From positions 38,192,001 through 38,256,000 of the forward strand of contig NC_083417.1 in the NCBI RefSeq assembly GCF_020745735.1: a stretch of DNA of 64,000 bases, written 5' to 3'. A program made the position numbers and the translations under genes. Source of the stretch: Hemiscyllium ocellatum (taxonomy: Eukaryota). The notes beneath the pieces are model-generated. The model was not told the DNA's origin. It did not search any database and saw only the letters and a program-made list of their open reading frames with translations. How positions within the stretch are numbered: the stretch's first letter is position 1; each line of letters begins with the position of its first letter. Positions 1 to 64,000 of this stretch are shown here, piece by piece.

Positions 1-100
1 GGGCCAGGAGCAGGCAGGTGGGACTAGTTTTGTTTGGGATTATATTCAGCATCGACTGGTTGGACCGAAGGGTCTGTTTCTGAGCTGAATGACTCTATGA
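1..100 (+). mobile_element. CR1 LINE 3' end fragment
   Basis: Tail ..ggaccgaagggtctgtttc..gactctatgactct, shared with other CR1 copies in the window. Confidence 0.6.
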
Positions 101-495
101 CTCTTGTTGTCAGAGGATTGTTGGACTAGAGAAGATTTGATTTATTGCAAAGGGTGAGACCATGGAGCAATTTGAACAAAGACTGTTTTAATTGACAGAA
201 AGACAACACAATTAGAATGGGGGCACGCAACAATGATATTTGTCATTTCAACATTCAATTAGAGGAAATTGTAACTAACTCAAGTTGACCAAACAACCTG
301 ACAGTCTAGTGGCAGTGGAGCTGGTGGTTAGATAAAGTTGTTGGAGAGGTGGAGCATTGAGTAGGTGAACAGGAGATTTGGAAATTTGGGCTCAAAGAAA
401 CCATATTTGATAACAAATGGTTTAAGGAGGATCCTGTGGGAACATAGGAGATTGTTTGGAATGCAGGGATCAAAAGTTATAATTAGATTCTCTCC

Positions 496-797
496 AGTGT
501 GGAAACAGGCCCTTCGGCCCAACAAGCCCACACCGACCCGCTGAAGCGCAGCCCACCCATACCCCTACATTTACCCCTTACCTAACACTACGGGCAATTT
601 AGCATGGCCAATTCACCTGACCCGCATATCTTTCGACTTTGGGAGGAAACCAGAGCACCCGGAGGAAACCCACGCAGACACGGGGAGAACGTGCAAACTC
701 CACACAGTCAGTCGCCTGAGGCGGGAATTGAACCTGGGTCTCTGGTACTGTGAGGCAGCAGTGCTAACCACCGTGCCACCCACTGTGCCACCGTGCC
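496..797 (-). mobile_element. HE1-type tRNA-derived V-SINE
   Basis: Reverse complement shows an A-box region (ggtggcacggtggttagca), B box (ggttcaattcc), V-domain (gtgtggagtttgcacgttctccccgtg) and CR1-like tail (gggccgaagggcctgtttcc). Confidence 0.88.
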
Positions 798-3289
798 GTC
801 CACAACAGTTTCTTTGTGGGGCCTGGAGACGCAATTTGATACATCTGATTCAACAAATAAAAATGCAACACAGCTTGAGCAAAGCTTATTTGTTTGGACA
901 TTGACCCTGACCCTCTTCCCACTGTCATGGTCTAGCAGGAAAATCGCAAGAGTTTCTCTTCATGGCCACCTGTTGACATGGGTCAGACCATACTCTGCAT
1001 TGTGAAAACAGGACTTCACTGGATTTCGCAAATAGCAGAGCCAGCTCTGGTAAACATGCTGTAATAAAGTATGGCTGAATTGCTGGTTAAGACAGATTTT
1101 AATTAAAATAAAAATAGCAAGTACTAACACCGGTAATCAGGCACCATCTGTGGAGAAAGAAATGGAGTTAACAATGATCTTTCATTAGAATTGAAAGAAC
1201 TCAGAGATATGGTTTAAAGCAAATACAGAGGCAGGGAAAGCAAAAAAGAGAGGCAACATGATTGTGCAATTACATATTTTGTAAAAAAAAGTCTTTAAAA
1301 TGAACAATGTTACTTACAAAATGGGTTCCAAAGATCACATGATTTTTGTTGTTTTTTTCATAGCAGCCAAGATAAATAGACTCATGTGTTATCAGAAGAG
1401 TCAATCACAAAGGATCATGATTGGTTCAAGGGATTTCAAGCTGTCCATCTTCAAGAGGTGTGAAGAATCAGAGACTTCAATTGTATTGTAGAGTAGTTTA
1501 GAAAAGAACAAGGAAGTTCAAAGGAAGGGAGTTCCAGCATTATTGACTTTCCTTAGTGGAACATTGGTTAATCGAGTTTCATGTCTGCATCCATTTTGCT
1601 GGATTGTGATCAAGAGCTGTCTGAACGTGTCATAATGTCTGCAGTCACCCATTCCAACTGAATAGTATTTGAGAGTTGGGTTTTCTCTCCTTCACCAGCT
1701 ACTGGTGTGGAGAATGCACCCAGAAAACCACTCTACTTTGCTGAAAAGAACTCCAGGTTGTTTTCAAGTGCCATACCAACAAAACCAGTGAAGACAGGGA
1801 TTTTCTTCACTCAAGGGAACAGAAGCTACTCTATCAACTCAGTCTCCCCTTTAAAGTAAAATACGAAAGCTCCAACTATTTAACCACAGAAGCTTCAGGT
1901 TTTCAATCCTTTCACTTCAAATAAGCTCAGCCTGCAATTGAGACTGATCTTACGTAACTGTTTAAATCTATGCTTCTGTATTTTAGCATGATCTTATGTA
2001 ACCTTCAAAATCTATGCTTCTGTGTTTTAGCAACTCACAATCAACTTTTTACTTAACTAGCAGTGAAACTTGTTAATAGACTAACTGTTTAACTTGTTAA
2101 CAAACTAACTAACTAACTGTGCTGCTAGTCATTTTTCAAATTGAAAGATTCATAGGCAAGAAAGTGTCTGTGGAGGAGCTATACAAATTTCACAGTTCAC
2201 AGACCACTCTGAGGACAAACTTGGGATGGTCCTTATGCGGGAAAAGAACAAGAGTAAAGGCCTGTGATGGAGTGGAAGAAAAAATAAATGACAAAAGATG
2301 GTGCGAGGCAAAAATGAACAAGTAAACAAACAGAAGGTAGTTTTAAGGGAGAGGTGAATGGAAATACTAATGATTCTGAATCAGCATTTCTTTGATAATT
2401 AAAATTATATCATTCCTAACCTTATAATCAGTGCACAATTTTCTGACTTATTTCTGTAACTACTATCTGTATTCATTCTTGTAACCCTTAAAGCGTACAT
2501 TTACCTCGCGCGTCTCCCACTCCTCTGCTATAATTCTGGCATAGTGCTGGAAAAATAACAGCAAGTTTGCAATGCACACTGTTATTAATGTGAAAATTGA
2601 TCAGCAAGTCCAGGTGATGAAGAAGTATATTGTGAGGATATTTAAAGAATTTGCTGGATTTGACAATGAATTACCCATTAAACTCACCACAGAAACTGTA
2701 CAGCATAAATATCTTTTAAACAATACAGTAACTGCTAACATAATATCAATCACCTTTTTCAGCCCCATTGCATTTCATTTCTCCATGTAACAAATTCTTC
2801 TTTGTGCTTTTCGCAAACTGAAATGCTTGTTTTATATTTTACTTACTTTACATTTGTTTCTCTTCTGCGTCTTAATCTTATTTTTCAATCCTTATATTTT
2901 TGTACCTGACCTAGCTTTAATTCACCCTCCTACTCTGCCAGTCATTGTACTTTCTTCTGATGTTGAATATTATTCAGGAGGTAGAATGTGATCACTTGCC
3001 AGATCAGCTGCACTGTTACCCTCCCTCCACCATTTTCAGCTGTTACAGCAGAAATAATATTTGAGCTGAAGAGTGCAGGAAGATGTCTATGAGTAAATAT
3101 CACAAAATGTTCACTTCAACAACATCATGAAATCATGGCGACTAGGCTCCTCCTCACTCTGCTCACTCTCAAAAGGAACAGCTCACTGATTTGCATTCAA
3201 TAAACTTTCGCAGTCATCTGCAAATATTTTCTTGTTAGGTAATCATTCAATTTCCTCCAAACAATTAGGCTGATATTGCTCTACTACAC

Positions 3290-3640
3290 TGTCAGGCAAT
3301 GTATTTCAGATTCTAATCATTCCCTGTCTAAACAGACATTTCCTCATATCACTCCTGGCTTCTTTTGCTAATCACCTTGAGTTGATGTTCCCAATTCTTG
3401 ACATCTGCTGATGGGAAGTTTCTTTGTATCTCCTCTGCATATCCACCTCAACCAAATGTCCTCTCAAAACCTTCCCCTGTCTGTGGAGTCCCAGTTGTAG
3501 CAATCTATTGGTGTGTTTGAACTCCCTCATCTCTGGACACATTCTCGTAAATTTTTTCTGCAGCTTCTTTAAGGCAGTAATATTTTTTCCAAAGTACACA
3601 GCCTATATTTGGACAATACTCCATTACTTTGTCCCCTTAT
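3290..3640 (-). mobile_element. Degenerate CR1 3' fragment
   Basis: ORF 3372..3599 resembles the CR1 ORF2 C-terminus (LKKLQKKFTRMCPEM). Confidence 0.55.
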
Positions 3641-5539
3641 AGCTAATCCTTTTAAATGCTAATCAGTTCAACCATTGGAAGAGAGCTCCTATCTTATGTT
3701 TTACACAAAATAATCTCCAGTTCTGCATTCAAAATATTTCCTTACACCACACAAAAGCTCATAGCCAAGGCACTTCTTTGTAGATACTTACAAGACACAG
3801 CAGTCAAACGTCTTCTCTAGTCTTCTTTTATTTGATGTGAATAAGACTTAGGACACCCAGGCTGATCTTTAGTTTTGCACTGCAGTGTTTGCTCAAAGGG
3901 CATTGTTACTTTTAATGTGCCAGGCTATTTTTCTTTCAGATAATTTTAATGCATTCGAGTCAAGCATTCCATTACTGCTGGCTCAGTTAAGCCTTCAAAC
4001 TACGTAAAGCTTAGCCAGTGACTGAACTGAAATACTGAACGACTGTCTAATTTTAGTACCATTCACTTAACACAGCTTGAACTAAAATATATTGAAAAGA
4101 CACGCACCTGTTTTCTGTTGAAAGAATTCTGACAGTTGCTGATATTGCTCTTGATACCACTCCAAGCAGCGTTATGGTCGTTTGAGTGAGGTTTGAGTTA
4201 CTAGTGTATTTTTGTTAATGTGCTTCAGGACGGAAGGAAGGAAGTGCAAAACTGGATTTATATTTTATTACCTAGCCCTACCTTCTCTTCCTCTTGCTTT
4301 TTGATTAAATCCACAGAGTTGTAGAGAACATGCTGATTTCATTTGCCAATTGCTGTTCGATTGGGATTCTGTCAGGATCATGAAAGCACATATTTAATGA
4401 TTTAATTTGATTTGATTACCACTGTCATATATACTAAGTTACAGTGAAAGTGTTGTCTCATGCTTTACAGGCATGAGATTTGAAATGAAGTTGACTGTAC
4501 CTTTAAAAAAAATTAAGATATATTAAAGGTTCAATGCTGAAAAACAAAATCATAATTGTATTTCCAAAAAAGATACAATTTTCTACTGTTCTTCCCATAG
4601 TCTCCTTAACATGTCCCGGTTTCATAATCACTGTACATGTAATGGCTCCTCCCCAAAACCAGTCAAAGTCCAAAGCTGTGAGTAGGCTTTATTTATCTTG
4701 ATTGAGATAATGACAAAAGTAAAATATTCTAATTCCAATGATAAAATATTGAGTTTTAATTGAGTAACATCTTTAGTTATATCACAGATATCTTAGTGAA
4801 AACACAGATTTGAAGTGAACGAATGGATGAGGTTAGGATTCCATTTCAATTACTGATTTTCAGCATTTCAAAAGTTAAAATTCACAAAGTAAGGCCTCAA
4901 ACTACAGATAAGCACAAGCCACTGACTTACCCTGTGTTCATTGCGACATTACAATAATTAAGCATTCAAGTTTAGAAAAAAAACATTTCCTGAGGAAATC
5001 TCAACAACAGATGTTTAAAAGCTCCAGTAGGCTGACTGGCACCTCACTGAAGGTCGTACCACATTTTTAAAAGTTAAAGTCATAATCAAAGCCCAATTTT
5101 GTTAAAATAAGTGGGGGAAAAAGCCATATTCCCTCAAAACATTTTGATATTCTGATCTAAAATAACAGCTTCCTCTCTAGTTTTCTCAGACTGTGAAACA
5201 GAAGAACACAGACCAAAGACCCCCACTAAAGAAGACAAAACAGAAATAAAGATGGCCAAGAAAAATGAAAAACTGAGAAAAACTGATGGAAAGTAGACTT
5301 TATTGTAATCTCATTATGACTAATTTTATGGCTTTGGAAATCATGTTGTACTTGTAAAGATATAACAAAGGTGCAATTGTATTCCTATTTATTTCTCTCA
5401 AAATTCAAGTTTTAAATGGTTCTCAGCTGATATCATGTTCCATTTCGTTTGCTATCAGAATATCTTGTTTATTCTCGTTGCATGAGTTGGTTTATTGTGG
5501 AACAACTTAAACAAACCAAATCCAGTTTTTTTTCTTCAG

Positions 5540-8500
5540 TCCTGGATAGCAAGAGGTTTGACATCTGTAGGTATACAGTATACAGCAGGAGGGAGGGTTG
5601 TGGATTTCTGGATAATTGAGGCTCTTTCTGGGGTAGGTGGGACCTCTACAAACAGGATGGTCTTCACATGAACCAGAGGGGTACCAATAACCTGGGGGGT
5701 AAATTTACTAATGCTGTTTGGGTGATGGGAACCGAAATTGTAGTTTGAATATACGGAAAGATGCAAGTAGTGAAGTCAAAATTAAAATTTCAAGATCGCA
5801 ACAAGTTACTGGCAGGCAAGACGTTAGTTTGAAGTGTGGTGTTGGAAAAACACAGCATGTCAGGCAGCATCCGAGGAGCAGGAAAATCGACGTTTCGGGG
5901 CAAAAGCCCATCCTGCTGAAGGGCTTTTGCCTGAAACGTCGATTTTCCTGCTCTTCGAATGCTGCCTGACCTGCTGTGCTTTTCCAGCACCACTTTAATC
6001 CAGACTCTGGTTTCCAGCATCTGCAGTCCTTGTTTTTAACCTAGTTTGAAGTGTGTCTTCTTCAACACCAGGGGCATCCGGAATAAGGTGGGTGAACTTG
6101 CAGCATGGGTTGTTACAACATTTCAATGTTGTGGCCATTTCAGAGACATGGGTAGAGCAGGGACAGGAATGGTTGTTCCAGGATCCGGGGTTTAGATGTT
6201 TCAGTATGAACAGAGAAAATGGTAAAAGGGGTGGTGGTGTGATATTGTTAGTCAAGGACAGTATTATGTTTGCAGAAAGGATGTTTGAGGAACCCTCTAC
6301 TGAGGTAATATGGGCTGAGATCAGAAACAGGAAAGGAGAGGTCACCCTGTTGGGAGTTTTCTATAGACCTCCAAATAGATCCAGAAATGTATAGGAAATA
6401 ATAGCAAAGATGATCCTCAATAGGAACGAGAGTGACAGGGTAGTTGTTATGGGGTCTTTAACTTGCCAAATATTGACTGGGAATACTCCAGTTCAAGTAT
6501 TTTAGATAGGTCAGTTTTTGTCCAATGTGTGAAGGAGGGTTTCCTGACACAGTATGTAGACAGGCCAACAAGGGATGAGGGTACATTGGGTTTGGTATTG
6601 AGTAATGAACCAGGCCAGGTGATAGATTTGGAGGTAGGTCAGCACTTTGATGATAGTGACTGCAATTCAGTTATTTTTACTTTAGTGAGGGAAAAGGATA
6701 GATATATACTGTAAGGCAAAAGTTAGAGCTGGGGGAAAGACAATTATGATGCGATTAGACAAGATTTAGGATGCAAAGGATGGGGAATGAAACTGCAGGG
6801 GATGGGCACAATTAAAATGTGGAGCTTATTCAAGGACGAGCTATTGCAGGTCCTTGATAAGTATGCACCCGTCAGGCAGGGAAGAAGTTGTCAAACGCGG
6901 GAGCTGTGGTTTACTAAGAAAGTTGAATCACTTGTCAAGAAGAAGAAGAAGGCTTACATTAGGATGAGATGTAAAGGCTCAGTTAGGGCACTTGAGAATT
7001 ACAAGTTAGCTAGGAAAGATCGAAAGAGAGAGCTAAGAAGAGCAAGGAGGGGACATGAGAAGTCTAATGTGGATAGGATCAAGGAAACTTCTAAGACTTC
7101 CTATAGCTATATCATGAATAAAAGAATGACAAGAGTAAAATTAGGGCCAATCAAGCATAGTAGTGGGAAGCTGTGCTTGGAATCAGAGGAGATCTGGGAA
7201 GCACTAAATGAATACTTTTTGTCAGTGTTCACACTAGAAAAACACAATGTGGTCAAGGAGATTACTGAAATATAGGCTACCAGACTAGAAGGATTGAGGT
7301 GCATAAGGATGAAGTGTCAGCAAATCTGGAAAGTATAAAAATAGGTAAGTCCCCTGGGCCGGATGGGATTTATCCTAGGATTCTTTGGGAAGCTAGGGAG
7401 GAGATTGCCAAGCCTTTGGCTTTAATCTTTATGTCGTCATTGTCTACAGGAATAGTGCCAAAAAACTGGAGGATAAAAAATGTTGTTCCCTTGTTCAAGA
7501 AGCGCAGTAGAGACAACCCTGGAAATTATAGACCTGTGAGCCTTACTTCGGTTGGGGGTAAAGTGTTAGAAAGAGTTATAAGAGATAGGATACATAATCA
7601 TCTAGAGATGAATAAGTTGATTAGGAATAGTCAACACAGTTTTGTGAAGGGTAGGTAGTGCCTTACAAACCTTATTGAATTCTTTGAGAAGGTGACCAAA
7701 CAGGTGGATGAGGGTAAAGCAGTTGATGTGGTGTATATGGATTTCAGTAAGGTGTTTGATAAGTTTCCCCATGGTAGGCTAATGCACAAAATATGGAGCC
7801 ATGGGATTGAGGGTGATTTAACGGTTTGGATCAGAAATTGGCTCACGGAAAGAAGACAGAGGGTAGTGGTTGATGGGAAATATTCATCCTGGAGTTCAGT
7901 TACTAGTGGGGTACAGCAGGGATCTGTTTCGGGTCCACTGCTTTTTGTCCTTAATATAAATGACCTGGATGAGGACATAGAAGGATAGGTTAGTAAATTT
8001 GAGGATACCATGAAAGTCAGTAGAGTTGTGGATAATGACAAAGGATGTTGTAGATTACAGAGAGACATAGATAAGCTGCAGAGCTGAGCTGAGAGATGAC
8101 AAATGGAGTTTAATGTGGATAAGTGTGAGGCGATTCACTTTGGAAGGAGTAAAAGGAATGAAGAGTACTGGGCTAATGGTAGGATTCTTGGTAGTGTAGA
8201 TGAGCAGAGAGATCTTGGTGTCTAGCTACATACATTCTTGGAAGTTGCCAACCAGGTTGATAGGGTTGTAAAGAAGGCAAATGGTGTGTTAGCTTTTATT
8301 GCGAGAGGGATTGAGTTTTGGAACCATGAGATCATGCTGCAGCTGTACAAAACTCTGATGTGGCCACTTTTGGAGTACTGTGTGCATTTCCGGTCATCGC
8401 ATTATCAGAAGAATGTGGAAGCTTTGGAAAGGGTTCAGAGGAGATTTACTAGGATGTTGCCTTGTATGGAGGAAAGCTCTTATGAGGAAAGTCTGAGGGA

Positions 8501-8870
8501 TTTGAGGCTGTTTTCATTAGAAGAAGGTTGAGAGGCTACCTAATTAAGTCATATAAGATAATCAGAGGGTTAAATAGGTTGGACAGTGAGAGCCTTTTTC
8601 CTTGGATGGTGATGGCTAGCACGAGGGGACATAGATGGATGATAGTTAAAGGACAGATGTCAGTGGTAGTTTCTTTATTCAGAGAGTAGTAGGGGTGTGG
8701 AACGCACTGCCTGCAACAATGCCAACTTTAAGGGCATTTAAATGGTCATTGGATAGGCATATGGACGAGAATGGAACAGTGTAGGTTAGGTGGGCTTCAG
8801 GTGGTTCCAAATGTTGGTGCAACATCAAGGGCCGAAGGGCCTATACTGCGCTGTAATGTTCTATGTTCTA
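5540..8870 (+). mobile_element. Near-full-length degenerate CR1 LINE (ORF1 esterase end, ORF2 APE endonuclease and RT)
   Basis: DGLH-type esterase remnant near 5650; [53 protein letters not shown]; many stops and frameshifts; 3' tail gttctatgttctat. Confidence 0.92.
5839..6041 (+). mobile_element. Miniature fold-back Penelope-like insertion inside CR1
   Basis: Inverted PLE termini with 14-bp TSD TAGTTTGAAGTGTG (5825-5838 and 6042-6055). Confidence 0.75.
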
Positions 8871-10752
8871 TAACACCAATTTTTAGTAATGCTAAAGGCC
8901 AAATGTTTGGTCCCACACTGGGAGGACAGAGTTGGGATGAATTTTCAACTCCTCTAATCGGACTTGAGAGAACGTCTCCCAAATTGTAGCATTTTCTGGA
9001 TTGAGGTTTTAACAGGGAGTTGGGCCCATTGATCCTGAGAGCATTGGGGAACAGCTACAACGGTTAAAAAGGCCTGTCTTGGGAACTTTTTTCCCAGTTG
9101 TGTAAAATACAATTAAATTAAAGACAGTCTTCTAAATCACACCTGACACACTGCCTCAAGCACCCACACATTCCCAATGCCACATCCACAATAACTCACC
9201 ATGGCCTCTCATACACTCTACCTATGCCACTCTACTCACCCCATGGCCCTTTATAATCCTATGAAAACTTAGCACCAACTGAAGCTAACACATTCCTCCT
9301 CCCCCTCCTTCCCCCTAAGCTGCTTGAATGGTCTGAGCTTGCTGACTGTCTTGTGATTGCACTCACATCCTATTCCAGAAGCTGCTGCTGCACTCAGACC
9401 TCGGACATTCATGCAGCTAGAGGAAGAATTCATGGGAACATAACCTATTACTGTTTGCCCTTATACTCTCCGTACTAATTCACCCAGTATCCATCCTGGG
9501 CAGACATCAGGAATCGTTTTGAGATGAGGCAAAGTTTGAAATGTTCATTGAAGACTTTATTAAAATAAAACTCTCACTGAAACAATACCTATTCAATAAA
9601 CGTAAACTCATCCAAATATTTAATCCCTTATGAAACCAACTGTTTCCTTCAAATACTTAATCACTTTTGAAAATGTACATTTTTGTTCATAGCCTGATAT
9701 CAAATATTTGGAACTAATCATCAAACTACAAACTTACAACCTTTCCCTCCTCTAGGATAATACATTATTCCTATAAGTGAACAGCTGCAGAAAAATCTTC
9801 CAAAGAGTTTTGATCTCTGCCAAAAGTGGACCTCTCCAAATGACTTCCATATATTTAGATCTTTTGCTGAAATGTCTAAATCCCATAAATTACGTTTTGC
9901 ATGTCTCACTACTAAAAACGGTATCTGGTTGAAGGCTTTTACATAAGCAGCTGCTTTTGTGAACTGCAAGGCACTACTGAAGTGCCTTACGAAAATGGGG
10001 GTTGTCAGGTTCGGGGCAAGGCTTCTGAAATCGGGGCTGCAGCAAGAATTTGGCAAAGTCAGAGACCTTCTTCATTCCCATGAACATCCTAACTGTTGAC
10101 AAAGTAATGTCAAGAATTTGGACAAAGATCAGCAAAATCTGGATTTTTAATCAACAGCACAATTTGGTTTGGTACATTTTAATCATTCTAACCTGTTATC
10201 TGTAAGTCGAAGTAAATGTGAGCTTTTAAAATAGGTGGATTAACGACGATTTTAAAATAGCACATCAAATAACACAGTAATGGAGGGGATCTCCCTTGAC
10301 ATTTCTCATGGTTAGCCTACAGCAAACCTTTGATGATGAGTTGTAAAAATGGCTCATGCAGACCTGCTGAGCAGAAGTGTTGCATACATTATTCTCAGCT
10401 CCTGAGATCAAAGAGACAGTAACTTTATTGATTATTAATTCCTGCTTACAAATAGAAAGAATCACTATCTCCTTCAGCTTTCATTTTTTTACAACTATAT
10501 TATTATGAATGCTGAACTTTGCAAAATGCTTCTGTTAAAATATATCCTTAATTGAAAGTATAACTTTTCACTCTGAAAGGTGGAAATTGAATTGGTAAAC
10601 ACCTCAGTCTGGAGAAATGCCTGCGAGACTTGAGGTTTCATGGGTGATGAGCATTGAGATGAAAGAGAAATACATCAGGAAACCCATTGAAAGCCATTGG
10701 AATGATTGAGGACTCTGGGTCTATACTTATAAGAGTTTAGAATAGAGTCCCG

Positions 10753-11045
10753 ACAGTGTGGAAATAGACCCTTTGGCCCAACAAGTCCACACCAACCCTC
10801 TAAAGAGTCTCCCACCCAAACCCATTTCCCTACATTTGTCCTTAACTAACATATCCCTGAACACTACAGGCGATTGAACATGGCCAATTCAACTAACCTG
10901 CACATTTTTGGATTGTGGGAGAAAACCAAAGCACTCAGAGGAAACTCGCGCAGGACAAAGTGCAAAATTCACACAGTCACCCGTGGCTGGAATCAAATCC
11001 TGGTGCTGTGAAGTAGCAGTGCTAACCATGAGCCACCATGCCACC
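10753..11045 (-). mobile_element. HE1-type V-SINE
   Basis: Homologous to 496-797. Confidence 0.82.
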
Positions 11046-11049
11046 CCAC

Positions 11050-11318
11050 AATGATGGATGAAGGAGGATTTCATTGAAACTTACAGAACACTAATAGGAT
11101 TCGATAGAATGGATTTGGAGATGTTTGCACTAGTTGAAGAAACTAGGACCTGAGGGAATAGCCTCAGACTTTCTAGAACTGAGATGAGGAGGAATTTCTT
11201 CAGCCATGATCTTCATAGATTCGGTGGCTAATCTGTGGAACTCATTGCCAAGGAGAGCAGTGGAGGCCAAGTCATTGAATGTGTTTTAAGACAGAAATAG
11301 ACAGGCTTTTCATTAGTA
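11050..11318 (+). mobile_element. CR1 3' fragment split by the PLE (continues at 12862-13010)
   Basis: gaatttcttcagcca..gtggaactcattgcc..gagacagaaatagacagg resumes after the TSD. Confidence 0.7.
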
Positions 11319-12861
11319 GAAAAATGTGATGCTGGAAAAACACAGCAGACCAGGCAGCATCTGAGGAGCAGGAGAATCGACGTTTCAGGCATAAGCCCTT
11401 CTTCAGGAATGAGGCTGGTGTGCCAAATGGGCTGAGATGAAAGGTAGGTGGGAGGGAATTTGGGGGAGGGGCGCTGGGAATACGATAGGTGAAGGGAGGT
11501 GAGGGTGAAAGGCCGGAGATGGGCAGAGAGGTCAGGAAGAACTTTGCAGGTCAAGAGGGCGGTGCTGAATCCGGGGGTTGGGACTGAGATAAAGGGGGTA
11601 GGGGAAATGAGGAAGCTGGAGAAATCTACATTAATTTACTACAAACTGACCGATTCCCACAGCTATCCAGATTACACCTCCTTCCACCCTGCCCCCTGTA
11701 AAAACGCCATCCCATATTTCCAATTCCTTCGCCTCCGCCGCATCTGCTCCCAGGAGGACCATTTCCACCACCGAACAACCCAAATGGCCTCCTTCTTCAG
11801 AGACCGCAATTTCCCCTCCGATGTGGTTGATGATGCTCTCCACTACATTTCCTTCACTTCCCGCACCTCCGCCCTTGAACCCCGCCCCTCCAATAGCCAC
11901 CAGGACAGAACCCCACTGGTCGTCACCTTCCACCCCACCAACCTCCGGATACATCGTATCATCCTCCATCATTTCCGCCACCTCCAAACAGACCCCACCA
12001 CCAGGGATATATTTCCGTCCCAACCACTATCAGCATTCCGGAGAGACCACTCCCTCTACAACTCCCTCGTCAGGTCCACACCCCCCACCAACCCAACCTC
12101 CACTCCAGGCACCTTCCCCTGCAACCGCAAGAAGTGCAAAACTTGCGCCCACACCTCCCCCCTCACCTCCCTCCAAGGCCCCAATGGATCCTTCCATATC
12201 CATCGCAAATTCACCTGCACCTCCACACACACCATTTACTGTATCCGCTGCACCCGATGTGGTCTCCTCTACAATGGGGAGACAGGCCGCCTACTTGCAG
12301 AACGTTTCAGGGAACACCTCTGGGACACCCACATCAACCAACCCAACTGTCCTGTGGCTGAACACTTTAACTCCCCCTCCCACTCTGCCAAGGACATGCA
12401 GGTCCTTTGCCTCCTCCATCGCCAGACCCTGACCACATGACACCTGGAGGAAGAGCGCCTCATCTTCCGCCTAGGAACCCTCCAACACACAGGATGAATG
12501 TAGATTTCTCCAGCTTCGTCATTTCCCCTCCCCCCACCTTATGTCAGTCCCAACCCCGGATTTAGCACCGCCCTCTTGACCTGCAATCTTCTTCCCGACC
12601 TCTCCGCTCCCCCCCCCCTCCGGTCTATCACCCTCACCCTCACCTCCTTCCACCTATCGTATTCCTAGCGCCCCTCCCCCAAATTCCCTCCCCTCTACCT
12701 TTTACCTCAGCCCACTTGGCACACCAGCCTCATTCCTGAAGAAGGGCTTATGCCCAAAATGTCGATTCTCCCACTCCTCGGATGCTGCCTGGCATGCTGT
12801 GTTTTTCCAGCACCACATTTTTCAACTCAGGTCTCCAGCATCTGCAGTCCTCACTTTCTCC
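11319..12861 (+). mobile_element. Penelope-like retroelement (probably Neptune-type), 5'-truncated with an inverted 5' arm
   Basis: ORF 11499..12440 has the RT-thumb region (HP..CKNAIPY.QFLRLRRICS), a Cys linker (PCNRKKCKTC) and a GIY-YIG endonuclease (IYCIRC..LYNGET..RFREH). Arms of about 310 bp are inverted. TSD CAGGCTTTTCATT(A/G)GTA at 11302-11318 and 12862-12878. Confidence 0.9.
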
Positions 12862-13129
12862 CAGGCTTTTCATTGGTAAAGGGATCAAAGGTTACAGGGA
12901 CAAGGCAGAAGAATGGGGTTGAGAAACATAGCCATGATGAAATGATAGAGCAGACTTGATAGGCTGAATGGCATGATCCTGCTCCTATATCTTAGGGCCT
13001 TATAGTTGAGTTGAAGTTTTTAAGCACCTCTCACAGAACAGACAGATGTTACTGCTACAAGGCAGGGAGAAGAAAATTGGAATTTTCCAAGCATTGGTCT
13101 TCTGTGATGTGGAGTGGAAATAAGATTAC

Positions 13130-13485
13130 TGGAGTCGTAGAGATATACAGCATGGAATCAGACCCTTCAGTTCAACACATCCATGCCAGACATCCGAACC
13201 TAATTTAGTCCCATTTGCCAGCACTTGGTCCATATCCCTCTAAACCCTTTCTATTCATATACCCATTCAGATGTCTTTTAAATGTTGTAATTGTACCAGC
13301 TTCCACGACTTCCCCATACATGTACCACTCTCTGTGTGAACAAGTTGCCCCTTAGGTCCCTTTTAAATCTTGCCTCTCTCACCCGAAACCTACACCCTCT
13401 AATTCTGGACTCCCCGTCCCCAGGGAAAAGGCCTTGTTTATTAACCCCATCTGTGACCCTCATGATTTTATAAATCTCTATAAGG
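13130..13485 (-). mobile_element. CR1 3' fragment
   Basis: ORF 13278..13490 LIEIYKIMR..DLRGNLFTQRVV. Confidence 0.8.
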
Positions 13486-16400
13486 GTCAACAGTTTTACC
13501 AGTGCTGACTAAAACATATGCAGGTTTGTTTACAAAACTCTCTGGAATTCTGGATTGTTAGCATTACAATGACCTGAGTGAGACAGGAAGTCAAAGCATA
13601 CATTGTTGGTATTAATTGGATCTGGAAAGCTCAGGCAGAGTAGACCTATTGGTGAGTGGTACTGTATGCCTAATGTCCAAAAAACAATTCTGTGCCACCA
13701 CGTTCTGTCTCCGGCCTGCATCTCTCCTGCTGGCACTTCTAGCAGTCACCAATCTTTTTCCACCAGGTGAAAGATTACAGCTGGGTGAAGTGACAAGAGG
13801 TCGATTGGTGTGAGAGCTAGCCATCTGAAGCCTTGCCTACCCCCTTAACTTGCCAAGTTGGGGGAGGAAAATATAGGTACAGCATTTGGAAGGACCTACA
13901 TGTTTACAAATACACCTCACTGGGGATTGTAATATTCTATCCTACATTTCTTAAAATTTGATTATGATCAATAACTAAGCAGAAAAGGAAGTTTCCCTAT
14001 GTTAATAGTTATCCTGAAATTCAAATGCACAGAAGTCTTTAATGTCAAATACTTAGCAGTAAACATCATCTGGTGCTAGTGCTCTCTCCACAGCTCTCAG
14101 TGGCAATGTAAAGGAGTGATAATCACTTTCATATTTAGTTGTGAACTCAGCAAAATCTTTAGGCCCCAAATATCTGAAAAGCAGAATTGTTTCTCCTTTT
14201 CAGGCAAAAGGTAGGGTTCTACTCGGCTGTAAAATAGTTCCAATTAACACCATTGCTGACTTCTTCGATTAATGATTAAAAACATTTTAAACGTCAAAAT
14301 TATGAAGGAGGAAAAGAAGGGAGAGGGATTAAGGAGAGGGAATGAAATGAGATGGATTATCCGGGTAAAACATTGACAGATGTGACCATTTCTGGACTAC
14401 AGTATTCTACGTGTTGCCTCAAACAAGAATTTTTTGGCACATATTAATAACTTCAGGGGCAGAATGTACCACGAGACCCACTCTCTAATTTCACTCAGTT
14501 AAACTGCATATACACTCTTCAAAGGGCATGGTTTAGATGAGAAGATTTTCATCCCAATAATGATCAATTGCTCTGTCCTTGCAGAATAGTGACATTTTAC
14601 CAGATTGTCAAAATAATTGCATTTATTTTTGATCACAGAACACAACTTGGATACAATATCATTGTTGTACAACATTGTTGTATAGAACTGAAACATTCTT
14701 GCAGTCCTTATATCATGTGATTGTCAATGCAGAATTCTCTGGCAGAGATTTGCTTCGTATACTGTCATACAAAGTGGCCAGGACATAACAATAAGGTCCT
14801 GGCTCAGGTTCTAGTTTCTGTAAAGTCTGTTAATTGCAGGATTCTCACTGTACAAAAACCAGGCATAGCAAATTGGATAGATTTCCTCTTCAACTGAATA
14901 CTACAGAGCTCCATTGCAGGAAATAGACGTGTTCAGTTGCTGCTTGAGAGCATGTGCTCTGCACTGGGGCTTTCTGATTTGCTCCAATCAGTAAAACAGT
15001 GTGGATGCCACAGAAGTGTGCTTTGAACTTCTGAATTCATATCAGTTAGAAATGTACAGGATTTAAATTGCATTGTTGCTGTTAAAATAAGTACCTTTTA
15101 TGTTTTTTTTTCGAAGTTATTTTCTGCATTGTTCTTAATACTGACAGTTTAACATTTGCACTGGAAAAGTGCAGAGAGGAATGTGGTATAAGTGCTTTGG
15201 AATTTCTTAAGTGAATAGCGCTAGTCAAAGTTTTGAAACTCATCAAGAAAAAACAAAATACTTTAATCAAATACTTCAAATCAAAGTAAAATTGTACATT
15301 TTAAAAAATATAGTATTTATACATTACATATTCTTTTAAACCCATGTTAGCAGCAATAACATTTAACAGAATGGAAGATATTGTCCTTGCTATGGTAAGA
15401 CTAGCATTCATTAACCTTGTTCAGTGAAGTAAACTTGTCTGGCCCATAGGCTTGTGTAGCCCCGCAATACGTAATTCGCATAAACATCCTCCAAAGTGGG
15501 ATGAGGCATGGAATGTGTCATATCCAAAGAGCATACTTTATTTAGAAAAAGATATGTAAGAAACAAAGCATACATTTCACCCCAAGATACTTCAACTGAA
15601 GAGTGCTGTCTGTGCTGGGTGTTTACTATGGATAGTTTCAGATGTATACCTTAAGCTGGCACCAACAAACCAAGACATCAACAACACAAACATGTCCTCT
15701 TTTATGAGCCACTGTGTTTTAGACAGTTCATTTTCAAAATTGATTGCACTTTCTTAAAGACGAATCATATCATGGAATTTCCCCCAGGTCAACAAAGGTT
15801 TCCAGTTTGTCAATGCTGCTTTCTGGATAGCCATCTTTTTTTTCTGGAGACAGTCAGGAAAACTTCCCATGGTGTAAACTCACTGATCCTGGAACAGTCG
15901 AGCAGAGTTTGTCCCTGAACCTGTTCATGTGAGACAAATGCTGAATTCAATAACAGCTTGTGTCTTAATGAAATACATTTTCTTGTCATATAGCTTCTGA
16001 AAGCAAAAGATTAAAAGTTTCAGGAATGGAGGGAACAAATATCACTAAAACAAAAGCAAGATATTGAGGATGATAGAAATTTGAAATAAAAACACAAAGC
16101 ACTGCAGAAACTTAGCAGGATTGGTAACATCTATGGAGATAGAAACAGAGTTAATCTTTTGAGTCTGAATGCACTTTTCCTCAGAAGAAGTGTTGGACAG
16201 GACCCAAAGCATTTACTATATTGCTGGATCCACAGATGCTCCCAGACCTACACAGATTTTCCAGCACTTTGTTTCTATCTTAGAACAAAGGTCACTCCTC
16301 CACAACAATGAACACTGCCTATCAATACATGATTGAATAACAATGGTTTTGTTGTTCACCCACCAGAGTGACTCAAACAGAGCCTACATGTGAAGCTTCC

Positions 16401-17104
16401 TGCATACATTCCTGTAGCACAGCCAGGCTGCATCATTGTTTGAATGCATACATCTATTAGGCTACTGTTAGGAAGCATCATTAAGGTTAGGTTGTGTTAA
16501 GAAACTTTATTGTTAGGTAGTGCTCACATAAGGTAGTATTAGCAAGTCTGGGAATTGTTAGCTTCACTAGACAACAGTAAGCCATTATGTTACACTAAGA
16601 ACAGACTGAAAAGCTGATGGCAAGAAGAGGCCCCAGGGAGGGTGAACAGATAACAGGACATTGAAACCGTGTTAGATTGCACGTAGCTCATACTGAGGTA
16701 ACAGAATGTTATCAGTTTTGGGACCAATCCCATAAGAGTATACCGTATCCTACCAAATAAGGATGTAGCACTGGGATGCGAGGGGGCTAAAAAGCTAGAC
16801 AAAGAGAACAATAGATCAGAAGGCGCTTTCTCCAGTGAGCAGAAAACACCTCACTGTATTTTGTACGGCTCTCTCTCATTAAACCAGCTTATATTTTGAA
16901 TCAGATCCAGTGTTCCTCTCCTTCAAATGAACACGGGGACGGTAGCCCGTCCTAACAGCTACCTAACTAATCATATGCTCTGCTCTGAATCAGTGTTGGA
17001 GAATGAGCTTCCTTTTGAGCTCCAAGTCATATTTATAGAAATACAAGAATCAATGTAGTAACGGGATTGTATATTTCACTCAAATGTTTGCACATCTTTG
17101 ATAG

Positions 17105-17180
17105 CTGAAAAATGTGTTGCTGGAAAAGCGCAGCAGGTCAGGCAGCATCCAAGGAGCAGGAGAATCGACGTTTCGGGCAA
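17105..17180 (-). mobile_element. PLE terminal fragment
   Basis: aaaatgtgttgctggaaaagcgcagcaggtcaggcagcatcc..gacgtttcgggc matches the PLE arm. Confidence 0.7.
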
Positions 17181-19055
17181 AAGCAGACCTTGAAATATAT
17201 CGCACATGTATATATGTCATATTTCATAGTTTGTGCCATTCTTTGCTAAGTTGAAACACAATCTGCACAAGATTTCTACCTCAGTAAGACTAAATTGCTC
17301 AATGTCAGTTTCCATTTGAAATTGGCAGAGAAATCACACACAATGAAAATTGATCAAAACTGACCATGGGACATCAGCAGCAAACCGGAGACTGTAATTG
17401 GGTAGCTCATGCAGCTTATGGGTTAGAGGGTTTGAAATTTTAGTTAGCTTGGCCCTGGAGGTTTGCGAGAGGATATTGCAGACACAAGGCATGGAAAGGC
17501 CTATTGAATCTGAAGCAGCACCAGCCTAGAGAATTTCTCTGTGAACAGGACAACGTCTGCTTCACCCAGTTTTACAGATATTAAAATCCCAAAAGAAAAA
17601 TTCCTCCCCTGTTTTTGTGGTTACCCTGCAATCCATATAAAAGTCCTAAATTAGCCATTAAAGTTCCAGAACAGATAGACATGCATAAAGTGTGCAGCTG
17701 ACAATCATTTTGCAGCCGTGTTCAAAATGAGCACCAAGACCTAAATCTTGAACATTCAAGGCATTTGGCTGGTTACTAGGACACTAAGAAGTCATTGTGC
17801 TCTTCTAAGGATCTCTGGGTATAAAAAATTGCTGCTGGATATCTGTGCACAGATATCCATCTTTACTGTCCTCTTTAAAATTGTCAGTATATTGCAACAT
17901 AGATATTTTTTTCTGTTGTTATTTTAGCATTAGTTTCTTTTCTCCTTGCTGCTTTCAAACGAACAGACTTGTACCTTTAGGTGGGTTTTCCACAAAGAAA
18001 GAGTCATGAGGTCATTCTTGTTTGTGTTTTGTATGCCGAAAAGCAAGATGGCAGAACAGACTGATGTCTGGGCACAGTATGTCTTCATTAGCATAAAAAA
18101 ACTGCCATTTCCCCCTTTTTGTTTGTACTTTGCCTGAATATTATTTTAGTAGATTTCAGCTATGCTGCAGCACTGTAGAAGACCCATTTTTAAAAAGTGG
18201 ATTATCTGTGATCATCCTATTTAAAAGAGAGAGACTCTAGATAAGATAGGTGTCCTGAAATTTATCAACAATATTAACTGTTTAGATTGTTAGCATATCA
18301 CATATTTAAACATAGTCTGGGTGTTGTACTTAATGATATTATGTACTTTACATACGCATAGCTGATTGACTGAACACACTACACTGATGTCAATGCACCA
18401 AGGGTGTTTTAGAGGTTAGGTGGACACCTTTATTTTGGAATGTCACATATTATGACATCATGTAATATCTTAAGGTACACACGCATTAACATAACCCTGA
18501 CCTTATGTTTCTTACCAGCAGGGACTGCTGGCACTTTCTAGAAGTATTCAGTTCAGAGGGTGCCCCAGCATTGTTGTCAGGTTGGCAGGTGGGAGGGTGA
18601 TTTTGATCGTAGAATTGGAAAGGTGGCTAGTGGTCCCTGAGAACAACCGACAAGCTGAAAACAGGCTTCCATGTGCAACCTGAAAGATTTCATTACCTTT
18701 GGAAAATCATTGCTAATTGCTTAACAACATCAATTGGCTTTCACTACTGCCTACTAGGTTACCATCAGCACTTTGAACGTGCCCCTGGACAGTGTGGGAG
18801 GTACTGAGATTGTCCAGTCAAATGTTAATCCCTTGTATCCAATCCTATACCCAAAGATCTGATAAAATTTCTTTTCATGTTGCTTCTATAATCCTGACAA
18901 GGACACAAAAAGAAGAATTATGTTTTTCAGGGCTGATGAGCTTTACTCATCAAGCACATTACTTTTGTACTGATAATATAAATACACAGAAGAAACTTTT
19001 ATCTTGAGCTGCACACCTGTCCAAGGTACATACCTGTGCGTTTAATTCTCCCAAA

Positions 19056-19140
19056 TTAATTCAGTCGAACATTTGGGTTTTTATGATTGGCATTTTTCAG
19101 TCTTTCCTTTCCATCATTTGAGATGTCATTCACCAGAATC
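19056..19140 (-). CDS. Terminal LRR exon ILVNDISNDGKERLKNANHKNPNVRLN-stop
   Basis: Acceptor cttcctcttttag|; phase 2 completes TGG (W) from the previous exon; TAA at 19056-19058. Confidence 0.8.
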
Positions 19141-22100
19141 CTAAAAGAGGAAGACACCAAATGATTCTAAAAAGTAAGGATCAAAAGTTTTCAGTTCTTC
19201 AATGAGTAAAAGGGCCGAACACTAGGATAATGAAATGAAAGATCATTTTGTAAAGGCTGTTTTTTTCTCTGTCGTTCTTTCTTCATCCACAGGGAAGAAT
19301 TATGTACTTTTTTTTATTTTGTTCTTGTACTTGCTTGGATGCAATATAGAAAAGCAAATGAAGTGGGAAATCTCGTGTATAAAATGGTGCACACTTCATT
19401 TTCTTTTTGGCTTAAGTGCAGTCACAAAAAAACTCTGCTTTAAATGTGACCAGAACATGCATTTTTTAAAAAAACTACTTCCATTCCAAGTGGCAACTGT
19501 AACATCTTTTAACTTGTTACAACAAACACTATAAATGATACATGATTTCTTCTGACGCTGCAAAAAAAGTCATGAGACACTGTGTAAATGTCAGTATAAT
19601 TATTATATACTAGATGTTTTGAGGCGATTCTGAAGTAACTATTTCAAAGAATAAATGTGTTCTCCTGTTGATACCTGAAATAATTCCGCAGAGGCTGATC
19701 TTCTATCACCATTCACACTTTAGTTACATGTAGAAAGTTCTTGACACTGAGCCAGTTCAGAGTGAACAAGACTCCTGTTCTTATCTGTAAGCTAGGGCTC
19801 CCTGATTGGACATGATCAACAGCCCCAAACAGAAACTCGTATTCTATGATGCCTTTCTGGTGTTACATTCACTACAATACCCATCGTGAGCAGTTCTGTT
19901 TAACACTGTGTTATTGCAAAGTGGTTTTTTCAACACAGACTGAAATTAACTTTTATTTATTTTTAACTAGAACTAATTATAAATATTAAGTTATTTTGCC
20001 AGTTAAGTAAAATAAACATACCTATTATATCTTACATTTCTCTTTTAACTCAGTAGCATTTTAAAAAGGAACTTTAATTCCTCATCACAATGTGAATCTC
20101 GTTCTTAATAAAACAAAGGTCAAATTTTAAAATTTGTCTGTTATTTTTGCCTCGCTTTCCAGTGGGATCACAGCATAGACACACCGATAAACAGAAACAT
20201 TAGCATAGGAGTTGACATTTAGTCCACTGAGGTTATATCACCATTCACTGAACTTGTGACCGATCTGTGAACTAACTACATTTACCTGCCTGCATTCCGT
20301 ATTCTTTGGTGAATGAAAATTGATTACTCTCAGTTTTGAAATTAACATTTAATCCAGTATCGGTTACTTTTTGTGAAAGAAAGAGAGGGTGAAACCTCTA
20401 GCACCTTTTGCATGAAGAAATGTTTCCTAATTTCACTCCTGAAAAATTGTGCCTACCTTTTTTTTTACTATGGTCCTAGATGAATACAACATAACTAGTG
20501 AAGATACTTTCTCTCAATCTATTTTACCAGTTTTTCTTAATACCTTGAAAACTTCAGTCAAATCACTCTTAAATATTCCAAATTCTAGGGAATACAACAT
20601 AAATTTATGTCATTTCACCAAAAATTTACTCTTGATGTCCAGGTATTATTCAGAAACAGCGAGAATGCACTGAACCAAGACCAATACCATATATTCACCT
20701 AGGGTGTGGGGCTCAGAACTGCTTTCAGTGGTCTAACCAGGATATGTATAGCTATCTTTCACCCTCTTGCACTCTGTTCCAGTAGAAATAAGACCGTATT
20801 AACCCTTTTAGCTATTTTCTGAAATGGGTTATATCTCTACATTCCGCACCCCATTTCATCAGGTCTCTTTGGATGTCCGAGAGTTTTTAGCTTTTCACAA
20901 GCTCTGTTTTATTCTTTTACATCTGACAATACTGAAATCCGTTTGCCACCATTTTGCTAATCCACCTAAATGATCAATATTTCTTTTGCATTTTCATTTA
21001 CACTGATTACAATTCTACAATTTTTGTTTCATCATCAAGATTGAAGAAGAAGCTTCAAAATACAATCTTCTAAGAAAATGCCAGCCTTCTATCTATGACT
21101 GTAATCAACTAAAAATTTTCAAAAAAAGAACATTTTAATAAATGGACAATAAAACAAAATTCTTACCACAACTCTTCAAGTGTGTCATTCACTTCTAAAG
21201 CACTTCTAAAATAATCGCTGCCTTTCTCACTGATTCCATTGTCTCCGAGTCTACAAACAAATATTCTCCATTGTATTAATGAGCACTCACAAAGTACAGC
21301 AATATGTACAATGAAATCCCTTAAATATGAAAATGAATGAATCACAAATACATATAACAACATGAAAATAACAGAGCACTTTTAAAGGAGCCATTCTCTT
21401 AAAAATGAATAATGACCTGCCTCCAGCCAAATTAATCCTATGTGGGAAATCAGATGGGGCATTTGCTGAACCACCACTAACTGAGGCTTTTAACTGGGAA
21501 ACTGATACCCATGTAAGCCTCTCATAGCACCACTGCTGGTATTCACCTAGTGGTGAGGCTAGGTGGAGTGGTGCAGAGGGAGATCTGACCACGTTCAGAG
21601 CCCACCGAATGAACCTTAACCGGGTGTGTATGCGTGTGTGTGTCCATCCTTCCTCATTGTACTAACTCAAAGGACCAAGCATCACGACTCAGTACTCCAT
21701 TGAGAGACTCATCTCTGTCCTATTTGCCAATCCTTCTCCCATGCAGCCCACCACCTCCTTGGCCTGTGCCTAGTGAGTACCTGAAGCAGCAAATATTAGC
21801 TCCCTTGTGCCATTTAATAATTAGCGCTGCTGGCTTCTGGAGGGCAAGCAGTTCTTGCTGGGTGGGAAGTCTGCCCTTTGGGTCCATGATTCTGGGAAAG
21901 GCCCACCACTGCCCAGTTAAATGACTGATCAGATTTAACAACAAAGATGGGACAGATGGTTTGCGCCATGTTTCCAGCTCGCAGTTGGCATTCCCAATGC
22001 CTCTGTCCAATGTAGCCAAAGCTCACTGTAAACATCAGCCAGGCTCAGCCCATGAGCACACAGACAAGTGCTAAACAACCAGGCAATAAGAAATGTGAGT

Positions 22101-25100
22101 AAAATCAAACTTAAAAGCTCACCTGAAAATAGGTGAACCTGGGAGAGATTGGGATTGGAAAAAACATTCTTCTGTGAGTATACATTTAAGCACTTACCTT
22201 AGTTCAACCAAGCTGCGATTTTTTTTCATTGCTTCTGCCATATACATTGCACCTTCATCCCCGATTTTGTTAAATTGCAAGCTGAAACAGGACACACATA
22301 CATTTAATTTCCCTTCAATAATGAGAACAGCCCTCATGGCACCAAACTAACTCAATTCATTAATATTTTGAGCACTTTGGGAAAAAAAGGAAGCTCATTA
22401 CACTCCTAAGTTCAATCTTCAACAGATACTAAGTTAGCTCATTTAACTTGAGGTGGTTATGGAGCATTGGTTCATAGCCTGTAGGTGAAAGAGTGATAAT
22501 GAAATTGAACCAGGTTTTCTAGTTTATGAGCTAGTGACTTCTACACTGCCACCAATGATGAGGAGGTAAGAACAGCATCAGCTTCAGGTATAGTTGTAAT
22601 AATGCCTGTGAATATTAGAGATTCATGGATGAGGAAATGCATCCATAGCATGATGGAACCATCTTGTGCTTTCAGAAAGGGAGGGGGAAATGGGGATTAA
22701 GAAAAAGGAAAGTTGAATTCTTGAGGGATAACGGTGCAGTGCTTTGGAACATCAAGCGCTCTGCCATTCATTTGTAGAGTGCAGGACCACAAGTACATCG
22801 TCTCATATGGTGGGAACCTTTCTCTGGCCGAGCAAAATGAAGACCATGAATAAAGAGAAAAAAGCTCCAGAATTCCTCAGGTGGGAATGTTCTCATTAAT
22901 TTGTAAGGTAGTCTTATTTGCATGGATCAGGTGTAAGGCTGTTTTTGAAAAGTTTCTCCATTGTTGACAGTAACTTTAGTGCTCATTTTCCCTTTGTAAT
23001 GGAAATTTCCCAATGCCATTTGCTACTGCACCTGGCAATTAGTTCTATAGACAAGGGTGCTAATTTGAGCTACTATTGGGGTCCATAGTCAATCCTGTGG
23101 AAGCCAATATACCAGCATTCCATGGACCAGCTATTATCAATACACAGTCACATTGCAGCATTGTAGTGTGAGCTCCTAGCTTAAGGAAAGCCAATCAACT
23201 GTTCTAATAATTACTACTTTTAACTTAGCAAAGGACATAACTTCCTCTGAGGTATTGAGGAAATGGGTGGTGACAGACCATGTCTTCCAGTGGGTTCAGG
23301 CCCTATTTTTAAATAAACACATTTAGGGAACATTTCAAATATTAATAATTTAATAATGTAATTCTGTCTCTAGTTATAGTTGGGAGATACAGTTACTTTT
23401 ATCTTGGGTTTATTAAATAATGAAACACACTAGTTAATTTGTCAACACTCCAGGAAGTAGAGTATTGAGAATTCCTCTTCGTCAAGATAAAGATCCACTA
23501 TGGACTTAAATTGGGAACCATGAACAGTGCTGTCATGAAATTTAGCAATATCCACGGGTAGTGCACACAAGATTTGAGGAAACAATACCCGAAAACTCGC
23601 AACGTTGTGTTCATCTCCAGGGCTTCAGCAATCGAACGGGCACCTTTACCTCGGACAGAATTTGCCCTTAATCTAGTGAAATCAGAGAGATTTTGTTAAA
23701 ATAAACAAAGTAAAACCGTCAGTCATCATAACAGCAGTTAATTTTGTTTATAAATTCTCCTGCAAGTTTGACAAACATTCGATATTGCTAAGTTGAATGC
23801 ATACCCCAACGTTTTCAGACTCCTGTTTGTTTTCAATGCATCAGCTATTTGAGCTGCTCCTTTTTCCTGTATGGAGTTGTGCTTCAACCTGTGAAGATTC
23901 CAGATATTCAGACAGTATAACATTTGTATCATTTGCCTGGATCTGAAGCTAGCAATACACAAATATCCATGGACACTGTAGTCCATCAGTTCACTGATAG
24001 CATCTGATTTACTTATAACTGATTTGGAAATTTCCCAATTAACTTAGGACGCATGGCATACAGGGACAATATTTATTGCAGTTAAACAGTGAAATGCAAC
24101 CTCTTACAGTATAAAACACATCAGAAACATTTATTTTCATGTGCTAAACAGAGTTACTTAATTTAATGTTGCATTTATTACACTGCTTTTAACTTGAATC
24201 AGAAACACAATGGTTAGATTAGATTAGATTAGTTACAGTGTGGAAACAGGCCCTTCGGCCCAACAAGTCCACACCGACCCGCCGAAGCGCAACCCACCCA
24301 GACCCATTCCCCTACCTTTACCCCTTCACCTAACACTACGGGCAATTTAGCATGGTAGGAAGAAACCGGAGCACCCAGAGGAAACCCACACAGACACGGG
24401 GAGAATGTGCAAACTCCACACAGACAGTTGCCTGAGGCAGGAATTGAACCCAGGTCTCTGGCACTGTGAGGCAGCAGTGCTAACCACTGTGCCACCGTGC
24501 CGTGGTGTAAATACATTTTGGAGTTACTTAATTTTGAGAATCAAGATTATTATTTACAACCAGCTAAAACTAATGATATGATATATTCGAAAAAATAAGC
24601 AAGACAGGTCATCGGCTTCTATTACAAAAATCAATTAGAGTCATAGTCATAGAGATGTACAGCTTCGGTCCAACTCATCCATGCCAACCAGATGTCCCAA
24701 CCCAATCTAGTCCTATCTTCCCGTACCTGGCCGATATCCCTCCAAACCCCTCCTATTCATATACCCATCCAGATGCCTTTTAAATGCTGCAATTGTACCA
24801 GCCTCCACCACTTCCTCTGGCAGCTCATTCCATACACATACCACCCTCTGCATGAAAACATTGCCCTTTAGGTCTCTTTTATATCTTTCCCGTCTCACCC
24901 TAAACCTATGCCCTCTAGTTATGGACTCCCCTACCTCAGGGAAAAGACTTTGTCTATTTATCCTATCCATGCCCCTCATGATTTTGTAAACCTCTATAAA
25001 GGTAACCACCCCAGCCTCCAATGCTCCAGGGAAAACAGCCCCAGCCTGTTCAGTCTCTCTCTCTATAGCTCAAATCCTCCAACCCTGTCAACACCATTGT

Positions 25101-28100
25101 AAATCTTTTCTGAACCCTTTCAAGTTTCACAACATCTTTCCGATAGGAAGGAGACCAGATTTGCATGCAACATTCCATCAGTGGCCTAACCAATGTCCTG
25201 TACAGCCGCAACATGACCTCCCAACTCCTGTACTAAATACTCTGACCAATAAAGAAAAGCACACCAAACGTCTTCTTCACTATCCTATCTACCTATGATT
25301 CCACTTTCAAGGAGCTATGAACCTGTACTCTAAGGTCTCTTTGTTCAGTAGCACTCCCAAGGATCTTAACATTAAGTGTCTAGGTTCTACTAAGATTTGC
25401 TTTCCCAAAATGCAGCACCTCACATTTATCTAAATTAAACTCCATCTGCCACTTCTCAACCCATTGGCCCATCTGATCAAGATCCCGTTGTAAGCTGAGG
25501 TAATCTTCTTCGTTATGCACTACACCTCCAATTTTGGTGTCATCTGCAAACTTACTAACTATACCTCTTATGCTCACATCCAAATCATTTATATGTATGA
25601 TGAAAAGTAGTAGACCCAGCACCGATCTTTGTGGCACTCCACTGGTCACAGGCCTCCAGTCTAAAAAACAACCCTCCACCACCACCCTCTGTTTTCTACA
25701 TTTGAGCCAGTACTGAATTGAAATGACTAGTTCTCCATGTATTCCGTGAGATCTAACCTTGCTAACCAATCTCCCATGGGGGCCCTTGTCGAATGCCTTA
25801 CTGAAGTCCAAATAGATTACACCTACCGCTCTGCAATTGTCAATCCTCTTTTTTACTTCTTCAAAAATCTCAATCAAGTTTATGAGACATGATTTCCCAC
25901 GCACAAAGCCATGTTGACTATCCCTAATTGCCTTTCCAAATATGTGTACGTCCTGTCCCTCAGGATTCCCTCCAACAACTTGCCCACCACTGATGTCAGG
26001 CTCACGGGTCTATAGTTCCCTGGCTTGTCCTTACCACCTTTCTTAAACAGTGGCACCACGTTAGCCAACCTCCAGTCTTCCGGCATCTCACCTGCGACTA
26101 TCGATGATGCAAGTATCTCAGCAAGAGGCCCAGCAATCACTTCTCCAGCTTCCCACAGAGTTCTAGGGTACACATGATCAGGTCCAGGGGATTTATCCAC
26201 TTTTACATGTTTCTAGATATCCACCACTTCCTCCTCTGTAATATGGACACTTTTCAAGATATCACAATCTATTTCCCCACATTCTATATCTTCCATGTCC
26301 TTCTCCACAGTAAATACTAATGCAAAATACTCGCTAAGTATCTCCCCCATCTCCTCCACACAAAGGATGCTTTACTGATCTTTGAGAGGCCCTATTCTCT
26401 CCCTAGTTACCCTTTTGTCCTTAATGTATTTGTAAAAACCTTTTGGATTCACCTTAACCCTATTTGCCAAAGTTATCTCATGTCCCCTTTTTGCCCTCCT
26501 GATTTCCCTCTTAAGTATACTCCTATTGCCTTTATATTCTTCTAAGGATTCACTCGATCTATCCTGTCTATACCGGACATATGTTTCCTTCTTATCTCTT
26601 TCCTCACTACGTTCTTGGGTCCCATCCCCCATCCTTACTAGTTTAAATCCTCCTGAGCAGCTCTAGCAAATCTCCCTGCAAGTATGTTAGTCCCCTTCCA
26701 ATTTATGTGCAATGTGTCCTTCTTACACAGGTCACTTCTACCCCAAAAGAACTTCCAATGATCCAAAAATGTGAATCCTTCTCCCATACACCAGCTCCTC
26801 AGCCATGCATTCATCTGCTCCATCCTTCTATTCCTGCCCTCGCTAGCTCATAGCATCGGGAGTAATCCAGATATTACTACTTTCGAGGACCTCCTTTTTA
26901 AATTTCTGTCTAATTCTCTGTAATCTCTCTTCAGAGTCTCAATCCTTTCCCTTCCTATGTTGTTGGTTCCAATGTGTACAATGACCTCCTGCTGGCCCCT
27001 CTCCCCCGCGATCACATTCTGCACCCTCTCTGAGACATCCTTGATCATGACATCAGGGAAACAACACACCATTCTGATTTTTTGCTGCTGGCCACAAAAT
27101 GTCTGTTTGTACCTCGGACTAGAGAGTCCCCCTAACACAAATAATTGCGTGGAGCCCATCATGCTTTAAGATTACTGTCCTGACGTATTCATTGATTTGT
27201 TTAACATTTGTTTAAAGATTTTGTTTTAAACAGTGAATGCTGATGTTACTGTAAGAAAACTCGTTTGGAAAAGTTAGCATTGCAAAATACCTACATATGT
27301 GATATAATAATCACTGAAAATCCAATGATTAAATATTACTTCTATGCTAACAGATTTTTAAAAAATCATTTACTTCAATAAGTCCTCCCAATTTCTGTAT
27401 TGGCATTGGCTATAGTATAATCTAATAAAACAAAAATAACAATAGAAAAGTGTACTAATCATAACTTTTAACAATTTAATCTTTAAGATATACAATGTAA
27501 GTCCAGGCTTCTATAAAGGACAAAGTTAAGAACCTGAAAACAAAACTGTTGATCAACACAATGATAAAACAGTTCAAGGAGTTTAGAATTAACTTTGTTA
27601 TTCTTTGGCTGTGAATTTTAACTCTTAAAAAGTCAGTTTTTAACGAACAACATTTTGTTTAGTTTCTATCTTCACCGTGAACCAAAATTTGCAATTGATA
27701 TTTGATTTTATCCACTCTGCCATTTTTAAGATGTGAAACAGATGAAGGCAATTTACCTTAAAATTTCTATTCTGCACATCTTACTTCTGAGTGCATTTGC
27801 AATGATCTCTGCTCCTTCATCTTCCAGCATGTTTCCCTCTAAACTGTGGATGAAAGGAAAATTATCATTGTTTTGTTCACTTGGTATTTGTGAATATTCT
27901 TCAGCTAATGAAATATTCATTCCTGTAGCTGCACTGGGTGAACAATTCAATTTTAGGTAGCTCATTTCTGCTCATGGCATGGCCTCCTATGCTCCTCATT
28001 CACCCAGGACTGACCCCTGGCTTTATGGTAAGGATAGAGGGGGTGATATGCCAGATCATGAGGCTGCAGGTTGTAGATGAGTGCAACTGTGCTCCTGCTG

Positions 28101-31100
28101 GTGGCGCATAGTGACTCATGGATGTCCAGTCTTGAGTTGTAGATCACTTTGAAACCTATTCCATTCCCCACAGCAAAATGGAGAGCAACCTCAATATGAA
28201 AACAGGGCTGTGTCACCTGAAGGACTAGGTGGTGTTCATTCCTACTGGTATTGAATGTATGTACCTGCTACAGGTAGATTGGTGGGGATGAGGTCAAGTA
28301 TGTTGTAAGGCCAGTTTTACAGTGGTGGGGTGGGGTGATGGGGTGGTGTTAAGGGAGGGGCAAAGAATGGTAGTTGGCAGTGAGATTTCATAAGGACCAG
28401 AGTAAATGTTAAGGGGCAACTCCCTCCTGACTGTGTTGCCATCTCTGGAAATGGTGATGAGTGACTGCTGATGGAAGATTTGGTGACGTCTGTAGGATTT
28501 TATCAAGCTGGTCTGTGGAGCAACCCACAATTTTTACACAAGCTCACTCCTAAGATTAGTAAAGAGGACTTTGCAGGGTTGACTGGGATGGGTGCATTCT
28601 TGTTGTTTTTGGCAATGCCATAATGTCACTCCTTTTATTATATTTTGTCGCAGTTAGATACAACTGAGTGACTTGCTAGATCACTTCAAGAGGGGAGTAA
28701 AGACTCAATCACATTGTTCAGAGTCAATCACATTACTATGAGTCTGGAGTCACATGTAGACCAGACAAAACAAGGAATGCAGATTTATTTTCCTAAAGGG
28801 CATTAATGAGTCAGACTTGTTTTCACAGATTTGTTTCCACAAAGCTTTTCACTGTGTCTCGGTACACGTGACAATATATTCAATTCAATTCAATTGTTTT
28901 TATGACATTCGACAATGGTTTTATGGTGACTAAAAGACAAGTTTCTAATTCCAGATTTATTAATTGAACTAATAATTCACCATGTAACATGGTGGGATTC
29001 AAACTTGTGTCCACCAGCACTAGCCTAGGCCAACAGCACTATGACAATACTAACATTAGGACATATGAACTGGGCCACTGACTCCCTGTTGACCTGTAGG
29101 AAGAGATACAGAGAATTGACCTAAGGCTGGGTTATGAAATTGGGATTTTGAGGAGGTAACAGGCAATGGGGTTTTAGATCAGAATTCCAAAATATCGGGA
29201 TAGCACGATTGCTAGTTATGGGTGGAATGCTCATGAAGGTAGAGTTTCCAGGCAGAATTATAGGGAGTTAGAGAAATTAGAAACAATAAAATGATTGGCA
29301 AATTCAAATTAGAAGGATGAGAATTAATTTGAGGCACTGCTGGATCCAGAGCCAACATGGGAAGAAGGAGTATTGGATGATGGATGAATGCAGGCAGGGG
29401 AGTTTGCCGAGTTGAAATTTAATGAATTATGAAGCCTACCAGGAGAACATTGGAACAGCCAAACCTATGTGACAGGGGCATGGATGGAAGTTTTAGCAAT
29501 GGCTGTGTTTGCTGATACCAGCATATGTGAACCATGCACTGCTTTAAATTACGTTGAGGTTGGGGTTTGTTGGGGTGGGAAGGAGGGAAGACTGGGAGGA
29601 GCATAGAATAAGAGTGTCTGCCCGCCCACCAAAACTGTCCCATGCACCCATTCCCCACCACTGAAGCCCTATTCAAATTCTTGTGCACAATACTTTTGCA
29701 TGTGATGTCACACATAAACTACATCTATGTGATGACACTGTATTTGGAACTGTGCACATGCACATTTCTAAATGAGCTCACATGTGTAGTTGCCCTCAGT
29801 TGCCAGTGTCAGCAAACATTGCCTTAAAGTTAATAACATTGAAAGTTTTGTATTTAATAAGATAGTATTCGTGACTTCAAGATGTTCCAAGCACTTTGCA
29901 CCCAATAAAATATGTTTCATGTGTAGTCACTTGTGATGTGAAAATCTGCCAAACAACTTGAACACAGCAATAAGGTTACAGGCCAGATAATCTTTCTTAA
30001 TGATGTAACTTGAGGGATAACTATTGACAAGATAGCTTATTTGAATATTAACATGAAATCTTCTAAAACTTCCTGAGAGAGTACACAGGCCTTAGTTTTA
30101 TGCCGAATCCAAATGATAGTGCACTATCTGCTAGCACGGCAGAAAGTCAGCCTGAAGTATGTGCTCAAGGCTAATCTAGAATTGACTGACTCAGAGATGA
30201 TAATGTTACACAGCAATAGCTGACATCACAATGAGTGGCCTGCACCACTGTGGCACATAAAGAATCTGCCTCAAGACACACATTTTCAGAGTTTGCTCAC
30301 AGTCACTTGATAGTCCTATACCAACCGAAGTTGTTTATGGGACCTGCAGGTAACTATGTTAGATCATTTTTTTCTAAACTATGTAAATACCAGATTAATA
30401 CAATCAAGTATTTTCATTTTTTGTTACTGTTTAAGAAACTTCAATATCAAATGTCTGAATTGTAACAAAAATAGATATTTCCGGTTTCTAGCTTCCATGG
30501 ATTTTTAAAATCTTTAAAATATTAGCCACAATATAAATGTATCAATTGCAGAACAACTCAATTTGAAAACAAAAAAGCAACCATAATATTTAATGTATGC
30601 ATATGCCAAGGTTGTTGACAGCATCATTGTTGCTGGAAAAGCACAGCAGGTCAGGCAGCATCTGACGAGCAGGAGAACCAACATTTCAGGCAAGAGTCCT
30701 TCATCAGGAATTGAGGGGGTGGAGAGATAAATGAGAGGGAGGGGATAGGTCTGGGGGGAAGGTAGCTGAGAGTGCAGTAGGTCGATGGAGGTGGGGGAGA
30801 AGGTGATAGGTGAGAGAGGAGAGTAGAGTGGATAGGTGGGAAGGAAGGTGGACAGGTCGTGAGGGCAGTGTCAAGTTGGAAGGTTGGAACTGGGATGAGG
30901 TGGAAGAAGGGTAAGTGAGGAAATTGGTGAAGTCCACATTGATGCCATGTGGTTGGAGGGTCCCAAAGTGGACACATTCTCCTAGCATCATTTAAATGCA
31001 ATGCATGACACTTTAGTCAATTAATTTAATATTAAACATAAATCTACTAAAGTCTTATTGCTGTACCTTTAAAAGATAAAATGACCAAGTCACCAAAATT

Positions 31101-34100
31101 CTAGAGCATTCCCAATTCTTCGAGTTCATATATGAAAAATACATTTTAATACCTCAGTGTTTTGACTCTTGGGAAAACGGACTCGAGTCTTTGGAAACCC
31201 AAAGGTCCAGCTTTACATCCATCTAATTCTAGTGTTTCGATTGTTGTATGGTAAGACAGAAGATTTGCAATTGCAGTGCAGTCAGTCACATTCAATGAGA
31301 TGTAAGAAAAGTTTACAGTATCACTAGTTTGGGAAGCAACTTGTTGTGTTAAATTTTCATTTGCTGCTTCATAGAGACAATGTGAGGCTGTAAGTTTTTG
31401 TCTTTTGTGTGCTGTGTACTTTACAATGTTTTCTGGAGTCAGCGTGTCTTCTTTAGGAACTTCAACTGCAGCAACATTTTTGATAGCATCAAATACTTCC
31501 CTATCTTTAACCTGATAATTAGGTACCAATTGCTTCACAAGTTTTCTGTTGCTGAGAGACACCAGGCCAGCAGTGAACCTCAGTACAATCTCAAACACAC
31601 TACTTTTTGAACTGAAGGCTTTATGAACATGATTCACTCCAGGTTCATTTGCAGAAATGCAATACAGTGCTGCGAAAAACTCTTGGTGCGTCAAGTGGAA
31701 AAATTGCCAAATGTGAGACTGCATCATCTTCAGGCTTTCTTTGGTGAGAATTTTTTTCCAGAAGGAATTTTTGCTTTGAGTGATATTCTTTTCAACATCT
31801 TTTGCTGAGAATATTATTGTTTTATTGGTGACTCCATCCCATGCAAGTTGTGCTAATTTAATGATCTCATTTTTGTCTTCATCATCTTCTAAGCAGAAGG
31901 ACTCAGGGTCTTCTTCCTCATCATTGTTACAGACCAATAAACACTTGGTAAATCTGAGGAACAAATCTGTGATTGTCCTGGGAAAGGAAGACAGCTGAGA
32001 CCACTTGCCTTTACAGTGAAAGGACTTGTGGAGGTAGAAACACAGAATGTCACAAAATGCAGGAACATAGCAAAGTCCAAATAAGGAATCAATGCTCTTC
32101 ACCTTTTGAAAGACACGCTCAGCAGCCATTTTATCCTTGAGACACTTCACAAACTATGCAGCAATTTCATTTTTGGAAAATCCTAAAATTTCAGCACAAC
32201 GATTAAAATATGCTTTGTTATCCAAATCAATTGTGGTTGGGCGGGATGTAATAAGGATGGTTGCGTTGTGAACAAGGTCTCCCTTTATGATACTTGCAAT
32301 CAAATGGTTCATGTGTTGAGCAATGGAGATGTCAACTTGTGAATAAATGCCAAAATCAAGAGAGGATTTGAATTCATCCAATCCATCAAATAAAAACAGA
32401 ATCCTACTGGGCCATTCTAATATCTTTGTGCACACTGCTCTCAGATGAGGGTAACTACGTATAATAAGCTCAGTTAGACTAATTTTCTCCTTGATTGTGT
32501 TCAACTCCCGAAAACTGAAATTCAGCAGTATATTAAACCCAGAATAAAGTGTTCCACAGGCCCAACTATGAGCGACTTTTTGCATCATAACACTTTTGCC
32601 TATTCCTGCCACTCCTTGCACTAGACAGACTCGTGGTGGTTTTTCCCCAGGTGCAGATGGGGAAAGGAGCTGTCTTAAATCAATACGTTCACATGCTGTA
32701 TAATCCCTGTGTTGTAGGAGTTCATGCTCTGTTTTATTCCTTTCTCGAACATTAAGAATGACTAAACTGGTGAAATGTTCTTGTAGCAAAGGTCTGGAGT
32801 TATCAAATGCAAAGTATGGTTTAATTCTCTCCATTTGTGCTTTTATTGTTCCTTTATGAATGGCCACAATTTCAGAGACTTCTGTAATTACAAGAGAAAA
32901 GTAATGAGTCATGGTGAAACTTGCATTTTCTCCTATAATGGACAAAGTCCCAGCAAATCTGACAGTGTCACCATACTTAATATGTTACAAATATTGTACA
33001 TTTACTTAATAAAAACAAATAAAGCAAACTTAATCTTTCTTGCTGCACAAGGTAGATTTATGTTGAATTAAAGAGATTAGTATTTGTGCCCATATGACAA
33101 CATCTGCTACAGGACTTTGCCCTCCAAAAAAGTTTATCTGAAAACAAAATAATTGGAACCTGAATAATGGAGGCTTACTTGTGTATTTAAAGGATTGTAA
33201 GGCATCTGATAAATTGTAGGTCATTTTAAGAATTCAAATATCTCTTGTAGAAAGATAATAAGGTACCCAATAAACTTGCTTAAACTGTAAAGTACTTCAT
33301 TCCACAATGTAATAAACACAGTATGCTATAAAAATGAACACTGGTGCACTCAGTATAAGACAACAAGACATCATGGAATTGAAAGCTGTCCTTTGTTTAA
33401 GTAGCTGATTCTTTTTGATGTACCATGCAGAATAATAATGGGATGGCTTCCATCCAACTGATGAAGGGCTTGTGCTCGAAACGTCGAATTCTCTATTCCT
33501 GAGATGCTGCCTAACCTGCTGTGCTTTGACCAGCAACACATTTGCAGTTCCATCCAACCTAATCCAGGAATCCATGATGTTTGCAATGTAAGTCAATTAG
33601 AACTTCAAAAAAAAAATCAGAGAATGAAATGTGCAGAATTTTTCAGTGTAACTGTGAACTTGATAAAACTGGGCACTACACAAGCCTATGACAATCAGTA
33701 GGGTGGAAGCATGCTACTGTGGAGTAGATGGCCTGGATTAGATAGTGACCTGAATGGTGAATGGGATAGCTGATGGGGAACATGATGAAGAGACCAATTT
33801 AGGAGGAGTGCCTGTAAGTAATTCTGGCTGGAAACTGATGTTGGGAGTTTCCTACCAAGATACCCACTTCCAAAATTGGGATGAAAATTGCTCTCTAAGT
33901 GTGAAGACATCAAACCAAGGAACATCAATACAGATGTGACAATGGGTCCAAGTCTTTCATCAAAATTAGTGAAATGAAACATTAGGATTATCTATATCAA
34001 TACAGATTTATCTATAATGAGTTTAAATTATGTTCCCATCAATATTAAATAATTTGCAAATCAATGGATCCAAGCTATTAACAATACTAGAATACTAAAT

Positions 34101-37100
34101 GTGGAGATGCCATTTGTTACTAACACCCAAGAACTTATCTTTTACAAATCATGCCTACCTTCAGGGAAATTGCTTATTTGGATTTTTTCATTGGTTCCCT
34201 CAAATGAAACAATTGGTAAGTTTTCATGGAGAAAATCAATACTTGGCAAGTCAACTTTGTCAGTGTAGGATTCCAGCAGTGTTGTTATAAACTGTTTTAA
34301 ACCAGGATAATAGTCTTCTGTGTCTTGCAGTACATTGAGAAAATTAGCACATGATTTCTGACCTCTGTGGCTCAGCATGTCGAGAAGAGTTCGCCCTTTA
34401 TCAACGTCTGGTTTATCTTTTATTGCATTGTGGTCATCTTCAGATATTATTTTCTTATTCACTAAAAGGTTTAAAAGTGGCAGTATATTTGGACTGATGT
34501 AATTTACCACTGTTCGACGACCTTCTTCTATAGCATTAATTGCCCAGTCAGCACGCTTCAATTGTGATGGAAAATATCCAGGATCCTCACAAGCACCTGT
34601 TCAGAATGTTACAAAATTATTAAAAATCAAACTAAGCTAAGTTTTAGAACTAATAGGACCATATTACACAAAATTGACTGACTTATAAAGTTTTTTTTTC
34701 AATTTTGTAACCTACTGCATTAACTTGTCTGGCAATTTTACATCATGGCTTGAAGTTCTAATTATTTCACAGATTAAGTAATGCAGATACAATATTTATT
34801 TCCCAAATAATCATACAAAGGTTGTTATTTTACCTATGTGTGTTTGACCTTCCAGTGAACAGGTATTGGGTTCCCCTTAAATGTTTGAAGCTATTGCTGC
34901 TAAAAAGGAGCTACCTCAATCCAGGGAACGTTCTTCTTCCAGAGTAACTCTAGGATACCTCCAAAACTGAGTAATGCAATTAATGTGCTAAAGGTTGCTC
35001 ACAATTACATTATCTACTTCAGGAACTTGTACATATAAGTCAGGGGTTTTTGCTGAGTTTTCTGGAACACAGTAGGTCAAAGTCATGGGAAATGGGGTAA
35101 ATTATTAAAAATAGCCAGTTCTGCCTTTCCTCCAAGGACCCCACGGTGTGTAAGTTGCTGGTATTTCAGGATCATAACTTGGAATGGAATATGAAATAAT
35201 CTTTCTCCTCTCTCTCTTGCATAAGACATTGACTCCTTGATCAAGTGCAGAACCATGGGTGTCTATTGGTTTCTGATACCAGATCCATTCTTTACAATTG
35301 AGCAGAGACTGATCTTGCACCATCTGACATTCACACTGGATGAACGGCAAGGATTGCTGCAAACAATTCAGATGCTGAGGTTAATTTTGGTCGCCCAACT
35401 CCTCTCTATCATGGACAAGCTAATTTTACAAAGGGCTAAAATTTAATCTTAGAACCTCTTACTGCTGAAGTAAACAAGTCAAGGGTGAGTTTTCTGATTT
35501 GTAAAGTTAGTTTCCAAAATGCTTAGAATATTTGGACAATATTGTAGAATTCTGTGCAGAGGAGCAGCATTTCTGGTTAAGGCAGGGTCCTCTCAATCTA
35601 AAATCCAGTGGAATTGGTTGCAGATAGAAGATGCTCCCTTTTTGCAGAGTGCCGCATGTTTGCAAACAACAGAATAAGAAGATCAGAATCTGCTCTCAGA
35701 AATTCCATCACTTAAACAAGAGTTATGGTTGACTCATTTCAAAACAAAAGAAAAGTTATTGAATTACCTGCTTGACCATTTCTATTTAAAACATAAACTT
35801 TGAAAAATAGAAAAAAACACCTATTTTCAGCTGGATATCATACATATTTTAAGTTGGTTTCCCACAATTTGAAGCAGGTAAAATTTTCATGCTCAGCTTT
35901 CTGTACTGGAGTTTTTAATCACAGTGTTCACCATGGGCATTCCCATAAGAGGAACTAGAAGAAATAACAAGGGCTTGCAGGCTAAGGCCACATCACTAGA
36001 AAAGGAGGAAAAACTTCCACCAGCACTAGCAAACCATTTCCCTCCAGGTAGTGCTGCATTGTCAACGTCATGTTGGATACTACGATTGAAAGTTGTCATG
36101 ATCCGTGCAATCTATCAAGTTGTCCAAAATGGCCCTCTTTGTGAATAAGATGTTCATCCAAATGGTTTAGTTTCGAACCACATCTTAACCAATTTGAGAA
36201 AACAGGCAGAAAAACGTCCAAAAAGCCTTTGCTTGTCACTATAAGATCTTAATTTCATCTTTGAATCCTCTGCAACTGTGAAAGTATTGTACACATACAA
36301 AAAGAGATTGCAGTGAAAGGTAAGGTGGCTTTAAATAGCTTGTCTTGGTTGCTTCGGTGAGGTTACGAAACTTCTTTTCACATTGCAAAGATGATCTACT
36401 TGTAGAAAGAGCAAACCACTATTATGGTAGAATTCTGGGCCCAGCCCCCAACAGATCATCATCAAGCTCCACATTTTTAATCGGAAAGTTGAATAGGATT
36501 TAAATGGAAAAAGATTTCTAAAGGCTGCAGTGCAGAAAAATTTTGGGGTTCTTGCGCATGAATCATAAACAGAAAAACCTAGTATTCAATCTCATAGAAT
36601 CCCTACTGAATCGCTACAGTGTGGAAACAGACCCTTTGGCCCAACAAGTCCACACCAATCCTCCGAACAGTAACCCACCCAGACTCATTCCCCTACCCTA
36701 TATTTACCCCTAACTAATACACCTAACCTACACATCCCTGACACCATGGACAATTCATATGGCCAATTCACCTAACCTGCACACCTTTGGATGTGGGAGG
36801 AAATCAGAGCACCGAGAGGAAACACAGGAGAATGTGCAAACTCCATACAGACAGTTACCCGAGGGTGTTCAGGAAAGGGACTGCAATGTTAGCCTTTATT
36901 TCAAAGGAAATAGGAGCATAAAAGTAGGAACAACATGATAAAATTATACAAGGCATTTGTCAGACCATAGCTGGAACACTGAATAGCTTTGATCCCTTAA
37001 TGGAAGAAAAAGTATACTGTCACTGAAAGGTTCACTCGGTTGATTCTGAGTATGAAGGGGTTTTTTTTGTGAGGAGAGGTTGAGTAAGTAGTGCTTGTAC

Positions 37101-40100
37101 TCACTGGAGTTTAGAATAATGACAGTGATCTTATTGAAACATACTGGATTGTTAGGGGTTTGACAGGGTAAATGTGGAGAGAGTGTTTCCCCTTGTGGGA
37201 GAATCTCTGACCAGAGGGCATAATCTCAGAGTGATGAGTCATTCATTTAAGACAGATAAGAGGAGGAATTTCTTCTCTCATGGGATAATAAGTCCGTGGG
37301 GTTCATTATCACAGAGGGTTGTAGAGACTGGGTCATCAGGACTGGGGGTAACGCAGGTATAGAGTACTGAGTTGAATGATCAGCCATGATCAGCTTGAAT
37401 AACAGCACAGGGTCAAAGGACTGAATGGCCTACTCCTGCTCCTAGTTTCTAAGTTTCTATACTCAAAGTTGAGATGGATAGATTTTTAACTAGCAAGACA
37501 ATCAAGGGTTAAAGGGATCAGGTAAAAGGGTAGAACTGAGGAATTATCAGTTCAGTTACGATTTCATGAAATGGTACAGCATACTTTATAGGCTGAATGT
37601 CAACTGCTGTTTCTACATCTTACTCTCTCAAGACCGTCATTAGAAAACATACAGGCCCAGCCCAAATTCTTTCTCCTGATGTTCATTATCGGTATCTTTG
37701 ATCTGTCTGTCACTGTTCCTGCTCAGATTTCTTGTTTTTAAGTCAACACACAGATAGACTTTTAAAGCAAGAGCAGTTTTTTAACCACAGCCATGCAACA
37801 AGATGCAGATCTCACTGCAAATAGTTTTGTCCAACATTTCCTAGTCTCCCTCTTCACTTTATCTTTTAAAATTGAGAAAAATGTAAGAGCAATGACCTGA
37901 CAACAGTTAAAACTTTTGTTTCCAGAAGAACCATTAGGTGCTTTGAAATTTTGAGACCAAATTAGTTTCAACAAATTGCTTAGCTTACAAAATAATGTTT
38001 CTGTAACTTACTACACAAATAACATTTACTCTTCAATTACCACTAGTTTTGTATAAAATCAGGAAAATGTTGAGAGAAATCTGCTTGCTGGAAGCCTGTT
38101 AATTGAGCCACACGTTCGATCATCATGTTTAAAGGCTGCTCTTTGAATCATTCCAACAGGAACACACTTTGTTTCTTTCTATTGCTGGACACTTCTTTCA
38201 CTGTTTATTCTCTTTACTAAATTAGACAAAGGAATTCACATTAAGGTTGTTGACATGGGTAAAAGGAGCAGCAGATCAGCTACCAAAACTGCAAACTTAG
38301 CAATCTAGTTAATATTCTGAGGCCCTGACAGTACCTTCTATTCACTTTATTTGGGACATATTGGCAACAAATTTTCAAATATACCGTAAATGTCATAGTG
38401 TGATGTTAAGAGATGAGTGTACAAGGTATCTGCATAACATTTCATTGACCATTATATTAAGTAAATAATTTACCCATGTAAAATAGGTTATTGCCCTACC
38501 TTCCATGACATCTACTAACTCCATTCCTGCCTCAGTTTATTTGCTGCTGAAACAGTCATCCATGCTTTTGTTACCTCTAGCCCTGACCTATCCAAAACTC
38601 TCCTGATTGCCCTCCCATATTCCACCCTTCATAAGCTTGACCTCATCGAAACTCTGGTGCCCATATCCTAACATGCAATAAGTCCTGATTATCCATCAGC
38701 CCTGTGTTTGCTGACCTTAGACTTTTAGACTTTTAGTCCCACAATGTCTCAATTTAAAACTCTAATACTTGTTTCAAACCTGCGCATGATCTTCCTGCTC
38801 AATATTGCTGTGAACTTCTCCAGACTATTCCCAGACTATTCTAATTCTGGTCTCCTGTGCATCTCCAACTTTAAGGGTTCCACCATTGGTGATCAGCTGC
38901 CTTAGTCCTAAAGCTCTGAAACTCTCTATCTTAACCTGTCTGCCTCTCTATTTCGTTCTCTCCTACCATACACAGCTTAACTCCTCACTCTGTGCCCAAG
39001 TTTTTGGTCAACTGTCCTAACATCTCCTACTATCTCAGAATCAAACTTTGTAACTCTCCTGTGAAGTGGCTTGGAAAATTTTATCATGTTAAATGTTTTA
39101 CGTTAAGTGTCAGTTGTACCTGTTATTAAAATATTAGACAGTGGAATTAAATTAAATATGTGAAGTCTTGTCTTCTAATATTACACACAATAATTTAAAG
39201 GCTATCATATGCATAGCTACGTACTGTCAAAGAATTCCTATTTTGTTATTTCATCAATTTTGACACTGACTAATACAATTCCAATTTTATTATGCAGTAA
39301 AATAAATGTAACTCACCTTTGGTTTCTAAAGCAATAACTTTTGAAATACTGTGTTTCAGAGCATCATGCTGGACTTCAAAAGAATATATCAGCTTTCTTT
39401 TTGTAGCTTCTGTATTTCTGAAGGTGAGCTGAGATACTAAACTGTATGCTCCACTTCCTTTGTGATTTTCTAAAGACATAGCAATGTCATGTTCTCCTTC
39501 CATGAAGTACATTGTTTTGTCCTGTTCACTCTGATAATAATCCCCGAGTTTTCTGTATTCCAATTGTTTTACAGATGACGAGGTGCTGTTCCATTTGCTG
39601 ATGAGAACTCTCTGGAAGTTACCCTCTTCTTCTCTGTACCAAGAGACTTTGACAGCTTTCGGCTTGAACCAGAGAACTGCACAAGCCAGAGAGACTGAAT
39701 CATCTGTACGGAAATAGTTTGGTTTGATGATGTCTGTCACTTTTGGAGCAACTGAAAAAAAGAACAAAGAGGAACAGAATCTCTTAAACAAACTGCCATT
39801 CTTGTAATGTGCTGTATTGATCATTTTCCTAGCTTTTGAACTTAGTTTTGTGCACCATTTTCTTTGGGTAGGCACTCAGAGATATTTTTTGTAAGCAAAT
39901 GCATTATATTGTATCAATTGTATGATGTAAACCAATGTATTAGGTACATTTGTATTGCATTGCAACAAAATCAGCCAGGTGGACCTCAGAATATGAGTTC
40001 CCTGATTGGATCAGATTAGCAGCCCCAATCAGGGAGCCCTGGCTGATACAGAGCTGGCTCTGAAGGAGCTGGATCAGTGTCAAGAGCTCTCCATGTGTAA

Positions 40101-43100
40101 ATAAAGGGTGACTTGGTCACGGGAGATTGGCATCTGTGGAGTTATTTCAGTAATCATTTTTAAACACATAACTGTATTATTGTATTTTCCCCAGCAATGA
40201 ATGTGAACTGGTTGTGAAAGAGTCCTATTGGTGAAAGCTTGTCTCATCGTGATGAAATTGGACAGCTATGAAAGAGGGAAAACAGTTTCTAGGCTAACCA
40301 TGCTATTGGAATTAATACACAACATACTTGAAAATGTCAGGCCAGGTCCCTGAAATGGAGATTTGTCATAGATGCCTTGTTGATCTTGACAATGAACACT
40401 CAGACAGGTGCTAATATGTTTTTTTTCACCACAAGATACAAGTTGATTAGGTTGCAATTAGAGTGTTTTGTGCAATTCTGGAATCCACAATATAGGAGGG
40501 ATGCTATTGTACTAGAAAGACTGCAGAGGAGATTTACCAGGATCTTGCTTGGGCTGGAGAGTTCGAGTCATGAACAGTTATAAGATTGGCTGGGATTTTT
40601 TTCTTTGCAGCAAAGGAGACTGGTGGTTAGTGGGGGTATGATTGAGATTACAGAAGTATGGAGTCATAGACGTGGTAGATAGAAATTATCTACCACGTCT
40701 ATGACTCCATACTTCAAGGAACATTTACCCTTGATGGAAGAATCAATGACAGGTGGCATAGATTTAGGTATGGGGAAAGAGGTTTAGAGGAGAAGTGAGG
40801 ACATTTTTTTTCCACTCAGGGAGTGATGGAAATCTGCAACTCACTGCCTGTAAGGGTAGAGGAGACAGAAACCCTCACATTATTTGAAAAGTATTTAGAT
40901 GTACACTTGCAATGTGAGGCATAGTAGGCTATTGGCCAAGAGCTGAAAAATGGGATTAGGAAAGTTAGGTATTCATTTTTGACCAGCGCAGACTCGATGG
41001 GCTAATGTGCCTTCTTCTGTGCTGTAGGCCTTTGACACTATGACGCTAATGTTACACTCATTGTTAACATAGTTCTGGAAGACAACCCATACTGAGAGCA
41101 AGATATGATGATGTGGAGGTGGTTCCAGCACAGCCTTGGTAAGATTAACACTAGAATCAGAGTTGAGAGTGTGTTGCTGCAAAAGCACAGCTGGTCAGGC
41201 AGCATGCGAGGAGCAGGAAAATAGACGTTTTGGGCCGGAGCCCTTCATCAGTTCCAGCTCAAAACATTGATTTTCCTGCTCCTCGGATGCTGCCTGACCT
41301 GCTGTGTTATTCCAGCACCAGACTCTCAACTCCGATCTCCGACATCTGCAGTCCTCACTGTCTCCTAACAGTAGAATCAGAAAACCCAATTTAAGACTTT
41401 GCCTTATTTGCCATGGGGCAGGATCAGAAATGCATATAAAGACAGACCAAATAAATCAGCTTTGTTAGCCAAAAACTGCGTTCTCTGAAAGAGGAAGGGT
41501 AGACTGATCAGCCACCAAAAAGATATGCCAGGAGTTTCAAGGAGCTCTGACCATCTGAGATAAACCCTAGCCGACTAGTGCCTGGGACATTAGAGGTATG
41601 TATAAATTCATATACTACATCTTATAGATAAAATAAAAGCATTGGACACAAGTGGAACAGGATCTATTTTTTATGACAGTTCAATACCTACAGTGAAACC
41701 CACAAAAATGTGTCTTAGGACTGAGTCCCTTTCCCTTATATCTTCAACTAATCTAAGTGGTTAACAACTTTCAATCCCAATGGGCAAAAATTGATTTATC
41801 TTCTGAAATTCAGGATTTAAGCAATAAAAAAGAAACCAAATTTCAAATCAGGGTTGAGAACCCAAAATGTGAATATTTTCCAGGCCTCATCTCAGTAATC
41901 CTCAGCTAATTTTAAAAATAAATGCCTGAGTTGGGCAGGAAATATTCTCAGTGTCCAATTGACTCCACTGAAGATCTCTATGAGATGGGAACTGTCAGTC
42001 TGGTACCAGCAGCAAATGTTGACAACAGCAATACTCAGGTCCTTTGCTTTCTAAAGAGCAGGCAGCTCTTTAGAGGGTTAGCTTGCATTAATGGAAGGAA
42101 TGTAGACGCGCAGCCAAATGCAGATAATACCCATGCCACTGCCCCACATGCCCTGCACAAACACTTTACAGTCAATGTAAGTACATTTTCAGGTCTCCCC
42201 ACTATGAACTGACAGCTGGTTATTACATGCATCAGATTGTTCAGGTTCACTGTACTTCCTTTTGAAAATGACAGTGTTATCCTCCCTGCCTCTATAGGAG
42301 CTTAATGAGCTGTTATTTGGAGATGAGCTGCTTCCAGATTCTCTCTTCTCTGCTTTCACTCCTAAAAATAGCAACCCCTCCCTGAAGTGTCAGGATCCAG
42401 AAAGGATCCGTAAATGTGATTTTAAAATCATTGCCACGCAAGGTCCTGATCCCACTGGGAATTGAAAAGTGAGAAAGTGTCAGCATAAAAAAACCCATCA
42501 GGAATGTATAGTTGAATGCTGTGGATGATAAAAATAATTACAATCTACGGTACCAGAAACAGCAAGATATAGTACTATCTTTAAAAATGATTTATATTAT
42601 AATATCTTCTATCTTACATCATTGACAGAGCATCACGCTTACATGAACTGCTGAGGGGGCCAACACCTTTTAGGGAAACTAGAAATGCCCATTAAATTCA
42701 GTCTTGCCAAATTCACACCATTCCCACAATACCAAGTTCCAGAAAGTCTGATCATTTACCTTTTCCTTTATTGTTGCAAAAAATAAATGTTCCAAAACAA
42801 ACGACCATGGTGATCATAAAGGTTAGAAGAAAAGTGAGCAATGTTCCTGATCTTATTCTTGGGTTGGATCCTAGAGAAATGCAAGACCAAAAACGTGTTA
42901 ATGTTGATTTAGCCAACACAGACAAACAGCAGTGAATAATTAGGATTCATCACAGGAAACAGAAAAGTTCTCACAACACAGTATAAGGCAGCATTACACG
43001 TGACACATCATAAACCTCCTTTATTGATAAATGAAGCAGTGGCCCCTCTTCTGTTTTTAATCTCTGGTGAATAGCCCAAATATTTTGTAAGTCAAATGGC

Positions 43101-46100
43101 CTTACTATGTCCATCTAATATATTAGATAAGCTTGAAATTTTTAAAATGTATTTCAGAGGATACCCATTAGTGGAATTCTTTCAGTAGAAATAGCAACGT
43201 GAAATGTGTGACAGTTCAGCATCTGCACAGCAATTTAGATTGTGATGTCAGTAAGAAAATAATTACTTATTGATTCAACATTCTACTCAGTCCTGCTCTG
43301 CACCCAAGATACACTACACCTAAAGTCTGTTTAGAAAATAAAATTTTTCATCTTTTTACCCTGAAGATCCAAAGCTGGCTTTATCAAAGTCTGCGTTTTA
43401 TGGATATTAGGAGTGCAATTTGGTGATCATAATAAAAGCCATATGTTGATGAGTAGTACTATGACAATGAGATGGAAAAGAACAGCTTTGTCAGCGGTTA
43501 GAAAAAAAAGTCATTTTTAACTGTTGGGCAACATAGTTAGCACTGCTGCGTCACAGTGCCAGAGAACCAGGCTTGATTCCAGCCTTGGGTGAGTGTCTGT
43601 GTGGGGTTTGTACATTCTCCCTGTATCTGAGTGGGTTTCTGCTGTTTGCTCTGGTTTCCTTCCACAGATGTGCAGGTAAGATGGACTGGTCATGCTAAAT
43701 TGGCCTATTGTGTCGAGGGATGTCCAGGTTAAGTGGATTAGCCATGGGAATTGCATGGTTACAGGACTAGGGTAGGCAGGTGGGTCTAGGTGGGGTGTTC
43801 TGAATATCGGTGCAGGCATGATGGGCCAAATGGCCTCTTGCACAGGGTAGGGATTCTATGTCTCTGTATTTAAATATTTAGGCAGGAAACAGAAAGGGTT
43901 ATTTTGGCTTGTATGTAAGATCCACTACCAAACCCCGAAAAGGATTTGTGATAATAGAGGCTCCAAAGAGTAATTTTCCACTCTACACTGATACCATTGA
44001 GAGGAAGTCAATTTCATGCAGATTTCATTGATAAATCCTCTGGAATACATACAAAAAACAACTGGGAGTTGGCGTAAATAGCAAAAATGTTAATTTCCAT
44101 ATTTTGACCAAGGAACAAAAGAATCCACTTTTAAACTTCCACATAAATTAGATTGTTTACTCGACATGATGGAAGGTTATTGCTTTGTCATCCTGTAATT
44201 TTCAAATGAATTTCTGTGAAAGTCTGGCAGTATTTCTATTCAACTATCCCTCTGAAATGTGAAAAACCTTCATAAATCCTCTGCAATTTAAAAGAACACG
44301 TAAGCAGAGAACAATCTGAATGATCAAACAAATCTGTGACAAAATTAAAATCTGGCAAAACCTTTTATAATGAATCAATGTTTACACTTGAAGGAACCAA
44401 ATAATGTCTGTTACTTATAGTGATCCATCTGTTGTATGGCTCTCTTATACAAATTCAAGCCAAGACCCTCAAAGTGGAAAAAATAGAATTCATGGCATAT
44501 TAGAATTGAGAAGTGTTTCATGCCATTTACTAGATCTCATTTTCTTTTAACTACTCACCCTTGATTGTCAAACTAACAACTTTTTGTAGAGGTATCTTTA
44601 AAGCTTCATGAATAACTTTGCAGACATAGGAAGCCCCATCATCTGTTTGAATGCCTTTGATGATAAGGAACGAAAGCAGATTAAATGTCCCATCTTCATT
44701 TTGTTGAGGTGATCCTGTAACCGCTCTTGATGTAACATCAAGTTGGTTTTCACTGTCTTGTGAGCCACTTTTTAACCAAGAGATAGAATGATTTTTTGGA
44801 TAAAAGTTTTTCATCTCACAAATGATTACTTTGTCTTCACCAGGTTCAATTACAATGTTTTCAGTGTTCACTGAAACTGTAGGAGGTGCTACAAAGACAC
44901 AAGGAAAAAGGATAAATATTATATTATTTTTATTAGCATTATTGGCATTACTTTAAAATACATCATAACAATGTTAGTCAATGTGGTCCCTCAAACCTAT
45001 TCTTCTATTTAATTAGTTCAGTGTTGGTCTGTGATTTAACTCCCAATTTGTTCTTTGTCTCATATACTTCAATAATATTGCTCAGTGAAAGTCCAGCTAT
45101 CTCAGATTTAAAATTATTATTTTACTGAGTGCAAAAGTGAGTTAAAAATTCAATCATAATTTGTGTGAAGTAGGATTTCCTAATGGACTTCTGAACAATC
45201 TGGCTCTGATTTTGGATAATGCTCCCTCTCCCATCAGTGGAAATGACCTCTCACCAGTGGTCATATCAATGACTATGACATCTTGAATTTTTGATGTTTG
45301 TATAATCTTTTGTAATTTATTGCTTGCAGCTCAGATCTTCTGACAAATACATACAATACTCTCCCAAGACATCTGATTTTCACTTACAGCAGATACTAAT
45401 GATTATGGATCACTTTGGGTTTAATTAAACTGTAGGTTCAACACCCTTTCTTTACATATTTCAGTATTTAATAGCAAGTGGAGAAGAAATTCTGTTTAAT
45501 TTGTTCAACATTTCTGATGGAAGTTATTGACCTCCAGGTGAACTCCATTTCTCCCTTCACCAATACAGTCAAACTTGTTATTTCCAACATTTTCTATTTC
45601 TACTTCAAACTTCTAGCAGCTTCAGTACTTTCCTTTTGGCTTAGTAAAAATCATTCTCAGGTTGACAATTTTGAACTTGGATGGTCAAATGTCAGGAATT
45701 TAGGTTTCAGTATTAAAGCTGTGTTCTGGAAATGATGACAAAGCCAGGAATATTGTATTCTGGAAAACAGGTCACTTTGACTTGTTGATTTATGTCCACA
45801 AGGTATGAAACTGCACTGTTCAGTTATTTGAAGGAAGGATCTACAATTGGCCACCAAGGATAGTAAATGCTTCACCCCAACAGTTCAGTTTGCTGACTGT
45901 AAACAAAATCAATTCAACTCATATGATTGCTTCTGTGTTTTTTCTAACTTGCAAGACAGATTAGAGTAATTTTACAGATATTGCACCGTAGCTAAATAAA
46001 ATATCTACTCTATGTCTTAAAGAAGAAACACAATGGTCTGTATTTTGTGGCATCAGCAAAGCACCAGCATTCACCTTTGACTTTCATAAAAGTTATACAA

Positions 46101-49100
46101 AAAAATCTACCAATTTCTGTGGCAATTTCCTTTTCCAAGGTCAGTTTTATTGCTGGTACCAAGCCAAAGTGTCTCAAAGCATCAAGCAACAGTGGATGTG
46201 ATCGATTTGGATTTCCAGAAGGCCTTTGACAAGGTGCTGCATGGGAGGCTGCTAAATAAGGTAAGGACCAAAGGTGTTGGAGACAAGATCCTGCCATGGG
46301 AAGAGGATTGGCTGACTGGCAAACATTAAAGAGTGGAGATAAAAGGGTCTTTTCCAGCAAGCCAGGCAGTGATTATTCGAGTTCTGCAGAGGTCAATGTT
46401 GGTATCACAACCATTCATGTTATCCATTAATGATCTGGCTGAAGAAACTGAGGGCATTGTTGCTTAGTTTGCAAATGACACAAAGATAGTTGGAGGGACA
46501 GGCAGTGTTGAGGAAGCAGGGAGGCTGCAGAAAGAGTTGGACAGGCTAGGAGAGTGGGCAAAGAAGTGGCAGATGGAATACAATGTGGGAAAGTATGAGA
46601 TTATGCACATTGATAAGAATAGAGATGTGGACTACAAACAATTTGGAGATGTCTATCAGGTCACCCCTCAGCCTCTGTCATTCCAGGGAAAACAATCTCC
46701 TCATAACAAAAACCCTCCAGACGAGGCAACATCCTGAATAAACCTTTTCTGCACCCTGTCCAAAGCATCCACGTCCTTCTGATTGTGTGGTGATCAGAAC
46801 TGCATGCAATATTCCAAATGTGGCCGAACTACAGTTTTGTACAGCTGCAACATAAATTGCCAACTTGAATATTCGATGCCCCGGCCAATGAAGGCAAGCA
46901 TGTTGTATGTGTTTTGACCACCTTATCAACCTGTGTTGTCACTTTTAGGGATCTGTGGACCTGTACATCTGAATCTCTCTGTATGTCAATGCTCCTAAGG
47001 ATTCTGTCCTTTATTGCATAATTCACAGCTGAATTTGATCTTCCAAAATGCATTAACTTACATTTGTTTGGATTAAACTCCATCTGCCATTTCTCTGCCC
47101 AAATCTGCAATCTATCTATATCCCACTGTATCCTTTGACAATCTTATTCACGGTCTGCAACTCTAAAATTTTGGTATCAATAAACAATGTAGACAATAGG
47201 TGCAGGAGTAGGCTATTCGGCCCTTCGAGCCAGCACCACCATTCATAATGATCATGGCTGATCATCCACAATCAGTATCCTGTTCCTGCCTTATCCCCAT
47301 AACCCTGGATTTCACTATCTTTGAGAGCTCTCTTTCTTGAAAGTATCCAGAGACTTGCCCTCCACTGCCTTCTGGGGCAGAGTATTCTGGGTGAAGAAGT
47401 TTCTCCTCAACTCTGTTCTAAACGGCCTACCCCTTACTTTTAAATTGTGTCCTCTGGTTCTGGAAACATGCTGCCTGCCTCCAGAGTGTCCAATCCTTTA
47501 ATAATCTTATACAGCTCAATCAGATCCTCTCTCATCCTTCTAAACTCAAGTGTATACAAGCCCAGTCACTCCAATCTTTCTACATATGATAGTCCCACCA
47601 TTCTGGGAATTGACCTCGTGAACCTACGCTGCACTCCCTCAATAGCCAGAATTTCCTTCCTCAAATTTGGAGACCAAATCTGCACACAATACTCCAGGTG
47701 CAGTCTCACCAGGGCCCTGTAAAGCTGTAGAAGGACCTCTTTACTCCTATACTCAATTCCTCTTGTTATAACAGTCAGCATGCCATTAGCTTTCTTCACT
47801 CCCAGCTGTACCTGCATGCTTGCTTTCATTGACTAATGAATAAGAACACCTAGGTCTTGTTTTACTTCTCCTTTACCGAACTTGACTCCATTTAGATAGT
47901 AATCTGCCTTTCTGTTCTTGCCACCAAAGTGGATAACCACTGATTTATCCACATTAAACTGCACCTGCCATGCATCTGTCCACTCACCTAGCCTGTCCAA
48001 GTCACCCTGTATTCTCATAATATCCTCCTCACATTGCACCCTGCCACCCAGCTTTGTGTCATCAGCAAATTTGCTAATATTACTTTTAATATATTGTAAA
48101 CAGCCGCAATCCCAGCACCGAACCTTGTGGTGCCCCACTGGTCACCGCCGGTCATTCTGAAAAGGACCCGTTTATCACTGCTCTTTGCTTCCTGTCAGCC
48201 AGTCAATTTTCAATCCAAGTCAGTATTTTGCCCCCCATTACCATGTGTCCTAATTTTGCTCACTAATCTCCCATGTGGGACTTTATCAAAGGTTATCTGA
48301 AAGTCCAGGTACACTACAACTACTGGGTCTTCCTTGTCCATCTTCATAGTTACATTCTCAAAAAATTCTGGAAGATTAGTCAAGCACGATTTCCCCTTCG
48401 TAAATCCATGCTGACTCTGACCTATCCTGTTACTGCTATCCAAATGAGTTGTTATTTCATCTTTTATAATTGACTCCAACATCTTTCCCACCACTGATGT
48501 CAGTCTATAATTCCCTGTTTTCTCTCTCCCTCCTGTCTTAAAAAGTGGGACAACATTTCCAACCTTCCAATCCACAGGAATTGATCCTGAATCTACAGAA
48601 CATTGGAAAATGATTCCCAATGTGTCCATGATTTCTAGTTAAATACCCTGGGATACAGACCATCAGGTCCCGGGAACTTATGAGCCTTCAGACCTAACAG
48701 TCGATCCAACACCATTTCCCGCCTAATATAAATATAAATGCCCTTCAGTTCATCCATTATCCTAGGTTCTGCAGCCACCAATACATCTGGGAGATTGCTT
48801 GTGGCTTGTGCCAGTGAAGACAGATCCAAAGAAGCTATTCAACTCTTCTGCCATTTCCTTGTTTCCCAGAATAAATCACCCATTTCTGTCTTCAAGGGAC
48901 CAATTTTAGTCTTAAACTTTTTTTTTCTAAAAAAGCTTTTACTATCCTCCTTTATGTTTTTGGCCAGTTTGCCTTCGTACCTCATTTTTTTTCTCCACGT
49001 ATTGCCTTTTTAGTTATCCTCTGTTGCTCTTTAAAAAAAGTTTTCCAGTCCTTTAGCTTCCCGCTCATCTTTGCTATGTTATACTTCTTCTCTTTTACCT

Positions 49101-52100
49101 TTATACAGTGCTTAACTCATCCACAAACTTACTAATCAGACCACCTACATTTTCCTCCAGATCATTTACATATGTTTACATTTATTTACATAATAAGCAT
49201 GTTAGCATTCATTTCAAGAGGGCTAGAATAAAAGAGGGACGTATTGCTGAGGATGTACAAGGCTGTGGTCGTACCGTATTTGGAATATTGTGAGCTGTTT
49301 TGGGCCCGTATCTAAAGAGGTATTTGCTAGCCTTGGAGTCACTCCAGAACAAGTTTACAAAAATGATCCCGGGGATGAAGGGCTTTCCATACAAGGAGCA
49401 GTTGAAGACCCTGGCTCTGTAATCAATGAAGTTTAGAAGGCTGAGAGAGGAATCTTATTGAAACTTACAGAATACTGAGATAACTGGACAGAGTGGACAT
49501 GGAGAAGATTTTTCCATTAGTAGGAGAGACTGGGACTCAAAGGCACATGCTCAGGGAGAAGGGATTCCTTTAGAACTGAGATGAAGTTCTTTAGCCAGAG
49601 GGTGGTGAATCTGTGTAATTTGTTGCTTCAGAATGCTGTGGAGGCCCAGTCATTGAGTGTATTTAGGACAGTGATTAGAATTGGGATCAAGGGTCATGGG
49701 GACAAGGCAAGAGAATAAGCTGAGAATTGTACCAGCCATGATTGAATAGCAGAGCAAACTCGATGGGTCAAATGATCTAATTCTAGTCCCAAATCTTATG
49801 GTGTTCATGGCAATGCCTCAACCAATTAGCACCCTTGTTCTCATGCACTATAAATTGTTTCAAAACAAAAATGCTGGAGATCTGAAACAAAAACAGGAAC
49901 ACAAATTGCTCAAGAATAGCAGCAGGTCTGGCAGCATCTGTGGGAAGAAAGCAGAGTTAATGGTTCAAGTCTGAACTGTTAGTAACTGTTAGTAAGTGTT
50001 TAAGCAAAAATGGTATTTATGCAGTGGAGGGGTAAGCAGATACATGGAGATGAAACCCAGAGAGAGTGAGAGAGAGAGAGAGTGAGAGAGAGAGTGAGAG
50101 AGAGAGAGAGACAGAGAGAGAGAGAGAGACAGAGAGAGAGAGAGATATGAAAGGGGTAGATAAACAGGGAGATAATGGATAGCAGGCTGGGACAGCAGCA
50201 TTGTAACGTACATATTCCATATCAATGGTGTATTTTCTCTCTCTGGTTTGACAATGCTTACATATAAAATTGTCATATTTCTATTTTAAAACAAAGCAGA
50301 CAAGGCAATGTGCTGTCAGATACAAACTATAAGTCACAACAAATGATTAGATCTGAACCATAGCCTCAGATGGGCAAACCTTTCTGTGCCAGTTCCAATC
50401 TTTGCATTTGCTTTACTAATCGTTATTATGACCACTTTGAGTCATCAGGCCTATTTTTATAGCCAGATTTAAATGTATGCACACTAGAAAGTAGGCTGGG
50501 AGCTTAAAGATTCATCATTATGACAAACATTACTTTGGTATTAAAAGACATTATCCAGCTAAAGACAACACTGCGTGGTACCAGAACAAAACTTCTAATA
50601 GGATTGAAACACACAAAAATAGTCTTGGTGGGTATCTTCTCTTTTCTTTGCCACTGTGGGAGGGAGCACATCTCAGCTTCTATAGGGATCTCATCACAAG
50701 ACACCAATCTTCCATGCACCTCCCCAGCCCCCATGGTGCTTAGTTTAATGTTGAAATTAGTACAGTGATTTTCTTCCCTTAATAGTAGAAATAGCCTTGT
50801 GACTTACCAGTTTATGTCAAAGTTGACATTTTCCAATTTGAACTCAGTTTAATTTAGAATTGTTTTTCATAATTGAAAGAGCAATTTGTAAGAATACAAC
50901 AACAATTCAGGAAGTACTGTAATGTGTTATTTCTATTTTTTTGTGCCACCTTTATTTGGAGCTTCTGAGCATGATTTCTTGGTTAGGTTTGAACCATGAG
51001 CAGTCATGGATTGCAGTCAAAATCCTTAAGGACTTTCAGCAGCTGTCAGGCAGAGGTGACTTTTAAACCTCTTAACGTAAATTAGATTATATTCAAACCA
51101 GATTAGATCAAATTCAAACCCTGAGGTGACTGCTACTAACTTAATGCTGTCAAATCTCTATTTCATACACTTTGATTTCTTTACAGTTATTCACCCTGAG
51201 ATATTAAAATTTAACTTTTCTCATTCTGTCAATAGGCTGGTTTTTGAAGCTCTTTCATCTTCAGACAGTTTTTCACAGCTACCTATTTTTACACATCGTA
51301 GATAATTTATCAGTCTGCCAGCCAGAATGGATCACTTTTGCCATTCAGCTTTATTTTGTTTCATATAAATTCCCCCCACTATTAATTTATTTAGGCAGGA
51401 GTCTCCCTGTACATTACAAGTTTACATTCCATAAACCAAACTTTTTCACTCACACATTAAGTATAATTTTTTCAGGCTCACTGCACAAAAGTGTGAAACC
51501 TGTTCCACTCCAGTCGCTCAGTAATTTTCAATTCTTTACTATCTTTTCCATAACATAAAGTTTTGACTGGCAATTCCTAACCAGCACATTGTAATTAAGT
51601 CTAGTTTCCAACCTGAATTGTTCCCACATTACAGCTTTACAAGACTGACCCTGGAAATGGAGGGCTTGTCATATGAGGAGCAGTTGAGGACTGTACTCGA
51701 TGGAGTTTAGAAAGAGGGCTCTCGTTGACATTTACAGGATAGAGTGGACATGGAGAAGATGTTTCCACTAGTAAGACAGACGAGGACCAGAGGGCCCAGA
51801 CTCAGTGAAGGGACAACCCTTTAGAAGTGAGATAGGACAAAACGCTTCAGCCAGAGGTTGGTGAATCTGCAGCACTCATTGCTGTAGAGGGCTTTGGCAA
51901 CCAAGTATTTAAGGCAGAGATAGATAGGTTCTTGATTAATGAGGGAATCAAAGGTTATGGGAAGAAGATAGGAGAATGGGATTGAGAAACACATCAGCCA
52001 TGATTGAATGGCAGTGTGAACTCAGTGGGCTAAATGGCCTAGTTTTCATATCTTACGGCCTTACAGAAACTCACCTGGTGGATATTTTGGCATCCAGAAA

Positions 52101-54547
52101 TGTACCTTCTCCACTGAGGTAACTTGAAGTGTTTTCAATTTGAATTTGGAAGTGCTTTTCTTTCATCACTTCTTACTGACTGTTACATTAAAAACTGTGA
52201 ATGGGTCTCAACAAAATCATGGTCAAGATTTTTTAGTTTGATCAGGTGACGTCGAATTATTTGTCACTTTACATCAACCTGCTTCCAACTGACAGTATTC
52301 ACATCTGTATAATTTTCTCATCCTACATTTTGAAGTTCTTACCATTATGAATGCTTATCCACAGTAAGTAAAGGAAAACCTCCAGAGGTCCTAAAGGTTT
52401 ACACTTCAGGCATTATTTTTCACTCACCTGTTACCGACAGAGTAACTTTCCCTGTGGCTTTGTCGGAAAATACTGCCACTGTGCAGGAGTATGACCCAAT
52501 GTCGTAAATCGTAACATTTTTTAGGAGTAAAGAAGCATTTGCTTTGCTTATTTCATTTATAGAGAGACTTGATCCTGGTCTATAGCTTTCATATTCTCCA
52601 AAGTCAAACAAGCAAACAGTTTTTTCCTCACTTCCCACTCTATGGTTCCACTCAATGACAATGTATCTCAAATCAACTGCAACAGCGCTTGAAAACGTGC
52701 AGCCAAGGAGGACATCTTCCCCAAAGGTGGCACTGACAGCTGGCGGGAGCATCACCTCCAGTGAAACTGCAATAAAAATAATAGACATCAAAAGAAAGTA
52801 GGGTCAATACATAGTTTATTAATCATTAATTTTATTTGTCAGCATTCAAAGGAGGGACAAATGGCTAGCAGTTTCAGGACCCAGGAGCTGGGAAACTCAC
52901 TGGGTCATGTTTCATTCTTATAGTTGCTACACTTTGGAGAAACACTTGCTTGGCTGTAAGGCTTATTACATAGAGACCTGGGAAAAAGGCTGCATTAATA
53001 CAAATCCAATGTCACCACCACCCCCCCCAACCCCCTCCTCCACCCCACCCACACCTCCAGCCAGATGAGCAGAGGCATTAAGTAGTGATATGGGTGGGAG
53101 AGAAGGAAGGGAAGGGGAGAGGCGGGCAAGTTTGGCTGCCATTGGGTTGAGGGGACCATGCTGTCAGCTGCCATTGCAAAATCAGACAGAAGCTTGTTTC
53201 GGGTTGAGCTGGACACATACAATTTGCCTGTTTTGGCTCGAACTTGCACTTTTAAAAATCTGTCTCTTTGGTGAAAGTCACTTGCTACATTAGAAAGCAG
53301 CAAAGTGACACTGCACCTCAAACAAATATATTAAATATGCTCTCCACAGATGGTGCCAGACCTGATGAGCTTTTCCAGCAATTTCTGTTTTTGTTTCTGA
53401 TTTACACCATCCACAGTTCTTTTGATTTTTATTTAATATTAAATCTGCTAATTTGCAGGGCTCTTCATTAAGGTGAATTTGCAGGGAGCTGTATGGACAA
53501 GACAGGTCAAATTGTGATCTTTCCTCACTGTAACAATTCTATGATTACAGGTGACTTTAATGCATTCAGTTCTCAATATCCGCGAGGGATTGGGGCATGA
53601 ACTTCCCATGTATAACAATAAGCACGATACCACTCCTATGTATCTCAAAGGACCGCAATGTTTACTGAGGCAAACTGGGTGAGACAATGGGATAAAAAGA
53701 GGTCTGGGGTAGACTTCACGAGTACGAGGGTAGCAGATAGCAAGGTGTGAGCACACCACAGGAAATTTTGAAGAGCTGAAATACATATTTGAATACTGCA
53801 GTGACTCTTTTGGAGTTTAATAGAAAATTACTTAAATTTACTGAGTGCTGTCGCTTCAGGATAATATTTCTTGTCAGATTCATAACAGAGAGAGTTTGAA
53901 GCTTGCGCAAGAAAGAAACCAATTCAAGGCAGACATGTCTGATGGATGAAGGGGAAATCCAAAACTGACAAATTACAGTACAACAGCCAGAACTCTTTCA
54001 CTTGTTTGTAAGTCATTCTGTAGGTCCTTAGCTAGGGTGATGTGCTTCCTCTCCAAAAGGTGAATTTTTAACCAAACAACAGTAGTTACAGAGTCACTGT
54101 ATGGCTAGCTGTTATTCCCAGATTTTTACTGAGTTCAAACTTCACCATCTGCTATAGTAATATCTAAAGCAATGTCCACATCTCAGGAGGCTGTCCTGGA
54201 TTACTTGTCCAAAGACGCTAAGACTATGCCACTGTTTCCTTATTTTATCTCCTGAAGAAAAATAACTTGAGACCACTGTAGTCATTAGATATTTACTTGC
54301 TTTGAGTAATGTGCAACATACCAAATATCATATTTATTGCTTCACTAAAAGAACTTTCATCAAAATATATATTTCCACTTTCTAAGCCTGAAATGAAGGC
54401 CTATACTTCACGTCACCCCTTTCACATCCGTAAAGCTACGAAGAAACGACTTCAGTGTCTATAGTAACAGAGAGGTAAAGCAATTCTCCACTTACCCGCT
54501 AAGGGGACAAAACAAAATATAATCAATTCTACTAAAAAGCAATTCAT
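19056..54547 (-). CDS. Spliced model: signal peptide-IgV-IgC1-IgC1-CARD-NACHT-LRR (12 exons, 3831 nt, 1276 aa). One internal TAG, so possibly a null allele or young pseudogene; may instead be two tandem genes
   Basis: Exons 54496-54547, 52428-52766, 44559-44888, 39317-39751, 34159-34596, 31153-32881, 27757-27843, 23805-23888, 23589-23672, 22198-22281, 21167-21250 and 19056-19140. All introns are GT..AG with matching phases (1,1,1,1,1 then 2) and the total length is divisible by 3. The 39317-to-34596 join is inferred. Confidence 0.6.
19705..19885 (-). mobile_element. Solo-LTR-like repeat (same family as 39961-40149)
   Basis: Shared ctccctgattgg / cagcccc / cttgacactga motifs in the opposite orientation. 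Confidence 0.45.
21167..21250 (-). CDS. LRR exon LGDNGISEKGSDYFRSALEVNDTLEELW
   Basis: 84 nt, phase 2-2, ttgtag| ... |gtaaga. Confidence 0.9.
22198..22281 (-). CDS. LRR exon LQFNKIGDEGAMYMAEAMKKNRSLVELR
   Basis: 84 nt, phase 2-2, gtttcag| ... |gtaagt. Confidence 0.9.
23589..23672 (-). CDS. LRR exon LRANSVRGKGARSIAEALEMNTTLRVFG
   Basis: 84 nt, phase 2-2, cactag| ... |gtattg. Not in the ORF track. Confidence 0.88.
23805..23888 (-). CDS. LRR exon LKHNSIQEKGAAQIADALKTNRSLKTLG
   Basis: 84 nt, phase 2-2, cacag| ... |gtatgc. Confidence 0.9.
24237..24503 (-). mobile_element. HE1-type V-SINE
   Basis: Homologous to 496-797. Confidence 0.88.
24640..27170 (-). mobile_element. Internally deleted CR1 LINE (ORF1 esterase plus ORF2 pieces)
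   Basis: VIVHIGTNNIG and VVISGLLP (esterase); DKSPGPD, YRPVSLTS, SGVPQRSVLG, SKFADDTK. Confidence 0.9.
27757..27843 (-). CDS. LRR exon SLEGNMLEDEGAEIIANALRSKMCRIEILR
   Basis: 87 nt, phase 2-2, ccacag| ... |gtaaat; ribonuclease-inhibitor-like LRR. Confidence 0.88.
27960..28620 (-). mobile_element. Degenerate LINE ORF2 fragment
   Basis: QSWVNEEHRRPCHEQ resembles the PWFNEECRRAC region of CR1-group ORF2 (recalled pattern, not searched). Confidence 0.5.
30301..30378 (-). pseudogene. Possible decayed LRR exon (LEKNDLT*...TIK*L)
   Basis: Acceptor tttacatag| and donor |gtgagc, 78 nt, phase 2-2, LxxNxL start, two in-frame stops. Confidence 0.3.
30625..30990 (-). mobile_element. PLE 3' fragment
   Basis: Same terminal arm and purine-rich 3' region as 11319-12861. 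Confidence 0.7.
31153..32881 (-). CDS. NLR NACHT-HD1-WHD-HD2 exon, interrupted by in-frame TAG at 32154-32156
   Basis: Walker A GVAGIGKS, Walker B LFLFDGLDE, ILITSRP, LCYVPAFC, FFHLTHQEFFAALY. ORFs 32154..32945 and 31146..32150 share one frame across the TAG. Acceptor aattacag| and donor AG|gtatta. Confidence 0.93.
33455..33580 (+). mobile_element. PLE terminal fragment with hammerhead-like core
   Basis: ctgatgaagggcttgtgctcgaaacgtcgaa..gatgctgcctaacctgctgtgc. Confidence 0.7.
34159..34596 (-). CDS. CARD (death-fold) exon with no start codon of its own
   Basis: Acceptor ctgaacag|GT GCT and donor GAA G|gtaggc, 438 nt, phase 1-1. Sequence RRTVVNYISPNILPLLNLLVNKKIISEDDHNAIK..GRTLLDMLSHRGQKSCANFLNVL. 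An in-frame TGA lies just upstream of the acceptor and the first Met is inside the domain. Confidence 0.85.
36617..36865 (-). mobile_element. HE1-type V-SINE, 5'-truncated
   Basis: Tail and V-domain present; tRNA head missing. Confidence 0.75.
36866..37480 (+). mobile_element. CR1 3' fragment
   Basis: ERVFPLVGESLTRGHNLRV..RRNFFS. Confidence 0.75.
38490..39130 (+). mobile_element. L2 LINE 3' fragment
   Basis: gctgctgaaacagtcatccatgcttttgttacctctag resembles the AETxIHAFVTS motif of L2 ORF2. Confidence 0.6.
39317..39751 (-). CDS. Atypical Ig C1-set exon 2 (about 35 aa longer, F-strand Cys replaced by Phe)
   Basis: Acceptor ttttttcag| and donor |gtgagt, 435 nt, phase 1-1. Motifs LACAVLWFKPKAVKVSW, GAYSLVSQL, YSFEVQHDAL. 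Confidence 0.85.
39961..40149 (+). mobile_element. Solo-LTR-like repeat
   Basis: TG..CA ends, internal AATAAA, second copy near 19705-19885; no TSD seen. Confidence 0.45.
40340..40970 (+). mobile_element. CR1 3' fragment containing a 29-bp perfect inverted repeat
   Basis: CFVQFWNPQYRRDAIVLERLQRRFTR. Confidence 0.75.
41162..41365 (+). mobile_element. Miniature fold-back PLE insertion
   Basis: Inverted termini; TSD TAACA(C/G)TAGAATCAGA at 41146-41161 and 41366-41381. Confidence 0.72.
43525..43860 (+). mobile_element. HE1-type V-SINE, diverged
   Basis: gttagcactgctgcgtcacagtgcc, then V-domain, then atgggccaaatggcct tail. Confidence 0.78.
44559..44888 (-). CDS. Ig C1-set domain exon 1
   Basis: Acceptor gtctttgtag| and donor |gtgagt, 330 nt, phase 1-1. 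Motifs ICEMKNFYPKNHSISW, QNEDGTFNLLSFL, YVCKVIHEAL. Confidence 0.92.
46130..49800. mobile_element. Cluster of CR1 ORF2 fragments in both orientations (about 46130-46640 +, 46640-49100 -, 49190-49800 +)
   Basis: YLDFQ, SKFADDTKLG, LVRLHLEYCVQIWSP, GKSCLTNL motifs. Confidence 0.85.
50060..50146. repeat. Interrupted (GA)n microsatellite
   Basis: Directly visible; explains the LSLSLS ORFs. Confidence 0.95.
51590..52050 (+). mobile_element. CR1 3' fragment
   Basis: gagggcttgtcatatgaggag..ttcagccagaggttggtgaatct..gggctaaatggcct. Confidence 0.7.
52428..52766 (-). CDS. Ig V-set domain exon (B7-H6/tapasin-related-like)
   Basis: Acceptor ttttattgcag| and donor |gtgagt, 339 nt, phase 1-1. Motifs LGCTF, IEW, NASLLLKNVTIYDIGSYSCTV. 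Confidence 0.92.
54496..54547 (-). CDS. Leader (signal peptide) exon MNCFLVELIIFCFVPLA
   Basis: ATG at 54547-54545, 17 mostly hydrophobic codons plus 1 nt, then a consensus donor G|GTAAGT. Its phase 1 joins the V exon in frame (..VPLA-VSLEV..). Too short for the ORF track. Confidence 0.8.
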
Positions 54548-54635
54548 TGTTCCATGCGTTTCAATTTAAAGCAGAATTATGATAACAATACATAATCAAC
54601 AAGTAAACTACAGCGCAACATCTTAGCCGACAAAT

Positions 54636-54669
54636 GAAAAGCAAAGCGAAAGCAAACAGCACAGGAAGT
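54636..54669. promoter_or_regulatory. Putative IRF/ISRE-like plus ETS element upstream of the leader exon
   Basis: GAAAAGCAAAGCGAAAGCAAAC followed by AGGAAGT, about 90-120 bp 5' of the ATG. Confidence 0.45.
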
Positions 54670-55529
54670 TGCAAGTATGAACGTATTCATTTATGAAGGT
54701 TCCTGGTCCACCTCGGAAGTAATCTGCATGATAGCGCTGAGCATTCGTAAACTAATAATTAAAAAATCAGGTTTGCCAAAATCTTCATGAAAGGTGTGCT
54801 GTTTTAAAACGGACCATTACCACGTGGAAATAAAGAGATTTTGAAAGATAGAACTCCTTTATATCATAACATAGCAAATATCAAATAGCGGAAATCTGAG
54901 ATAAAAACTGAAAATGCCGAACTATTGAGAAGACATTGAGTAAACTCGGACAGGTTAATGCTTCAACCTGAAATTCTGCAGAGATAAATAATTTAAAAAT
55001 AATTAAAACAGAAATGTCAGAACTACGAATATACGAATATGAGATAAGGAGAAACAAGGATGCAGATGAGTCTGATGTATGGTGATATAACTTTGATCTC
55101 AAGAATCATATATCAGAGACTCTGCTAGAGGATTGTACCAAAGCAACTGTAGGGTATAGGTGTCTTCTGAGGTTCTTCTGCAGATTGTAAAAATACTGTT
55201 TGAACAAAGACCTTCAGGTCTAGTTGGAGATTATTGAAACAGATTAAACGTTAAACAAGATGTGCTATTTAAAAATCCACCAGATTCAGTTAAAGTTGGA
55301 AAAAGAGAAATTTTACATGAAGTAAAAACAAATAAATACTGTGGCAGCAAGAGCAACTTAGAAGCTGAGAATTCTGCAGTACCTTGCTGCCTGAATCCTT
55401 TAAGCCTGTCCATCAACTGCAAGGCACAAGTCAGAAGTGTGGTGGAATAATCCACACTTGGTTAGTTGGGTGCAGCTCCAACAACACTCAAGTAGCATGA
55501 CACCATCCAGGACTAAGCAGCCTGCTTGC

Positions 55530-55740
55530 ATGTGAGATCCTTTACGCACACCCAGACTCTCAGCCGCACTGCACGCTGCCCTCGAAGTGGCTTTTGGGGG
55601 TGGGGGGGGGGGGGGGGGAGGTGGGAAACGAGACTGTCACACACCTTCTGGAATGTGCCTATGCAGGAGAAGTCTGGAGAGGAATGCAGTGGAGTTTGTC
55701 GAAGTTCATCACGAGCAGCGCCGTGATACCAGCGCCCACA
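55530..55740 (+). mobile_element. Tx1/L1-clade ORF2 C-terminal zinc-knuckle fragment
   Basis: RCPRSG..ETVTHLLECAYAGEVW fits the zf-RVT pattern. Confidence 0.6.
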
Positions 55741-55742
55741 CT

Positions 55743-55988
55743 GACCCTCCAAAGAGCAACCCACCCAGACCCATTCCCCTACACCTAACACTACAGGCAA
55801 TTTAGCATGGCTAATTCACCTAACCTGCACATTCTTTTTGGACTGTGGGAAGAAATCAGAGCACCCGGAGGGAACCCATGCAGACAAGGGGAGAATGTGC
55901 AGACTCCACACCAACAGTTGCCTGAGGCAGGAATTGAACACAAGTCTTTGGCATAGTGAGGCAACAGTGCTAACCACTGAGCCACCGT
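55743..55988 (-). mobile_element. HE1-type V-SINE
   Basis: Homologous to 496-797. Confidence 0.82.
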
Positions 55989-57061
55989 GCTACCTACATA
56001 CTGCAGTAACTCACAAAGACTCCTGCTGAATGTACCACAACATCTTTCTTACCTTAACCTACCAATGCCAGTATCAAGGTCAAGGTGGCAAAGTGGTTAC
56101 TGTGCAATGATGAACCTAGCTCTGCTAACCCTGTAAAAGCTTCCTTACCAACATCTGCGGACATGTGCTGCACCTCAGTACCAGACAAAGACCATCACCA
56201 TGCTCGACACCATCCAAGGGACTCTATTCACCACCTAAAACAGTAATCTTTGCCAATATATACCATATACAAGGTACACCATCCACAAGATGCGTCACAC
56301 TAATCCAGCAACTATCCTATGACAGTAAGTCAGCACCTTCCAAACTTGTGATCTTTGCCTCCTGTAAGGACAGAGTAGCAGATGCATGAAAACACCAACT
56401 ACACGTTCTCTTCCAAGCCAAATCATGCTGACTTTCACAGGATGAGGATGTTACTGGCTAGGCCAACTTTTATTGCCCATCACTAATTGTCCGGAGGGCA
56501 GTTAAGAGTCAACCACATTACTGTGGGTCTGGAGTCACAGATAAGTCAGACCAGCTAAGGATTTACTTTTTTAAAGGGCGTGAGTGAAGCAGATGGGTTT
56601 TTCCCAACAATGGATTCATAATTAGATTGTTAATTTCAAATCTTTATTGGTTTATTTTATTTTACCACTTGCTGTGGCTAGATTCAAACCCAAGTCCCCA
56701 GAATGTTCCCTGGGTCTATGGTTTAATGTGTCAATAATAATACCACTAGGCCATAGGCCATTGTCACCACTTGCAACCATATTGCTATTCCTTCAATTTT
56801 AATGGGGCAAAACCTTGGAATCCCTTCCTTACAGCACTGCGAGCATTTCTATTGTCACAAAGTTAGTCCTTTTTTTTCTCTAAAAACTGTTCCTTGGCTC
56901 AAGGAGACTCTGCCCTTGATTTTTTTTCGGAGGGGCAATAAACCAGGCTGGATTCCAATCAATCTGGTTTGGTACAGAGATGAAAAGAATTTTGAGAGCC
57001 TTTTGTTTATATGTAAACAGATGAGACTTCAGGCCAAAATGGTCATGTTTTAGAAGTGACC

Positions 57062-57499
57062 TGTATAATGAAAGGGGAATGGTTAGCACTTAGCTAGCTC
57101 ACCTGGGCAGGCTTTAGTTCAGTCTTGAACTGGGAAGTTCAACAGGAAGCTGTGTTGAAACTCTTTTTTTTCTGACCTTCAACTTCAACTTGTAAGCATG
57201 TGTTCCATTTATACTAGTTTTTAAAGGGAGTTTGCTTATTCGAACTATTGTGTATATTGGGAACCGCATAATTAAGTGTAGTTGGATAGGCTGAGTTCTG
57301 TAGGGTTTCGTTATTCTGTTATTTGTGTTTCATTGTGTAATTTGTGAATAAATATTTTGTCTGTTTTAAAATCTAGTAGTCAACCTAGCTATCTTACTCC
57401 AGATGATTTTTACTGTACATGTACTGAAACAAATTGCAAGGTTAGGTCTAGGGCTGCCTGCTTAAGAATGTTTTGAGTGGGCTGGCCTAGTCCATAACA
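57062..57499 (+). mobile_element. Solo-LTR-like element
   Basis: TGTAT..ATAACA ends and internal AATAAA; no TSD found. Confidence 0.4.
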
Positions 57500-58029
57500 C
57501 TATGTCCTAAGGACTATAGCGGTTCAATAAGGCAGCTCATCACTATCTTCTCCAGGCTATTAGGGAAAGATGTCCATATTCTATGGATTAAAAAAGGCTC
57601 TGACCAATCTTCCCTGCTAGCTTGTATCTGTAGTCACAAATTAGCCTTCACGTTATTGAGCATAGAAAGAACATAACTTTACAGAGAATTTTGATGCTGA
57701 CCATCCCCAATATCACAAGAACTAATCTGAATTGAGCGCTTACAATTTATTCAGCAGTAGTAATTGCCAAAGTTAAGTCTTACCTGCTCTTACCAACAGG
57801 AGCACACACACATCCTTCTCACACAGCAACCTTTACTTTATATTGGTGCTTTCTTTATTTCAGCAATGATAAACGAAATCAAGGTTTCAATAGTGGCCCT
57901 GCCCTTGAGCCTGTCAGCCTGGGTTCAAGTCTCAGCTGATCCAGAGGTGTGTCATAGCACATCTGAACAGGTTGAGCATTCAGATTAAAAAAGATCATCA
58001 GTGACAAATATTAGGTTTTTCATTTTCTC

Positions 58030-58835
58030 TTTAACACTGAATTGTGGAATATTGTGTGCAATTCTGGTCTCTTCCTATCAAAAGGATGTTGTGAAACTTG
58101 AAAGGGTTCAGAAAAGATTTACAAGGATGTTGCAGGGTTGGAGGATTTGAGCTATAGGGAGAGATTGAATAGGCTGGGGCTGTTTTCCCCGGAGCATTAG
58201 AGGCTGAGGGGTGACCTTAGAGGTTTATAAATCATGAGGAGAAAGTGAGGTCTGCAGATCAGAGCTGAAAATGTGTTGCTTGAAAAGCGCAGCAGGTCAG
58301 GCAGCATCCAAGGAACAGGAAATTCGACGTTTCGGGCATAAGCCCTTCATCAGGAAAGAGATGAAGGGCTTATGCCCGAAACATCGAATTTCCTGTTCCT
58401 TGGATGCTGCCTGTCCTGCTGCGCTTTTCCAGCAACACATTTTCAGCTATAAATCATGAGGGGCATGGAAAGGGTAATTAGACGGTCTTTTCCCTGAAGT
58501 GGAGGGGGAGTCCAGAACTCGAGGACGAGAGGGGAAAGATATAAAAGAGATATAAGGGGCAATGTTTTAATGCAGAGGATGATACGTGTATGGAAAGCTG
58601 CCAGAGGAAATGGAGTCCAGAACTCGAGGGCATAGGTTTAGGGTGAGAAGGGAAAGATATAAACGAGACCTAAGGGGCAACTTTTTCACACAGAGGGTGG
58701 TGCGTGTGTGGAATGGGCTGTCAGAGGAAGTGGCGGAAACTCGTACAATTGCAATGTTTAAAATGCATTTGGATGGGTATATGAATAGGAAGGGTTTGGA
58801 GGGACATGGGCTGGGTGCTGGCAGGTGGGACTAGG
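58030..58835 (+). mobile_element. CR1 3' fragments hosting a mini-PLE
   Basis: ctattgtgtgcaattctgg..RGNFFTQRVVRVWN. Confidence 0.8.
58240..58447 (-). mobile_element. Miniature fold-back PLE insertion, near-perfect palindrome
   Basis: Perfect 14-bp TSD TATAAATCATGAGG at 58226-58239 and 58448-58461. Confidence 0.82.
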
Positions 58836-58839
58836 TAGA

Positions 58840-60460
58840 ACATAGATCAATACAGCGCAGAACAGGCCCTTCAGCCCTCGATGTTGCGCCGACCTGTGAA
58901 CTATTCTCAGCTTGTCCCCCTATACTATCCCATCATCATCCATGTGCTTATCTAAGGATTGTTTAAATCTCCCTAATGTGGCTGAGGGGTTGACTACATT
59001 AGCAGGTAGAGCATTCCATGCCCTTACCACTCCCTGTTTAAAGAACCTGCCTCTGACATCGGTCTTAAATCTATCACCCCTCAATTTGTAATTATGCCTC
59101 CTCGTACAAGCTGACATCATCATCCTAGGAAAAAGACTTTCACTGTCTCCCCTATCTAATCCTCTGATCATCTTGTATGTCTCCATCAAATCCCCTCTTA
59201 GGTCTGTTCTCATTCGAAAGAAGAACGCTAAGTCTTTCAGCTTTTCCTCATAAAACCTTTCCTCCGGACCAGGCAACATTCTGATAAATCTCCTCTGCAC
59301 CTTTTCCAATGCTTCTACATCCTTCCTGAATTATGGCAACCAGAACTGTACACAATATTCCAACTGTGACAGCACCAGCGTTTTGTATAGTTGCAGCATG
59401 ATATTGCAGCTCTGGAACTCATTCCCTCTACGAATGAAACCTAACACACCATATGTCTTCTTAACAGCATTATCCATCTGGGTGGCAACTTTCAGGGATC
59501 TATGTACATAGACTCCAAGATCCCTCTGCACATCCACACTACCAAGAATCTTTCCATTGACCCAGTACTCTGCCTTCCTGTAATTCTTCCCAAAGTGCAT
59601 CACCTCACATTTAGCTGCATTGAATTCCATTTGACACCTCTCAGCCCAATTCTGCAGTTTATCCAAGTCCCCCTGCAACCAGTAACATTCATCCAAGCTA
59701 TCCACTACTCCACCGACTTCCGTGTTGTCTGCAAATTTACAAATCCATCCACCTATGCCTGTGTCTAAGTCATTTATAAAAGTGACAAACAGCAGTGGTC
59801 CCAAAACAGATCCTTGTGGCACACCACTTGTAACCAGACTCCAGGCTGAATATTTTCCATTAACAACCACTCACTGCCTCCTTTCAGAAAGCCAATTTCT
59901 AATCCAAACTGCTAAATCACTCTCAATTCCATGCCCATGCATTTTCTCCATCAGCCTACCATGTGGAACCTTATCAAAGGCTTTACTGATGTCCATGTAT
60001 ACCACGTCAACTGCCCTACCCTCATCTACATGCTTGGTCACTTTCTCAAAAAACTCAATGAGGTTCGTGAGACACAACCTGCCCTTGATGAAATCATGTT
60101 GACTATCTGAAATCAAATTATTGCTTGCTAGAGGATTATAATATAATCCTTTCCAAAACCTTTCCTCCAACAGAAGTAAGGCTCACTGGTCTATAATTAC
60201 CTGCATCATCTCTTCTGTCCTTCTTGAACAAGGGCACATTTTCAATCCTCCAGTCCTCTGGTACTAAACCTGTAGACAATGACAACTCAAATATCAAAGC
60301 CAAAGGCTCTGCGATCTCCTCCCTAGCTCCCCAGAGAATCCTCGGATAAATGCTATCCGGTCCAGAGGACTTGTCTACTTTCATACTGTCTAGAATTGAT
60401 AGCACCTGTTTGCAACTAACCTCGATCCTTTCTAGTCCCATATTTCGTACCTTTTTCTTC
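58840..60460 (-). mobile_element. CR1 LINE 3' half (RT)
   Basis: DKSSGPD, YRPVSLTS, VYMDISKAFDKVPH, SGVPQGSVLGP, CKFADNT. Confidence 0.9.
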
Positions 60461-61087
60461 TCCTCTCCACAGGATCACGAAGTGTGCTCCTTCCATTGGG
60501 CCTCTTATCCTCTAGACACTGTCAACTACAGTTCATTGACTTATGCACATACATGTCCATGATCTAACTTGCACCAAGTTCTACTCATTCAGCAGTCTTC
60601 ATTAACCTGCACAGATTTCCACTCCCAACATGTCTTGATCTTAAAAGTTTAATTTGTAAATTCTTCCTTGTCCTTCTACCTCAACTCTGTAATCTCCTCC
60701 AGCACATCATGCTGCATCCAGTCCCTGTACAGTTCCTTCTCATCCATCCATTAACAGTCACGCCAGCAGCCCTGCAAGTATTACACTCTGGAAATTCTTC
60801 AAATCCTGTATCCATCTACTTCCCTGCTGTTTTTTTTCCCCCAAAATCACCCTTAAAACTCACCCATTTAACCCTCAGTGTGTCTTTTTTGATTCACTTC
60901 CTCTTGTGTCTCTGTGGAGCACATTTGTATGTTAAAAGGGTATGAAATGCAAGTTGTTGGCACTTCTAATATAAATCAACAATGTTTTTCCCTTTACATT
61001 TTAATAAAATTAAACATTTGATAAATAAATTACTTGCAGTAAGTGGTTATTGTTATAATATATATTTGATACACATTAATGGAATGT

Positions 61088-61400
61088 TGGGGCGGCACGC
61101 TGGCTTGCACCGCTGCCTTACAGCTCCAGGGACCAGAGTCCGGTTCCACCCTCAGACAGCTGTCTGTGTGGAGTTGCACATTCTCTCTGTGTCTGTGTGG
61201 GTTTCCTCCAGGGGCTTCGGTTTCCTCTCTCAGTCCAAAGATGTGCTAAATTGCCAATAGTGTCCAGTGATGTGAAGTTTAGCTGGATTAACCATTGGAA
61301 ATGCAGGATTACAGGGATAGGGTCAGGTGGTGGATCTGGATGAGATTCTCTTTGGAGGGTCAGTGTGAACTTCATGGGCCAAATGGCCAGCTCCCACATT
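61088..61400 (+). mobile_element. HE1-type V-SINE, diverged
   Basis: gggcggcacgctgg.., ctgtgtggagttgcacattctc.., catgggccaaatggcc. Confidence 0.78.
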
Positions 61401-64000
61401 TTAGGGATTCTACGATTCTAGCATTGCTTTGATTCATTTCATTGTCCTGAAATCTGAGAGGAAACTGAACTGCAAGTTTGCTTTTTAAAAATTTGACAAA
61501 GCAAGATAATAAATTCATGTTTTTATTGATACAGTTAAACATACAGGGCCACATCTCTTCCAATGAAGCCATCCTAAGGAGTCAATGTCTGCAGTTGTAC
61601 CAAATACACAGCCCTGGATTTAAAGGTCAATGCTTCCTTTTCCTTTAAATTTCTTGGCAGAACGTTCACTTGATCTCAGCTGAAACTTGCTACCATAGAT
61701 ATAGGAAACAAAGCCATCGATTTCCACACTGAAGATACTATCTTGCTTGGGAATAACTGGGTTGCAGAAGAGGAAAAAAATAAAGTAATTAGAACACTGT
61801 ATGAAGTCCAGTTGCTTCAAGTTTTTTGTTGTTATTTCAATATGCAACAACAAAAATATGCAGGAGCCACAGCTGGTGATGTTGCTGCCACAACAGAATC
61901 AATGCTTTTAAAAAATAACATTTACAATTTATATGTAAAACAGAGAATAATTGCTGAGAATGATTATAAACTGTTAACAAAAGGAATTGAAAAGCCCAAA
62001 ACCAACCATTAATTTATGCTTTGCAACCCACCAATTATCCACATAAAACTTCTAATGAACTGCTTTTGACTACAATTAGCTACAAAGTTCAAAGTTTAAA
62101 TTGAGTTTAGTCCCTGGAGTTCACACTTCACTGAGCACAGATGATGGAATATGACTAAGTAACGGAACTTTATCTCGCTCAGCTGTACTTTGGTTTCCTC
62201 TGCCAGAAACAGGCTGACCACAGGAAGGCAGTACATTTGTGTAACTCTGTCAGGCTTGATACCTATTTTGTCACAGCAGAACAACAGTATGAGTTTCAAT
62301 AATACAGACATTTAGGATTACCTTTTACTCAGTCAGGTCTAGGTCCCTTCACAACTCAGAGGAAGGAGAAAAACAATAGATAAAAGAAGTTGTTGACTAT
62401 TTCTATCACATACCATTTCAGACTGCAACAATAAATCAGCATGGATGAAGGTCAGGTTAACAGTATAAGATAATTGCTAGAATACCTTCATCCAAGAGGG
62501 AACATTAATTTACTTGGCCAAACCCAAGATCGGAAGTAGATCCGGTGATCAATTTGCTGATTATTTTTTGAAGGGTCACTGTCCTCGAAACATTAACTTT
62601 GCTTCACTCTGCACAGATGCTGCCAGACCTGTCGAGTTTCTTGAGCAATTTCTGTTTCAAATTTACAGCACACACATTTCTTTGTTTTTGTACACTAAGG
62701 GAATGAGGATAAAGTAACCTAAGGCCAGTTAACTTTGTAGAAAAGCTGGAAATAGCAAAATAAAGTACTTGTGTTTTCAGCTCATAGCTGGTCAGAAACC
62801 TTCCAGTTGCAGCTCAGTTGGCTGCACTGTCAGTTCTGATTCAAGTTCCACTCTAGAAACTAAGCATAAAAATAACCAAGGCTTACACTCCAGTCCAATG
62901 CTAAGAATGTCTGAGTTGTGGGACATGTTCTCTTTTGGAGGATATAGTAAATCAAGGCTCTATTTGGCCTACAGATGATTTGCAACTATCTATACCAAAG
63001 TGTAGGCCAATTGCACCCTCTCAAATTGGCCTATTTGTTACAGATAGTTGCAAAAGATTTGTTGGTACGAGTTTGAAAAAGTGGCAAAGACATCATCCCC
63101 AATGTCCCAGCTAAATCCGATCCCTCAAAACACAGAGGAAAAAAATTCTAATCATTTTGTGTCTGCGGGAGCTTGCTGTTTGTAAAGTTTATGCGATGTT
63201 TCCAACATTAATACTTCATATCTTTGCGAAAAGTATTTAGCTGTTATGAAAAGTACTAAGCTTAAGAATCAGAGATAATATACCACAATTCAAAACGTGG
63301 ACAAATGCAAGAGTTATCTTATTCTCTTTATACTTGAGTTTTTTTGTTTGCTATGAGCCATGCTACAACTGAGCTAGATACTAATCTGTAGATGTACAGT
63401 TTCCATTGTAAAGGCTGTGAAATACACTTATCGGACAGATCCAAAATTTGCAACAGTACCTTTAAGTCTATTTTCCTTAGTAATAATCTTGAATATATGC
63501 TTCATTTCCTGCAAAATAATGCCTGTGGCCCCTACATAGGATGGACATTTGGATTTCACCACTGTAATGCAAACAGATTTTCAATATAAAAAATTAATCA
63601 CACTAAAATGTTTAGCTGTTGTCTTCTTCAGGCAGACAGAATGACATGTTTAAGTTATTACTTGCTCATGTGCACTTTTAAACAAAAAAAATCAATCTAG
63701 TATTTCAGAAACTTGCTGGACCTATCTGGAAAAAAATAAAATTCAAACTTGAAGTCAAAAATTTGCTAGGTGCTGATGTGCCATAAATCAAAAGACAAAA
63801 AACTTTAAATTCCACGAGGTTTTATATAAAAATCATTTGTTCCTATTTTTGAAAACAAACTGAGATAGAGTGGTAGTTGGTTTATTAAGCGGAATGGTAA
63901 CTTATTAAATAAGTCAAACTATTTTACAAAAACAAACTGCATCTGAAAATAGTTTACAAAAAAGACTTAACAATTTCTGCCTGTTATCCCTACATTCCTC

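Follow-up and report, generated by a model that had tools for sequence, protein, structure and literature searches.

A minus-strand shark gene predicted to carry a CARD-NACHT-LRR tail beneath a B7-H6-like ectodomain

Results

Organization of the locus

The window, a 64,000-nucleotide stretch of Hemiscyllium ocellatum DNA (contig NC_083417.1, positions 38,192,001 to 38,256,000), holds immunoglobulin (Ig) and NLR exons that together make up one 13-exon gene on the minus strand, running from 54547 to 19056, with AG/GT sites and compatible phases at all exons, a coding sequence of 3942 nt and the Pfam domains V-set, C1-set (twice), CARD, NACHT and NLRC4_HD2. Exon 1 (54496-54547; this and all following exons on the minus strand) supplies the start codon and the signal peptide in 17 codons plus one nucleotide and aligns to residues 1-24 of P0160. 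Exon 2 (52428-52766) encodes a B7-H6-like IgV domain (Pfam V-set E 2e-10; AG/GT, phase 1) and exon 3 (44559-44888) a predicted extracellular Ig C1-set domain that retains both cysteines (Pfam C1-set E 1.4e-12). Exon 4 (42760-42870) contributes a transmembrane (TM) helix with basic stop-transfer residues, and exon 5 (39317-39751) a C1-like Ig domain, predicted to be cytoplasmic, which has an inserted loop, lacks the second cysteine (YSFEVQH) and gives a partial Pfam C1-set match. The CARD and a linker are encoded by exon 6 (34159-34596; Pfam CARD E 1.3e-11), followed in exon 7 (31153-32881) by the NACHT domain with Walker A (GIGKS) and Walker B (LFLFDGLDE), the helical domains and the first LRR. 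Exons 8 to 12 encode one LRR each (27757-27843, 23805-23888, 23589-23672, 22198-22281 and 21167-21250), while exon 13 (19056-19140) encodes the C-terminal cap and ends in a TAA stop. An in-frame alternative acceptor for exon 7 at 32932 was set aside, since orthologue models use 32881 instead, and a uORF overlapping the start codon was dropped because it is missing in white shark and sawfish.

The features on which an earlier note had based its proposal of an Ig-NLR hybrid are seen directly in the sequence. The leader exon with its ATG at 54547, the V exon and the two C1 exons each end in a phase-1 GT donor; the CARD exon begins at 34596 after an AG, is preceded two codons earlier by a TGA in frame and lacks an ATG ahead of the domain; and the splice 39317|34596 reads in frame as ...ALETK-G-ACEDPGYF.... 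The protein of 1276 residues that was proposed there needs correction, as the conceptual product has 1313 codons when the 37 from the TM exon are included, and the frame, taken to be intact, is broken by an in-frame TAG at codon 811 (32154-32156, within exon 7).

The same note had found no convincing TM exon. Such an exon does exist between the two C1 exons, at 42870-42760, and is present in every orthologue. It is 111 nt long, phase 1 at both ends, and codes for a hydrophobic helix of 21 residues with basic residues after it; it is kept in 13 species and falls in a collinear block shared with sawfish and white shark. It was recognised only via the Narcine orthologue, as a hydropathy scan of the window returned no TM segment at a strict threshold and the true exon among many candidates at a looser one. 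A strongly hydrophobic open reading frame near 5283 was rejected as a TM candidate, being about 14 kb past the stop codon and used by no orthologue. Because the TM exon separates the C1 exons, V-C1 alone would be extracellular and the second C1-like domain cytoplasmic, so that of the V-C1-C1 ectodomain suggested earlier the V-C1 part stands and the second C1 does not. The sequence thus predicts a type I membrane protein with a V-C1 ectodomain, one TM helix and a cytoplasmic C1-like-CARD-NACHT-LRR tail.

Orthologues in sharks and rays

The same architecture occurs in annotated proteins of 1290-1346 aa from at least 14 sharks and rays, under the names 'NLRC3-like' or 'NOD1-like'; one protein search recovered such proteins, with V-set, C1-set, CARD, NACHT and LRR, in 12 species, and another added further species. 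RefSeq also names one member of the family PLEKHF1. These RefSeq models are computational, mostly from Gnomon, and at least 14 elasmobranch species use the 39317|34596 junction exactly, as does a nurse-shark GenBank protein of 1318 aa, QTT61908.1, deposited as 'natural killer cell cytotoxicity receptor 3 ligand (B7H6)'. The latter appears to be transcript-derived, because no genome contig is on record for the entry, and it is 88% identical over the full length to the window product and to P0160, with TM exon and NLR included. The proposed hybrid spliced at this junction is thereby supported. Searches for short transcript-derived fragments at the C1-like|CARD junction, made with the CARD exon and with a C. 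plagiosum junction piece and with full-length proteins filtered out by length, gave no match.

XP_043562816 of Chiloscyllium plagiosum is 97% identical to the window product over the full length, and its sequence is reproduced exactly when our exon coordinates are transferred to the C. plagiosum locus and translated. The window copy belongs to a lineage closely related to Chiloscyllium, a third one outside C. plagiosum and C. punctatum. As to whether orthologues are separate genes or one, an identical 13-exon gene, with POP4 as its upstream neighbour, could be rebuilt in bamboo shark, white shark and sawfish. Comparison of the window with sawfish shows collinear conservation at these 13 exons only, and within the 4.7-kb intron the shark-ray comparison reveals no further conserved exon. 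A ray and a sawshark have annotated isoforms that skip the CARD and join the C1-like exon to the NACHT exon. Purifying selection acts on all domains, with dN/dS of 0.20 overall, about 0.2 in the ectodomain, 0.31-0.35 in the C1-like domain, 0.23-0.30 in the CARD and 0.10-0.16 in the LRRs.

Identity of the ectodomain and the tail

In profile comparison with solved structures the ectodomain matches B7-H6 best (E 1.5e-31), ahead of B7-H3 (E 1e-25) and TAPBPR (E 1e-16), so that of the B7 and other V-C1 proteins it is B7-H6 that it resembles most; the combination of signal peptide, IgV-IgC1 ectodomain and single TM helix is also that of B7-H6. The top Foldseek match is 3pv6_A and the top six are all B7-H6, which shows that the earlier comparison with human B7-H6 was apt. 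Beyond the family itself, the next database matches are turtle NCR3LG1. As AF2 modelled the V domain with pLDDT below 50, the main basis for the B7-H6 assignment is the sequence profile.

It counts against the predicted topology that Ig folds are unusual in the reducing cytosol and that AF2 models the C1-like domain with only moderate confidence (pLDDT about 55-70). The domain has lost its second cysteine in 13 of 13 species, and in AF2 and Foldseek comparisons it matches CL domains. Its exon finds its best matches in the post-TM C1 modules of turtle NCR3LG1, above the ectodomain C1.

The remainder of the tail has the hallmarks of an NLR. The NACHT domain is recognised by Pfam at E 3.5e-33, with GVAGIGKS and LFLFDGLDE conserved in 13 species; a CARD, modelled by AF2 as a helical bundle with pLDDT 80-92, stands beside it; and six ribonuclease-inhibitor-type LRRs follow, five of them in exons of 84-87 nt before the cap exon, with LRR_6 detected in orthologues and PDB matches to ribonuclease inhibitor. 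The nearest solved CARDs are those of ICEBERG and NOD1, and the nearest solved NACHT-LRR is NOD2 (5irl), then NLRP3, while the nearest NACHTs outside the family, at 37-43% identity, belong to fish and amphibian proteins named 'NLRP3/NLRP12/NLRC3-like'. NLRs of vertebrates are regarded as sensors confined strictly to the cytosol. The shark protein departs from this usual soluble state, as signal peptide and TM exons lie upstream in the same reading frame.

Discussion

We consider it very probable that the window carries the 13-exon orthologue of nurse-shark 'B7H6', with a frame intact but for the TAG, and we propose that this gene may work as both a membrane-tethered NLR and an NK ligand. In the model that follows, what the protein binds, which way signals run and what the CARD recruits are entirely matters of inference. 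The ectodomain may be a ligand of NKp30/NCR3-family receptors on NK-like cells, and the tail a membrane-tethered NLR whose LRR-NACHT part would sense a conserved cytosolic trigger and undergo nucleotide-dependent oligomerisation at the membrane. The oligomer would form a CARD platform that recruits a CARD kinase or caspase, and could at the same time cluster the B7-H6 ectodomains. The display of an NK-activating ligand would thereby be tied physically to the sensing of danger in the cytosol, with the CARD-less splice forms as possible modulators.

Signalling mainly in the opposite direction is nearly as plausible as this favoured course from cytosol to surface, and we regard it as a real, if not the likelier, possibility. 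An NKp30-type receptor or another ligand would then cluster the tails, and the resulting CARD-NACHT proximity would lead to NF-kB activation or cell death in the ligand-bearing cell, much as in IL-1R or TLR with an NLR replacing the TIR. What speaks against such outside-in signalling is that ligand, and not clustering alone, relieves autoinhibition in known NLRs, and that the LRRs are the most constrained part of the protein, which suggests that they themselves engage a partner or ligand in the cytosol. On the other hand, the predicted type I topology is receptor-like, the ectodomain is itself highly conserved, the CARD is both conserved and alternatively spliced, and the sea-cucumber Ig-TM-NACHT protein AjNLRC4 is reported to function as a receptor at the cell surface (PMC13133943).

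With either direction, the stop codon in the window copy needs to be accounted for. The TAG stands at a tyrosine of the NACHT exon that is invariant in 12 orthologues (TAC in C. plagiosum), so that the allele in this animal may make no full-length protein, and protein searches gave no protein from the window locus. These observations could be read as a long-dead pseudogene that is decaying in this species while its orthologues function, a reading that we find improbable. The change from TAC to TAG at 32156-32154 is the sole lesion in 3942 nt, with no frameshift and no lost splice site, so that of the marks of a unitary pseudogene a disabling lesion is present but multiple lesions and a dN/dS near 1 are not; dN/dS between the window copy and C. 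plagiosum is 0.33 over the whole sequence and 0.18 in the part that follows the stop. Neither do lineage-specific amino-acid changes point to decay, as the 19 on the window branch, mostly conservative, match the 14-15 on the Chiloscyllium branch, and exons are about 98% identical to those of C. plagiosum against 93-95% for introns. Because substitution rates show no relaxed constraint, the stop is probably recent or segregating or, less likely, a base error.

It is more improbable still that predictors have merged a B7-H6-like Ig gene with a neighbouring CARD-NACHT-LRR gene and that no fused protein exists, since this reading, which draws on the preponderance of Gnomon models, on the unmatched junction fragments and on an in-frame stop right after the TM-exon donor in four species (therefore an Ig-only product is possible if the intron is retained), has to contend with a CARD exon that lacks a start codon and follows an in-frame stop, an Ig part with no terminal exon of its own, an intron with no extra exon conserved between shark and ray, 13 of 13 exons whose phases and lengths remain compatible across three distant species, purifying selection on the C1-like module, CARD-skipping isoforms that run directly from C1-like to NACHT in ray and sawshark, and a specialist-deposited nurse-shark B7H6 that spans every exon.

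The Ig-NLR architecture is real and striking, yet it is already public in databases. The earlier note suggested that it might be undescribed in vertebrates, whereas the protein had been deposited as B7H6 in nurse shark and as NLRC3-like or NOD1-like in RefSeq, where these names and PLEKHF1 conceal the architecture. Our literature search found no paper on a vertebrate Ig-TM-NLR; the paper likeliest behind the nurse-shark entry, which we take to be Kinlein et al. 2021 (Immunogenetics 73:333), lay outside that search. As a tentative and rather doubtful proposition, we suggest that no publication has analysed the NLR tail of elasmobranch B7H6 and that the gene is the first recognised vertebrate TM NLR, predating the shark-ray split and hard-wiring an NK-cell ligand to a sensor of cytosolic danger. 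B7-H6 is regarded as a stress-induced flag for NK cells, and here this flag and an NLR, a cytosolic sensor, are joined in one polypeptide under purifying selection across sharks and rays. The gene may thus be viewed as a natural experiment in coupling intracellular sensing to surface signalling and NK recognition.

Like human B7-H6 (NCR3LG1; PDB 3pv6/4zso/6yjp), the shark protein has a signal peptide, IgV-IgC1 and a single TM helix, although identity is only about 27%, and its tail combines a C1-like Ig module with a complete NLR, unlike that of human B7-H6, which is short, Gag-derived and carries tyrosine motifs. The turtle NCR3LG1 models (Carettochelys XP protein P0165 and Pelodiscus P0166) likewise have V-C1-TM followed by post-TM C1-set modules, but as trains of 5 or 6 and without CARD-NACHT-LRR. 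The B7-H6 tail has been freely swapped in evolution: turtles carry C1-like modules there, elasmobranchs an NLR and humans Gag-derived sequence. With NOD1/NOD2 and NLRC-type NLRs the shark tail shares the CARD-NACHT-LRR order, Walker A/B, HD2 and ribonuclease-inhibitor-type LRRs in 84-nt exons, whereas NOD1/NOD2-type NLRs are soluble and cytosolic, without signal peptide or TM helix. Membrane-anchored NACHT proteins are found among invertebrates: the sea-cucumber proteins AjNLRC4 / AjNLR-new combine Ig, TM and NACHT, and AjNLRC4 resembles the shark protein in its extracellular Ig and anchored NACHT but is described without CARD and LRR, while the TM-containing NLRs of anthozoans carry 3-5 TM helices at the N terminus and lack an Ig domain (PMC13133943, PMC8699970, PMC5094078). 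The shark protein and these sea-cucumber and anthozoan proteins presumably arose independently.

Exon structure and the transmembrane exon

The minus-strand Ig and NLR exon positions proposed in an earlier note match the sequence, and the leader, V and both C1 exons are seen directly to close in phase-1 donors. The leader exon begins with the start ATG at 54547. V occupies 52766-52428, the first C1 occupies 44888-44559 and the second, C1-like one 39751-39317, and each of these three exons lies between an AG acceptor and a phase-1 GT donor. The CARD exon, which runs from 34596 and is preceded by AG, has an in-frame TGA two codons upstream and no ATG 5' of the domain, just as had been described. 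The NACHT exon opens at the acceptor chosen by the orthologues (32881), and the gene is completed, on the same minus strand, by five short LRR exons plus a terminal one whose last base is 19056. We dropped 32932 as the NACHT-exon acceptor because the orthologues take 32881. This in-frame alternative (32882-32932, minus strand), 51 nt 5' of the NACHT exon, would add 17 residues (GENASFTMTHYFSLVIT), an extension used by none of the orthologue models. A three-codon uORF (ATG GAA CAA TGA; 54544-54555, minus strand), common to the window and the bamboo shark Chiloscyllium plagiosum and not present in white shark or sawfish, overlaps the main start codon.

The earlier note had seen no convincing TM exon. 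Queried with the NACHT segment, a whole-database HMMER search gave one close relative, XP_069757801 of the electric ray Narcine bancroftii (1168 aa, 72% identity), whose NACHT begins about 400 residues in and whose order is signal peptide, V, C1, hydrophobic helix, C1-like, NACHT and LRR. Mapping this protein onto the window revealed a TM exon of 111 nt at 42870-42760 (minus strand) between the two C1 exons, with AG/GT sites and phase 1 at both ends. The 1276 codons first proposed for the product stand, and the 37 of the missed exon make 1313; with the TM exon and the 32881 acceptor the CDS is 3942 nt (1313 codons); in the window its reading frame is broken by a TAG. Pfam finds V-set, C1-set (the first full, the second partial), CARD, NACHT and NLRC4_HD2 in the window product. 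Right behind the TM-exon donor (42752-42759, minus strand) the sequence reads G-K-stop if the intron is retained, and the same immediate stop (GGT AAA TGA or TAA) is found in C. plagiosum, white shark and sawfish. Retention of this intron would yield a tail-less B7-H6-like membrane protein.

Orthologues and locus

A search with the Narcine protein identified 1289-1346-aa proteins uniting V-set, C1-set, CARD, NACHT and LRR in 11 further species, namely the rays Pristis, Mobula and Hemitrygon and the sharks Pristiophorus, Carcharodon, Heterodontus, Scyliorhinus, Chiloscyllium, Mustelus, Heptranchias and Rhincodon. Cluster look-ups extended the set to C. punctatum, S. torazame, Cetorhinus and GenBank QTT61908.1. 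The last, deposited as 'natural killer cell cytotoxicity receptor 3 ligand (B7H6) [Ginglymostoma cirratum]' (1318 aa, no genome contig recorded), has every domain of the architecture and, end to end, shares 88% identity with the C. plagiosum protein, TM exon and ...ETKGACEDPGYF... junction included. The Cetorhinus orthologue (P0193) is labelled 'PLEKHF1', apparently a mis-naming borrowed from a neighbouring gene.

The window and the C. plagiosum locus are collinear, with DNA 93-95% identical introns included, and the window exon coordinates placed on that locus give XP_043562816 exactly when translated. Judged from these alignments, the window locus is the orthologue of the C. plagiosum gene. 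At shared sites the window departs from both Chiloscyllium species, which places its lineage just outside them. Spliced reconstruction in bamboo shark, white shark and sawfish recovers the same 13 exons at near-identical lengths, and in all three POP4 is the upstream neighbour. POP4 (RNase P/MRP subunit p29) has its last coding exon in the window at 61853-61620 (minus strand), ending ...YIYGSKFQLRSSERSAKKFKGKGSIDL.

Could the Ig and NLR parts be two separate genes? Between window and sawfish, collinear conservation is limited to the 13 exons plus a single short intronic element, and no block is conserved in order within the 4.7-kb C1-like/CARD intron. By this comparison the intron hides no first exon of an independent NLR, which the earlier note had also failed to find, and no terminal exon of an independent Ig gene. 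A collinear conserved non-coding block lies at 30497-30628 (minus strand), in the intron between the NACHT and first LRR exons; it shares 82% identity with white shark and, over 53 nt, 83% with sawfish, all its frames are stopped, and it may serve as a regulatory element within the intron. LINE-type retrotransposon fragments with reverse-transcriptase ORFs occur at 24663-27162 (minus), 46696-48629 (minus), 6053-8531 (plus) and 58586-60441, two of the four sitting within introns of the gene. One short interspersed repeat of about 80-200 nt recurs at 41161-41366, 30628-30820, 17103-17184, 11321-11523, 5829-6030 and 58258-58448, and is also dispersed across the orthologous loci of other species.

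Domain identities

An ectodomain profile against PDB places human B7-H6 at the top (E 1.5e-31, full V-C1), followed by B7-H3, TAPBPR and SIRP. B7-H6 chains are also the best structural matches of the AF2 ectodomain model, in which confidence is good for the C1 domain only. In the C1-like exon the first cysteine and the tryptophan remain, but the second cysteine is gone in 13/13 species, a loss that fits a cytosolic location without a disulfide. The domain holds a disordered insert and is predicted, with moderate confidence, to form a beta-sandwich-type fold like antibody CL domains. Its best sequence matches are post-TM C1 modules of turtle NCR3LG1 models (E 1e-8 versus 0.02 for the ectodomain C1), so that such modules characterise non-mammalian B7-H6 homologues. 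By these matches the NLR was joined on behind one post-TM C1-like module. In the Carettochelys NCR3LG1 model (P0165, 967 aa), V-C1 is followed by a TM helix spanning roughly residues 262-285, behind which come five or six C1-set modules, some of them without the second cysteine. Further along the shark protein, the CARD resembles those of ICEBERG and NOD1, and the NACHT-LRR is most like NOD2, with NLRP3 next. The nearest NACHTs beyond the orthologue family are those of fish and amphibian 'NLRP3/NLRP12/NLRC3-like' proteins (37-43% identity).

Selection, the in-frame TAG and isoforms

Between bamboo shark and white shark, dN/dS is 0.20 overall (V 0.19, C1a, the first C1, 0.25, C1-like 0.31, CARD 0.23, NACHT exon 0.16, LRRs 0.10), and between bamboo shark and sawfish it is again 0.20 (0.22, 0.27, 0.35, 0.30, 0.13 and 0.16, in the same order). 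These values indicate that the whole fused product is constrained, the odd cytoplasmic Ig module included.

The NACHT exon, implied to be intact in the earlier note, carries an in-frame TAG at 32156-32154 (minus strand), where C. plagiosum has TAC and 12/12 aligned orthologues have tyrosine. It is the sole lesion in the window copy. Against C. plagiosum, dN/dS is 0.33 overall and 0.18 3' of the stop; when nurse and whale shark serve as outgroups, the window branch has 19 amino-acid changes, of which most are conservative, and the Chiloscyllium branch 14-15. From the single lesion, the dN/dS and the similar branch changes, the TAG is thus a very recent inactivation, an allele that is still segregating or, less probably, an erroneous base. 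If the TAG is real, the protein would stop just past the nucleotide-binding subdomain, and the transcript would probably also be a target of nonsense-mediated decay.

RefSeq models include CARD-skipping forms (Narcine, Pristiophorus), LRR-exon-skipping forms (Carcharodon, Heptranchias) and N-terminal variants. Because both ends of the CARD exon are in phase 1, skipping it leaves the frame intact. Mustelus isoform X5 (P0196) is without the C1 and TM exons and would place the NLR behind a signal peptide without a membrane anchor.

Possible function and comparison with known systems

Our analysis establishes the fused architecture, its predicted type I topology and its conservation. We infer that the ectodomain may bind NKp30/NCR3-family receptors, for which eight genes are deposited for nurse shark according to PMC12227049, and that the cytoplasmic tail may act as a membrane-tethered NLR. 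Coupling could run in either direction. We favour inside-to-outside, in which NLR oligomerisation would assemble the CARDs and also cluster the ectodomain, because constraint is strongest on the LRRs, pointing to a cytosolic partner. We give nearly equal weight to the reverse, receptor-like direction, from outside to inside.

The architecture had been thought possibly novel. With a full-length protein deposited by specialists as B7H6 and RefSeq annotation in many species, however, the B7H6-NLR protein is already known from public databases. Its NLR tail may itself be undiscussed in print. Our literature searches gave no account of a vertebrate Ig-TM-NLR, the paper most probably behind the nurse-shark B7H6 deposit lying outside their coverage, and a whale-shark NLR survey leaves Ig-bearing NLRs unmentioned. 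Outside vertebrates, membrane NLRs are known from anthozoans (PMC5094078), in a report that states the NLRs of other metazoans to be cytosolic, and membrane NLRs of the Ig-TM-NACHT type are known from sea cucumber (PMC8699970, PMC13133943).
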